Assembly (NCBI GenBank): GCA_009103225.1
Contig: RHPI01000810.1
Span: forward strand, 975,387-1,039,386
Source: Chlorokybus atmophyticus
Lineage: Eukaryota; Plantae; Mesostigma and Chlorokybus algae
Reading direction: 5' to 3'
DNA: 64,000 nt
In this document: in pieces, positions 1 through 64,000 of the stretch
Layout: each line of letters opens with the position of its first letter
Position numbering within the stretch: the first letter of the stretch is position 1
Notes under the pieces: generated by a model
The model's input: only the letters and a program-made list of their open reading frames with translations
Database searches by the model: none
Told to the model about the DNA's origin: nothing
Program-made: the position numbers and the translations under genes

Positions 1-670
1 ACCTGTTCTTGGCCGCAATGATGTGGAGGAGGTGGGGTCGACAAAACTCCAAAGCTTCTTGCGGATCAGCACCAACTTCATCTTCAGCGACCATGAAGCG
101 TAGTTGTGCAGATCAAGGGACTCGATGGGCATCCTATCTGTGTCAGCCATTACTTGCTACACAATAGTACAACTCACCCTCTCCCCAAGAACACTCTACT
201 AGTAGGCACCTATGCTCAACACTTTCTCTCACTAGCACAAGCAATCACACAAGCGAGTGTGGGCCCATAACCTGTTGAGAACTAGTGATGCGCCTAGTGT
301 GTGTGTATTTGCCTCTTACATACAAGTGTGCACACACTAAGGACAAGTGCAACAAGCACGCCAACTATAAAGACAATGTGCGACCCACTGTATTAAGTAG
401 TATACAGTGTCTTATATACTATGCTACTAAGCACTAGTCAACTCTAGTCAACTCTGGTCAAAGTCAACACTAGTCAACATTAGTCAATGGTCAAAGTCAA
501 CGGTCAAAGTCAAAGTTGACCATGGTTGACCATAACTGCCGTAACTGCCGTAACTCCCGTAACTCTCGTAACTCTAGTAACTCCCGTAACTATGAAGGTT
601 AAGCTGATCGTACCGACTACATGTAGGCGCCGCCTATACATGTACTTTCAACAAGCTATAACATTTAACA
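1..670 (-). mobile_element. Gag-only copia-type LTR element, 5' part (gag N-terminus 1-150, leader, PBS 260-272, 5' LTR 273-670); rest lies outside the window
   Basis: Reverse complement of the same LTR/PBS/gag start (MADTDRMP) seen in the full-length copies. The LTR abuts copia integrase codons at 671, i.e. it is inserted into the integrase. Confidence 0.92.
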
Positions 671-1296
671 CACTGCACCTCACACCCCCGAGCAAAACGG
701 TGCTGCTGAGCGTCTCAACCGCACACTTGTAGAGCGTGTGCGTGTCATGCTTACAGATGCAAAGCCGAAGAAAGCTTTATGGGCTGAGGCATTTGTCACG
801 GCCAACTACATCCATAACAGGTCACCTACGGACAACAAAGCCAAGACCCCGTGGGAGTTGTTGCATGGTGAGGCGCCCAATGTTATGCACATGCGTGTGT
901 TTGGAGCCAAGGCATATCCGCACATCCCTAAGCACTTGAGGAGGAAGCTGGAGAATGTGAGGGAGACAGGCGTCTTTATAGGATATGAGCCCAACTCCAA
1001 GGCGTACAGGATCTTGCATGAGGACGGCAAGATTATGGTTTGAAGGGATGTTGTCTCCGACGAGAAGATGGTGGCAACAACATTGACAACACCTTCACCA
1101 ATTATGGACATTAACATTACCAATGAGCCGGAGGTCGTCGTCGCACCACTTGTCAATATGGAGGTCGCTGGTTATGCGCCACACCTCGAGGAGGAAGTGA
1201 CTGCACCTGTTGAGGAGCAGGAGAGGCGCTACCCTCTACGAACGAGAGCGCCACCACACTTCACCCAAAGGCTTCAGGCTATGAGCGCTGATATCA

Positions 1297-2296
1297 TTGA
1301 GGATAAAGAGCCAAGCACCTACCATGAGGCCATTAGCTCCGGATGCAGAGTTGTGGCATAAGGCCATGGATGAGGAGATTGCTTCGCTTCACGCCAACAA
1401 AACTTGGGCACTTGAGCAGGTTCCACAAGGTGTGAGGCATATACTTGTCAAATGGGTGTTCAAGATAAAGCGTAACGACAAGGGCAACGTTGAGCGCTAC
1501 AAGGCGCAACTTGTGGCAAAGGGATTCCTTCAACAGGAGGGAGTTGACTACAAGGAGATATTTGCACCTGCCAGCAAGCACACAACTTTCAGAGCATTGC
1601 TCGCTAAGGTTGCTGTGGAGGACTTGGAGCTGGATCACCTAGATGTGAAGACTGCCTTCCTCTATGGAGAGTTGGAGGAACAAATCTTCGTGCAGCAACC
1701 TCAAGGGTACGAAGAGGGAGACACAGGCAAGGCATGCTTGGTACATAAGGCTTTGTATGGGCTTAGACAGGCACCATGTGTCTGGCACATTCGACTTAGC
1801 AAAGAGCTAGAAAAGATGGGCGTACAGCAGTCTGCAGCAGACTCTGGGCTCTTCATTAGTGAAGACGGACAAGTCTGGCTCCTCGTGTATGTTGATGACA
1901 TTATCCCGGCATCTGCGGATATTGCTGCAATAACCCGAATTAAGGTGACACTGCAATCTGCGTTCGAGATTCGCGACCTTGGAGATGCACACTTGTTCCT
2001 CGACATAGTCATCACCAGGATCAAAGATGCACCATCAAGATCACACAGAAGCAGATGGTGCTGTACTTACTCAAGAAGTTCAAGGTACAGGATGCAAAGG
2101 GCAAGGCAACACCACTAAGTGTGGGAGTACAGTTACTTAAGGCACGGGACACTGCTTTGTACTTGACAAGACTGTCTACCCCTACGGTGAGCTAGTAGGA
2201 AGTCTCATCTACTTGTCCATTGCTACAAGATCTGACATCGCGCAAGCCGTGGGAGTCTTGGCGAGGTACATGTCAGCACCCATTATCAAGCACTGG
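1297..2296 (+). pseudogene. Copia reverse transcriptase (RVT_2-type), disrupted
   Basis: ORF 1297-2118 with YVDD motif; continues in another frame through LVGSLIYL...[19 protein letters not shown] up to the insertion point. Confidence 0.9.
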
Positions 2297-4712
2297 ACTC
2301 ACACACGAGTTATATGCGACACACAGCTCATGCCGGGGGGTTGTTAAATGTTATAGCTTGTTGAAAGTACATGTATAGGCGGCGCCTACATGTAGTCGGT
2401 ACGATCAGCTTAACCTTCATAGTTACGGGAGTTACGAGAGTTACGAGAGTTACGGGAGTTACGGCAGTTATGGTCAACCATGGTCAACTTTGACTTTGAC
2501 CATTGACTTTGACCATTGACTAGTGTTGACTATTGTTGACTTTGACCAGAGTTGACTAGAGTTGACTAGTACTTAGTAGCATAGTATATAAGACACTGTA
2601 TACTGCTTAATACAGTGGGTCGCACATTGTCTCTATAGTTGGCGTGCTTGCTGCACTTGTCCTTAGTGTGTGCACACTTGTATGTAGGAGGCAAATACAC
2701 ACACACTAGGCGCATCACTAGTTCTCAACACTCGAGAGTTGTGGGACACTTTTGTTGACGCCCTACGTGATGATTTTATCAATGAGCAACGGAAGGTACG
2801 TACACAATCTTGGGAATATATATATTTGTAATTTACATGATACTGCGTGCTTATGTCCATTATACATGTGCGCTATGTATCAGAGAGGAGAACTTGCCAT
2901 GCGCAATAATGGACGATGTGTTACATGCGGCACGTGATTTGCAAAAGCTCTGACGTGGTATTGACCGCAGAGCTTCACTCGACAAGTTTGATCTCGGCCA
3001 TCTTATACCTGATGGATTTGATGACGAATGATCCGGTTGCACAAGGGTCGCTATGGGTCGATAGAGCGGGCATCGCGCTGGCCCCCCGTAGATGCGGCCT
3101 GAGACTGCATAGGCGCGGTCTTGTAACTGGTATGCCCCGCACCGGATGCATAAGATCCAGAGTAGCGGGGGGTTTACTGGCCCCGCCCCTTGTTGGCAGT
3201 GTAGGCCACCTTCGCCTTGGGCTTGGGCTGCGCCGCAGCTGCCTCCTTGATTGCCTTCTTAAGGCGCTTTGCCTCTGCATCAACTGTAGTTAGAGGGTCT
3301 CTCGTGAGCTCCTCCACCATTTTCCAACTATGCTTGTTGGCCACTTCCACATGGTGGAACTGCGTGCACACCTCGCCCAATGCTGGTGCACAGAGCACAT
3401 GTGAGCAACACTGGTTGCGGCCAATCATGCAGAGGCTCAGAGCCATTGGTTTTAATGCCAGGCGCACCCGCATTGACATCACCATCTCCCACATGCAAAT
3501 GTAATGGCAAACCTGTTGTGCTTTTTTCCTTGCTATGAATAGTCATAGTGTGAATACAAAGGTGGACATGCAAGGGTGTTAAGTGCGGGCCCTCCCCCCC
3601 CTACCGGACTCGGGGGGAGGAGGGATGCGGAACAATGTATGTATATAGATGCCTCTACGTAAATGATAAGCCCGCACCTTCATAAGGCCGATGATGCACG
3701 CATGTGCATGTTCGCATGAGTAAAGTCCGCACCCTCATGCGTGTCCTATATGTGTGCTCGTGCAAAAGGCCATGCTCAACAAAGAGTGAGCCCACCTTTC
3801 ATGTTGTCTTTGCGGCCTTTGGCAAAGTGGGGATCCTCGAAGAGGTGAGAGGGCACACGGTCGAAGGAGGCCGCCGCCGAGGCAATGTAAGCCGCCACGT
3901 CGACGTGTTGCCGAGCCCGCTTTTTCATGTTCTCCTTCCAAGGGATCGCGGGATCGTCAAAGCGAGTGGCCAATGCCTCCGCACGAGAATGCGGTGTAGT
4001 GGAGTCGCCTTTGTCGCGGCGAAGGATGCTTACAAGTAGCGGGTGGTTGGGCTCAATGACGGGCTCATTATGAGGGATGACGGGCGCCTTCCCACGCCTA
4101 AGACGCATGTTTTCCGCCTCCAACTCCTCCAACCTCCTCGCCATGGCCTCCGTGGGTGTTATGAACGGGGTGGAAGCGTTGGAGAGCGGGCTTGCCTCCC
4201 TCTTTTTACGCTTGTAAGTGACGACGGGCGGGTCCTCATCATCCTCGTCCTCATCATCATCACCATCACCCTCCTTGTTCACCTCCTCTTCTCCCACCTC
4301 CACGGGGGGGCGCACCCCGTCTCTCCTCACTCGCCGCTCTTCTTTCCTCCTCTTCACTCAAGGTGTGGCAACGCGGACTTGTAGCCCGCGCCAACCTATT
4401 GGCGGCCAGCCTAGCCGCCTTGGCCGTGGCTTCCACGTCCTCTCCATCGCCATGGGCACTTCTTGACCGTGTGGTGGTCATAGAGGTCGACCGCCTATTC
4501 TTCCTCCTAACCACCCACGCCACCCTCGCCAAGGATGGCGCCGCCGCGCTAGGGTTTCAAGCGACTAGGTAAGGAGCTTGTGACTCACAACTCACATCTG
4601 GTGAGTGCTTGTGCCCCCAAGTGCCCAAGGCACTAGGGGCACAAGAGTCTTATAACTCATTAACGAGTTCTTGAGTTCATGGGCGCGCATTTCATGCGCT
4701 TCATGAACTCAT
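2297..4712 (-). mobile_element. Insertion in the copia RT, with a DIRS/tyrosine-recombinase-retroelement-like gag and no pol
   Basis: Copia RT reads HW(T) to the left and AAKGVFCYL to the right, so this is an insertion. Minus-strand peptide VEVANKHSWKMVEELTRDPLTTVDAEAKRLKKAIKEA resembles the IADK..GW..VEEY..D.LA.D.EDEKR..KA motif of DIRS/Ngaro/PAT-like Gag (recalled motif, not searched). Upstream acidic/basic ORFs at 3776-4532. Confidence 0.45.
2342..2730 (+). repeat. Solo LTR of the gag-only family
   Basis: TGTTAAATG...TTCTCAACA, no PBS after it and no PPT before it. Flanks GGGGT / CTCGA do not form a TSD. Confidence 0.92.
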
Positions 4713-5258
4713 ATGAAGGCGGCTAAAGGAGTTTTTTGCTACCTTGGCAGCATTGTGAATAAGGGTATCATCTTTGGAAAGACGAAAGACATCACATTAC
4801 ATGGCAACTGTGGTGCAGTCTATGCTGGAAACCTCGACACGAGAAAGTCTACCACAAGTTACACTTTTGTAATGGGAGGAGGCGTCGTTAGCTGGAACAG
4901 TCGACTACAACCAACTGTTGCTGCGTCCAGTACTGAGGCCAAGTACATGGCGGCTTCATCTGCGGCGAGGAAGGACTGTGGCTTCGCAAGTTTGATCACC
5001 GACCTTAGGCATGCAGCGAGCTGTGTCACCATTTTATGTGACAACCAAGGAGCACTCAAGCTGAGCATGCACCTCATCACATTTGCCAGGTCGAAGCATA
5101 TTGACATTATGCACCCTTTGGTAAGCGAGAAAGTTGCACGTGGGGAAGTGGAGTTCAAGTACTGCAGCACTCAGGACATGCTCGCTGATTGCATGACAAA
5201 ACCACTACCACCAACCAAGTTTCATACATGCTGCATCGAGCTAGGAGTTGAAGGTTAA
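4713..5258 (+). pseudogene. Copia RNase H domain
   Basis: 181-aa ORF with copia RNase H motifs, followed by stop, GCGTGGGAG and LTR start TGTTAAA at 5275. Confidence 0.88.
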
Positions 5259-5274
5259 GTTGCTTGCGTGGGAG

Positions 5275-5649
5275 TGTTAAAGGTCTCTATGTAGGTGGCG
5301 CCGTAATTAAACTTCTACGATCAACTTATCTTCGGGAGTTATGGTCAACGATCGTTGTGGGAATTACGGGAGTTATAGTCAACCTTAGTCAATGTTGACT
5401 TTGACCATTGACTTTGACTTTAACTAGTGTTGACTTTGACTAGAGTTGACTAGTGTTGACTAGTGTTGACTAGCACTCACTAGTGTGCTATATAAGACAC
5501 TGTCTGTTGTGTAATACAGTAAGATCCACTCTGCTCTATTGTCAGCGCCACACTTGTGCTTGTCGTTGTTGCTACTGTGCAATCTTAATAGTGCACTACA
5601 AAGCATCTACCAAAACTTACTTGTGAAGCGGGGATCATAATAGCTCACA
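5275..5649 (+). repeat. 3' LTR, family B (LTR of the pol-bearing copia)
   Basis: TG...CA after the PPT. Shares TGTTAAA start, GGCGCC motif, TTGACY array and TATATAAGACACTGT with the gag-only LTR but has a different 3' half. Second copy at 14508-14882. Confidence 0.85.
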
Positions 5650-5919
5650 ATGCTTCGTGGTAGTCCGTGCGAACGAAAGACATGCTTCATAACAAGCTTG
5701 CTGCCTCTGGTCCCGTGCCAAATCCAAAACACGGTGCTGAATGTACCACTTTGCTAATTTTGTTAGCAAATACGAGTATATGTTAAATGTTATAGCTTGT
5801 TGAAAGTACATGTATAGGCGGCGCCTACATGTAGTCGGTACAATCAGCTTAACCTTCATAGTTACGGGAGTTACGAGAGTTACGAGAGTTACGGGAGTTA
5901 CGAGAGTTACGAGAGTTAT

Positions 5920-6039
5920 GGTCAACCATGGTCAACTTTGACTTTGACCGTTGACTTTGACCATTGACTAATGTTGACTAGTGTTGACTTTGACCAGAGT
6001 TGACTAGAGTTGCCTAGTGCTTAGTAGCATAGTATATAA
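5920..6039 (+). promoter_or_regulatory. LTR U3 promoter: array of 11 TTGAC(C/T) (W-box) motifs at 5920-6005 plus TATA box TATATAA at 6033-6039 (representative copy)
   Basis: 9 forward TTGACY and 2 reverse GGTCAA counted directly. The same array is present in every complete LTR of the family. That it binds WRKY factors is inference. Confidence 0.6.
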
Positions 6040-6178
6040 GACACTGTATACTGCTTAATACAGTGGGTCGCACATTGTCTCTATAGTTGGCGTGCTTGTT
6101 GCACTTGTCCTTAGTGTGTGCACACTTGTATGTAAGAGGCAAATACACACACACTAGGCGCATCACTAGTTCTCAACA

Positions 6179-6191
6179 GGTTATGGGCCCA
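6179..6191 (+). other. Primer binding site GGTTATGGGCCCA, complementary to the anticodon arm of initiator tRNA-Met (half-molecule priming)
   Basis: Directly abuts the 5' LTR in all copies; same type of PBS as Drosophila copia, yeast Ty5 and Volvox Osser. Confidence 0.85.
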
Positions 6192-6300
6192 CACTCGCTT
6201 GTGTGATCGCTTGTGCTAGTGAGAGAAAGTGTTGAGCATAGGCGCCTACTAGTAGAGTGTTCTTGGGGAGAGGGTGAGTTGTACTATTGTGTAGCAAGTA

Positions 6301-7086
6301 ATGGCTAACACTGATAGGATGCCCATCGAGTCCCTTGATCTGCACAACTACGCTTCATGGTCGCTGAAGATGAAGTTGGTGCTGATCCGCAAGAAGCTTT
6401 GGAGTTTTGTCGACCCCACCTCCTCCACATCATTGCGGCCAAGAACAGGTGACACTGGTACCTGGACAGAGAACTCACAATCAGCTTTTGCGCTGATAGG
6501 CTTGCACGTCAAAGACTTCCATCTCCCTCTTATTGCGGATTGCAAGACTGGACGTGAGGCGTGGGAGGTCTTCGACACCCTCTTCAAGGCCAATAGCAAC
6601 TCGCGCAAGTTGCAGCTGAGACGCAAGCTGACACTTCTGAAGATGGAGCACAAAGAGCCAATCCAGAAGTACATCTCGCGTGCAAGGGAGCTTTGGCAAG
6701 ACCTTGCAGCAGTGGGCCACGATGTGAAGGAAGAGGAGGTGATGTGGGCAGTCTTAGCTGGCTTAGGAAAGAGCTTTGCTACGCTAGTGACTGTGTTGGA
6801 GTCCTCAGATGTGGTTTTGAAGTTTGCTGATGTAGTGCCTAAGCTGCTAGCTGTGGAAGGCAAGTTGGATGTTCAGGAGATAGAGAATGGTGGAGAACCT
6901 ATCGCACTTTCTGCCTCATCTTCTCAACACACACGAAACAGGAGCAAAGCAGGTGGTGGGAAGCCATCACGTGACAAAGAGTGTCACTACTGCAAGATGA
7001 AGGGCCACTTCATTCGCGAGTGCCAGAAGAGGATCCACGATGAGGCAACCAAGGGAGAGCACGCCACGATGGCGATTGCTTTCTAG
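6301..7086 (+). CDS. Retrotransposon Gag, 261 aa, intact (copia gag/UBN2-like core, CCHC knuckle CHYCKMKGHFIREC)
   Basis: ATG 122 bp after the LTR; NYASWSLKMKLVL..KKLW, ..EAWEVFDTLF, LRRKL..LKM, VLAGL..SF..LVTVLE motifs; ends AIAF-TAG. Confidence 0.93.
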   Translation: MANTDRMPIESLDLHNYASWSLKMKLVLIRKKLWSFVDPTSSTSLRPRTGDTGTWTENSQSAFALIGLHVKDFHLPLIADCKTGREAWEVFDTLFKANSNSRKLQLRRKLTLLKMEHKEPIQKYISRARELWQDLAAVGHDVKEEEVMWAVLAGLGKSFATLVTVLESSDVVLKFADVVPKLLAVEGKLDVQEIENGGEPIALSASSSQHTRNRSKAGGGKPSRDKECHYCKMKGHFIRECQKRIHDEATKGEHATMAIAF

Positions 7087-7724
7087 CATTGGTGAGGACC
7101 TCAAGGAGTTGCAGTGGATGGTGTTCGTCCGTCCTCTCCCACTGCAAGGGCGCGTGAAGGACATGCGTAGACGGAGGTCGCAGACACAAAGGTCTGTGAG
7201 AGTTACTGCTAGCCTATGAGTAGTTACTGGTGTTGAGCTGCATACACTAGAGGTTGCATTGCTGTGAGGTTGTTTTTTGGTAGCACACAGGTGTGCGGTA
7301 CTAGTTAGAACACTTCACTTGATTGGCATGCAAGGACTGAGTTGTATAGCTAGCTAACAGGAGATGGGAGGGGTGCTTCCTTGGTAGAAGGGTCTGATCA
7401 ACCCTTGCACGGACTACACTCTGGTACAGCATTGCTAAGGTAGAGAACTCATTGTAGTTTATAGCATAGTTTGCCATCGAGGGAGTCCTCGAAACCATCT
7501 GAGCAAGGTCAGGCGTGGCGTGGTGGAACCTGATGCGACAACTATGAGGAGGAAACAAGGAGTAATGGAACCTTGTAGTTCTGCTGGCAGCACAAGGAGA
7601 AAGATAGTGTCATGGAGACAAGCATCGAGTCCGTGGGAGCAACAGATCCGTGGGAGTGTTCAATGGAGTAAGTTAATGTGGGTAAGCTTGCGAGAAGATC
7701 TTGGAGTTCAAGGTCAAGCTGCTC

Positions 7725-7733
7725 GCGTGGGAG
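7725..7733 (+). other. Short polypurine-tract-like GCGTGGGAG before the 3' LTR
   Basis: Same sequence precedes every 3' LTR and the family B LTR at 5275. Confidence 0.75.
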
Positions 7734-9384
7734 TGTTAAATGTTATAGCTTGTTGAAAGTACATGTATAGGCGGCGCCTACATGTAGTCGGTACGATCAG
7801 CTTAACCTTCATTGTTACGGGAGTTACGGGAGTTACGAGAGTTATGGACAACCATGGTCAACTTTGACTTTGACCATTGACTTTGACCATTGACTAATGT
7901 TGACTAGTGTTGACTTTGACCAGAGTTGACTAGAGTTGACTAGTGCTTAGTAGCATAGTATATAAGACACTGTATACTGCTTAATACAGTGGGTCGCACA
8001 TTGTCTCTATAGTTGGCGTGCTTGCTGCACTTGTCCTTAGTGTGTGCACACTTGTATGTACGAGGCAAATACACACACACTAGGCGCATCACTAGTTCTC
8101 AACAGTATAGCGTGGTACCCTTTTGTTGTTTTCGTTAACCCCGTCATATAGTCCATAGTAACTTGCTCCCTCTTGGACAATGGCACGGGAAGAGGTGGCA
8201 GCAACCCACCTGGCTTTTGGTTGCTTGCTTTCACCCTTTAACATGCGTCGCATGACGCCACATAATTGCGTACAATACAATGCATCTCTTACAAGTCAAG
8301 GCGTTGCTTCAAGCTTGCTAACGTCCTCTCCACTCCTTGGTGGACAGCAACGGGTACGTCATGAGCTTCCTTTGAAAGTTGAACGCGTATATGTGCAACA
8401 TTGGGGATGTACAAGCGGCCATGATGCCAAGTAGGCTGTCTTGCTTTGTCTAATATCCACTTGTGTCGGTTGCTATGCTCTCTATGTCCCGCAACACTCT
8501 CCTACCTTCTGTGTCTACGCAATGCACTTGTCGGATCAGCTCAGCCAACTCCGGTTGCACTTAATCGAGTGCTTTGATCGCACTCAATTGGCTTAGTGCG
8601 TCGGCCACACTATTAGATGTACCAAGCTTATACTTGATATTAACATATAAAAGTTGAAACGACCACCGCGTTGGTATTCGGCTAAGATGTGGTTATTTGT
8701 AAGTACCTCAATGGGGAATGGTCTTTCTCCAGCACGAACCTTTCCCCTCAAGAAAGCATCGCCATTGTCACAGCGCCATTACTTGCGCCAATAAGTCCTT
8801 CTCGTGCACAGGGTAGTTCAGCTCTGCTCTAATCCATTTTTGACTAATGCGCGCTACAAGTTGAAGACCCATGCCTTGGTCTTGTTAAATGTTATAGCTT
8901 GTTGAAAGTACATGTATAGGCGGCGCCTACATGTAGTCGGTACGATCAGCTTAACCTTCATAGTTACGGGAGTTACGAGAGTCACGAGAGTTACGGCAGT
9001 TATGGTCAACCATGGTCAACTTTGACTTTGACCATTGACTTTGACCATTGACTAGTGTTGACTAGTGTTGACTTTGACCAGAGTTGACTAGAGTTGCCTA
9101 GTGCTTAGTAGCATAGTATATAAGACACTGTATACTGCTTAATACAGTGGGTCGCACATTGTCTCTATAGTTGGCGTGCTTGTTGCACTTGTCCTTAGTG
9201 TGTGCACACTTGTATGTAAGAGGCAAATACACACACACTAGGCGCATCACTAGTTCTCAACAGGTTATGGGCCCACACTCGCTTGTGTGATTGCTTGTGC
9301 TAGTGAGAGAAAGTGTTGAGCATAGGTGCCTACTAGTCGAGTATTCTTGGGGAGAGGGTGAGTTGTACTATTGTGTAGCAAGTA

Positions 9385-10173
9385 ATGGCTGATACAGATA
9401 GGATGCCCATCGAGTCCCTTGATCTGCACAACTACGCTTCATGGTCGCTGAAGATGAAGTTGGTGCTGATCCGCAAGAAGCTTTGGAGTTTTGTCGACCC
9501 CACCTCCTCCACATCATTGCGGCCAAGAACAGGTGACACTGGTACCTGGACAGAGAACTCACAATCAGCTTTTGCGCTGATAGGCTTGCACGTCAAAGAC
9601 TTCCATCTCCCTCTTATTGCGGATTGCAAGACTGGACGTGAGGCGTGGGAGGTCTTCGACACCCTCTTCAAGGCCAATAGCAATGCGCGCAAGTTGCAGC
9701 TGAGACGCAAGCTGACACTTTTGAAGATGGAGCACAACGAGCCAATCCAGAAGTACATCTCGCGTGCAAGGGAGCTTTGGCAAGACCTTGCAGCAGTGGG
9801 CCACGACGTGAAGGAAGAGGAGGTGATGTGGGCAGTCTTGGCTGGCTTAGGAAAGAGCTTTGCTACGTTAGTGACTGTGTTAGAGTCCTCAGATGTGGTT
9901 TTAAAGTTTGCTGATGTAGTGCCTAAGCTGCTAGCTGTGGAAGGCAAGTTTGATGTTCATGAGAATGGTGGAGAACCTATTGCACTTTCTGCCTCATCTT
10001 CTCAACACACACAAAGCAAGAGCAAAGCAGGTGGTGGGAAGCCATCACGTGACAAAGAGTGTCACTACTGCAAGATGAAAGGCCACTTTATTCGCGAGTG
10101 CCAGAAGAGGATCCACGATGAGGCAACCAAGGAGGAGCACGCCACGATGGCGATTGCTTTCCAGCATTGGTGA
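9385..10173 (+). CDS. Gag, 262 aa, intact (usual TAG changed to CAG, stops three codons later)
   Basis: Uninterrupted ORF near-identical to 6301-7086. Confidence 0.92.
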   Translation: MADTDRMPIESLDLHNYASWSLKMKLVLIRKKLWSFVDPTSSTSLRPRTGDTGTWTENSQSAFALIGLHVKDFHLPLIADCKTGREAWEVFDTLFKANSNARKLQLRRKLTLLKMEHNEPIQKYISRARELWQDLAAVGHDVKEEEVMWAVLAGLGKSFATLVTVLESSDVVLKFADVVPKLLAVEGKFDVHENGGEPIALSASSSQHTQSKSKAGGGKPSRDKECHYCKMKGHFIRECQKRIHDEATKEEHATMAIAFQHW

Positions 10174-10727
10174 GGACCTCAAGGAGTTGTAGTGGATGGT
10201 GTTCGTCCGTCCTCTCCCATTGCAAGGGCGCGTGAAGGACATGCGCAGACGGAGGTCGCAGACACAAAGGTCTGTGAGAGTTGCTGCTAGCCTATGAGTA
10301 GTTGCTGGTGTTGAGCTGCATACACTAGAGGTTGCATTGCTGTGGAGTTGTTTTTTGGTAGCACACAGGTGTGCGGTACTGGATAGAACACTTCAATTAA
10401 TTGGCATGCAAGGACTGAGTTGTGTAGCTAGCTAACAGGAGATGGGAGGGGTGCTTTCCTTGGTAGAAGGGTCTGATCAACCCTTGCACGGCCTACACTC
10501 TGGTACAGCATTGCTAAGGTAGAGAACTCATTGTAGTTTATAGCATAGTTTGCCATCGAGGGAGTCCTCGAAACCATCTGAGCAAGGTCAGGCGTGGCGT
10601 GGTGGAACCTGATGCGACAACTATGAGGAGGAAACAAGGAGTAATGGAACCTTGTAGTTCTGCTGGCAGCACGAGGAGAAAGATGGTGTCATGGAGACAA
10701 GCATCGAGTCCGTGGGAGCAACAGATC

Positions 10728-13074
10728 TGTTAAATGTTATAGCTTGTTGAAAGTACATGTATAGGCGGCGCCTACATGTAGTCGGTACGATCAGCTTAAC
10801 CTTCATAGTTACGGGAGTTACGAGAGTTAGGAGAGTTACGGGAGTTACGGGAGTTACGAGAGTTATGGTCAACCATGGTCAACTTTGACTTTGACCGTTG
10901 ACTTTGACCATTGACTAATGTTGACTAGTGTTGACTTTGACCAGAGTTGACTAGAGTTGACTAGTGCTTAGTAGCATAGTATATAAGACACTGTATACTG
11001 CTTAATACAGTGGGTCGCACATTGTCTCTATAGTTGGCGTGCTTGTTGCACTTGTCCTTAGTGTGTGCACACTTGTATGTAAGAGGCAAATACACACACA
11101 CTAGGCGCATCACTAGTTCTCAACAGGTTATGGGCCCACACTCGCTTGTGTGATCGCTTGTGCTAGTGAGAGAAAGTGTTGAGCATAGGCGCCTACTAGT
11201 AGAGTGTTTTTGGGGAGAGGGTGAGTTGTACTATTCTGTAGCAAGTAATGGCTGACACTGATAGGATGCCCATCGAGTCCCTTGATCTGCACAACTACGC
11301 TTCATGGTCGCTGGAGATGAAGTTGGTGCTGATCCGCAAGAAGCTTTGGAGTTTTGTCGACCCCACCTCCTCCACATCATTGCGGCCAAGAACAGGTGAC
11401 ACTGGTACCTGGACAGAGAACTCACAATCAGCTTTTGCGCTGATAGGCTTGCACGTCAAAGACTTCCATCTCCCTCTTATTGCGGATTGCAAGACTGGAC
11501 GTGAGGCGTGGGAGGTCTTCGACACCCTCTTCAAGGCCAATAGCAATGCGCGCAAGTTGCAGCTGAGACGCAAGCTGACACTTTTTAAGATGGAGCACAA
11601 CGAGCCAATCCAGAAGTACATCTCGCGTGCAAGGGAGCTTTGGCAAGACCTTGCAGCAGTGGGCCACGACGTGAAGGAAGAGGAGGTGATGTGGGCAGTC
11701 TTAGCTGGCTTAGGAAAGAGCTTTGCAACGCTAGTGACTGTGTTGGAGTCCTCAGATGTGGTTTTGAAGTTTGCTGATGTAGTGCCTAAGCTGCTAGCTG
11801 TGGAAGGCAAGTTGGATGTTCATGAGATAGAGAATGGTGGAGAACCTATCGCACTTTTTGCCTCATCTTCTCAACACACACGAAACAGGAGCAAAGCAGG
11901 TGGTGGGAAGCCATCACGTGACAAAGAGTGTCACTACTGCAAGATGAAGGGCCACTTCATTCGCGAGTGCCAAAAGAGGATCCACGATGAGGCAACCAAG
12001 GAGGAGCACGCCACGATGGCGATTGCTTTCTAGCATTGGTGAGGACCTCAAGGAGTTGCAGTGGATGGTGTTCGTCCGTCCTCTCCCACTGCAAGGGCGC
12101 GTGAAGGACATGCGCAGACGGAGGTCGTAGACACAAAGGTCTGTGAGAGTTACTGCTAGCCTATGAGTAGTTACTGGTGTTGAGCTGCATACACTAGAGG
12201 TTGCATTGCTGTGGAGTTGCTTTTTGGTAGCACACAGGTGTGCGGTACTGGATAGAACACTTCAATTGATTGGCATGCAAGGACTGAGTTGTATAGCTAG
12301 CTAACAGGAGATGGGAGGGGTGCTTTCCTTGGTAGAAGGGTCTGATCAACCCTTGCACGGCCTACACTCTGGTACAGCATTGCTAAGGTAGAGAACTCAG
12401 TGTAGTTTATAGCATAGTTTGCCATTTAGGGAGTCTTCGAAACCACTTGAGCAAGGTCAGGCGTGGCGTGGTGGAACCTAATGCGACAACTATGAGGAGG
12501 AAACAAGGAGTATTGAAATCTTGTAATGCTGGTGGCAGCATGAGGAGAAAGATGGTGTCATGGAGACAAGCATCGAGTCCGTGGGAGCAACAGATCCGTT
12601 GGAGTGTTCAATGGAGTAAGTTAATGTGGGTAAGCTTGCGAGAAGATCTTGGAGTTCAAGGTCAAGCTGCTCGCGTGGGAGTGTTAAATGTTATAGCTTG
12701 TTGAAAGTACATGTATAGGCGGCGCCTACATGTAGTCGGTACGATCAGCTTAACCTTCATAGTTACGGGAGTTACGAGAGTTACGAGAGTTACGGGAGTT
12801 ACGGCAGTTACGGCAGTTATGGTCAACCATGGTCAACTTTGACTTTGACCGTTGACTTTGACCATTGACTAATGTTGACTAGTGTTGACTTCGACCAGAG
12901 TTGACTAGAGTTGACTAGTGCTTAGTAGCATAGTATATAAGACACTGTATACTGCTTAATACAGTGGGTCGCACATCGTCTCTATAGTTGGCGTGCTTGT
13001 TGCACTTGTCCTTAGTGTGTGCACACTTGTATGTAATAATACACACACACTAGGCGCATCACTAGTTCTCAACA
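10728..13074 (+). mobile_element. Nested full-length gag-only element (LTRs 10728-11125, 12682-13074)
   Basis: TSD AGATC at 10723-10727 and 13075-13079 inside the 3' internal region of the outer copy. Confidence 0.95.
11248..12033 (+). CDS. Gag, 261 aa, intact
   Basis: Uninterrupted ORF, CCHC knuckle, AIAF-TAG end. Confidence 0.92.
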   Translation: MADTDRMPIESLDLHNYASWSLEMKLVLIRKKLWSFVDPTSSTSLRPRTGDTGTWTENSQSAFALIGLHVKDFHLPLIADCKTGREAWEVFDTLFKANSNARKLQLRRKLTLFKMEHNEPIQKYISRARELWQDLAAVGHDVKEEEVMWAVLAGLGKSFATLVTVLESSDVVLKFADVVPKLLAVEGKLDVHEIENGGEPIALFASSSQHTRNRSKAGGGKPSRDKECHYCKMKGHFIRECQKRIHDEATKEEHATMAIAF

Positions 13075-14487
13075 AGATCCGTGGGAGTGTTCAATGGAGT
13101 AAGTCAATGTGGGTAAGCTTGCGAGAAGATCTTGGAGTTCAAGGTCAAGCTGCTCGCGTGGGAGTGTTAAATGTTATAGCTTGTTGAAAGTACATGTATA
13201 GGCGGCGCCTACATGTAGTCGGTACGATCAGCTTAACCTTCATAGTTACGGGAGTTACGAGAGTCACGAGAGTTACGGCAGTTATGGTCAACCATGGTCA
13301 ACTTTGACTTTGACCATTGACTTTGACCATTGACTAGTGTTGACTAGTGTTGACTTTGACCAGAGTTGACTAGAGTTGACTAGTGCTTAGTAGCATAGTA
13401 TATAAGACACTGTATACTGCTTAATACAGTGGGTCGCACATTGTCTCTATAGTTGGCGTGCTTGTTGCACTTGTCCTTAGTGTGTGCACACTTGTATGTA
13501 AGAGGCAAATACACACACACTAGGCGCATCACTAGTTCTCAACAGGTCTTGCTGTATCATAGCTCCCACAGTTGTGTCGGATGCGTCACAAGTTACATTG
13601 AAGGGTTTATCCATATCGGGGTGAGCCCAGACGGGTGCCTCTAATAACGCCTTCTTCAATGCAGCAAATGCATGCTCTTCCCTTAAAGACCAGCTCCAAA
13701 ACTTCCCTTTCTTGTGTAGGGTGGTCAAGGAGGCTGCACCGCACGAAAATCCCATAAAAACCTGCGATAATCCCCGCAAGGCCCAAGCACGACATTATCT
13801 CCTTGACGTTGGTTGGGGCAGACCATTCGCACACCACTTGCACTTTGTTGGGTCCGGCATAATCCCTTCGTGTAATACAATGTGGCTTAAGTACTCCACC
13901 TTGCATAGCAGTAACGTGCACTTATATAGCAAAGCACAACTTGTGCTCGCGTAAATATTGCAACACGCGAAGACTCACATGCTCGTCCCTCGTCTTCGTG
14001 TACGTTAACATGTTGTCGAGGTACACGGGGACTCCCTTACCCAGCAAGTCAACAAAAACGCTGATCATCAATGTCTAAAATGTCGCTAGTGCGTGCGTAA
14101 GCCCAAACAAAATCACTAACCACTCATAATGTCCACAGCGCACATTTAACGCTGCGCTTTGCGTGGGCCGCTTCAAGCAATTAAATGTTAACTATTATGT
14201 TGAACCGCACACGTAACACTTGCACACGCTGCTACTTGCTTCACCACGTCCACCGTGCTTCGCCACGCCGTTACACGTGTGTATGGCACCCACCTCGATT
14301 GGTGATGGTTAAATAAGCTCCACCTTCCTTTGCACGCTGTGAATTTTTTGCCCCTTGTGTCCATGCATGTTGAAAGCTTCTCCCCTAGACTGATTACCAC
14401 GCTCTTGCTTGCTCCCACGCCTGCAGTCAGCATTTGTTGCAAAAGACTTGAAGTACAACGCGATGAGACACTCCGCGATGCGTATAG

Positions 14488-15145
14488 TTGAATTGCTTGC
14501 ATGGGAGTGTTAAAGGTCTCTATGTAGGTGGCGCCTTAACTAAACTTCTACGATCAACTTATTTTCGAAAGTTATGGTCAACGGTCGTTGTGGGAATTAC
14601 GGCAGTTATGGTCAACCTTGGTCAACGTTGACTTTGACCATTGACTTTGACTTTAACTAGTGTTAACTTTGACTAGAGTTGACTAGTGTTGACTAGTGTT
14701 GACTAGCACTCATAAGTGTGCTATATAAGACACTGTCTGTTGTGTAATACAGTAAGATCCACTCTGCTCTATTGTCAGCGCCACACTTGTGCTTGTCGTT
14801 GTTGCTATTGTGCAATCTTAATAGTGCACTACAAAGCGTCTACCAAAACTTACTTGTGAAGCGGGGATCATGATAGCTCACAATGCTTCATGGTAGTCCG
14901 TGCGAACGAAAGACATGCTTCATAACAAGCTTGCTGCCTCTGGTGCCGTGCCAAATCCACAACACGGTGCTGAATGTACCATTTTGCTAATTTTGTTAGT
15001 GAATACGAGTATTGCGTGGTACCCTTTTGTTGTTTTCGTTAACCCCGTCATAAAGTCCATAGTAACTTGCTCCCTCTTGGACAATGGCACGGGAAGAGGT
15101 GGCTGCAACCCACCTGGCTTTTGGTTGCTTGCTTTCACCCTTTGA
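14488..15145. repeat. Local duplication: PPT remnant + LTR B (14508-14882) + gypsy integrase fragment
   Basis: Closely matches 5260-5780 joined to 8110-8240, without the gag-only insertion. Confidence 0.85.
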
Positions 15146-15480
15146 CATGCGTCGCACGACTAGGACATTGATGCTTGAAGCGACCACACTCGCCACAACG
15201 CCAACACTCCTTGCCGTTACCATAAGAGCCTTTCTGCACCAAAAGCTGTAGCTGCTCCTAATCCTTCTTCCCACCCTCTCTTTTGCAAGCGCTGCTCTCT
15301 TTGAAGAAGCCGTGATAATACGCCATCAAGTGTTAACTCCTCCGTGGCAGACTCCATGATAGTCACCACCACCTTGTACTCCTTTGGCAACCCGTACAAC
15401 ACAACCCACACCACTTTTTGCTCCTTTAGCTCGTGCCCAACACTCAACAAGTCCTTCTACAGCGCCTTTGCTCGCGCCAC
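15146..15480 (-). pseudogene. Gag fragment of a different copia family
   Basis: VGHELKEQKVVWVVLYGLPKEYKVVVTIMES...LSRLLQREQR, followed in another frame by CWRCGECGRFKHQC knuckle. Confidence 0.75.
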
Positions 15481-16453
15481 GAACTTGGTGATGGGCACCA
15501 TGCGCCGAGCTGTTGCCAATAATGCTCATATGTTTTACTTGCTGGTGTCGACACTAATGAGGCGGAGGCACAAACTCTTGGCCATGCTCTTGGACAGCAC
15601 GTGCATCGCGTCCATAACAGGATCACGCACAGGGTCAAACCCGTACAATTTGTCAAAGCATGCTATAAGAATTGATCCCCCACTGTCGAGTAACGCCTGC
15701 CGCCTCTCCTTTTTCCGTAGGTGGCAGTCCAATAGCATCTAGCTTGTGCAACTCCGCACTACGCCTGGCCAATTCAGCCGTGCGTGTTATGCCCCCCCCC
15801 CCCCCCCCCCCCCCCCCNCCTACGTGCCATGCTGCCCCCCCCGCTCGTCGAGTGGTGATGGAGCCTTTTATTATCATCGTATATGTAGAATGAGGACATC
15901 TCAGCTTTCTTTACATAGACAAAGGTGTTGTCGGGTTGCTGGATGCAACGGTTGCGGATTGTCTTTGGGACCTTCACACCCTTGAGCAGAAGGCGTTGGC
16001 AGGGAATGCGTGCCTGCATACCATTGAAGCGCCCGACGTGACACTGCATCGGGTGATCTCCCGTCCACAGCATCAGCATGGCATGAAGACACAACTTGCC
16101 CGCTTCGCCCTTTGAAATGGGCCTTATATAGTCAATGGCGACGCCTTTTTCAAACAGATCTTGCAGCTCATAGATCAGAGGCTTACGCAAGGGGTCCATG
16201 TTATTTTAGCCCGTAGGCACATTGTCTGCTTGAATAAACATGACTGGCATTAGCGAGTCGTTGCGGCACGCTGTTGCTGTGCCTGCATGCGAGCCGGCTG
16301 AAATGTCCTGGTACGCAATGCATAAAGTGGTCATCATTGAAATTAATTGTCAATGCAACACAGGAACTGTAGGCGCAAGTTTTGGTAATGGGTTGTTAAT
16401 ACAGCATGCACACGACATGCACTATTGTCATCTTGAGTACCGCTATTCAGTAC
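15481..16453 (-). mobile_element. CACTA/En-Spm-like transposase remnant
   Basis: PLIYELQDLFEKGV...AMLMLWTGDHPMQCHVGRFNG..ARIPC and GFDPVRDPVMDAMHVL resemble Tnp2-type motifs (recalled, not searched). Confidence 0.6.
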
Positions 16454-17471
16454 TGTTGAGAACTAGTGATGCGCGTAGTGTGTGTGTATTTGCCTCTTAC
16501 ATACAAGTGTGCACACACTAAGGACAAGTGCAGCAAGCACGCCAATTATAGAGACAATGTGCGACCCACTGTATTAAGCAGTATACAGTGTCTTATATAT
16601 ATACTATGCTACTAAGTACTAGTCAACTCTAGTCAACTCTGGTCAAAGTCAACACTAGTCAACACTAGTCAATGGTCAAAGTCAACATTGACCATGGTTG
16701 ACCATAACTGCCGTAACTCCCGTAACTCTCGTAACTCCCATAACTATAAAGGTTAAGCTGATCGTACCAACTACATGTAGGCGCCGCCTATACATGCACT
16801 TTCAACAAGCTATAACATTTAACACTCCCACGCGAGCAGCTTGACCATGAACTCCAAGTTCTTCTCGCAAGCTTACCCACATTAACTTACTTCATTGAAC
16901 ACTTCCACGGATTTGATGCTCCCACGGACTTGATGATTGTCTCCATGACACCATCCTTCTCCTCGTGCTGCCAGCAAAACTACAAGGTTCCAATACTCTT
17001 TGTTTCCTCCTCATAGTTGTCGCATCAGGTTCCACCACGCCACGCCTGACCTTGCTCAAGTGGTTTTGAAGACTCCCTAAATGGCAAACTATGCTATAAA
17101 CTACACTGAGTTCTCTACCTTAGCAATGCTGTACCAGAGTGTAGGCCGTGCAAGGGTTGATCAGACCCTTCTACCAAGGAAGCACCCCTCCCATCTCCTG
17201 TTAGCTAGCTATACAACCCAGTCCTTGCATGCCAATTAAGTGAAGTGTTCTAACTAGTACCGTACACCTGTGTGCTACCAAAAAACAACTCCACAGCAAT
17301 GCAACCTCTAGTGTATGCAGCTCAACACCAGCAACTACTCATAGGCTAGCAGTAACTCTTACAGACCTTTGTGTCTGCGATCTCCGTCTATGCATGTCCT
17401 TCACGCGCCCTTGCAGTGGGAGAGGACGGACGAACACCATCCACTGCAACTCCTTGAGGTCCTCACCAATG

Positions 17472-18251
17472 CTAGAAAGCAATTGCCATCGTGGCGTGCT
17501 CCTCCTTGGTTGCCTCATTGTGGATCCTCTTCGGGCACTCGCGAATGAAGTGGCCCTTCATCTTGCAGTAGTGACACTATTTGTCACGTGATGGCTTCCC
17601 ACCACCTGCGTTGCTACGTGTGTGTTGAGAAGATGAGGCAGAAAGTGCAATTGGTTCTCCACCATTCTCTATCTCCTGAACATCCAACTTGCCTTTCACA
17701 GCTAGCAGCTTAGGCACTACATCAGCAAACTTCAAAACCACATCTGAGGACTCCAACACAGTCACTAGCGTAGCAAAGCTCTTTCCTAAGCCAGCTAAGA
17801 CTGCCCACATCACCTCCTCTTCCTTCACGTCGTGGCCCACTGCTGCAAGGTCTTGCCAAAGCTCCCTTGCACGCGAGATGTACTTCTGAATTGGCTCTTT
17901 GTGCTCCATCTTCAAAAGTGTCAGCTTGCGTCTCAGCTGCAACTTGCGCGAGTTGCTGTTGGTCTCGAAGAGGGTGTCGAAGACCTCCCACGCCTCACGT
18001 CCAGTCTTGCAATCCGCAATAAGAGGGAGATGGAAGTCTTTGACGTGCAAGCCTATCAGCGCAAAAGCTGATTGTGAGTTCTCTGTCCTGGTACCAGTGT
18101 CACCTGTTCTTGGCCGCAATGATGTGGAGGAGGTGGGATCGACAAAACTTTAGAGCTTCTTGCGGATCAGCACCAACTTCATCTTCAGCGACCATGAAGC
18201 GTAGTTGTGCAGATCAAGGGACTCGATGGGCATCCTATTTGTGTCAGCCAT
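17472..18251 (-). pseudogene. Gag with premature stops (after KKL and after RDK)
   Basis: TGG>TAA near 18150 and GAG>TAG at 17577; 6-nt deletion giving HTRSNAGGG. Confidence 0.88.
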
Positions 18252-19391
18252 TGCTTGCTACACAATAGTACAACTCACCCTCTCCCCAAGAACACTCTAC
18301 TAGTAGGTGCCTATGCTCAACACTTTCTCTCACTAGCACAAGCGATCACACAAGCGAGTGTGGGCCCATAACCTGTTGAGAACTAGTGATGCGCCTAGTG
18401 TGTGTATATTTGCCTCTTACATACAAGTGTGCACACATTAAGGACAAGTGCAGCAAGCACGCCAACTATAGAGACAATGTGCGACCCACTGTATTAAGCA
18501 GTATACAGTGTCTTATATATATACTATGCTACTAAGTACTAGTCAACTCTAGTCAACTCTGGTCAAAGTCAACACTAGTCAACACTAGTCAATGGTCAAA
18601 GTCAACATTGACCATGGTTGACCATAACTGCCGTAACTCCCGTAACTCTCGTAACTCCCATAACTATAAAGGTTAAGCTGATCGTACCAACTACATGTAG
18701 GCGCCGCCTATACATGCACTTTCAACAAGCTATAACATTTAACACTCCCACGCGAGCAGCTTGACCATGAACTCCAAGTTCTTCTCGCAAGCTTACCCAC
18801 ATTAACTTACTTCATTGAACACTTCCACGGATTTGATGCTCCCACGGACTTGATGATTGTCTCCATGACACCATCCTTCTCCTCGTGCTGCCAGCAAAAC
18901 TACAAGGTTCCAATACTCTTTGTTTCCTCCTCATAGTTGTCGCATCAGGTTCCACCACGCCACGCCTGACCTTGCTCAAGTGGTTTTGAAGACTCCCTAA
19001 ATGGCAAACTATGCTATAAACTACACTGAGTTCTCTACCTTAGCAATGCTGTACCAGAGTGTAGGCCGTGCAAGGGTTGATCAGACCCTTCTACCAAGGA
19101 AGCACCCCTCCCATCTCCTGTTAGCTAGCTATACAACCCAGTCCTTGCATGCCAATTAAGTGAAGTGTTCTAACTAGTACCGTACACCTGTGTGCTACCA
19201 AAAAACAACTCCACAGCAATGCAACCTCTAGTGTATGCAGCTCAACACCAGCAACTACTCATAGGCTAGCAGTAACTCTTACAGACCTTTGTGTCTGCGA
19301 TCTCCGTCTATGCATGTCCTTCACGCGCCCTTGCAGTGGGAGAGGACGGACGAACACCATCCACTGCAACTCCTTGAGGTCCTCACCAATG

Positions 19392-20171
19392 CTAGAAAGC
19401 AATTGCCATCGTGGCGTGCTCCTCCTTGGTTGCCTCATTGTGGATCCTCTTCGGGCACTCGCGAATGAAGTGGCCCTTCATCTTGCAGTAGTGACACTAT
19501 TTGTCACGTGATGGCTTCCCACCACCTGCGTTGCTACGTGTGTGTTGAGAAGATGAGGCAGAAAGTGCAATTGGTTCTCCACCATTCTCTATCTCCTGAA
19601 CATCCAACTTGCCTTTCACAGCTAGCAGCTTAGGCACTACATCAGCAAACTTCAAAACCACATCTGAGGACTCCAACACAGTCACTAGCGTAGCAAAGCT
19701 CTTTCCTAAGCCAGCTAAGACTGCCCACATCACCTCCTCTTCCTTCACATCGTGGCCCACTGCTGCAAGGTCTTGCCAAAGCTCCCTTGCACGCGAGATG
19801 TACTTTTGGATTGGCTCTTTGTGCTCCATCTTCACAAGTGTCAGCTTGCGTCTCAGCTGCAACTTGCGCGAGTTGCTGTTGGCCTTAAAGAGGGTGTCGA
19901 AGACCTCCCACGCCTCACGTCCAGTCTTGCAATCCGCAATAAGAGGGAGATGGAAGTCTTTGACGTGCAAGCCTATCAGCGCAAAAGCTGATTGTGAGTT
20001 CTCTGTCCAGGTACCAGTGTCACCTGTTCTTGGCCGCAATGATGTGGAGGAGGTGGGGTCGACAAAACTCCAGAGCTTCTTGCGGATCAGCACCAACTTC
20101 ATCTTCAGCGACCATGAAGCGTAGTTGTGCAGATCAAGGGACTCGATGGGCATCCTATCTGTGTCAGCCAT
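19392..20171 (-). pseudogene. Gag truncated at 224 aa before the zinc knuckle
   Basis: ORF 19497-20171; same RDK-stop and 6-nt deletion as the neighbouring unit. Confidence 0.88.
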
Positions 20172-20682
20172 TGCTTGCTACACAATAGTACAACTCACCC
20201 TCTCCCCAAGAACACTCTACTAGTAGGTGCCTATGCTCAACACTTTCTCTCACTAGCACAAGCGATCACACAAGCGAGTGTGGGCCCATAACCTGTTGAG
20301 AACTAGTGATGCGCCTAGTGTGTGTATATTTGCCTCTTACATACAAGTGTGCACACATTAAGGACAAGTGCAGCAAGCACGCCAACTATAGAGACAATGT
20401 GCGACCCACTGTATTAAGCAGTATACAGTGTCTTACATACTATGCTACTAAGCACTGGTCAACTCTGGTCAACTCTGGTCAAAGTCAACACTAGTCAACA
20501 CTGGTCAATGGTCAAAGTCAGCGGTCAAAGTCAAAGTTGACCATGGTTGACCATGACTGCCGTAACTGCCGTAACTCTCCTAACTCTTGTAACTCCCGTA
20601 ACTATAAAGGTTAAGCTGATCGTACCAATTACATGTAGGCGCCACCTATACATGTACTTTCAACAAGCTATAACATTTAACA

Positions 20683-21865
20683 GCAGGCAAGTATGGATTG
20701 GTTTACAACCACTGTTCTACCCATGATATACAGGTAGTAGCGGGACCATAGTTGCAACTGGCCTTGGATTTTCTTCACGACTGCTGCAGGGAGACCTATA
20801 GCGGCACCCGTAGCATAACATAGCAGCATCCCTATGTGCTAGCCAAGAGACCCCAGCGCAGAGGAGGGGGGGAGCGGCGTGCAAGACTCAACATGATGCC
20901 TACCGACTTGCGATATTCAAGAAGAGAGTCCGAAGCAATAGTCCGCCATGATGTTTGTAAAATTCAATAACTGCACCAATCATTGCAATGAGGATGGCCA
21001 TGTCATCAAAAAAGGCATACTATCAACGCTCCCCCACATCTTTCATGTCGCATGCAGCACCCTCCTATATATCATCATCGGAGGGGAGAAGGCGGAGACC
21101 CATAAGAAAGGAAAAGGGACGTAGCATCTAGCCCAACGCTTCTGATGCAAGATTGAAGACAGAGTATGGCACCACTCAAGCGGAGGGGGGAGTGAGATTC
21201 TTCGCGATGCCCCCTTTGACCTGCCCGAGCAATGTGGAGCTGCAGCTATAGTGTAGCGTCTGCAGAACAGGAGGCATTAACGGGCGCAGTGGAGACATCC
21301 TTCATGAAATGTACCACCCAAACATCCAATGCGAAGGGGTTCTGTTGAGAGCTGAAAAGCGCGGAAACTTCATTCCATCAGACCCACGAGGCCACCACCA
21401 TTCCGCCCATCATGGTGCACGCAGCTGACACCCGTGCTCCAGTGCATCTTCACGCTACAACAGCAGCGCGACCCCGGCAGAGCGAACGGCTGAGGGTGGG
21501 AAGGATGCATGCGCGTCACACCCAACCACAAGCACGAGCTCGCATATCGCAGCAGCAAGGAGTGGAAAAGCACCGTGGGCTGCTTGCCAAGAGATGCATT
21601 CCAAGCACACGAGGACGGAGGGTGTAACGGGAGCAATAATAATCAGGGTATTATTGCTACCTACATAACACATTCTGTATGAATAAGTATATAATATATG
21701 CTTATTTATACCTCTTTTCTACGATTCCTCGCTGAAAGGCTTGTCATAGGCGGTGTGGGTGTTGGGTAGAGGATTGAAGGGGCATCACCGGCGACGGTGG
21801 TGCTGTTACAGAGGGGACCGAGAAGGTGAGGGTGCAGATTGGTGCTGCCCAGCTGGTTCCCCGCC
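20683..21865 (-). repeat. Duplicate of the L1-like RT segment at 37601-38781
   Basis: Near-identical sequence with scattered substitutions, including the LTR|GCAGGCAAGT junction; ends at an N gap. Confidence 0.88.
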
Positions 21866-21888
21866 NNNNNNNNNNNNNNNNNNNNNNN
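21866..21888. other. Assembly gap (23 N); single N inside C/G runs also near 15818, 38829 and 40140
   Basis: Ns in the sequence. Confidence 0.98.
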
Positions 21889-24860
21889 GACCCGCTCGTA
21901 TAAACCAATATAAATCAATGCAGAGGTGCAGAGGTGCAAGCCCATACCTGCAGACCTTTGAAGCTGTTCTTCCATGCTTCTTTGCATGTCATATAACAAG
22001 CGCGTTGTCCCCAGCACACGAGTATGACAACATCTCGTTTATAGCAGCTTGCGTAAGGCCACAACCGTCGGTATTGCCAATAAAGTCCAGTAGCTTGTGC
22101 GTATATTGCTTAAGCAAAGCATCCTCACTGTTGTGCTGGCGGAGTTTTTTCACTATTTCTTGTCGACACCCAGTATCAACATTTGCACTCGATGCCGCTC
22201 CCCACACAACATGATGAACCAGGCACTGGTGGCGCATGTGTCGAGCAATGAACGACAAAGGGTGCAATAGTAGAAAAGCATGGTGATAACCATGCCACTC
22301 ACATGCAGCAAGACATGGCAGGACAATGCGTAATGACAACAAACCTACATAATGTGCTTGCATAGGTCACATGAAAATCTAAATTTATCAAACAACACTT
22401 GCGTGTTATTAGCCGCAGCCTGAGCAATACTGCGCTGTTCCTGTCCACTAGCACTTGCGTCCGCTTCCGTGTGGCCTTCAGCTTGCAAATAACTGTCCTC
22501 CGACATGTATACATGCAGTGTATGCAACCTGGTCGCCTAGAAGGCCAGCATGCGAGCGGCCTCTTTCTTTAGCTCGAGACACCTGGTGGCCTTGCGAGCA
22601 AGCACAAACATTGGTTGTGCCACTGCAGCAACGCGTAGGCGTCACCGTTTTAGGCAACACCGCCGCCAACTTGCCGCCAAAGCAACTGCCCTTGGCCGCG
22701 TGCAAACGCCACTAGTTCTTGTGTTTCAAGCTGTTGATGTATTGATATAAGGTGTTAACTCAATAACATTGGCATGACGCCTAATGCACACAATGTGGCC
22801 CATTTGGTCGGTGCACCGTAATGCCCCCGCGATGCATTGCGGTACTGTCACAGTGCGGTTGCGCCCAAAGTCCATTGTTCACTTTTACATTGACTTTAAA
22901 ACTCCAACGATTGGCAGCTGAGCTCATGGCAGTTGGAACTGATGTAGTTGTGGCGGCGGCGTCAACGGTCTATTGGTGGCGCAAGTATGAGCAGAGGTCG
23001 TTATGGCATCTGTGGCTGCCTTTGGCGTGGAGGCAATAGTTGAGAATGTCTATGCAAAAGCTATATGGATAGGCGTGCATTTCTCGGCTCGAACAACCCC
23101 TTATTGAAATTAATGGGTGGCAAGGGGACACATCTAATGCATACTTGAAGACATTGAGAAGTTGCGGCAACCGGCTCCAATTATGGTGCTAACACATGAC
23201 TCTTAAGATTCGTGCTTACCGCTCAAGTCTTAACTGCTACTAAACTCCACCTCATGCAGCTTTCCCACCGTTGTTTAATGCTTCAGGGTCAAGGGCGACT
23301 CGGGTACAAGAAGCATGATCGGTAATCATTTTAGTCTTGACAGTTGAAGCTCTTCCGTTGCACACGCTAGTATGCTATGCCCCGTTTGCGCATAAAGAGG
23401 TTCTTTACAAACTAATTGACGGCACCTATGTTGCTCTTGCTGCCACCAATTTACCCTTCTTCTCTACTTCTTGCAATTGTTGCACCTACGTGCCATGCTG
23501 CAAGTTGTGTGCTGCACAATTTTACATACACATTCTTGGTCACGGTCTACATCTCCGCAAGTGTTTTGATCATTATTATTAATCCTTTATATTAATCAAT
23601 AGGCGTGCGATTTTGCGCAAGTGCCGTACAGTATCGGTTATCATCCAGGTCTACGACGGGAACCAAGTTGACACCTGCATAGCCAAACACTTCCCTCAAG
23701 GCGTACGTGACAAGATCTTTGAGGCGGACCATCAGACCATAGTGAAGAAGGATGCCTGCGTCCTAGAGGTCTTCAAGTAGCACGAACCTCAAAATTGGTA
23801 ACATGACACTCCAGTGGGAGCAATGTGAGTAGTCACTCGTTTGCTGTCCTTTAAACACTGCCAGTCCTTGCAAGCAACCTTTGTTAAATGTGGTCTTTGC
23901 AATGTGACGGTATGACATATAGTGCAAATGTCTGTTGCCTTTAATTTTTGCAACATTCACACTGTCCTCGTGGTAGGCTTCATCAAGCTGCAGTGTATTG
24001 CGACGGTCAACAATAGTCATAAACGCGGCAATTGAATATGTAAGACTTTGAAGGAGGCGCGACGCCAATGCTCGAGCAATAAGGCAGGCATTGTGCTCCG
24101 CCTCGGGCTCAAACAAAAGCTAGTCTAACCACATCCATTGCCTTCCCGCGAGAGGCTCTTATAGAAGCTGAGGTCGTCCTGTTGGGCATCGGGGCTTCAA
24201 ACGGCATCGACCCCAGAAAAAAGACATCACCAATGCCGAGCAGGCCAGATGCATAACTTGCTATGCTACACGCTTTGTCACTCCACCACTGGACACTGCA
24301 GCTGTGTGCACCACATGCTTTTGCTGTCTTTATAAACATTTGGTTGCGCAGCCCTGAAGGCTCCAATGCTCAGGCCCTCTTTTTGGATGTAACGATTGGC
24401 ACTGCTATAGTCAGGGCAGTCCGCCTTGGGAGCGTTTTCCGCTGCTACGAGATACAGCTTAAGTACATGACCAAGCTTGTAAGTTGCCCCAAAAAAAAAA
24501 TAGGCACGCATTGTTGCTACCGACAAGAATGGGTGGTATGGCGAGTCAGCACATCGGCTTAGCAAATGCGCAAATGCTGTTGACAGGTTGCAACGCTCAT
24601 ACCCACAACAATTTTGCACAATTGTTCTTACAGGCTGATTGTGCACGTGGGTAAAGTCCCAATGTGGCAGCATTTGTAAGCGCGTGCAAGGTAGTATATC
24701 CATGCAACGGCTGCGGCAACTTCGCATTCAATGACCTCTACAGGGTAAAACTTCGCGTGCAGCCAGTGTAAGATAACCTGCATGGGTGGCCTGAGGCTCC
24801 ACCACCATAGTTGCCGATATTTAATAAAGAGGTATGCCTCACTGTGTGCATATTAGCTAA
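21889..24860. mobile_element. Highly decayed DNA-transposon-like sequence (possible CACTA N-terminal piece on - at 21890-22400; possible hAT piece on + at 22450-23150)
   Basis: KLLDFIGNTDGCGLTQAAINEMLSY (-); YWWRKY...LPLAWRQ*LRMS resembles the hAT dimerisation region (+). Many stops; weak motif recall only. Confidence 0.35.
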
Positions 24861-24870
24861 CCACTGCAGC

Positions 24871-26346
24871 TGTTAAAGGTTATAGGTTGTGGAAGGTATG
24901 TACCTTCCACAACATGTATATAGGCGGCGCCTACATGCAGTTGGTACGATTAGCTTAACCTTAATATTTATTAGATTTACACGAGTTACAGCAGTCACGG
25001 TCATTATGGTTAACCGTGGTCAACTTTTACTTGCAGCTGTTGACTTTGACCATTGACTTTAACTAGAGTTGCCTAAAGTTGACCAGTGCTTAGTAGCATA
25101 GTATATAAGATACTGTATACTGCTTAATACAATGGGTCGCACATTGTCTCTGTAGTTGGCGTGCTGTTTGCACTTGTCTTTAGTGTGTGCACACTGATAT
25201 GCGAGAGGCGCATCACTCATTCTCAATAGGTTATGGGCCCACACTTGCTTGTGCTAGTGAGAGAAAGTGTTGAGCACGGGAGCCTACTGGTAGAGTATTG
25301 TTGGGGAGAGGGTGAGTTGTATTATTGTGTAGCGAGCAATGGCTGACACAGATAGGATCCCCTTAAAGTCCCTCGATCTGCACAGCTGTATTTCATGGTC
25401 GATAAGGATGAAATTGGTGCTGATCCGCAAGAAGCTTTGGATATTTGTGGACCCCACCTCCTTCACATCATTACGGCCTAAAACATGTGACATTAATACC
25501 TGGACACAGAACTCCCGATTAGCTTTTGCACTAACATGCTTGAAAGTTAAAGGCTTCCATCTCCCTCTTATTATAAATTGCAAGACTGGACGTGAGGCGT
25601 GGGAGGTATTCAACACCCTTTTTAGGGCCAACAGCAATGCGCGCAAGTTGCAACTGAGGCACAAGCTCACATTCTTGAAGACTGAGCACAAAGAGCCAGT
25701 CCCGAAGTAGATCACGCTTGCAAGGGAGCTTTTGCAAGACCTTGCAGCAGTGGGCTACGATATGGAGGAAGAGAAGGTGATGTGGGCAGTCTTAGCTGGC
25801 GTAGGCAAGAGCTTTACTACACTAGTGACTTTGTTGGAGTCCTCAGATGTGGTGTTGAAGTTTGCTACTGTAATACCAAAGTTGCTTGCTGTGGAAGGCA
25901 AGTTAAGTGTTGAAGAGATGGAGCATGGTGGCGAACCTATCGCAGTTGCTGCCTCATCTTCTCAACACACACGAAACAGGAGCAAAGCAGGTGGTGGGAA
26001 GCCATCACGTGACAAAGAGTGTCACTACTGTAAGATGAAGGGCCACTTCATTCGCGAGTGCCAAAAGAGGATCCACGATGAGGCAACCAAGGAGGAGCAC
26101 GCCACGATGGCGATTGCTTTCTAGCATTGGTGAGGACCTGAAGGAGTTGCAGTGGATGGTGTTCGTCTGTCCTCTCCAACTGCAAGGGCGTGTGAAGGAC
26201 ATGCGCAGACGGAGGTCGCAGACACAAAGGTCTGTGAGAGTTACTGCTAGCCTATGAGTAGTTGCTGGTGTTGAGCTGCATACACTAGAGGTTGCATTGC
26301 TGTGGAGTTGTTTTTTGGTAGCACACAGGTGTGCGGTACTGGATAG
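24871..26346 (+). mobile_element. Older diverged gag-only copy (LTR 24871-25228, PBS, frameshifted gag 25339-26124), truncated by an inversion junction
   Basis: LTR and gag 5' part carry many substitutions; ORFs 25339-25710 and 25732-26124; sequence switches strand at GGATAG|GTTTTGCC. Confidence 0.88.
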
Positions 26347-27258
26347 GTTTTGCCAAAGCTCCCTTGCACGCGAGATGTACTTCTGTATTGGCTCGTTGTG
26401 CTCCATCTTCAGAAGTGTCAGCTTGCGTCTCAGCTGCAACTTGCGCGAGTTGCTATTGGCCTTGAAGAGGGTGTCGAAGACCTCCCACGCCTCACGTCCA
26501 GTCTTGCAATCCGCAATAAGAGGGAGATGGAAGTCTTTGACGTGCAAGCCTATCAGCGCAAAAGCTGATTGTGAGTTCTCTGTCCAGGTACCAGTGTCAC
26601 CTGTTCTTGGCCGCAATGATGTGGAGGAGGTGGGGTCGACAAAACTCCAAAGCTTCTTGCGGATCAGCACCAACTTCATCTTCAGCGACCATGAAGCGTA
26701 GTTGTGCAGATCAAGGGACTCGATGGGCATCCTATCTGTGTCAGCCATTACTTGCTACACAATAGTACAACTCACCCTCTCCCCAAGAACACTCTTCTAG
26801 TAGGCACCTATGCTCAACACTTTCTCTCACTAGCACAAGCAATCACACAAGCGAGTGTGGGCCCATAACCTGTTGAGAACTAGTGATGCGCCTAGTGTGT
26901 GTGTATTTGCCTCTTACATACAAGTGTGCACACATTAAGGACAAGTGCAACAAGCACGCCAACTATAGAGACAATGTGCGACCCACTGTATTAAGCAGTA
27001 TACAGTGTCTTATATACTATGCTACTAAGCACTAGTCAACTCTAGTCAACTCTGGTCAAAGTCAACACTAGTCAACACTAGTCAATGGTCAAAGTCAACG
27101 GTCAAAGTCAAAGTTGACCATGGTTGACCATAACTGCCGTAACTCCCGTAACTCCCGTAACTCTCGTAACTCTCGTAACTATAAAGGTTAAGCTGATCGT
27201 ACCGACTACATGTAGGCGCCGCTATACATGTACTTTCAACAAGCTATAACATTCAACA
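26347..27258 (-). mobile_element. 3'-truncated young gag-only copy (5' LTR 26871-27258, PBS, gag N-half 26347-26748)
   Basis: MADTDR...ELWQN then breaks; its LTR abuts a partial LTR (27259-27402), consistent with insertion into that LTR. Confidence 0.88.
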
Positions 27259-29339
27259 GTCAAAGTTGACCATGGTTGACCATAACTGCCGTAACTCTCG
27301 TAACTATCGTAACCCCGGTAACCATAAAGGTTAAGCTGATCGTACCAACTACATGTAGGCGCCGCCTATACATGTACTTTCAACAAGCTATAACATTTAA
27401 CACTCCCACGCGAGCAGCTTGACCTTGAACTCCAAGTTCTTCTCGCAAGCTTACCCACATTAACTTACTCCATTGAACACTCCCACGGATCTGTTGCTCC
27501 CACGGACTTTATGCTTGTCTCCATGACACCATCTTTCTCCTCATGCTGCCACCAGGATTACAAGGTTCCAATACTCCTGGTTTCCTCCTCATAGTTGTCG
27601 CATCAGGTTCCACCACGCCACGCCTGACCTTGCTCAGGTGGTTTCGAGGACTCCCTCAATGGCAAACTATGCTATAAACTACACTGAGTTCTCTACCTTA
27701 GCAATGCTGAACCAGAGTGTAGGCCGTGCAAGGGTTGATCAGACCCTTCTACCAAGGAAAGCACCCCTCTCATCTCCTGTTAGCTAGCTATACAACTCAG
27801 TCCTTGCATGCCAATCAATTGAAGTGTTCTATCCAGTACCGCACACCTGTGTGCTACCAAAAAACAACTCCACAGCAATGCAACCTCTAGTGTATGCAGC
27901 TCAACACCAGCAACTACTCATAGGCTAGCAGTAACTCTCACAGACCTTTGTGTCTGCGACCTCCGTCTACGCATGTCCTTCACGCGCCCTTGCAATGGGA
28001 GAGGACGGACGAACACCATCCACTGCAACTCCTTGAGGTCCTCACCAATGCTAGAAAGCAATCGCCAGCGTGGCGTGCTCATCCTTGGTTGCCTCATCGT
28101 GGATCCTCTTCTGGCACTCGCGAATGAAGTGGCCCTTCATCTTGCAGTAGTGACACTCTTTGTCACGTGATGGCTTCCCACCACCTGCTTTGCTCCTGCT
28201 TCGTGTGTGTTGAGAAGATGAGGCAGAAAGTGCGATAGGTTCTCCACCATTCTCTATCTCCTGAACATCCAACTTGCCTTCCACAGCTAGCAGCTTAGGC
28301 ACTACATCAGCAAACTTCAAAACCACATCTGAGGACTCCAACACAGTCACTAGCGTAGCAAAGCTCTTTCCTAAGCCAGCTAAGACTGCCCACATCACCT
28401 CCTCTTCCTTCACATCGTGGCCCACTGCTGCAAGGTTTTGCCAAAGCTACCTTGCACGTGAGATGTACTTCTGTATTGGCTCGTTGTGCTCCATCTTCAG
28501 AAGTGTCAGCTTGCGTCTCAGCTGCAACTTGCGCGAGTTGCTGTTGGCCTTGAAGAGGGTGTCGAAGACCTCCCACGCCTCACGTCCAGTCTTGCAATCC
28601 GCAATGAGAGGGAGATGGAAGTCTTTGACGTGCAAGCCTATCAGCGCAAAAGCTGATTGTGAGTTCTCTGTCCAGGTACTAGTGTCACCTGTTCTTGGCC
28701 GCAATGATGTGGAGGAGGTGGGGTCGACAAAACTCCAGAGCTTCTTGCGGATCAGCACCAACTTCATCTTCAGCGACCATGAAGCGTAATTGTGCAGATC
28801 AAGGGACTCGATGGGCATCCTATCTGTGTCAGCCATTGCTTGCTACACAATAGTACAACTCACCCTTTCCCCAAGAACACTCTACTAGTAGGCGCCTATG
28901 CTCAACACTTTCTCTCACTAGCACAAGCAATCACACAAGCGAGTGTGGGCCCATAACCTGTTGAGAACTAGTGATGCGCCTAGTGTGTGTATATTTGCCT
29001 CTTACATACAAGTGTGCACACATTAAGGACAAGTGCAGCAAGCACGCCAACTATAGAGACAATGTGCGACCCACTGTATTAAGCAGTATACAGTGTCTTA
29101 CATACTATGCTACTAAGCACTGGTCAACTCTGGTCAACTCTGGTCAAAGTCAACACTAGTTAACACTGGTCAATGGTCAAAGTCAGCGGTCAAAGTCAAA
29201 GTTGACCATGGTTGACCATAACTGCCGTAACTCCCGTAACTCTCGTAACCCCCGGTAACCATAAAGGTTAAGGTGATCGTACCAACTACATGTAGGCGCC
29301 GCCTATACATGTACTTTCAACAAGCTATAACATTTAACA
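27259..29339 (-). mobile_element. Gag-only copy with partial 3' LTR (27259-27402), gag 28051-28836 with one nonsense codon, 5' LTR 28959-29339
   Basis: ORFs 28447-28836 and 28051-28425 are in frame, separated by GAG>TAG. Confidence 0.9.
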
Positions 29340-29984
29340 TTTATATATATACGGCACGTTATCGGCAGCCACGGATCTATTTAAGGCAATGGGATCCAGC
29401 ACCCATTAAGAATCCCAATACTCATCGGCAAAGTAGGGAGCTATACAGGTTTGCCACCAAGAAGACCTGGATCATGCTGCCGCAAGATGAAGCATGTTGT
29501 TTGTAAACGACATAACCAAGGCTCTCGAGTTGCAGTGGCGCAAGAAAAGTCTCACAAAAGTCAGAAAGCAAAACTACTTGCATTAGGTAGGGATTACCAT
29601 CGTGTGCAGTATGGTGTGATAGGCAGTCTTTGTCATGCATAGCTTTTGCTTTAGGCTTTGGTCATAGTGTGCCACACAGCACACTGCAGCTTGTATGGTA
29701 GCTACGTATAGGCAAGTAATGTCATTAACAGCAATCTTGGTTGGGCATTGCCACCTTATGTAGTGCCCTGTTTGGTAAACATGCATGCGTATGTCATTCG
29801 AGCAAACCACATGGTGTGTATACGTGCCATTGTGAATTACTTCATGATTATAATGGGACAAGTGTGCATTGTTGCCACGATGGCCCCTACTATGCAACCA
29901 GGCTTGGTGTGCATCTATGCCACTTTGGTGGTACACAATGACCATAACTGGTGTTGATGCATTCCAGCATGGCATGCTTAGTTG

Positions 29985-30200
29985 TAACCATGGTTGGTGT
30001 GGATGCGGGACAATATGTCATGCCTGCTTATAACCATGGTTGGTGTGGATGTGGGACAGTATGGCGTGCACGGTTATGACCATGGCTGATGTATATACAA
30101 GATAGCACGGCGTGCATGGTCATGAACTTGGTTGGTGTCAATGTAGGACAGTATGGCGTGCATGGTTATGACCATGGCTGGTGTCCTTGCAGGATAGTGT
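29985..30200. repeat. 46-bp minisatellite, about 4.7 degenerate units
   Basis: T(A/G)ACCATGG(T/C)TG... recurs at 29985, 30031, 30077, 30123, 30169. Confidence 0.85.
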
Positions 30201-33200
30201 GGTGGTAATCGTCGTGGCCATGTATGGCAGTATAATTTACCGCCACGCCTGGCGTGTATATATCATTTATTTACCACCAATGTGGTCGCAAACTGGCGAC
30301 CAAGTTAACTACGCGCACCATGTATGGATGCGGAACTGGCTCAACCATACAATGTATGGCTCTTATTAGGGGAACCATATAGTTCGTGCTGCATCTTCCA
30401 TGCGTAAGCTCCACATATGTCAATGCAGCTTCACATGTTGTGAACACATACATATGTAAAAGCAACCATGTGATTTCCTTTCAACATTATGTCATATAGC
30501 TACACATTTCCATTGAAGCACTATGCCGTGCTAAGTATCAAATGCCGTGTGGCACATGGCCATATGCATGCCGGTTGAGCGTTGTGCAGTGCTGCACATG
30601 AATAGACATGTGTGGTACATGGCCATGCCATTTTTGCGCTGAGCTATGCTACGTACTATGTGTAAGATGAGCACACGTTCCCTACGGATGGCGTCCCTTG
30701 AAGAGAATGTAGGACCGAATGGCAAAGCATCCATGTGGAGCGAAAATAGCTAGGGAAGCGCCCAACTCAATGTTGGTGAGCAAGAAGGGCGTTGGCAAGC
30801 TCAAAGCAGTGACAACTATTGTTGTGGACGTTGGGGATATCAATAGCGGAGGCACTGTTGTGCACGCCATAGCTGAGTGCTCATGGTAATTTTCCATTTG
30901 TTGAGTGTGGGGTGCCTGGTGTTACTATAAAAAGGGCCTTCCCCCGCCCTATGTTGGGTGGGTATTTAAGAGAGGGGTAAGAGCTGCCATGGGGAGGTGT
31001 ACATCAAAGAAGCTTTCAAGAGCTGCTACAAGCTGCACCATGCAGCTCTCATCCACGTAGAGTTCAAGGGAGCACATTCTTCATCCTCCCTTTTGCCTAT
31101 GCATGTTTCCCTCTCCACACGAAGGGAGCATTGTGCATGTGAATGTTTGCAAATTGGGCATGAGTGTCTACATTATGTGCAGACTTGTGCACATAGTTCA
31201 TATGACGTGCACCTATGCATGATTCATATACATGTATGTGTGATGTGCATTACCCATATGATTATGCATGCGTCAAGTAGTCGAATCGGCTGGGCCTTAA
31301 TAGGCACAACTTGTTTTGATTGAATGTTCCTGGCGCACTTCTATCCGGCTTGTAGCCAATGGCTGGAATCAAGCCACAATAGTTGTTGTTTAATGAGTGA
31401 AGAGGGCGGTGGTCGCAACCATGCCTTGTGGACCACTATTAACGCCGCCATCGCCATTGTTATGGCTACTTTTTGGGCAACCCGTAAGCAAAAATGTATT
31501 TATAGACAGAGGATAGTGTCAAAGAGTACAAGTTGCAAGAATAAAACCGAACTACTAGAGAAGGGTAGAAAATTAATATGCTACTAAGCTAGGGAAGTTA
31601 GCCACAGAGCAGCTACAAGCCTGTGCTCAAGAGAGATGTGTCCCAACCACACAACCGCGGGAGGCGACGAGGAGAAGTCAACCGAGCATAGAATAGAGTT
31701 GTGACCTCAGCATTCAGCAAAGGAGGCAACCGCCATCTCCCTCTTACCCTCCGCGGAAGGCGTAAAGCACGCCTCCCCCACCAATCTTCACAAGCACGAG
31801 AACGAAGCAACGAGCGCAACCTATTGAAGAGAGCATCAAGCGAAGCAAACTTGTGGCCGTAACAAATAGCGTAGCGATGGCACTACAGTGCCCAAAGACA
31901 GATGGGGCGGAGAATACGCCATAAAGAAGAGAATTGAGGAGGGGCCGGGGGAACGCTCTTCAAAAATAGCAGGGAGGGGTAGGAGAGGTCCACCATGGCG
32001 CTGAACTTAAGAACAACAAACCGACCCACTCCCATATTAACTTTGCAGTCGGGCAGGTAGCAAACACGTGCAAGATCGACTCAACTGGCTCCTCCCCGCA
32101 CGCAAGGCAGGCAGGGTCCACTCCCATGTGCATGAGACGGTCACTAGTGTACAAGGCCCGATGCGCTATTAGCTACAAGAGAGAAACCTATGTACTCGGA
32201 GCGCGAATAGAGTGCAGGAGACCCCAACCCTGCTCCACTAAATGGGCGGAGCCAGCGCTGTGAGGCCGGCGCTTGCTCTATAAAAGCCAGTATTTGAGCT
32301 TGGATGAATAGTACTACATCAAAAAGGTCGAGAGCGAGGCGGAGTCATGCCCCTACCATGAAGCCGAGGAGGAGTCGCGATAAATATTTGTAAGAGGAGC
32401 CCCTCCCACTACCGATCAGCCCCCAAAGCGGGCGGCTTTGGGGAGGTCAAGTCAGGCGGGGGAATAAGGGCGAGGCGAGGAGCGGCAAACGAGCGGGAAA
32501 AGGAAAAACACAAATGCGGCAAAGCCGCAGGTGTGAGAGCGAACGAGCAGGTTTTGAACATGTCAGTCGATGGGTATCGCTGTCTTCCACAGCAAACAAA
32601 ACACGCGTGCATTCCGTAGAAGAGAAGCGCTCCACATGTGCTAAGGACATTGCATCTGACTGCGACAGCAGCCCCCACCACTCACCTGGGAGTGGATTTT
32701 GGGCTTGCACGAAGAACATCCTGCCAAGTCGCAGGGGTGCAGCTCCACAAGAAGGCCAGGCAATTAGCTGCCCGCCCGGGCACTCAGCGGGACACCTTGC
32801 TTGCTGAGCAAAGGCGCCGCTTGAGGTCATCCCACAGATCCACAACTTGGTGAAAGCTAGCTGCGGCTCATGAAAGGTAGCGAGAATGAGTAGAGCCGGC
32901 GCCAACAACTGCTCCATCCCATGTGTGGATGAGCGGGTTGCAAAAGAGATGCTGTCGAAGGACAGCATTATACGAGGGAGCTAATTGTGTTAAAGGACGC
33001 ATCAGCAGCCATAACAAGATAATGTACTTCAAGTGCTTGGGCACAAGCTTGTGCACTGGAAGGCTATTTAAAAAAGTGTGTAGCGCCAGCAGGTAGTCAT
33101 CTGACGATGGGGTAACTAGGTTGCGGGAACAAGCACGAAGATTGTGGAAAGCCAGGACTTTTCACGGAGCCCAACCTGGCTCGACTACACGAATAGCCCA

Positions 33201-33457
33201 CTTGGCCAACAGGGCCCGAACTTGGAGGGCGGGATCAAGAATGCCTAGCCCACCCGCATCTTTGGGAAGGCACGTAGTCTCTCAGCTAACCCGGCCTTGC
33301 TTGGCCGGAGATGCCCCATTAGTTGAAGAGCTAAAAAGAAGCGAGGTGCAAGCACGCTGCAGAGCATCAAGAGCACGCTGAGAGGGAAGCGCAATCGCCG
33401 CAATCTACCAGAGGCAGGTGTTGAGAACTAGTGATGCGCCTAGTGTGTGTGTATTTG

Positions 33458-35786
33458 TGTTAGATGTTATAGCTTGTTGAAAGCACATGTATAGGCGGCG
33501 CCTACATGTAGTTGGTACGATCAGCTTAACCTTCATAGTTACGGGAGTTACGAGAGTTACGAGAGTTACGGGAGTTACGGCAGTTATGGTCAACCATGGT
33601 CAACTTTGACTTTGACCATTGACTTTGACCATTGACTAGTGTTGACTAGTGTTGACTTTGACCAGAGTTGACTAGAGTTGACTAGTACTTAGTAGCATAG
33701 TATATAAGACACTGTATACTGCTTAATACAGTGGGTCGCACATTGTCTCTATAGTTGGCGTGCTTGCTGCACTTGTCCTTAGTGTGTGCACACTTGTATG
33801 TAGGAGGCAAATACTTACACACTAGGCGCATCACTAGTTCTCAACAGGTTATGGGCCCACACTCGCTTGTGTGATCGCTTGTGCTAGTGAGAAAAAGTGT
33901 TGAGCATAGGCGCCTACTAGTAGAGTGTTCTTGGGGAGAGGGTGAGTTGTACTATTGTGTAGCAAGCAATGGCTGACACAAATAGGATGCCCATCGAGTC
34001 CCTTGATCTGCACAACTACGCTTCATGGTCGCTGAAGATGAAGTTGGTGCTGATCCGCAAGAAGCTTTGGAGTTTTGTCGACCCCACCTCCTCCACATCA
34101 TTGCGGCCAAGAACAGGTGACACTGGTACCTGGACAGAGAACTCACAATCAGCTTTTGCGCTGATAGGCTTGCACGTCAAAGACTTCCATCTCCCTCTTA
34201 TTGCGGATTGCAAGACTGGACGTGAGGCGTGGGAGGTCTTCGACACCCTCTTCAAGGCCAATAGCAACTCGCGCAAGTTGCAGCTGAGACGCAAGCTGAC
34301 ACTTCTGAAGATGGAGCACAACGAGCCAATACAGAAGTACATCTCGCGTGCAAGGGAGCTTTGGCAAAACCTTGCAGCAGTGGGCCACGACGTGAAGGAA
34401 GAGGAGGTGATGTGGGCAGTCTTAGCTGGCTTAGGAAAGAGCTTTGCTACGCTAGTGACTGTGTTGGAGTCCTCAGATGTGGTTTTGAAGTTTGCTGATG
34501 TAGTGCCTAAGCTGCTAGCTGTGGAAGGCAAGTTGGATGTTCAGGAGATAGAGAATGGTGGAGAACCTATCGCACTTTCTGCCTCATCTTCTCAACACAC
34601 ACGAAGCAGGAGCAAAGCAGGTGGTGGGAAGCCATCACGTGACAAAGAGTGTCACTACTGCAAGATGAAGGGCCACTTCATTCGCGAGTGCCAGAAGAGG
34701 ATCCACGATGAGGCAACCAAGGATGAGCACGCCACGCTGGCGATTGCTTTCTAGCATTGGTGAGGACCTCAAGGAGTTGCAGTGGATGGTGTTCGTCCGT
34801 CCTCTCCCATTGCAAGGGCGCGTGAAGGACATGCGTAGACGGAGGTCACAAACACAAAGGTCTGTGAGAGTTACTGCTAGCCTATGAGTAGTTGCTGGTG
34901 TTGAGCTGCATACACTAGAGGTTGCATTGCTGTGGAGTTGTTTTTGGTAGCACACAGGTGTGCGGTACTGGATAGAACACTTCAATTGATTAGCATGCAA
35001 GGACTGAGTTGTATAGCAAGCTAACAGGAGATGGGAGGGGTGCTTTCCTTGGTAAAAGGGTCTGATCAACCCTTGCACGGCCTACACTCTGGTATAGCAT
35101 TGCTAAGGTAGAGAACTCAATGTAGTTTATAGCATAGTTTGCCATTGAGGGAGTCTCTGAAACCACCTGAGCAAGGTCAGGCGTGGCGTGGTGGAACCTG
35201 ATGCGACAACTATGAGGAGGAAACAAGGAGTATTGGAACCTTGTAGTTGTGCTGGCAGCACGAGGAGAAGGATGGTGTCATGGAGACAAGCTTCAAGTCC
35301 GTGGGAGCAACACATCTGTGTGAGTGTTCAATGGAGTAAGTTAATGTGGGTAAGCTTGCAAGAAGAACTTGGAGTTCAAGGTCAAGCTGCGTGGGAGTGT
35401 TAGATGTTATAGCTTGTTGAAAGCACATGTATAGGCGGCGCCTACATGTAGTTGGTACGATCAGCTTAACCTTCATAGTTACGGGAGTTACGAGAGTTAC
35501 GAGAGTTACGGGAGTTACGGCAGTTATGGTCAACTATGGTCAACTTTGACTTTGACCATTGACTTTGACCATTGACTAGTGTTGACTAGTGTTGACTTTG
35601 ACCAGAGTTGACTAGAGTTGACTGGTACTTAGTGGCATAGTATATAAGACACTGTATACTGCTTAATACAGTGGGTCGCACATTGTCTCTATAGTTGGCG
35701 TGCTTGCTGCACTTGTCCTTAGTGTGTGCACACTTGTATGTAGGAGGCAAATACTTACACACTAGGCGCATCACTAGTTCTCAACA
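33458..35786 (+). mobile_element. Young full-length gag-only element nested in the 3' LTR of the previous copy (LTRs 33458-33846, 35398-35786)
   Basis: TSD ATTTG at 33453-33457 and 35787-35791; both LTRs share the private TGTTAGATG start and differ at about 3 sites. Confidence 0.95.
33969..34754 (+). CDS. Gag, 261 aa, intact
   Basis: Uninterrupted ORF with CCHC knuckle. Confidence 0.92.
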   Translation: MADTNRMPIESLDLHNYASWSLKMKLVLIRKKLWSFVDPTSSTSLRPRTGDTGTWTENSQSAFALIGLHVKDFHLPLIADCKTGREAWEVFDTLFKANSNSRKLQLRRKLTLLKMEHNEPIQKYISRARELWQNLAAVGHDVKEEEVMWAVLAGLGKSFATLVTVLESSDVVLKFADVVPKLLAVEGKLDVQEIENGGEPIALSASSSQHTRSRSKAGGGKPSRDKECHYCKMKGHFIRECQKRIHDEATKDEHATLAIAF

Positions 35787-38700
35787 ATTTGCCTCTTACA
35801 TACAAGTGTGCACACACCAAGGACAAGTGCACCAAGCACGCCAACTATAGAGACAATGTGCGACCCACTGTGTTAAGCAGTATACAGTGTCTTATATACT
35901 ATGCTACTAAGCGCTAGTCAACTCTGGTCAAAGTCAACACTAGTCAACACTGGTCAATGGTCAAAGTCAACGGTCAAAGTAAAAGTTGACCATGGTTGAC
36001 CATAACTGCCGTAACTGCCGTAACTCTCCTAACTCTCGTAACTCTCGTAACTATAAAGATTAAGCTAATCGTACCAACTACATGTAGGCGCCACCTAGAC
36101 ATGTACTTTCGACAAGCTATAACATTTAACACTCCCACGCGAGCATCTTGACCTTGAACTCCAAGTTCTTCTCGCAAGCTTACCCACCTTACCTTACTCC
36201 ATTGAACACTCCCACGAATATGTTGCTCCCACGGACTTGATGCTTGTCTCCATGACACCATCCTTCTCCTCATGCTGCCAAAGGTTCCAATACTCCTTGA
36301 ACTCCTCACAAATGCTAGAAAGCAACTGCCACCGTGGCATGCTCCTCCTTGGTTGCCTCATCGTGGATCCTCTTCTGGCACTTGCGAATGAAGTGGCCCT
36401 TCATCTTTCAGTAGTGACACTCTTTGTCACGTGATGGCTTCCCACCACCTGCTTTGCTCCTGCTTCGTGTGTGTTGAGAAAATAAGGCAGCAAGTGCGAT
36501 AGGTTCTCCACTATATCTTTCGAACATCCAACTTGCCTTCCACAGCTAGCAGGCTTAGGCACTACATCAGCAAAACCACATCTGAGAACTACAACACAGT
36601 CACTAGCGTAGCAAAGCTCTTTCCTAAACCAGCTAAGACTGCCCACATTACCTCCTCTTCCTTCACATCGTGGCCCACTGCTACAAGGTCTTGCCAAAGC
36701 TCCCTTGCACGCGAGATGTACTTCTGGATTGGCTCTTTGTGCTCCATCTTCAGAAGTGTCAGCTTGCGTCTCAGCTGCAGCTTGCGCGAGTTGCTATTGG
36801 CCTTGAAGAGGGTGTCGAAGACCTCCCACGCCTCACGTCTAGTCTTGCAATCCGCAATAAGAGGGAGATGGAAGTCTTTAACGTGCAAGCCTATCAGCGC
36901 AAAAGCTGATTGTGAGTTCTCGATCCAGGTTTCAACGTCACCTGTTCTTGGCCGCAATTATGTGGAAGAGGTGGGGTCGACAAAACTCCAGGACTTCTTG
37001 CGGATCAGCACCAACTTCATCTTCAGCGACCATGAAGCGTAGTTGTGCAGATCAAGGGACTCGATGGGCATCCTATCTGTGTCAGCCGTTACTTGTTACA
37101 CAATAGTACAACTCACCCTCTTCCCAAGAACACTATACTAGTAGGTGCCTATGCTCAACACTTTCTCTCACTAGCACAAGCAATCACACAAGCGAGTGTG
37201 GGCCCATAACCTGTTGAGAACTAGTGATGCGCCTAGTGTGTGTATATTTGCCTCTTACATACAAGTGTGCACACATTAAGGACAAGTGCAGCAAGCACGC
37301 CAACTATAGAGACAATGTGCGACCCACTGTATTAAGCAGTATACAGTGTCTTACATACTATGCTACTAAGCACTGGTCAACTCTGGTCAACTCTGGTCAA
37401 AGTCAACACTAGTTAACACTGGTCAATGGTCAAAGTCAGTGGTCAAAGTCAAAGTTGACCATGGTTGACCATGACTGCCGTAACTGCCGTAACTCTCCTA
37501 ACTCTTGTAACTCCCGTAACTATAAAGGTTAAGCTGATCGTACCAATTACATGTAGGCGCCACCTATACATGTACTTTCAACAAGCTATAACATTTAACA
37601 GCAGGCAAGTATGGATTGGTTTACAACCACTGTTCTACCCATGATACACAGGTAGTAGCGGGACCATAGTTGCAACTGGCCTTGGATTTTCTTCACGACT
37701 GCTGCAGGGAGACCTATAGCGGCACCCGTAGCATAACATAGCAGCATCCCTATGTGCTAGCGCAGAGGCCCCAGCGCAGAGGAGGGGGGGAGCGGTGTGC
37801 AAGACTCAACATGATGCCTACCGACTTGCGATATTCAAGAAGAGAGTCCGAAGCAATAGTCCGCCATGATGCTTGTAAAATTCAATAACTGCACCAATCA
37901 TCGCAATGAGGATGGCCATGTCATCAAAAAAGGCATATCATCAACGCTCCCCCACATCTTTCATGTCGCATGCAGCACCCTCCTATATATCATCATCGGA
38001 GGGGAGAAGGCGGAGACCCATAAGAAAGGAAAAGGGACGTAGCATCTAGCCCAACGCTTCTGATGCAAGATTGAAGACAGAGTATGGCACCACTCAAGCG
38101 GAGGGGGGAGTGAGATTCTTCGTGATGCCCCCTTTGACCTGCCCGAGCAATGTGGAGCTGCAGCTATAGTGTAGCGTCTGCAGAACTTGAGGCATTAACG
38201 GGCGCAGTGGAGACATCCTTCATAAAATGTACCACCCAAACATCCAATGCGAAGGGGTTCTGTTGAGAGCTGAAAAGCGAGGAAACTTCATTCCATCAGA
38301 CCCACGAGGCCACCACCATTCCGCCCATCATGGTGCGCGGCTGACACCCGTGCTCCAGTGCATCTTCACGCTACAACAGCAGCGCGACCCCGGCAGAGCG
38401 AACGGCTGAGGGTGGGAAGGATGCATGCGCGTCACACCCAACCACAAGCACGAGCTCGCATATCGCAGCAGCAAGGAGTGGAAAAGCACCGTGGGCTGCT
38501 TGCCAAGAGATGCATTCCGAGCACACGAGGACGGAGGGTGTAACGGGAGCAATAATAATCAGGGTATTATTGCTACCTACATAACACATTCTGTATGAAT
38601 AAGTATATAATATATGCTTATTTATACCTCTTTTCTACGGTTCCTCGCTGAAAGGCTTGTCATAGGCGGTGTGGGTGTTGGGTAGAGGATTGAAGGGGCA

Positions 38701-41700
38701 TCACCGGCGACGGTGGTGCTGTTACAGAGGGGACCGAGAAGGTGAGGGTGCAGAGTGGTGCTGCCCAGCTGGTTCCCCGCCAATTCACCTGCTGCCGAGC
38801 GGCCCCCCCCCCCCCCCCCCCCCCCCCNCCGGAGCTGGCAGATGATCATCAGAAGTCATTGACCTCCACTCCTCAATTGCTCAAAGAAAGCGCAGGAAGA
38901 ACACCATGGTTGCACCGGTGACGAGGAGAAACCTCCACTCCCAGAGCGCCAGCCAGCAATGGTCCTCTCGTGCTGGCGTTAATATCCAGCGCGTCGACGA
39001 AAAGAAGAAAATGACGTATGCAACGTCCTTCTTCGTGCCCACTTGCACCCCAGTGTTGATGAGGGCATAGTCAATCTCCATTTCCTCATCTGCCGCCTTC
39101 AGAGACACCTCCACATGCCGCAGAGAGGCAAGGAGGTTGGTGTTAAGATGGACGTTGACAAGCATACACATGCACAAGTGCACACCACAACATCAGCGTT
39201 AGGAGACCACACAAGACCATCTGTTGCCATTATGTCCATGGGTTTTATACCCGCCAGCTATATATGCTTTTACTCTAGAAGGTACTGCATCTAGCACTCA
39301 ACCATAAATTAAGCTCCAAGTTGCTGCACGTAGCTAACTTTGAGAGCTTTTTCACAAGCTATAACACACGCCAAATAATCAAGTAACCATTGAGATACAA
39401 CCATTCTTCTACAGCGCCAAAGTCTCCAGACTCGCCGACGCACCTGGAACCTCTCCACTTGAGTCGCCTCAACCTTCTGGCGGCTATTCCTATGCAGAGG
39501 GCAAGTTGACCGGCTGACATAGATGGAAAAATATCCTCAACAGTTGGTGCGCAGCCACTCCCGAGGTGTGCGCATGTGCGAAGGGGGAAGAAGTTGGGTG
39601 CACATCAGCCCCAAACGCTGGCCAACCGAGGTAAGAAGGATATTGGAGGGGGGCTCCGCATTTAGCGTGCCAAAGCCTATGACTGGCACCACTAGTAGTC
39701 GGCTAGAGTATGCCAGGTCGGTAGTCACCCCAGCACTGCGAAGGCAGTCGAGCAAGGGCGGGGGAAAGAATGGACGGTGTCCTCCGCTGCCAGTGACGGA
39801 GGAGGAGAAGTTGTTCATCCACCTCCGAAAAGGCCTCCAGGTCTTCAAGGGTGGAGAAGACCTGCTGTTCATGCTCATCTTATCCGCGCAGCTGCGTACC
39901 GTTGGCGCAGTTGGAGGAGATGGGGTTGCTGCAGGCGTGTGCACGGGGTGGTCCGGCGCAAGAGCAGTAGTAGCACATGTTGGCTGAAGCCAGGAGCAAA
40001 TGGAGGGTTGCCTACTAGCTGAGCCGTGCGTGGGAAGCGGGAGTCGCCTCCACCTGTATCTCCTCGGCACGATCATCTCCCAACCATCTTCCATATCAGC
40101 AACGGACGGGAGACGTGCCGCCGGGAGGAGGGGGGGGGGNTTTTTGAGAAGAGGGCAACATTAATGTGTCTTCATCTTGCTGCAGAGAATCCTCCTGCGC
40201 CTCGATGCGAGTGACAGCAACCTGGCTCAGCAGATGAGAGGAGAGGGGGCCCATCTCAACAACCTCTGCATCTGCATTGCAATCAGCTGCCGGAGAGGGA
40301 GGGAGAGGAGAGTTTGCTGAAGGGGAGGCAGTTGCATGCGACTGAGAGTGGGTAGCATATTGATGCGACATAGACTCGGCTGGTCATCACCTGCCGAGGT
40401 GAGCACGCTTGTGTGCATGGGGCAGTTGGCACAAGTGTGACCTGGCTGTTGGCACCCAATGCAGGTCAGGGGAGATGAGGACGATAAAACATCCACCGTG
40501 TGCACCCTCAGCTGCCCTTCGTGCATTGTCTTAAATGCAATCTTTTTTGGAAGGACTGCATCCGGCTTGGGGTCGAAATGGAAACGGGATGAGCAGCTCG
40601 AAGGGAAGTTGGCCACCGACGAGAGGGAAGAGGAGGATCCGAGGTGACCATATGCCAAAATTGCAGGCTTTTTAGAATGGGAGAAGTTCCGGGTGTGCAC
40701 CGAGAAAGGAAATCCAAAATCTGGGTGCTTCGAGCTCCGACCAGCGGATGACACGAACATGCAAGTTGTTGCAGCGGGGGAGCTTGCCACGCATTGTACG
40801 AGTAATACATGGCATGTAACGCTCGTACACGCTGTCCGCACCTGCTACCGAAGAGAATACACACTAAAACTCTCCGGAGGGGAGGGAACATATGAAGTAT
40901 GGAAGACTACCCCCAGCCCCTTCCGAGCAAACATCGCGCAACCATGCCACACGGACACTAGCTGCATTCCCTAAGCCTAACGACTACTAGAACACGAAGA
41001 CAAGTGCGAAGGACGCGAGCCTGGACTGCCATGTGTCATATGCATCAAGAGAAACATTAACCTCCATGACACATGCATCCGCGAGAAGGGGAGAGCAAGG
41101 AGGTACAACAGACGATGCAGCCACCAAGTGGGAAAGTAACTTAGCTGCGTTGGGTGAGCCCCCCTTCAAGAGGCCAGACGCTGGGCGTGCAGTGCCCCGC
41201 AGGGCGGAGGGGAAAGCCTGCGATCTCTAGGCGCTTTGATTGTCCTCGAAAATGCGCAGAATCCGGGGTGGGCGGAGCAGCGGAGGTGAGAGGGGGAAAG
41301 GCTGACCCGCCGGGGCCGTCTAACCCCTCCATCTCGTGTGGTCCGCCGACATGGCCATCCTGTGTCCGAATCGGACGCTGATTAATTGGCCAAAAATAGA
41401 AAAACATCAGAAAGATGGGGCTGGGCGGGCAGGGGAGCAGGATTAGAGCGGATCATCCTCCCCGCTCCGTGCCCCACCTACCCCCCGCAATCCACATCTT
41501 CCCCCGCCACGTCCTAATGAGCAAGTCCGCCGCCGCTCCATTGCTACGGCTATTGGCTGCCGATAGCCAACTGTTCAAGATGCAAAAATTGTGGCGGCTA
41601 CCTTGTGCGGTCAAAGGCATCTTTGAACGTAAACAACAATAACAGTAATTCAAACTTGATATGTCATTTTCATCATACATAATGAGTCTAATAATTTACG

Positions 41701-42187
41701 CAATATTGGTTTTATTACGATAGCAACATGCACTAAACGCATTGCGTACTATGCAACAACAGAAGATACGTTGGCATCGCGCTATTGCTAACAGGCAGGT
41801 CGCAGTGTGATCATGATTCGGCCTGAAACCACCAACCCCAATTGCACCAATTAAAGTCAAAAATTCAATCGTCGCCCACCCGAATAACTGATAGGTAGTG
41901 CTAAGTGCGATTGGACACAACAAAGATGACATTATCACACCAGGTATCGTACAACGCAGTATGCAAACAAATCGCCCAAACTCCGACATGTCATGAGCAG
42001 ATAGACCTTAATACACGGATGCTGGATGCTAAAAAGCTTGCTTGGTTAGCGTAGTACGTTATCTTTAAGCTCCGCTGCAGGTTAGTACGACATCATTCTA
42101 CATGTGCACCAATGGCTTTTAACCGCAACTTGTTGTTGAACACGCAGTGCGGGCGTTGATGAAGACATTAAATCTCAAGCAATGCTT

Positions 42188-42286
42188 AAATGTTTATGCT
42201 GGGGGTGGTGGGTGCTGAGCACCCACCACCCCCAGCACAAACATTTAATGAAGGCAGGGAGTGGTGGGTGCTGAGCACCCACCACT
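42188..42286. repeat. Two adjacent palindromes with the core GGTGGGTGCT-G-AGCACCCACC
   Basis: 29-bp arms, 1 mismatch, 1-nt loop (42188-42246); 13-bp perfect arms (42260-42286). Confidence 0.85.
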
Positions 42287-44144
42287 TTCTTAGCCTCTAC
42301 TATTGCCAGCGTCAATGCAAAGGGAGTGTTATTTTCACATACCATCATAGTTACAGGTTGTATAATACAACCTGTGTTATGGTGTGTTCAAAGTTGGCAC
42401 CGCAAATCTTTTGTGTGCATGCATGCATGTAAATTGATGTAAAATCAAGAAACTTGCACATACGCATGTCCACATCAAGTCCGTAATATAAGCCAAAACT
42501 GTGACAGTGCAAGTGTGCACACGTATACATGCTCGCTAACATACTTGTTATGTGCGTAATGAATTTACAAAGTCAAGTTTTTCTCATGCACCGTGGTAAC
42601 ACATACGTTCAATGTGGGTTGTAACTTACAACCCACACTAATTTGTGAGACTTATTTCTCAATCCAACTGTTTGTTATTGTGATCTTTTGAGTTAAGGAA
42701 ATGCGTTGGCGATTGGGTTGTCGCAAGCCGCAATACCACACTGAATTTTCAACCCAAGCTACTTTACAACAAACTTTAATGTCGCAGTATGTGTGTCACC
42801 ACGATGAATCTATTTGGAACATAAAAGGTAACCGTGCCATGCTATAGCACATGCGTACGTGTACATGCTCACTAACATACTTGTTATGATGTGCGTAAAG
42901 TGCGTACATGCGAGCAACATCTCAAACTTGATTATGTGGGCGCAAGTACGTATATCACGCATATGTGTTTGCTATTACGTTTTTATGCTATTGCAAAGTA
43001 CGTAGCCTACCATTGGCAATGGCAACATGCTCAATTTATAATGTGTTAATCTATAACTACCCACTGAATCATGCTGTGCTGCGGTTTATAAAAAAACATT
43101 ATTAGTATTATTAGTATAAGGGTTCTACATTAATAAATTGTCATAATAAATTTTCTCGTGTAGGCTTTAAGATTTCACTTGCAATTATACATGGCACGAT
43201 TATTAATAAATACCAAACAGTTTGCAATTGATCGCGTAAAAAGTCCGATTACCGGTACTGTCTATATGTTTAATGCGAGTATTATAGATAATACATTATA
43301 TATCCTATTGGAAAAGATTTTGGTGCTTAAATGATGTGATTAATGACTTGCGCTTATGTATTGTGTGTGTGACACACTTTATCGAAGTTCCGCCGCACGT
43401 GGCGGCCAGTGTGGTAAGGTGGTTAAGCTTGGGGCATGGTTGCATACAATGAAGTTAGTTACAAATCGGCGATAGCAAATTGTGGAATGCATTGTCACAT
43501 GACAAACTGAATCCGTATCATACGTAATTAAAAATGTATGAACATGCTCGTGTTTATGTCATGTCGCATGCGTATTATGTATCATGCAATTATGTGCGCA
43601 ACGATGCATCGTTGTGCGTCATGTTAATGGTGGGGGACAATGATTTATAGTTGCATTTGTGATTGCCCATTAAGCCACCGGCGGTTAAAATCCATATGAA
43701 CCTCATACCAATAATGCATACGCTGGCTTTGTCTTGCATAAATCACATCGTGTACATGAACATGTGCTGGAAAGGACATACAAAACAAGCAGATCATATG
43801 TCTCACCTACTGCCCCACCCCATGGAGAATGCGTTCATGCACGCGTGCCTTCGCGGTTGTAATACTCAACACCGCTAGCCATATACTTGCTCAATGACTT
43901 CAAGCCGTACGAGTTCAATTAATTAAATTAAGCGCCCATGACCTCTATCACTCATATGATAGCCCCTTGCGCCCATGGAGCTTTAAACACCATAGCCACC
44001 TTTAGGTCGAGGGCACATTTTGACTCAATGAGTCACAAAAAAATGTTGAATTGCTTCAAATGTTAGCACGACAGCACCACTCTTGGCATGCGTGGCGGGT
44101 GTGATTATCTGGTTAACAACAAGCAAAATTAAAATACAGCCGCC

Positions 44145-44410
44145 AGCTCTTAGTTGGGTGGTTCCAGCAATGCTGGATGCTCCGGGGCCAACCGATGACG
44201 GTTGTACAAATCCCAAAAGATGGTGAGGGTCTCTTCGGTGATGCGAAGGGTGCGGAAGTCGTGGCCCAGCTCCTAACGCGGGCTCCTGGTTGGGTGGTTC
44301 CAGCAATGCTGGACGCTCCGGGGCCAACCGACGACGGTTGTACAGATCCCGGAACATGGTGAGGGTTTCGTCGGTGATGCAAAGGGTGCGGAAGTCGTGG
44401 CCAGCTCCTC
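44145..44410. repeat. Tandem duplication, two units, period about 136 bp
   Basis: GTTGGGTGGTTCCAGCAATGCTGGA at 44153 and 44289 with continued similarity. Confidence 0.85.
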
Positions 44411-45286
44411 ACAATTGAGAACCGCATCCTCCCCATTTTTGAGCACTCAAACATAAGTGCTCAAAAAGGGGAGCATGCGGTTTTGTTAATGAGAAGGCCA
44501 CGGCTGTGACGGCCAGGCTTGTCAAGTTACAGGCTTGTTGTTTTGCCCCCTATATGTTGTACAGCTCTCATATCAAAGAGGGGTAAGCTTCAAGCTTTAA
44601 CAGCTCACCGCTTTTTTGAATGAGGGTTCTAGGTAAGGAGTAAGGTACTAAGGACTAAGGTAAGAAAACTATACACCGCTTTTGGTGTTTGTCGGGGGCA
44701 TCTTCAAAGTACACTTTCCGAATCTTCATTCCGTTACCACCGCACTCATTGCGACAGGGACAGGTGTCGTACGAGGAGGGACTGTCGCGCGCGCGATCGG
44801 TCACGTCATCGCGCGACAGGCGGGCGACGCGCGGCGACCTGCGTGTCATGCCTATCCACTCCCTCGCCCACCCCCCCTAACGGCTCTCGCGCGCAATCTC
44901 TGCCTCTCCGGAGATTCAGCCGACCAGTCCTGTTCGCAGCCGGGACTGTGCGCGCGAAACCGCCTGCTGTCTCCCGGGTCCCGAGCGGGGAACCTGCTAG
45001 GTCCCGGCATCGGCAGTCGTTGTTTTGGCGGGTCGCGTCCGTCGGCGTATGCGTACGGACGTCGCCCGGCCGCGGGGTGTAGGGCGCCGGGCGCAGCGTG
45101 CGAGTGAGCATGTGTGTCGACCCACGTGCTGATGATGACTGATGGCTTGCTTGCTTGCGGGGCAGGTCAATCGTTGTGCTCTGCCCGGCTCTGCTCTGCT
45201 CTGAGCAGTGTGGTGCAAGTCAAGGGGGCAAGGGCGGCGGCGACGGTGGCCTTGGCGGCGCAAGTGTAGGCGCAAGAGCAACTGGG

Positions 45287-47296
45287 ATGGCTGCCGAGGA
45301 GACTCGGGGAGGAGATGCGCCGCTCACAGCGGCAGAGGCTGCTGCGCCTTCGCTGTCCCCTCCGCCTGCGCCTGCTCCCCCTCCTCCACCGCCGCCGCCG
45401 CTTGCGTCGGCGGCAGCAGCAGCAGCTGCATATGGAGGTTCGGGAAATAGAAGCGTGTATGTCGGTAACTTGCCGGCAGACTGCAGCGAGGAGGTTTTGA
45501 CTGAGCTCGCTGCCAAGGCGGGCCCTGTCCTGCGAGTCAACATCGTCCGGAGCAAGGACGAGTCTGGAGGCTGCAAGGTGTTTGGCTTCGTGGAGTACTC
45601 GAGTCATGACGACGCCAAGGCCGCGCTGGAGTTGCTTCCTCACGACAAAATGTGAGTGCAACTAGTTCCTCCCACCCTCTTTGTGATTGGCATTGGGAGC
45701 CTGCATCCATCCATCCATCCATCCATCCATCCATCCATCTATGTACTCACCGCGACACTGCTTCTCTCTCCACAGCATGGACCACACTGTGACCATTGGT
45801 TGGGCGAGAGGCTCCAAGTACCAACACCACCACTACCACCATCATCATCATCCCCACCACCTGCACGGCTACCCCCACCACCCTCACCAGTACCCTCAGA
45901 GGCAGCACCCTCCTCCACCCCACCACCACGGCAACGGCGGCGTCAACGGCGCTCCCGGCTCGCACGCCTCGTCGGACGCAGGAGGGGACAGCGCCGCCAC
46001 GGCACACTCAGAGGACAGCAACAGCAATACCAGCAACACGCAGCTGTTCATCGGAGACCTTGCTGCCGACGTCGACCAGGAGATGCTGCACGCCGCGTTC
46101 ATGGGATTCGGGGAATGCATGTGAGAAGAGTTTATCTGCTGCCTGCTGTAGCAGCTGTTGTATGCTTGTTGTCAACGTAGTTGGTCATGTTGTTTTGGAT
46201 GTTGTGTGATGTGCGTGTCAACTGTGTGATTGCTGCAGGGATTACAGGGTCATCATGGACAGGACGACCCATGTCTCAAAGAAGTACGGCTTTGTCCGGT
46301 TTAAGAACCACGAAGATGCCCAGCGTGCACTGGAGAGTATGCACGGTAAGCTGATGACAATGCCTCCAAGCCCACACATGCCTCCATTCCGCACAGCACT
46401 GTTGGTGTCATCACAATCACACACGCACGCGCTTACGTGCATTAACGCATGTGCGCACGATTGCAGGACAATGGCTAGGTTCTCGGCAGATCCGTTGCAG
46501 CTGGGCCAACCCGCCGAAGAGCGACGGCGGTGGCGCCAACGCGGTCCCCGTGGACAACTCCACCAACACGACGGTGTACGTGGGGCCGGACCTGGCGTTG
46601 GACGTGACGGCGGAGCTGGTGCGCGCTCTCTTCACCCAGTTTGGCGACGTGGAGGACGTGCGGCTGCAGGACAAGCAAGGAAAGCGTTTCGGGTTCGTGC
46701 GTTTCATCACCCACGACGCCGCGCAGGCCGCCATCTCCGCGATGCACGGCTACACGCTCTCTGGCCGCGTCCTCAAGTGCGACTGGGGGAAAGACCCCAA
46801 CCAGCAAGCCGCCGCACGTCACAACCTGCTCGCGCACATCAACCACAAGTACCGCCACCACCACGCGGCGGTGCACTTTGCTGCGGGAGCCGGCGCGCAC
46901 AACCTCAGCCTGGCGGCCACTTACCCGATGCACGCGTACCCCGCGTACACGCCGTGGCACGCCGCCGCCGCCGCCGCAGCAGCTATGCATCATCCCGGCG
47001 CGCACAGCTTCCCGCACACAGCAGCCACCCAACCCGCGCTCTACCCCGCAGCTGCCGCGTACGACATGTCCCCCGCCGCCGCGGGGATCATGCACGACGC
47101 CGCCGCTGCCGCCCCCGTGTACGCATACGCGCCATACCACCACCACCACCAGCACGCAATGTTCTCGCCAGCACTCGGTACGTGGGACATGCGCTTTGTT
47201 GTGTGTCAGGGTGTTCAACAGGTTGCACGTGTTGACACACGTATGTGCTTGTGCGCAGGTGCTGAGCACTATGGCGTGGAGCTCTGGCAGGCGTAA
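45287..47296 (+). CDS. TIA-1/UBP1/RBP45-like RNA-binding protein, three RRMs; exons 45287-45651, 45776-46120, 46239-46345, 46467-47177, 47259-47296
   Basis: RNP motifs SVYVGNL/KVFGFVEY, QLFIGDL/KKYGFVRF, TVYVG/KRFGFVRF; GQWLGSRQIRCSWA typical of TIA-1/UBP1 RRM2; all introns GT-AG and frame-consistent. Confidence 0.88.
45704..45739. repeat. (CATC)9 microsatellite in intron 1
   Basis: Seen directly. Confidence 0.95.
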
Positions 47297-47970
47297 GCGC
47301 GAGTGGAAATTTCAGCCACCCTCAGTTGAGCACAATGCTTGCGTGTGTGTCATGAGAAGAGAGTGACACCCAAAGCAGCAGCAGTTGAGAGTAGGGGTAG
47401 CTGGCCAGTTGTAGCAGGGCTAGGGGCTAGGCTACCACTGCATCAGGGGTAGCTGACAGCGTAGTTGTTGGCGCATCATGTGCACCCGCACAGTCACACT
47501 GGCTGTGCGCGTGCAGCCGCGCATCATGTGTAGGGCTCGTGTCGCTTTGTGCGCGTATGTGTTTGTGTGTGTCGTTGTTGTGTAGTTTGATGTGGCGTGT
47601 AGCGTGAAACAAGGACAATTGCAGAGACAATGATTTGATTTATTGAAGGGATTTGCCCACGTGTTGCTGCTTTGTCCTTGGTTGTTCGCGTTGTATGCTT
47701 GCACTGCAAGTTTGCCCCCAGCGTCATAGTACACTTGCACTCTCTTTGCCTGTCTCTTGACCTAATGCATGCGCACCATAGTAGTATCCAACCTCTGATA
47801 TGTCGAATTGTTCAGCAACGTCAAGTATTGTCGCCTGATCAGTGAGTCGCATTCTCGCACCAAATGACATTGTGTCTGTAGTACTCGCAACATGACAAGA
47901 CCGAGACGCTGTCTACCACATCTACCGCTACCACTGGCTTCACCACAACGTAAAGTCCTAATAATGTCTG

Positions 47971-50233
47971 TTATCTTCTGTTTGTTGGCAGTGCGACGTG
48001 TAACATGCCTGGCTGCGGCTCGTGGTACGGTACGCGTCGTGCGTCAAGCAGCTGCTTGACCGCGGCGGGCAGACGCGCGGGGACACGACCGTGGTGTCCC
48101 GTGCCCACAACCACGTACAGCGCTCCCGTTGACGCCGTGTCGAGGCGCGCGCGTAGTGCGGCGAGTGCCTCGGGTACGTGGAGTCCGTGCAGGTCGAGCA
48201 CGAGCCTGGCGTCGTTGGCGCGTCCGTCGTTGCGGTGTCTCAGAATGTGGGCGCTGGCGGCCTCATGCGCTCGCTTCATCTGCTCGTTGTGCCAGCGGCC
48301 CTTGGCGCCAAGCTCGCGAGCCAGAGCGCGCTGACCCGACAGGTACGCCTGCGTCGCCTGCTGGAAACACGCGTTGCGCACGCGGGCGTGGTCGCGCGCC
48401 TCTGCACGATGACGCGCGTACAACGACGCTGCGTGGCGCACAACACCAATGTCAACACCATGAACACCATCAACCAATACACCCGCAGTGCTCACCTACG
48501 GCATCGCCGGTGTCGAGCCACCGCACGGCGTCCGCCGGTAGAGACGTCGTGCGCGGGGGCGGCGCGTGTCTGTGCATCATCGATGACGACGAAGACGTTC
48601 GGCTCAACTGCTGCTGCTGCTGCTGCTGTTGCGATCCCTGCCTCACCACGGACGCGAAGTCGACGCCGGGACTGCTGGACAGCGTCGGCTCCACCACGGC
48701 GCCGCCAGACAGCGCGGGGAAGTCGGCGGGAGTCAGCTCCACGGGACGCGAGTTGTCCTCCTGAAGGGGCAATCAACGTTCTGATGTTCAGTGAATGTCA
48801 CAATCACGTCAGCTGCTGAGATGAAGATGAACAGTACTCATACCTCTAGTTGTAGTATGCCGTCAATGGCGTGTTCTAGGTCGCATCCGCTGGCGAGCAG
48901 GACGGCGCGCAGGCTGGCCGGATCGTACGACGGGAATTGCTCCGACAAGAACACCACCGCCGACTCCACGTCCACCACCACCCCGCCGCCATGCCCGTAC
49001 TCCTCCTGCGCGTCGTAGTCATCGTCGTTGTCGTTGTGGAGTTGCGGCTGCGGTGAGAAGAGCGAGTCCGGCAGCGCAAAGTCCAGGTCGTGCTGCTGCG
49101 CCACGCGGATCACGGGGGCCACGGGCTTGGCGGCGGCGGATCCGAAGGTCGGCACAAACTCTTTGGCTCGCGGGTTCAGGCCAAGTTGCCCCGCCGCTGA
49201 TGATAGCGCTGATGATGGTGCAGTATGTGGAGCTGGTGCTGATGCGGGTGGACTCGCGCCATCTCTCTGCCTGCGCGCACACGTCGTCGTTGTGTAAACA
49301 TGGGCAACGACAACCACAGACTCAAGCAAGTAAGCGGTCAGCGCTGCACGTACCAGATGGGTGGGGAGCGGGATGAGGCGTGTTCATGCGACCCTGTGCG
49401 TGATCGGGTGTCAACGCCGATGCAACACAATGCAACATCCAATGTGCCAACAACACCGTTGCCACAACAATGAGAGCACATGCAATCAAGCATGAGACGG
49501 GGAGTGCTTCCTTCACTTGGCATGACGCAAACAGTGCAGCTGTGAACGATAGACTCTCGTTAACAAGCACATGCCTGCGGGCGGCTGTCGCACGTCTGTG
49601 GTGGGGCGCGCACGCTCTCGCCCCTCGTGCAGAAGCTGCTGGACGGCCGCATCCAGCTCAGCCGGCCCAGCCTGCAGAAGCACGACACGCATTGTTCGCA
49701 CGTATTCACATTGATGGAACATTAAGGCAAGAAGTTGTATAAAAGCACCAGGGTCCATCTCTTACCCCCGGTAGGAACGCGCGCACGGTGTCGGCGAGAG
49801 CGCGCTCGGGAACAACACCTGAGATGGCCTGCGCGGCAACCCTGGGCAGAAGGTGGGGGAGTGATCAGACTGTGAGGCTGGTTTGCTTTATTTACCATGC
49901 AAAGCACAGCCATGACTCAGTTGACGATGATAGTTGAGGTGCGTGTATGCATGCAACGAATAAAGACGAGGAGCATACTCGTTGAGGTAGTCTATGAGTG
50001 CGTTGTCTAGTGGCTGGCTGTGGCGTGTCAGCAGCGCCGCCGCAGTCGAAGACCCCATCCAACAAACTCAACCCACTCCTCCCGTGCCTCCTCCCGCATA
50101 ACCCTGGTTTATTGCCGACCCACAGACCCTTCAAGCCACCCTGCGACCGATCCAGTAATGGATGTTGTGCATTGCATTGCATTGCAAACCCCAAAGCCTC
50201 ACAACGACCTGTTGTGATTTGTCCTAGCTGCAT
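47971..50233 (-). CDS. CID7-like PABP-interacting protein (PAM2, CUE-like, DUF1771, Smr); exons 49841-49766, 49671-49575, 49393-49354, 49270-48844, 48760-48496, 48428-47971; start codon uncertain, further upstream
   Basis: LNPRAKEFVP (PAM2); FLSEQFPSYDPASLRAVLLASGCDLEHAIDGIL (CUE-like); ARDHARVRNACFQQATQAYL.G...A.EL (DUF1771); LDLHGLHVPEA...VVVGTGHH (Smr). Splice phases consistent. Confidence 0.85.
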
Positions 50234-51025
50234 CTAATGTGTCACTGACTCGAGCACATTGCGGCCATCTGCAAACCAAGGCCAAGGCTTGTGCGATGAG
50301 AGGGCCCTCTCTCCCAGCAGCAGCGCAACAACAGAAACAAGCACACGGGATGGACAGGCAGTTCGACTCGGTATGTGAGTGTGACTGACTGTCACAGCGA
50401 AAGGCGAGGTGACGGTAAAGAGAGGGGCACATTAATACTGTCCATTATCAATCTCTGGTGTTAGCACTGGATGACCTGAATGGATGGATCGACCAGGTCG
50501 AGTAGTCGTGTCTGTGCGTGCGTGCGTGCGTGCGTGCCCAACCGTGAAAGCGTGGGGCATGAGAGGGGCGGCGGGGAGGCCGGGCAAGCAAAGACTACCA
50601 GCTTCAAGATCGGGAGACGGCAGACATAAAACACTCTTACAGGCAGGCGTGACAATGATGCATGAGACTGGATTAGACACGCATTGCATTGACTTGTAGT
50701 CCACAGCCCCAGTGGCCGATGCGGGAAGGGGGGGGCGGCGGCCACAGCCTTACCGCAAGCAACGCGATACCTTGCCTTCTGAGATCCAGGCGACACCCCA
50801 GAAGCGAGCCGCCGTGCCGGCGCCGCAGCACCGCCGCCGTTGCCGCCACCGCCCGCCACGTGGCGTCGTTGGTGTCTGCCGTGGATATACCCGCGACTTT
50901 CTTCTTTTCCTTTCCTCTTTTCTGAATGCTTCAGCCGACCGTCGACTGACCTTGGCCTTTCCGTGTGTTCGTGTTGTCTGCGCACGCACGTGGCGTCCAG
51001 TTCCTGCTTGTCATCCTCGGTGCCG

Positions 51026-54000
51026 ATGGGGGACGCGGGAGCGGGAGCGTGGCGGCGGATGGAAGAGGCCATGGAGGCCGCAGAGGGACTCAGCAGACAC
51101 CTGGCAGCAAGGAAGGAGGCCAACGCGGAGCTCGCCGCCATGTGCGTTCGGGGGATGTGATGTTTGGGGGAGAGATAGCCACTTGAACAGGCGGATTCAT
51201 CGATCCCGAATGCACCCACTTTTGCACACATGCTCGCACGCATCCAAGTTCTCTGACTCACTTGCCGTTTTCGCAGCCATCCGCAATTGAACCGCAGTTG
51301 CTTTACACTTGATCACGCACTCACTTAGCTTGGCTTGTTTGCTCGTACACACTCGCTCACACGCTCACCCTCTTGTCGTCACACACGCACACGCACGCAA
51401 CTGATCATGAGACCGCTCTCTTTTGCTCTCGTCCACGTCCACGTCCTCGCGCTCGCATTCACAACAACACACTCGCTCACCCACTCACACTCACTCCACA
51501 CGCACGCAATCGCACCCGCACCTACTCACAGTCCACACCCCTCTTCCAGCCGCCTCCGCCTCTCCCATCTCGACCGCAAGCTCTCCCTCTCCTCCACTCG
51601 TCCCTCCTCCTCTCCTCACCCAACATCCTCCTCCTCCTCTTCCCCCCTCCTGCGCTCCCTCTCCCTCCACGCGGACCGCTGCCGACGCGCAGCACGACGA
51701 GCGGAGAAAGCGGCGATGGACTTGGCAGCGGCAGACGCGGCGGCGAGGGCGGGGATGCAAGCGGCCAAAAACGAGGCGAGACGAGCAGCGGCCGAGGTGT
51801 GCGTGCGTGTTGTGATGCGAGCGCACTGTGTGACACTCTGTGTTGCGGTTCTGATGGTGTGCTGATGGCGTACAGGCCCATCGGCAACGCTTGCAGCAGC
51901 AAAACGAGCGCTCCCATCACGACCGCCATCAACAGCATCTTTACCAACAACATTACCACCCCCATCATCAGCCTCAACCATCACCCAAAGTTGTTTTCAG
52001 CGATGCAGAAAAGCCAACAACTTCTTTCTCTCCTTCTTCCCCCAAACAAACTCCTTTCGCGACTGCCTCTTCCCCCCCCCTCGCCAAGTCTCCCGGCATC
52101 AGCATCAGTCCCGCGCGTAGCCCTCCTCCTCCTTCTTCCCGAAGCCGGCAGGCGTCGAGCCCGCCCGCCACCGGCGCATCCGCACTGCTCTCTGCACACT
52201 CCTTCAGCGACGTTACCGTTCGTCCACGTTCTCCTCCTGCCATCACTGATAACCACCACCAACAACACTCTCCCGTGTCGACGGTGTCCTCTAGACGCGG
52301 GAGTGAGCCCAGGCTGGCAGAAGCGTCGGTCTCGCCCAGGGGCAAAGCGCCACTGGACGAATTTGATCATGTTGGTGTTGCGAGTGATATGAATCAGTAT
52401 CATGCTGCTGCAGCGGAGGTGGGACAAATAACAAGAGAGCCAGAACATAATCCAACCACGCATCAGCCCGCACGCCAGGTAATACATGTACACTTGTTGT
52501 CCTGCTTTGTTTTGCATGTGCTGCTCCCCCAACCCGCAAAAACAACTCAGCCAACACTTGCACGCAGAGTCTTCGCGCGATGTCAACCTCGCCACCGTCG
52601 TCTCCCCCCCTCGCAAGCCCCGAGCGGCGTCTGCGTTCGCGCACGCACTCAGTTGCACCAACCGCATCCACCCCGTCACCTGCTCCCACATCAAGAGCAC
52701 AAAGTCCACGCCACGATGATGTCGCAGAGTACTTGCAGGGCGGCAGCCTTCTCCCGCCGGCGCGGAGACTGCGCGTGCTTGCGTCGCTGCTGGCGCACTG
52801 CAGAGAGCACGCGTACGACGACGGGCTGCGATACGACGTCCAACACAACAACACCGACGACGATGCCTTCACGCAAGTGGCACGCGCGGCCGAGTCAGGT
52901 GCGTTTGCTGTGTGTTTGGGGTAGTCAATGCACAAGTGTATGTATCCTCATGTGTGCGCGCGCGCGCGTGTGTGTGTGTGTGTAGGCGTGCTGCAGGGCC
53001 TGGCGGCATCGAGGTCCGCGGCGGCGGCGTGCGAGATGGTTCGTCGTTACCCCGAGCGCGGGCTTCTCCCGCCAAGCTTCGTGCAGAGATGCCTGCTCAC
53101 AGACGACGACCACGACCCGGACAGGTACACGTATATGAGCATGCAGAATTCATCCAGAATATAACTTGTTATTGACATAGTGTGTTTGTTTGACAACACA
53201 AACAGGATTGGGGAGTTTCAAGACAGCCACGCAGCGGAGTTCTGGCGGGAGCTTGTCCAGCACATCGTGTTCCTTGTCAAATCACAGGTGTTGGGTGCGT
53301 CTCAAGCGGCGGGGACGTTTGCGGCGTTGCTGGTGCCGACGCGTGGAGGGGCCAGGGAGAGGGCGCTCGCGAGACACGTCGAGCGCTACCTTGCGCGCGT
53401 CATCGCCCATCACACCCACCCACTCACCCGCGCCGGCGACAGCAGCGATAACCACAGCGGCAGCCACCAGCAACCAACAATCACTGCAAGCGATGGCAAC
53501 CATACTGCGGCAGCCGCTATCGTGGAACAACAACAAGACAAGCAGCAGCCGCAGCGACCGCGCGCGGGGCGGAGAGGGTCCATTGTAAACATACTGCCAT
53601 TTGAGCCTGTACAGGTGAGCGTGACTGGGCAACTCTGGCTAACCGCTGACGTGTGCTCGTGTGCCTGCAACTGACTGGCATGTGCGCGTGTGTTGGCAGC
53701 CGTCGTCCTTCACTATCAAGGCCACAAGTCCAATACACGAAGCTGAACCCGTTATTATCAAGCCCACAAGTCCAGCCAAGAAGCAAACGCTCTCACCTCG
53801 TTCGCCACAACCCGAGGACGGTTTGCGTGCACACACTCACATAGCAGCTACTACAACTCCTCTCCTCTCCGACAGCAGCGATGACGAACACGACAACAAA
53901 CCCGGTTCAAGAGGTCAACCCGCAGTCCTGAACCGGTCTCGGACCTGGGCCGGGAAAGGGAACAAGTCCACCGCTGCGGGTAGGGGGAGTGGCAACAACA

Positions 54001-54149
54001 GGCCATTCTCAAGCGCGAGGCTGCAGCGCGGAGGGATTTCCATACTCAACAGCACCAGCACCGGCAGCACTAGCGGTGGGATTAGCAGGGTCTCCAGCAT
54101 TATCAGTCGCGCTCTCGATGGATCGGATGACGATGATTCTGATGCATAA
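51026..54149 (+). CDS. Predicted 764-aa protein: N-terminal coiled coil, long S/P-rich regions, central helical domain resembling a degenerate RhoGAP; exons 51026-51141, 51550-51796, 51876-52478, 52568-52898, 52986-53124, 53206-53614, 53700-54149
   Basis: Seven GT-AG exons sum to 2295 nt in one open frame. Start codon and domain identity are inferred. Confidence 0.7.
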
Positions 54150-54692
54150 GATGCTGAACTGCGCTGGAGTTTGCTGAATGTTTGTTGGCACCGCGCTGTA
54201 CGCTGCACCACAGACGCTTGCGTGCATTGCCAGCAAATACATCATGTGCACATGTGGCATGACGAGACAGATGGCCTGAAGGCGTGTTTCGGATGAAAGA
54301 CAACACAGCCGTTATCTCTGAACAAAGCTGTCATCAGCGCTCAAAAGGGCTTTGTTGCTGATGATGTGCAAATTTACTGGACGAGCAAACCAATGCCAAC
54401 ATGTGCATGTAGCAGCAACCAAGCAATCTTTCTAAAGCGGAGTTGCCTGCTGGTCGTAATTAGCTGTTGCTTCAGTAAAACATGATGCTGGAAAGTGAAT
54501 CATCGCACGCAGGCAAAAACACAGCACAGCTTGTGACACTCTACGCTACTTCCAATTGTGCAGCAAATACACAGCAGCTAGCAAATCATGGTGTATAAAT
54601 AGGATGGTATGAAGGGTACCTAATGGTGCACCCCTCAGCTGAACAGCTAAACTACACCAATTGACAATGCTCGCCAAAAGTGATGACCACTC

Positions 54693-56494
54693 TCACGCAG
54701 CCAGTTGGCAGCCGCTGTCGAAAGCGGATGTCATAGCGGAGATGGCTGCGACCATCTTTCGGCGCGGTCCGACCGCCAACACGCCCATATCCTTGAGCCT
54801 CTGCATCGTCAGAACCGGCAGATGTTCGAAATCAACTTGGTGCAGCTCCAGGACGGCCGCATACTTTGCAAGGCCGAGCAGGTTCAGCCACGAACGCAAA
54901 TCCATGTCCACAGAACGCGGGAATTGCCCTGAAACGCAGATTCTATGAGCATCGAGCACGCATGGGCAAACTTTGCAAGGCAGACTCTGCGAAAAGCAGT
55001 ACTGCTTGCGTGGTGATGGAACATGTCATGCCAATAGCGGCCAACTCAACAGAGTCAGACCAACGACGCACCACGAAAGGGAGGTGGATTCTCCTGTTCA
55101 TCATTGGCGGGTGGCGAGTTGCATGGCTTGGCAAGGTCTGCCAAAGTAAGAGCGATCTCGTGTCGTTCCTCGTCGTCTTCTTCGGGCATGTTCTGAGTGT
55201 TTTTGCTGGGGCTAGCTTCGGCATCTTCGTCTTCATCTGCATCTGCGTCATGCGTCTTGTCGCTATGGGGGGGCTGCAGCGACCGTCTCGTCTGCGACTT
55301 CAGTCGATTACGCTGCAGCTTGAGGTTGCGCTGCAGTCGCCACAGTCGCATGCGCTCACGCTCTTTCTGCCGCTTCAGCGCCAGCCGCGCCTCCCTCTGC
55401 TCTTCCGTCTCAAGCTCACGCGCAGACAGCTTGCGTACCCGCTTCTTGCCATCGCCGCTGCTGTGCTTGGCCGCAGCGTCATCGGCTGCAGGCTTCTCGT
55501 CACTGTGCAGTTCTGAGATGTGCCGCTTTCTCGACCTGGTTGCAAAGTTGTGGGCAGGAACAGCAGCAGCCGCTTTTGGACTGGCCTGGATGTCGTCTGC
55601 TATGCGCTGGCGCGATGGGGGTTGCTTTTGCCGTCGAGGTGCCTTGGAAGCGGGGGCATGAGCGTGGCGTGCATGCCTGCCGATGCCGCCCCTCACGGCA
55701 TTGAGCGCGGACACAAACCGGCTGCTGATGGGTCGTCGAGGTCGCCCTGCTTCCGGCTCGGTGTCCACCGGCGTAGATGCGTCGTCCTCAGCCTTGACGG
55801 TAGCGATAGATTGAGATTCATTTCCGCGACGTTCAGCATCAGCGTTGGCCTTGCCGCTGCTGCTCTCACCACCACCTGCATCTGCCAATGGCAATGCAGC
55901 TGCGGGAATCTGCTCCTGACTCGCATGCTTGTCCACCCGCGTGCCGCTCTCCGCCTTTGATGACGACACCGCACCAGTGCGTTCCACGGAAGTGTGTGAT
56001 GCAGATTCTGACAACTCCCTGTGCTTCGCCTCTGCGGAGCGCCTCGGCCTCGGCTGCACGTCAACCCGGACTTCCGGCAAAGGTGGTGTTGATGCTGATG
56101 GCGGCTGCTGCTGTGGGCTGGCAATGGCAACGGCGGTGGTTGGGAGCGGCTGCATGCCTTGCGCGAGCGGGTTTTTGCGAGCGGGCTTATCCCATGGCAT
56201 GGGCTCACCGGGTCTCGGGTGCGGCGCCCAGATCTCGTCATCAAGGTTAATGTCCTTCTGCTCGCCGTCATCATACGTGATTCGGTACGTCTGCGTCTTG
56301 CGTGTGAAGTAGGTCAGCGTGCCGGCATACCACGACTGGAACTGCGGCCAGTAAACCCAAATGCGCGCTCCCGTGCCGAGCCGCCCGCGCCTCTGCTGTT
56401 GTGCCCCTTCCCCTCCAGTGGCAGCGCGCGCCTCCCCATTGGTAGCTGCTGGTGGCGTGCCTTCCGCGGGCGTGGCTGGTGTGGTGTTGGCCAT
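54693..56494 (-). CDS. Tudor-like + basic helix + C-terminal SAM domain protein, about 552 aa; exons 56494-55072, 54928-54693
   Basis: GARIWVYWPQFQSWYAGTL...YRITYDDGEQKDINLDDEIW (plant-type Tudor); KRQKERERMRLWR basic helix; WLNLLGLAKY..LELHQVDFEHL..LT...LKDMGV.AVGPRRKM (SAM); phase-1 GT-AG intron joins them in frame. Confidence 0.83.
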
Positions 56495-59400
56495 GGCTAG
56501 CCCGCTTGGACGATGGATAGGCCAGATCCTGCTGGCTGCGAAGACACAACTCAGTGGGAAATGTGCAGACGAGGATTGGCATGCTTGTGCGGCACATAAT
56601 TCATGCCGGCAATGCTCCTTGGTTAACAAGTGGTTGCTTGCCAGTGAGTAAGCAGCCATCATGTTTGAAGTAGGGCAGCACATGCAGCGAAATGCCACAC
56701 GGCGCAAACCAGTGCAGTCTTACAGCTGGCATGCAGCGAGACAGTACAGCAGCCCGTTGCCTACCTGGAGCTGCGGTTTGATGAACAGCTGCTTGTTGTG
56801 CAAACAGTGTCTGGATGCTTGCTCGCACAGCAGCAAAGCCCTCCGCTGCCGATTGCCGCCGCCTTGCTGCGGAGGCAGCCGTAGCTGCGGCTGCAGGAAA
56901 GCGCAAACCGTTTGAGGCGGTGGTGGTTGCCGGCAGCGGCAGCTTACGCGGCTGTGCCAAGCAAGAACAGGCAAGCAGAGGAAAGCAAATGGATCATCAA
57001 GCCGCAATGACTAGGCAGAGCAAAGTTCAGTTGACATGGCAAGCAAGCAGGTAGGCGACCGAGCATACATGTTTACAGGCACCGACCTGGTCAGCGTTGA
57101 TTCCAGGTGGACAGACGAGAAGTCGCCGAGGAGAGAGCTGGGGCGAGCGGCGGTGCGGCAGCAAGCTGCTGAGAAAGGCTGCTGCTGTCCTCTTCCGCCG
57201 CCGCCGCCGGCTGCTGGGCCGGCGTCGGAGAGAATCGCTGCTGCTGCTGCTGCTGCTGCCGTCTGGTCTGGGCGGGCTGGCAACTTTGGACTGAGCTTTA
57301 GCGCAGCGAACCGAAGCCAAGCCAAGCGGAGTACGCTGTCGCCACTGCTGTCGCGCTGCTGGCTGCCCGGCGGCGGCGGCAGCGGGGTGAAGCAGGGACA
57401 GGGTGTAGCCGGCAGCCTTGGCGGCAACCCACGCGTACAGCCCTGCAGCTTGCTGCAATGACACGCTGCCAGGCCAGGCCGGCCCACTCACCGAGCAGAG
57501 CCCCGCTTTCCCTCGTTGAGGCCTGGCACTGCAATGCGTGCAAGTCGTGCTGCAAGACACAGCACACGCGCAGACGCAGTGGAAGACAGCCTCCGCCTTG
57601 TAGGGTCTCGCCAACTAACCGCACACACTGCGCTGCGCTGCTGCTCTGTCGGCCGAGCACCCTACACACAGCGGATGCTGAAACCACCGTGAGCACACGG
57701 CAGGCCCGCCGTTGAGCAAGCTCGCAGTGCAAGCGTCCTGTCCTGCTTGTGTGTCGCCTCGGCGAAAAGTTTTGCCGAGGCGACACACATGCCGCCTGCT
57801 TGCCTCAAGTATGCTGCTGCAGCCTCAAACAGAGTCCAAGTTCAACCTACCGCATGCCACTGCCCCACATACAAGATGCTGTGTTGCATGCCGTCCTCCT
57901 GCCACGACAGTTAGGCAGTCACTAGCAGAGTGAGCACTCCCAACAACCAAAGCACGCACACTCACCTTGCACAACAACTGAAGCCACAGCTTGCACAGCT
58001 CCGTGCAAGCTGTGGCTGATAACCATCACAGCCTACGTGCAGCCATTGCACGGGGTGTAGGAGACGGCTGGATGATGCAGCGTTGAGTATCGCCTTGTCA
58101 TTCCTCCTGCGTGTCCTGCAACAACCAAGGTCGTGCGTGATCGGTTGCATTGGTCCTGGAACTGCGAGCAGCTGGTTCTTTCGGGCAGTTACAAACACTT
58201 CGTATGTGCGCTCACAACGCGTCTTGACTGGCAGCTGCTCCTGGCAATGGTCGTGCGCACTTGGCTTTGAACAATCATGCCTCGGTCCAGTAGTGTGCAC
58301 CACAGCAGGGCACCAATAGTGCAAGTTTCATGTATGCTTGCGCAGGCATCATGTCGGGTCAGCCGCAAAAGCCAGAAGACAGAACATTTGGGTGTGTTCA
58401 TCACAACTGCATCGGATAACATGCGTGACAACATTCCGATGCGAACACATGCGATGATGTAGTGTGCAGACTGCATGCATGTTTGCTACATTCTCATGCA
58501 TGCCACTATCCTTGCATACTATATTTTACAAGTCACCTGCACAAACTGAAGTGCCCATACGCACTGATGTCGCACAACCGTTGTGAGTAGCCAAACTTGC
58601 TAGCTAACAATGCCTCCACCAATTTTGTGTGATGCAACTAATAATGCCTTTGCCACTCAACTTCCAAGGCTGCATCCCCCCCCCCCCCCCCTTCCTTTTC
58701 CGTTCAGATTTGCTGCAAAGCTGCACGAAGTGCTTGGTGAATCACGGCATGCAAGAGGTGCGCAGCACATGCATCGGAATGTCTACACCGTATCTACACT
58801 ATGAAGAGTTAAGCCCGTCGGCTTAAAAGACGCATGATTGTGCACAAGTTTGTAGGTTGATGAAAAAATTATATGTTATGGCATTACTTACTGCATAGCA
58901 ATTGATGATCATATGATAGTTAATTGATCACATAGTAATTAATTATTATATACTAAGATGCAATGACAATTGCGCAATAATTATCGTTGTTGTTAACGCA
59001 ACGTGGCGAATATGTATAAAACCTCTAACGTGCAGCATGGATAGCATTTTTTTGATGAGCATAAAAGGGAGTATGCCCCCTCAAAAGTAGAAAAAATCAT
59101 ATCATACATACGCTAATGTAATATACTTATGCGAATATTGGATCACGCGAAGCCTTACCGTAAGTCTGTTGGGGCATGTTAGGTTTAGCTGCATATAAAG
59201 GAAAGTGTCTTGAGGACGTGGCGTCGCCAGCTAGCCAGCCCTTGGGATAATAATCGCACATGTTGCAATTACAACTAAAACGTTGCTATCGCCGAGGTTG
59301 GTAGTATATTACATGTACACCATGCTAGAACATAATCTGCTGTTATATATAACCATGCCGCTAACATGTATATGTTGTTTATCTTATCGCGCGTGACAAG

Positions 59401-60429
59401 TTCAATACTACCAGTAGCTCGCTCGCGTCAGATGTTGAGAACATCTGACAAGCGACCCTACTTACATCATGCGGCAAGTTTTATCATGCATGCGCGCGCA
59501 ATTTACGTGACATGGTTATAAAAGGCGCAGAAACAATGCCCTTATCTGAACAAATGAGCCATTGCGCACCGCGCGTCACCCACAACTGGTGACGCGCGGT
59601 GCGAACCAGCCCCCCTGGTTTAGTGGCAGGGGCATTACCTGGCCGTCTGCAAATGAGTCGCAAGTTGCAACTCGCAATGCTTGCCTGTGCATGCGTCACA
59701 TCATGCAGGCATTGTGCGAAACCTGTGTTGGAAAAAGCTTGATGTGTGGTGGCTTCTCATATGGTGACCATTCGATACGTATCAATCATGAAAGGTTTAT
59801 ACGGCGCCATGAATCTCTCAAATCAAGTGTTGATAATGTTGTACTATTTGGTATCACACTAAACATACTTGAAAGCTTTTTAAATTGTTGATCAATACTC
59901 CACGCCTACTTGTAACGAAGAACCTCGTGAGAACCGACATGACATGACGTGATTTTATAATAATTGCGCCTTTGATTGTATGTAGTATCGAAGAAACATT
60001 TCTTTTTTTTTTTTAATTTATTATAGAACAAAGACTTATAGTAACAACGGTTGCAAACCTGTTGCGCAAGTAACAGATGTATGCAATCCATTGATCATGC
60101 ACAGCCGATTGGCTTTGCAAAATTACCAACATAGTGACAATTTGATTTGAACGTATAATGAATGGTCTGTAGCAAGACGACATCATATTTGTTTATGCTT
60201 TACGCTTCACAATGCGATCAGCTTGACGGGCGTATTACTACATGCACCACATGCACATGTATGTTGAACATATCATAGCGCAGCAACGATTACACAATTA
60301 TATTTGAAGCTTGAGTAGTCTGCAATGATCTTATGATATAAATGCGTTTGGACATATGCGCATGTTGATATGAATTACTTTGCAACATTATTATACCATG
60401 CTTGATGCGATACGTGAAATTCACATTAT

Positions 60430-60687
60430 CATGTTCAACCGCGTAGAAGCCCTAAATTACAAGCCCCCTACATATAAGCCCCTCAACTGTTGACAAACCC
60501 CCACATGCGGCATTTGGGGCCATATTGCCCAGCAGTTTCACCTATCGTACACACGCTAATATAAGCATAATCCGTTCGATTACAAACCCCCCTGCTCAAA
60601 TACAAGCCCCCTTTACTACAACCCCCCTTTATAGTAAAGGGTGAGGGGCTTATGTAGCATGGGGGGGCTTGTAAGCGGGTAGATATG
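60430..60687. mobile_element. Degenerate MITE-like element, possibly pogo/Tc1-type
   Basis: TTACAAGCCCCC..TACATA(TA)AGCCCC(C)TCA at 60457-60485 is inverted at 60642-60674; internal TACAA(G/A)CCCCC repeats. Confidence 0.5.
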
Positions 60688-61994
60688 TTTGGTATTCACA
60701 ACGTATAATCTGTTATAAACACGACATTGACGGAATGAGATATGATGTATCACACGATTCAAGGGTGGGCATGCTGATCTGTCACAATGATAACATTGTT
60801 TTCTGATCAAAGCTTTGCGCACACGTCATTCTCATTACGCGCACGTACACATAGATGAATGAGTTGATGTGATTACGAACAAGTGTGAACATTTTATAAT
60901 CTTACAAATGTCAAGTTTACAAGTTTTATTGAGGCGTGTCATAATCACAATATGCGTGCCTCATAATCCAAGGCTTATTTAATCGTGTGTAGCTCCAAAG
61001 AACTTCCTAATGCGTGACAGTCACGCATAAAAAGGCCATTTTCAATAGGTGCACAGCTAAGGTGGTGCATTGCATGCCCTTGTTAAACGTGCCGCATAGG
61101 GCCTGATTCATGCTTCTCGCTTCTCAGGTCTGTACACCCCGGCCCACCGTGCGTCCGTACCCACTGTATCAGCCGGAGTATCTATGTATCTGTCGCGCGA
61201 ATAGTGGCGCGCTATCACGATTGAAGCGCGGCCGGTTCAGACAGAATCGGTCCCAAGGGACGACACGTGTTAGTGCAACCGTGGTCGTGGAGTTGAGTGA
61301 TTGAGCCGAATCTCGCCGTTGGTGGCACTCACTGGCACTGTGCCCATCGGAAAAAGGGTGAAGAACCGTGTGAACAGGAACGGGACTGGAGTCACAAGTT
61401 GGTAAGTTAGCGGCGCCGTTGAGCAAGCAGAGGCGCGGGCGGCGAAAACTTTTCCAAAACAAGGGGGCGAGGAGGCGCGCGACGATGACGACAACCACAG
61501 TGATGATGAGGCCGCGTACCAGCAGTGCAGGTGGTACACTCTGCTCTGTACACTGTGTACTGCCGCAGGGTACAACAGGTGACAAGTGCTACACGAACGG
61601 CTAGGAGAAGCAAACGAAAAGAAGCGTGCGTGTAAGATGTAAACGTGGCTGAATCCTATGCGTCGGTGTACCCCCGCGTGGCAGGGTCTGCGTAAGCGGA
61701 AGGGTCGCGCGCGCGCGCTCGCGATCGGTGCGAGGCTGGAGGACAGAGGTGGGGTTGCGGGCAAGACGGGCGGAGTGGCTGACGCCTGCCCTTACGGCGG
61801 TGGGGGCGGCGGTGTCGGCGGAGGGGGGAGCTGGGCTAGGGTTTGGGACTTTCGGCCCACGGCAGACGGGAACTCTGTATTCTCCGGTAGACGTGGTGGC
61901 CTCGTGCCGGGGCGCCGGCGGCGTCAGGGGCGGGGTCCCTGGGCGGGGCCCCCCCGCCGACCGGGGCGGCTGGGGGTGGGGTGAGGACAGGGGG

Positions 61995-64000
61995 ATGGCC
62001 GGCGCCGTTGGCGACGCGCTCAGCGGAGGAGGGGCTGCTGGAGGGGGCGGAGGAGCAGGAGGTATTGCTGTAGGAGGAGGAGGAGGAGGGGTAGGGTTGC
62101 CCGGGGATTCCTCGTCGGGAGCGGGGGTGGCTGCTGGGGTCGGCGGGGGCGTCGGGGCGTCTGCCAACACTGGTAGCAGCATGATAGGTAACAACGTGAT
62201 TCGCACGCTGTTTGTATCTGGGCTGCCGGCGGACGTGAAGGAGAGAGAAGTACACAACCTCTTTCGCTTCTTTCCGGGGTTTCTGGGCGCCCAGCTCACG
62301 CCCGCGCCCAAGGGCCACCCTTTGCCAGTCGCTTTTGCCACCTTCGCCCACCCGGCACACGCCCTCGCTGCTAAACAGGCCCTTCATGTGAGTTGCACAG
62401 GCAACACGCCGCGCCCAACACTAGGCGACGCATAAGAAACTTTCTTTGCTTTTTGGTCCCTTTCGGCTGCCCTCTTACATGCATGTGCTCTCCACCCCAC
62501 CGCTGTTGCTTCACATTTTGGGACGTGCTTGCTAAGTGCGCTGCAAGAAGAGTCAAGTTCAGTGCTGGTCACATGTGTTTTGTCTGTGATTTGTCCTCAC
62601 TTAGTTGTCTCCTTAGGGTCTGCGCTTTGACCTGGAGTCTGCGATGCAACTGCGCATAGAGTTGGCGCGCGCCAACTCCAAGCCCAAGCGTCCCCGCATG
62701 CCCTCCCGACCACCTGGTATACACTAAATTGAGATGCTGAAATGCTCCACATGTTTTTTGTCAAGCAGTTGGTAGTCTTGCAAGATGTTCACTATGAAAT
62801 ACGCGGTTGCTAGAACAATTATCTACATCTTCGGCATAGCATAACCAAGGTGTAGACAATTGATGTCGAGTTGGTTGTCAATGCTCAGACTGTTGCAATG
62901 GCTTCATTCTCCGTTGCAGATTGGTTGCACACGCCATGGTATGCACACTTGTGAGAGCATGCTCTGCATGTCCGTGCAGCAGTAGGTTTGAGTTTGTTCT
63001 GATGCTGCATGGCGCTGGCAGGGGAGGAGCCGTATGATGGTGGGGGTGTTGTTCTGGGCATGGATGCATTGACATCAGCACTGGCCGCGACGTCGTTCAT
63101 GGGGGGTGCTGGTGGGGAGATCGGCCGCAGCGGTGCGACCTCACCTCCATCATCCGCCACCGCAAGTTACACTACCCAGCAGCAGCCCCCTCCTTCACCC
63201 GCACGCACCCCAGGACCTGCACTCAGCGCGCCGCCCTCCCCCGCACCCTCCCCCGCAATCCCCACCTACTCGCACGACCTGCACGCGCTCTGGAACTCGC
63301 CAAGGTGAGAGTTGCCTATGGTGGTGCGTCACTCATGCACAGAAACAAGCTCGTGGGTTTCTGTCCTTTATTCACCAGCATTTTCATTTTGCAGCAGCGT
63401 TGATTCAAGCACATGTTCTTGTCAAGCTGGTGGTCATTGCACAGTCAGCCAGGCATTGCTGCATGATTTTTCCTGATTGGTACCTGCAACTCCTATTAAA
63501 GTCAGCATTGTTGACGATGATGCCCTCATCCTATGCCATGAGGTGTGCAAGGAGATTTTGCACAACACGCCTCAATTTGCTTTTTGATCCAGCATATACA
63601 CATCTTTGCAATCGCCTGTGTAGAGTTCAGAACAATTATCACTGTGACAGAGGTAGTGTCACGTTGGTTATGTCATACTGTCTTGTTGCATGTAGTGGCA
63701 TCACACCATTTGGTAGTATGGCATTGCTGAGAGGATACGTATTAGCGTCAGTGCTTGCAATCAGCGAGTAATGCCTACTGTCCCTCAACCAGTTGGTTGA
63801 CAAATTGTTGCTGGCTGTGCTGCAGCATTCTTGGCGGACGGTTCCCCTCGCAAGCCACGGACGGCAGCAGCGCGCTGTCGCCCCCGTCATATGCGGCTCC
63901 TAGTGGATCGATGCCGCAGTTGCTGTCCACCTCATCGCCACCTCCACTGCCGCTCCCCCCGACACCAACATCGTCCCAGCAGCGCCTGTCCCCGCATCCC
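61995..64000 (+). CDS. RBPMS/couch-potato/NSR-type RRM protein, 3'-incomplete; exons 61995-62387, 62617-62716, 63022-63304, 63826->64000
   Basis: IRTLFVSGLPADVKEREVHNLFRFFPGF...VAFATF...A.AAKQALH|GLRFDLES...LRIELARANSK; frame-consistent GT-AG junctions. Confidence 0.87.

Follow-up and report, generated by a model that had tools for sequence, protein, structure and literature searches.

Gag-only non-autonomous LTR retrotransposons form the TR-GAG class, which was defined with explicit criteria by Chaparro et al. 2015 (PMC4350172) and includes Coffea TR-GAG1/2. Four TR-GAG families in the brown alga Ectocarpus were already reported in that paper (PMC4350172), and the first-pass annotation of the present locus, which had placed such elements in flowering plants, overstated this restriction. 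Direct transposition of a TR-GAG has been shown in Arabidopsis ddm1 for AT5TE33540 of ATCOPIA63 (PMC8704663). Gag-only subgenomic RNAs are also known, namely the shGAG of Arabidopsis EVD and the spliced RNA of Drosophila copia, from which an intron of ~3 kb is removed (PMC5580714). The family described here would resemble BARE-2 of barley, the partner of BARE-1, as well as the LARDs and TRIMs, in being non-autonomous and dependent for its movement in trans on an autonomous relative with common cis signals. In contrast, BARE-2 represents the opposite case, with Gag missing and pol kept, whereas LARDs and TRIMs are without any ORF.

The window, which is the whole stretch of DNA that was analysed, comprised 64,000 nucleotides, and a flanking ORF in it matched one of the gene models of Chlorokybus atmophyticus at 100% identity, in agreement with the algal host proposed earlier. 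It contained a family of short LTR elements, called the satellite hereafter, and we put the probability at roughly 0.82 that this family is a non-autonomous Ty1/copia-type LTR retrotransposon of the TR-GAG kind. The reference copy was located on the plus strand at 5781-8104 (2,324 bp; 5776..8109 with its TSD), with the TSD GTATA at 5776-5780 and 8105-8109 and a divergence of K=0.025 between the paired LTRs. Its 5' LTR (5781-6178) was followed by the PBS GGTTATGGGCCC (6179-6190), a leader, an intact gag ORF of 261 aa (6301-7086), a non-coding stretch of 647 bp (7087-7733) that ended in the PPT GCGTGGGAG (7725-7733), and the 3' LTR (7734-8104). The previously described 2.3-kb unit of LTR, PBS, 261-aa Gag ORF, about 650 bp, PPT and LTR was confirmed by this copy, in which no pol was detectable in the 647 bp. 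The LTR (LTR-A) measured ~370-400 bp and had TG...CA ends (TGTT...AACA), and its U3 contained a TATA box preceded, at a distance of 20-110 bp, by a stretch of about 95 bp with 10-12 W-box-like TTGACY cores. The Gag was of the copia type, with a match to Pfam Retrotran_gag_2 (PF14223; E=1.5e-31) and a CCHC knuckle, and its closest database relatives, 37-47% identical, were Gag or Gag-Pol proteins of copia elements. The ORF terminated about 20 residues past the zinc knuckle, just 5' of the position at which the protease starts in these relatives. RNA folding revealed no convincing structure in the leader (z=-0.5) or the 647 nt (z=-1.9; 20 shuffles), and no Rfam families or tRNA genes were found in the window.

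No pol was detected when 44 Gag-Pol proteins served as tblastn queries against the 647 bp, with a small word size and an E limit of 10; the best match had E=0.014, which was chance-level, while the same 44 queries recovered the pol of the neighbouring copia at E of about 1e-121. Nor did any frame of the region match a pol C-terminus by tblastn. Gag-Pol matches that extended beyond the gag stop were rejected as read-through of stop codons in a low-complexity linker. At the DNA level, only 47 bp around the PPT/LTR junction aligned between the satellite and the window copia downstream of gag. The order protease-integrase-RT-RNase H was absent from the satellite, and no protease, integrase or reverse transcriptase was encoded. 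Since it lacks pol, the satellite was assigned as a derivative of the Ty1/copia (Pseudoviridae) lineage and not as an autonomous member of it.

These features agreed with the definition of TR-GAGs (PMC4350172) in every respect compared. The satellite had LTRs of 371-398 bp, a PBS, the PPT and five 5-bp TSDs; its full copies were 2,291-2,347 bp long, where the definition allows <=4 kb; it contained a GAG domain only (PF14223) and no pol motif with a tblastn match better than E=0.014; and 11 gag copies were present in the window alone, where at least two are called for. The combination of UBN2/Retrotran_gag_2 and a CCHC knuckle, by which a Ty1/copia Gag is recognized, was also present. Described TR-GAGs are likewise below 4 kb, with PBS, PPT and 5-bp TSD, carry a single copia-type Gag ORF (PF14223/UBN2 plus zinc knuckle) without RT or integrase, and occur as multiple conserved copies with differing TSDs in TE-rich insertion regions. 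The satellite differed from them in its host, an early-diverging streptophyte alga, in its sequence, which was unrelated to any described family, in its Gag of 261 aa, which was shorter than their 433-562 aa, and in that purifying selection on gag was measured. Coffea TR-GAG1 has a tRNA-Leu PBS, whereas that of the satellite was of the half-tRNA type and directed to the anticodon arm of tRNAiMet.

Database searches identified only distant relatives. The best match to the Gag in a word-indexed protein search was 41% identical, and the closest Gag in a HMMER scan of 1.8 billion representative proteins was 47% identical; the clusters of the top matches consisted of environmental sequences, none from Chlorokybus. 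Scanning metagenome and viral contigs found no Gag relatives. An autonomous element sharing the LTR, PBS or gag of the satellite was found neither in the window nor among the representative proteins or the metagenome and viral contigs, and no description of this family, or of TR-GAGs in streptophyte algae, was found in the searched literature or sequence collections. The family brings the streptophyte algal grade into the known range of gag-only non-autonomous LTR retrotransposons and is relevant to annotation of the Chlorokybus genome, while the known picture of LTR retrotransposon function is left unchanged by it.

In initiator tRNA-Met, it was the anticodon arm and not the 3' end to which the PBS was complementary. 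Its first 13 nt, GGTTATGGGCCCA, fell mid-sequence in published antisense probes to human tRNAiMet, the comparison being with the human molecule. The motif stood directly behind all 11 5' LTRs (11 occurrences versus 0.19 expected by chance). This anticodon-arm complementarity upheld the half-tRNA-type PBS that had been claimed, and the PBS points to priming by a cleaved 5' tRNA half. In half-tRNA-primed Drosophila copia, too, a PBS directed to an internal part of tRNAiMet lies right after the LTR, and a copia-type Gag and TG...CA ends are shared with the satellite; Volvox Osser, yeast Ty5 and Physarum Tp1 are further half-tRNA-primed copia elements. These elements are autonomous and carry gag-pol, whereas the satellite is without pol and its cleaved-tRNA priming is suggested by the PBS only. 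The exact 23-mer spanning LTR end and PBS was present in two metagenome copias (L001 and L002), with which the satellite had nothing but the 23-mer in common and whose Gags were 31-34% identical; no tRNA was found in these two elements.

The counts of 11 gag copies, 4 of them intact, and about 19 LTR segments given by the first-pass annotation were reproduced: four gag copies were intact (starting at 6301, 9385, 11248 and 33969), five had stops or frameshifts and two were truncated, and 19 LTR starts were present. Seven collinear copies had the same pol-less layout, with the 647 bp in all seven and individual differences in each, which implied that the pol-less form itself had transposed. Five elements were flanked by perfect 5-bp TSDs, each with a chance probability of 1/1024, and all five sequences named earlier were verified: GTATA (5781-8104), GGTCT (8883..13544), AGATC (10728-13074), GCAGG (33419..37600, minus strand) and ATTTG (33458-35786). 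The GGTCT satellite (8878..13549, plus strand; 8883-10727 plus 13075-13544; LTR pair K=0.0026) had inserted in a gypsy-type RNase H relic, and its gag (9385-10173) was intact, with an in-frame 6-bp deletion and a stop shifted by 3 codons. Within it was nested the AGATC satellite (10723..13079, plus strand; element 10728-13074; LTR pair K=0.018), whose gag at 11248-12033 was intact. The second nesting involved the older GCAGG satellite on the minus strand (33414..37605; 33419-33457 plus 35787-37600; LTR pair K=0.055), which had a 446-bp internal deletion and a degenerate gag and whose LTR contained the plus-strand ATTTG satellite (33453..35791; element 33458-35786; LTR pair K=0.0078) with an intact gag at 33969-34754. 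Satellite insertions were thus often located in other transposons, own copies included. An empty-site paralogue of the GTATA insertion was found at 15009-15013 (GTATT), with flanks ~95-97% identical on both sides, in a second copy of the copia LTR (LTR-B; 14509..15160, plus strand) preceded by its PPT (14500-14508). The proposal that the pol-less form is the mobile unit was borne out by the shared architecture, the five TSDs and the empty site. The description "recently active" held as to repeated jumps, which the TSDs document, but "recently" was too strong, resting on LTR pair divergences of 0.26-5.5% computed from tiny counts. LTR ages and nesting order disagreed, as the nested copy with K=0.018 lay in a host copy with K=0.0026, although these counts were small.

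Not every copy could be read as an insertion of its own. A tandem LTR-int-LTR-int-LTR array on the minus strand (16454..20682; LTRs 16454-16824, 18374-18744 and 20294-20682) had no TSD (flanks AGTAC versus GCAGG), and both of its gag copies were broken and had a stop in common. The region 19369-21865 was 96.4% identical to 36292-38781, covering the element end and 1.18 kb of flank with the same GCAGG junction, and judged from this sequence identity it is a DNA-level duplication; the satellite-type LTR at 2342..2730 (plus strand) was also without TSD (GGGGT versus CTCGA). Some copies are products of DNA-level duplication or unequal recombination and not of transposition, and the view of the copies as insertions held for the five with TSDs and failed as a claim of independence for all of them. 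That tandem or segmental duplication and unequal crossing-over within one repeat island were the main way in which the copies multiplied is nevertheless very improbable in view of five differing perfect TSDs, the empty site, the two orientations and the nestings at unrelated targets; as the sole source of the copies, DNA-level processes were refuted by the TSDs, the empty-site paralogue and the nested insertions. Still further from our expectation, and hardly credible, is a gag-only structure created by short-read de Bruijn assembly through omission of pol. The published Chlorokybus assembly was built from short reads and polished (SOAPdenovo k=85, GapCloser, Pilon), and the region contained single Ns, a gap, one chimeric-looking copy and one inverted junction. 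Against this, seven collinear copies with individual differences all carried the non-pol 647 bp, and matching TSDs linked both ends of five elements over 2.3 kb. The assembly gap (21866-21888) was outside every element, ORF and TSD used as evidence. The duplicated flank ended exactly at this gap and the downstream sequence was unlike that of the paralogue, so that continuity across it cannot be confirmed; an ORF at 21753-22214 was discarded as meaningless, since it was read through the gap. If the window derives from the published short-read assembly, an origin suggested by its single Ns, the copy-specific variants and the long-range arrangement may be partly chimeric.

The gag was under purifying selection during the diversification of the pol-less lineage. 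Pairwise dN/dS among the gag copies of the main family, a comparison suggested by the first-pass annotation, was 0.10-0.62, with substitutions counted against a majority-rule reference of the gag alignment. Mean pairwise divergence at codon positions 1, 2 and 3 was 2.4%, 0.8% and 4.8%, compared with 3-5% in the non-coding parts. Variable sites were distributed as 16/7/32 over the three positions (chi-square p=1.6e-4), and position 2 was variable at 2.7% versus 10.2% for non-coding sequence (p=2.8e-4). Such selection argues that the Gag of these elements is functional and not a decaying remnant, and since it was measured inside a lineage that is pol-less throughout, it provides evidence usually missing for the TR-GAG class and bears on the question whether such elements live as self-packaging parasites or serve as Gag donors. 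In principle, recombination with an autonomous relative that was not seen could have brought in the signal, and one copy looks recombinant. Because Gag has been kept by selection, spread of the satellite probably depended on its own Gag, for which preferential packaging of its own RNA, i.e. cis-packaging, would account. The selection fits the claim that the satellite supplies its own capsid, while the supply itself we infer.

In the mechanism proposed, the LTR U3 with its TTGACY cores and TATA box would drive transcription, and the satellite RNA would be translated into Gag, which would form particles. An autonomous copia expressed at the same time would provide the particles with Pol (protease, integrase, RT/RNase H). 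The 5' half of the initiator tRNA-Met would prime reverse transcription at the PBS, the GCGTGGGAG tract would be the other priming site, and integrase would insert the DNA through the TGTT...AACA ends. Later, unequal recombination and a segmental duplication at the DNA level added further copies. A stronger version, in which the satellite is an obligate pol-less parasite with a self-built capsid, its Gag is selected for packaging its own RNA, and it is activated together with its helper through a common U3 enhancer of 10-12 W-box-like (WRKY-type) sites, is speculative and we regard it as rather unlikely as a whole. If true, the TR-GAG strategy would be older than land plants, and so would W-box-driven LTR promoters, the host being among the earliest-diverging streptophyte algae.

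A candidate for the helper lineage is present in the window. A dead Ty1/copia pol (669..5258, plus strand) consisted of two segments, 669-2299 and 4707-5258, with the C-terminal part of integrase, RT and RNase H, detected by tblastn and by Pfam (RVT_2, 5.6e-57; SH3_retrovirus, 1.7e-19). It was split by a 2.4-kb insert (2300-4706) and contained frameshifts and stops; its PPT was at 5267-5275 (plus strand), and its 3' LTR (LTR-B, about 650 bp, plus strand) was in two pieces, 5276-5780 and 8110-8256, with the reference satellite between them. The span of 671-5649 assigned to this copia earlier was wrong, as pol began at 669 or earlier and ended at 5258, with the 3' LTR beyond it at the two segments given. 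Its 5' end was cut by a satellite, and its PBS and gag lie beyond the window. The satellite and copia LTRs were homologous over about 330 bp in U3 and early R, with the W-box array, the TATA region and TATATAAGACACTGT in common, and all four motifs that had been named as shared were present. Upstream of the LTR, 33/37 bases were common to both; the PPT among them was identical, as were the 7 bases with which the LTR starts. The LTRs differed in length (390 bp versus 650 bp), and their homology ended after early R, with a different U5 end. The relatedness part of the earlier helper proposal was upheld by the U3, the PPT and the ~37 bp, whereas the helper role was not, the copy being dead and its U5 end and LTR length different. 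The window copia is accordingly only a related lineage and a candidate helper, and the probable helper, which was not seen in the window, is a copia akin to the LTR-B element.

Whether the helper came from this lineage at all is the most serious point of doubt, and we give somewhat less than an even chance to a true helper outside it, either an unseen autonomous parent with LTR-A, PBS and gag or an unrelated promiscuous copia. The U5 end, which integrase has to recognise, differed between LTR-B and the satellite (650 versus 390 bp); TGTT...AACA ends are generic in copias and occur in Tca5; L001 and L002, although unrelated, carried the exact LTR-end plus PBS 23-mer; and many non-autonomous families of sugar beet are without a traceable partner. 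On the other side, no pol-bearing element with LTR-A was found in the window despite 19 LTR-A starts, and the U3, the PPT and the 37 bp were clearly homologous to the LTR-B copia. A second question is what the Gag acts on. Purifying selection would equally be compatible with a Gag kept for its effect on other elements, as a Gag donor, an idea raised for TR-GAGs (PMC4350172) and for "super-splicer" copias, or as a dominant-negative restriction factor like the Gag-derived inhibitors of Ty1 and of murine retroviruses. We consider this improbable, since the copies are many, nested, structurally polymorphic and often broken, as is typical of a parasite family and not of a host gene, and since conservation covers the full cis kit of PBS, PPT and LTR ends, while movement of the elements themselves is evident from the TSDs. 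As to the origin of the family, founding by a reverse-transcribed, spliced gag-only subgenomic RNA in place of a random internal deletion appears a little less remote than that, but still unlikely. The gag-only RNAs of copia elements resemble the satellite as Gag-dedicated RNAs that give an excess of Gag over Pol, with a stop just before the protease; copia splice donors lie in this same region, and the match to a copia pol end was confined to the final ~37 bp ahead of the LTR. However, the 647 bp matched no pol C-terminus in any frame, and as the neighbouring copia has only about 17 bp from pol stop to LTR, a simple donor-acceptor join would leave the 647 bp unexplained. Those RNAs are, moreover, isoforms of autonomous elements, whereas the satellite is a DNA-fixed, LTR-bearing, transposing form.

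Several further copies completed the satellite family in the window. A partial copy on the minus strand ran off the left edge (1..670), with the 5' LTR at 273-670, the PBS at 261-272 and the first 150 nt of gag at 150-1, and interrupted the neighbouring copia within its integrase. The LTR at 2342-2730 was situated in the RNase H region of the same copia and was followed by ~2 kb of unique sequence, in which no recognisable domain was found. A copy of a diverged subfamily (24871..26346, plus strand) had one stop in gag and ended after reference position 7308; its identity to the reference was 81-92% up to position ~6900 and 96-100% beyond, and either recombination or chimeric assembly produced it. 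Two copies on the minus strand (26345..29339) adjoined it: that at 27253-29339 was missing most of its 3' LTR and had one stop in gag, and that at 26345-27258, which extended from the 5' LTR to mid-gag, was located in the LTR of the former. Roughly half of the 37-kb repeat island consisted of the satellite family.

The satellite, a 2.3-kb gag-only family of copia-type LTR retrotransposons, is a real feature of the window. Self-comparison and motif mapping delimited the reference copy at 5781-8104 (2,324 bp, plus strand). Its 5' LTR (5781-6178), which starts with TGTTAAATG and ends with TTCTCAACA, is directly followed by the PBS GGTTATGGGCCC(AC), a leader of 110 nt and a gag ORF of 261 aa (6301-7086) matching Retrotran_gag_2 (E=1.5e-31) and DUF4219; a non-coding stretch of 647 bases, the PPT GCGTGGGAG and the 3' LTR (7734-8104) complete the unit. 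The Gag protein contains a CHYC...H....C knuckle, and the ORF stops about 20 residues past it, while in the Gag-Pol proteins of relatives the protease (DSGAS) starts 20-40 residues past the knuckle. An antisense ORF of 171 codons lies inside gag (6348-6863, minus strand), with a TTG start in the bacterial-code listing, and is open in seven copies (the reference and six others); it is most likely a shadow of gag codon usage. Two further GTGGGAG copies were observed 77-95 bp upstream of the true PPT (7630-7670, and the equivalent place in other copies), and one extra GTGGGAG is followed by TGTTCAATG, forming a pseudo-junction, GTGGGAG-TGTTCAATG, that mimics the PPT/LTR junction. The extra sites may mark a former junction or an additional place of plus-strand priming. 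The insertion point of the nested element at 10728 lies between the two extra copies.

The structural reading in the first-pass annotation proved correct. Its 11 gag copies, four of them intact, and about 19 LTR segments were recovered on recounting as 11, four and 19 LTR starts. The intact genes begin at 6301, 9385 (with an in-frame 6-bp deletion and the stop shifted by three codons), 11248 and 33969; two copies are truncated, one at the window edge (1-150) and the other at 26345-26748, and the remaining five each carry one to six stops or frameshifts. All five perfect 5-bp TSDs were also seen: GTATA flanking 5781-8104, GGTCT flanking 8883..13544, AGATC flanking 10728-13074 in the internal region of the GGTCT element, GCAGG flanking 33419..37600 (minus strand), and ATTTG flanking 33458-35786 in the LTR of the GCAGG element. 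The target of the GTATA insertion was the LTR of a copia, of which a second copy at 14509-15160 is uninterrupted, with a single target GTATT at 15009-15013 and flanks 95-97% identical on both sides; the two form a classical pair of filled and empty sites. The outer GGTCT element cut a gypsy-type RNase H relic (Pfam RT_RNaseH_2, E=6e-14) exactly at the element end. Seven copies are collinear across the full 2.3 kb, including the 647-bp stretch, and judged from this alignment are descendants of one pol-less ancestor rather than independent deletions. The TSDs, the empty-site pair and the collinear copies bear out the proposal that the pol-less form is itself the mobile unit.

The possibility that the 647-bp stretch is decayed pol was examined by tblastn with 44 Gag-Pol proteins, which found no pol in it (best E=0.014, with weak matches scattered over frames and strands), while the same 44 queries matched the pol of the adjacent copia at E ~1e-121 and the C-terminal part of that pol at 1e-39. 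Similarity to the copia was limited to the last ~37 bases before the satellite 3' LTR (33/37 identical), which in the copia span the last codons of pol, its stop codon and the PPT. The rest of the stretch could conceivably derive from a parental 3' UTR or from a pol linker of hypervariable sequence.

Of the new results, the most useful is a signal of selection on gag within the pol-less lineage. Among the main-family gag copies, the pairwise dN/dS was 0.10-0.62, and mean pairwise divergence at codon positions 1, 2 and 3 was 2.4%, 0.8% and 4.8%, compared with 2.9-5.4% in the leader and non-coding stretch and ~4% in the LTRs. Variable sites numbered 16, 7 and 32 at the three positions (chi-square p=1.6e-4); position 2 was less variable than the non-coding stretch (2.7% vs 10.2%, p=2.8e-4), and position 3 was not. 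Relative to a majority reference, 32 changes were synonymous and 42 nonsynonymous, against an expected 22% synonymous (p=5e-5; p=0.01 when transition bias was allowed for by assuming 30%). Since pol is absent from all compared copies, gag was constrained inside the pol-less lineage itself, unless an unseen autonomous relative supplied gag variants by recombination. The elements with intact gag are the four whose LTR pairs differ least among the full-length copies with TSDs.

The claim of recent activity is overstated. LTR pair distances were 0.0026, 0.0078, 0.018, 0.025 and 0.055; no pair was identical, and "recent" is relative only. The nested element at 10728 has 7 LTR mismatches and its host element 1, and a nested element more divergent than its host contradicts a simple clock; gene conversion or polishing errors could underlie this conflict, in which the counts are small. 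Some copies arose by other processes. The LTR-int-LTR-int-LTR array at 16454-20682, with flanks that do not match and one premature stop shared by both gag copies, points to unequal recombination or tandem duplication. The segments 19369-21865 and 36292-38781 are 96.4% identical; the match takes in 1.18 kb of flank, and the GCAGG junction is common to both, so that they are one insertion duplicated afterwards. The duplicated flank runs right up to the assembly gap (21866-21888) and no further, and beyond the gap no match to the continuation of the paralogue was found; the scaffold may be misjoined here, or the gap may conceal the end of the duplication. The gap and the single Ns (15818, 38828, 40140) touch no element, ORF or TSD used here. 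The published Chlorokybus genome was assembled from short reads with SOAPdenovo (k=85), GapCloser and Pilon. The single Ns suggest that the window belongs to this assembly; in that case, caution is due over the long-range order of the cluster and its copy-specific variants, while the junctions and matching TSDs, being local features, are robust. A diverged subfamily copy at 24871-26346 is 81-92% identical to the reference up to position ~6900 and 96-100% identical thereafter, and abuts an inverted main-family fragment (26345-27258) head to head; this copy is a recombinant, of the sort produced by template switching or gene conversion, or else an assembly chimera.

The window has 11 occurrences of the PBS motif, each adjoining a 5' LTR, where 0.19 would be expected by chance. 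Its first 13 nt (GGTTATGGGCCCA) are found in the central part of antisense probes published for human initiator tRNA-Met, so that the site would pair with the anticodon arm rather than the 3' end of the tRNA. In Drosophila copia, half of a tRNA serves as primer in this way, and a tRNA half may prime the satellite too, the comparison tRNA being human. The LTR end and PBS are identical over 23 bases in two metagenome contigs carrying copia elements (L001:1006-1028 and L002:8338-8360), whose copia Gag proteins are only 31-34% identical to satellite Gag; L002 contains full gag-pol. On this comparison, the LTR end and half-tRNA PBS are conserved far beyond the satellite family.

The neighbouring copia had been proposed as a plausible helper lineage on the basis of a TGTTAAA start, the GCGTGGGAG tract, a TTGACY array and TATATAAGACACTGT, and all four are present in or directly before its ~650-bp LTR (LTR-B; 5276-5780 and 8110-8256, split by the reference satellite). 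Both LTRs share the tract with TGTTAAA at the junction, a GGCGCC box, TATATAAGACACTGT, the R start and an array of TTGACY cores (11-12 in each LTR, counting both strands); the homology covers ~330 bp at roughly 70-75% identity, beyond which they are unrelated, with different U5 ends. Since TGTT...AACA ends are generic for copias, it is the shared promoter and PPT region that provide real evidence of kinship. TTGACY is the W-box core bound by WRKY factors. In U3, 9-10 forward and 1-2 reverse cores lie within ~95 bp at a distance of 20-110 bp upstream of the TATA box (5920-6010 and the corresponding part of all satellite LTRs; 14610-14700 and 5378-5470 in LTR-B), preceded by two to six GTTACGRGA copies, the number varying from one LTR to another. 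Over the whole window, 264 TTGACY sites were counted where ~62 would be expected, with nearly all of the excess in LTRs. The shared U3 would allow the co-expression of satellite and helper that such a parasite needs. The LTR-B copia is thus far a candidate helper, its PBS, leader and gag lying outside the window. The copy present is dead: its 5' side was cut by a minus-strand satellite (1-670), and its pol, with frame changes and stops, is split into a first part (669 or earlier to 2299; integrase C-terminal SH3-like domain, then RT, RVT_2, E=5.6e-57) and a resumed part (4707-5258) by a 2.4-kb insert. This insert occupies 2300-4706, within the RNase H region. At its start lies an LTR of the satellite type (2342-2730) that lacks a TSD, followed by ~2 kb of unique sequence, whose ORFs of up to 193 aa had no Pfam match; a rearrangement or another kind of non-autonomous element could account for the insert.

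The satellite agrees with the TR-GAG definition (PMC4350172) in every respect: length <4 kb, LTR, PBS, PPT and 5-bp TSD, similarity to GAG alone, and two copies or more. It adds a new family to a known class. The class, cited in the first-pass annotation from flowering plants, is indeed known from angiosperms but had also been reported from the brown alga Ectocarpus (PMC4350172), and transposition of a copia-type TR-GAG was shown directly in Arabidopsis ddm1 (PMC8704663). The literature searched yielded no account of this family, nor of any TR-GAG from a streptophyte alga, and the protein collections contained no relative above 47% Gag identity. Splicing around the protease normally gives copia elements a subgenomic RNA limited to gag (PMC5580714), and such an RNA is a possible origin of these elements.

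The left 37.6 kb of the window is a nested transposon island with 47-50% G+C, of which the satellite family makes up an estimated ~21 kb (mapped segments summed). The right part (~38-64 kb) is genic, with 54-62% G+C; its ORF at 55055-56707 (minus strand) is 100% identical to the gene model jgi/Chlat1/584/Chrsp103S00003 (EukProt) of Chlorokybus atmophyticus, an early-diverging streptophyte alga, which assigns the window to that alga and not to human DNA or to a virus of animals, people or crops. The gypsy-type relic cut by the GGTCT satellite also lies in the island; it is a decayed remnant of Ty3/gypsy pol at 13480-14071, with RT_RNaseH_2 (E=6e-14) and an RT motif of the YLDN type, and probably continues in 8257-8882 (both minus strand). 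A gag fragment of another copia with stops (15139-15495, minus strand), 41% identical to residues 120-197 of satellite Gag, directly adjoins an LTR-B end. Within the genic part, an A+T-rich block (42001-44000, 40.6% G+C) was observed, adjoined by a short local repeat at 44146-44412.

Follow-up and report, generated by a model that had tools for sequence, protein, structure and literature searches.

A predicted enhancer of multimerised TTGAC sites in Ty1/copia LTRs from Chlorokybus, a streptophyte alga

Dense arrays of the hexamer TTGACY lie upstream of the TATA box in retrotransposon LTRs of the streptophyte alga Chlorokybus atmophyticus, and they raise the question of which Chlorokybus protein reads TTGAC and whether the link between W-boxes and WRKY proteins predates land plants. 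The arrays were analysed in a window of 64,000 nucleotides (GenBank assembly GCA_009103225.1, contig RHPI01000810.1), and all coordinates given here are positions in that window. A pattern search of both strands of the whole window identified 264 TTGACY sites, compared to 67.5 ± 8.9 in dinucleotide-preserving shuffles; 264 sites were reached in 0/100 shuffles. Mapping by self-BLAST delimited 20 copia LTR segments (8.1 kb), which contain 217 of the 264 sites; the original prediction had given about 19 LTR segments and some 200 sites. Outside the LTRs there were 46 sites in 55.9 kb, where about 55 would be expected by chance, and no TTGACY clusters were found in this remaining part of the window. 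The enrichment of TTGACY in the LTRs is genuine. Since the LTR copies are non-independent samples, amounting to about 20 copyings of one inherited array, this enrichment represents a single inherited structure that has been multiplied, not 200 separate events.

Two LTR families, A and B, carry the arrays. LTR A (399 bp, 5781-6179, plus strand), with the termini TGTTA...CAACA, is the 5' LTR of a gag-only copia element that extends from 5781 to 8104. The internal region of this element (6180-7733, plus strand) encodes gag (ORF at 6301-7086; Pfam Retrotran_gag_2, E=1.5e-31), which is the sole ORF of the 2.3-kb element, and no pol domain was detected by Pfam in 6180-7733. The PPT-like sequence GCGTGGGAG at 7725-7733 abuts the 3' LTR (7734-8104, plus strand; 11 TTGACY sites), and a 5-bp target-site duplication, GTATA, flanks the element at 5776-5780 and 8105-8109. 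The termini, the duplication and the copia-type gag and pol domains (gag only in family A) identify these sequences as Ty1/copia elements.

Self-BLAST of the window revealed 17 near-full copies of LTR A with 88-99% identity. Copies with 12 sites are located at 272-670 (minus strand), 2342-2730 (plus strand), 13165-13545 (plus strand, preceded by 90 bp of the internal 3' end) and 26870-27258 (minus strand), and a copy with 10 sites at 28958-29339 (minus strand). Family A also forms two tandem LTR-internal-LTR-internal-LTR arrangements. The one at 8883-13074 (plus strand) has its LTRs at 8883-9263, 10728-11126 and 12682-13074, with 11-12 sites per LTR, and the one at 16453-20682 (minus strand) has its LTRs at 16453-16824, 18373-18744 and 20293-20682, with 10-11 sites per LTR; two of the latter LTRs lack one 13-bp double unit. 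A young complete gag-only element is found at 33458-35786 (plus strand; LTRs at 33458-33847 and 35398-35786, 12 sites each), immediately followed by a decayed gag-only element at 35787-37600 (minus strand; LTRs at 35787-36131, which is truncated, and 37211-37600, 10 sites each). An older gag-only copy, whose gag is 80% identical to that of family A, has a diverged LTR, designated A', at 24912-25246 (plus strand), with five intact sites and five degenerate units.

The first copy of LTR B begins with TGTTAAAGG at 5275 and follows an ORF (4707-5258) with its stop codon and a GGGAG PPT. This ORF we take to be the C-terminus of a copia Pol, as read from its location beside the LTR and from recognised residue patterns in a stretch without Pfam coverage. 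The copy is split at 5780 by the family A element, its 5' part occupying 5275-5780 (plus strand), and it resumes at 8110; the remainder (8110-8256, plus strand) is 97% identical to 15014-15160. The second copy of LTR B (14508-15160, plus strand) is uninterrupted over about 650 bp and carries 11 TTGACY sites at 14576-14704 and a TATATAAG box at 14722-14729. A fragment of an autonomous copia pol, comprising the integrase C-terminus/SH3 and reverse transcriptase (Pfam SH3_retrovirus, 2.9e-19; RVT_2, 5.6e-57), is situated between A LTRs at 672-2115 (plus strand). Integrase and reverse-transcriptase fragments lie upstream of the first LTR B copy.

In LTR A the array (5920-6015, plus strand) consists of two antisense units, ATGGTCAACY, followed by nine intact sense units and one degenerate sense unit. 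There are 11 TTGACY hexamers at 5920-6005, nine on the plus strand and two on the minus strand (5920 and 5930), which is the number originally counted. The degenerate twelfth unit, TTGCCT, lies at 6010-6015, and the expectation that copies without this change would have 12 sites was confirmed in eight A copies; the other A copies have 10-11, so that 10-12 sites per LTR is typical. Sense units are spaced at 6, 7, 6, 7, 10, 10, 6, 10 and 10 bp. The TATA box, TATATAAG, is at 6043-6050 (plus strand), which is 37 bp from 6005, not 28 bp as had been stated, and 27 bp from the degenerate unit. Where the twelfth unit is intact, TATATAAG lies 17 bp beyond the end of the array, and three LTR copies read TATGTAAG in place of TATATAAG. 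Directly upstream of the LTR A array tandem repeat finder (TRF) detected a 9-bp repeat, AGTTACGRG (6.6 copies, 5860-5918, plus strand); the number of repeats differs between the aligned LTR copies, from about 3 to about 7.

The array of LTR B (5343-5471, plus strand) is the positional homologue of that of LTR A and has the predicted 12 sites, nine on the plus strand and three on the minus strand, ahead of a TATATAAG box at 5489-5496 (plus strand). One of these sites, at 5343, stands apart from the dense block at 5377-5471, which begins 29 bp further downstream. The placement of the arrays in U3, directly upstream of the TATA box in both LTR families, was thus supported. The array covers about 96 bp of U3 upstream of gag and is made up of 2-3 antisense and 8-10 sense units; as a whole it has the sense orientation in all copies.

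LTR A and LTR B both start with TGTTAAA, and they could be aligned by BLAST and MAFFT over about 160 bp only, a stretch that runs from the array through the TATA box to some 30 bp beyond it. In a global alignment the identity was 78-90% over positions 121-280 of LTR A, with 65% at positions 161-200, where LTR B has an 11-bp deletion; outside positions 121-280 it was 35-60%, which is near noise. The sequence GACACTGT...TAATACAG that adjoins the LTR A TATA box is also conserved with family B. The units of the two arrays match one to one, the B array differing by this 11-bp deletion and by an additional unit of 10 bp; apart from these two changes the different spacing that had been attributed to family B was not observed. 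The one-to-one units and an alignment confined to this module indicate that the array in both families is a retained ancestral module, not a product of convergence. Capture of the sites by each family separately is not supported, given a module that is 66-90% identical in LTRs that otherwise barely align.

At the 3' end of its internal region, family A has about 30 nt that are homologous to the end of pol and the PPT of family B, and both end in GCGTGGGAG. From this homology and the common LTR termini, family A is judged to have arisen by internal deletion from an autonomous copia element resembling family B. The presence of a common promoter module in gag-only and pol-bearing elements makes their co-regulation plausible. 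The original prediction held that satellite and helper are co-induced through one host WRKY factor; the common promoter module and the relation of parasite to helper, as seen in the PPT, the pol end and the termini, favour this proposal, but the identification of the factor as a WRKY protein was not supported in that form.

Conservation of the motif was assessed by comparing family A with two B copies, with the A motif positions used as a mask. The TTGAC positions were identical in 54/55 and 53/55 columns (96-98%), compared to 74-79% identity in the spacers, 64-82% at hexamer position 6 and 61-68% in the flanks. In a control in which uniform 25% divergence was followed by MAFFT realignment, the mean core identity was 76% and the maximum 88% (150 runs). 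In a second control, carried out without alignment, neutral substitution at 20-33% left 1.5-3.7 of 12 motifs intact, and at least 11 intact motifs were obtained in 0/20,000 trials (P below 5e-5). Since neither alignment bias nor neutral decay was sufficient in these simulations, the TTGAC core is concluded to be under purifying selection. The retention of the pentamer at 10-12 positions across two LTR families that have otherwise drifted makes an unusually clean natural footprint. Such a comparison of sequences appears to define the functional core as TTGAC without naming its reader.

The diverged A' LTR at 24912-25246 has lost five of its 10 units, and its cores and spacers are 82% and 81% identical, respectively, to those of family A. 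Cores that decay in the same way as spacers indicate that TTGAC is no cold spot for mutation. As a check, the original prediction had proposed to test whether substitutions in the LTRs avoid the TGAC core. Fitch counting on a FastTree tree of the 17 LTR A copies, a comparison that is underpowered because the copies are young, gave 7 changes at 60 TTGAC sites and 76 at 343 other sites, a non-significant trend (p = 0.06; p = 0.13 when CpG sites were left out). Such a weak signal is expected, since young copies differ mostly by neutral changes that followed their insertion.

The array is probably a multimerised TTGAC enhancer in the U3 region of the Chlorokybus Ty1/copia LTRs, in which the module would serve to bind an activator. 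According to this prediction a host activator would be recruited by the TTGAC multimer to the TATA promoter in U3, and TATATAAG would position the start of RNA polymerase II transcription about 30 bp downstream of itself. Family A would have inherited the module of array, TATA box and start from the helper lineage, with its LTR otherwise reduced essentially to the kept termini. Both families would respond to the same host TTGAC reader, and the parasite would be transcribed alongside its supplier of Pol. Selection on transposition-competent lineages would preserve the TTGAC pentamers while whole units come and go. Titration of the factor and a dispersed-enhancer action, both suggested originally, may be regarded as speculative consequences of the array.

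Several proteins could be the reader. A WRKY-type protein is the single likeliest, although it is put forward tentatively, a TALE KNOX/BELL dimer comes next as a rather unlikely candidate, and the remaining probability belongs to another factor. As one form of the enhancer, it is possible rather than probable that the sites act as W-boxes for a WRKY protein of the host, which would confer stress or defence inducibility like that of ATCOPIA93. The TTGAC(C/T) sites are clustered, as W-boxes would be, at 10-12 per LTR, and within the LTR segments 217/218 of the pentamers are followed by a pyrimidine (TTGACY) and 1/218 by a purine (TTGACR). The sequence TTGACTTT, found in three to four units of each LTR, contains the WT-box GACTTT. 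This box (AAAGTC) is bound by most WRKY proteins, WRKYGKK variants included; the Arabidopsis WRKYGKK variants favour the WK-box and still bind the WT-box, and the preference of angiosperm GKK variants is shifted to these two boxes (PMC12630144). Clustered W-boxes are functional in an Arabidopsis copia LTR (PMC6043853), and WRKY proteins are ancestral to green plants, the sister genus Mesostigma having one gene. In contrast, a published census lists no WRKY gene for Chlorokybus atmophyticus; the counts are 0 in Chlorokybus, 1 in Mesostigma, 2 in Klebsormidium and 1 in Chlamydomonas (PMC7455551 Suppl. Table 8, Li et al. 2020). A second WRKY census of Chlorokybus was not found in the Nature Plants genome paper and its supplements or in the Zygnema paper. 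The claim that a WRKY protein reads the array is therefore a motif match set against a census value of zero for the host.

Constraint at position 6 of the hexamer, which could have favoured a WRKY reader, could not be demonstrated statistically. All of the approximately 10 changes at this position were transitions (10/10, against a background transition fraction of 0.76; p = 0.065), and at this level of significance the pyrimidine preference cannot separate WRKY from TALE. That a W-box-reading factor is functional in Chlorokybus and has retrotransposon promoters as its commonest genomic targets is a doubtful prediction. If it is true, WRKY/W-box control of copia elements would be older than land plants, and the LTR array would be a ready bait for finding the factor.

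The enhancer might instead be read by a TALE homeodomain pair, KNOX with a BELL-like partner, that recognises tandem TTGAC sites and acts as a developmental or life-cycle switch and not in stress; this reading is considered unlikely. About five adjacent pairs per LTR, such as TTGACtTTGAC and TTGACcaTTGAC, have linkers of 1-2 nt, and these pairs have the arrangement described for tandem sites, namely a pair of TGAC cores that includes one or two TTGAC motifs and is separated by no more than 4 nt (PMC3904721). Potato BEL5/POTH1 binds twin TTGAC sites with 0-4-nt linkers in any orientation, as determined by EMSA at eight promoters (PMC3904721). The TTGACTTGAC sequence of the StBEL5/POTH1 targets resembles TTGACTTTGAC of the Chlorokybus LTRs in its TTGAC tandem with a short linker; unlike the TATA-adjacent 12-unit arrays in transposons, each of these targets is one isolated pair at a long distance upstream of a host gene (PMC3904721). 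The census that lists no WRKY gene records one HD_KNOX1 gene and 12 bZIP genes for Chlorokybus (PMC7455551 Suppl. Table 8). The zygote element ZYRE of Chlamydomonas, a proposed target of the KNOX/BELL pair GSM1/GSP1, has a YGAC core in common with the array (PMC4889651). On the other hand, HD_BEL was 0 in Chlorokybus, as it was in every alga of the census (PMC7455551). Half of the units are 10 bp apart, which corresponds to a 5-nt linker and exceeds the published TALE range. TALE sites known from other systems are mostly TGACAG-like, a sequence absent from the array. Chlorokybus is not known to reproduce sexually, which also counts against a life-cycle reader.

The array might also be a neutral minisatellite in U3, kept long through slippage at replication and template switches of the reverse transcriptase and binding no factor, an explanation that is improbable. 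Whole-unit indels of 10, 13 and 11 bp distinguish the copies, TRF reported nested periods of 10, 13, 16, 26 and 36 bp, the last three units of the B array look recently duplicated, and the within-family substitution test was non-significant. Duplication of units can regenerate motifs without selection on each of them, which counts against selection acting core by core. Similar TTGACY repeats were present in unrelated metagenome contigs, most of them bacterial-looking. These contigs, 22 in an exact-pattern scan, carry TTGACTTTGACC-type repeats of TTGACY at 6-7 bp, several of them in intergenic context that looked bacterial by eye, and no similarity to the LTR flanks was visible in these 22 matches; such arrays can therefore arise without any WRKY logic. 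In the gag relatives (loci L023-L029, at best no more than 41% identical and on small contigs of other samples) TTGACY was at chance level.

However, slippage copies spacers as well as motifs, yet only the pentamer was conserved between the families, at 96-98% compared to 74-79% for the spacers and above the values simulated. A minisatellite of this kind would have a uniform unit and period and substitutions at all positions alike, and the comparison between families did not give this result. The periods are mixed (6, 7 and 10 bp), both orientations are present, the spacers vary from unit to unit, and both families keep the units at fixed distances from the TATA box. Whole units of 10-13 bp are gained and lost as the array evolves; slippage provides this variation but not the pentamer-specific preservation. 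U3 is also present in the genomic RNA, at its 3' end. A role at the RNA level, in which UUGAC repeats or GGUCAAC/GUUGACC hairpins would act in packaging or stability of parasite and helper alike, is very improbable, since the better folding of the array RNA than of shuffles (-40.4 kcal/mol, z = -2.7) is modest and trivially due to the two inverted units, LTR-element packaging signals normally lie in the 5' leader, and such a role, although most units are sense-oriented, leaves the tight TATA spacing unexplained.

As a predicted enhancer the array belongs with a principle that is already known, the capture of host transcription-factor sites by copia LTRs. Tnt1 carries repeated BII boxes in U3 and Tto1 carries 13-bp MYB sites. 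In ONSEN/ATCOPIA78 a heat-responsive element is bound by heat-shock factor (PMC12786077). These three elements resemble the Chlorokybus families in having a host stress-factor site captured or multimerised in a copia U3; they differ in their motifs and factors (HSF, MYB) and in having fewer repeats (2-4 units). In the LTR of ATCOPIA93 (EVD/ATR) two W-boxes are required for induction by PAMPs and travel with solo LTRs (PMC6043853, Zervudacki et al. 2018). ATCOPIA93 is alike in being a Ty1/copia element with TTGACY upstream of the transcription start. It has two sites proven by mutation, whereas Chlorokybus has 10-12 putative sites in about 96 bp, and its host differs from Chlorokybus, for which no WRKY gene is annotated. 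Arabidopsis has a large WRKY family.

What is new is the occurrence of such an array in the earliest-diverging streptophyte algal lineage, its density of 10-12 sites per 96 bp or so, and the mismatch with the annotated transcription-factor repertoire. Host transcription-factor sites borne on LTRs explain when transposons awaken, and host genes later acquire inducible enhancers from such LTRs. BARE-2 with BARE-1 and Dasheng with RIRE2 exemplify non-autonomous LTR elements in which the signals of an autonomous partner's LTR are retained. Like BARE-2 and Dasheng, family A is a parasite that lacks Pol and still carries the PPT, promoter and LTR ends inherited from its helper lineage. Unlike them, its LTR has diverged beyond alignment except for the termini and the array with the TATA box, and its gag is intact. 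Family A documents a gag-only parasite that has retained just the promoter, ends and PPT of its helper lineage.

The window also contains a host ORF of 550 aa (55055-56707) that is 100% identical to EukProt jgi/Chlat1/584, a match that identifies the genome as that of Chlorokybus atmophyticus CCAC 0220. The current name of this strain is C. melkonianii.

Comparison of the sequence flanking two different minus-strand copies of LTR A, the approximately 399-bp LTR of the gag-only copia family (family A), revealed that 20683-21865 and 37601-38781 were 98% identical over 1.18 kb. Part of the growth of the island is therefore due to segmental duplication and not to fresh insertions; its LTR copies consequently do not all represent independent events.

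The gag-only element also occurred as head-to-tail arrays at two places, 8883-13074 on the plus strand and 16453-20682 on the minus strand. Both had the structure LTR-internal-LTR-internal-LTR, with neighbouring units having an LTR in common. Such shared-LTR tandems have been linked to unequal crossing-over or to integrase-independent, recombination-mediated insertion (PMC12786077), which is noteworthy for an element that lacks an integrase of its own.

A copy of LTR B, the LTR of the pol-bearing copia lineage (family B), was interrupted by a gag-only element at 5781-8104, which was flanked by a clean 5-bp target duplication, GTATA (5776-5780 and 8105-8109). The LTR pair of this element was just 91% identical, and its 3' LTR carried a 27-bp deletion within the 9-bp-repeat region. 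Two further gag-only copies formed a fold-back arrangement at 24912-27258; the plus-strand arm was a diverged copy with a gag 80% identical to that of family A, and the minus-strand arm was a younger copy, truncated and inverted, that joined the diverged copy at 26340/26345. Just downstream of the uninterrupted second LTR B copy (14508-15160, plus strand), a gag-like fragment was located on the opposite, minus strand (15262-15495); it was 41% identical to residues 120-197 of the family A gag and may be what is left of a third lineage of copia elements.

The 9-bp repeat, AGTTACGRG, occupied 5860-5918 and the corresponding position in each of the LTR A copies, adjoining the TTGAC array on its upstream side. 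Its copy number differed between LTR A copies, from approximately three to seven; in family B there were just one or two AGTTAY-GGTCAAC composites. To our knowledge AGTTACGRG matches no nameable motif; the repeat might serve as a site for a second factor.

An exact-pattern scan detected TTGACY tandem repeats of 6-7 bp in 22 metagenome contigs. These repeats are unrelated to the LTRs. Several, including some from rumen samples, were immediately upstream of genes beginning ATGAAAAAA, and the gene context of several looks bacterial by eye; the repeats could represent a recurrent bacterial promoter-region microsatellite.
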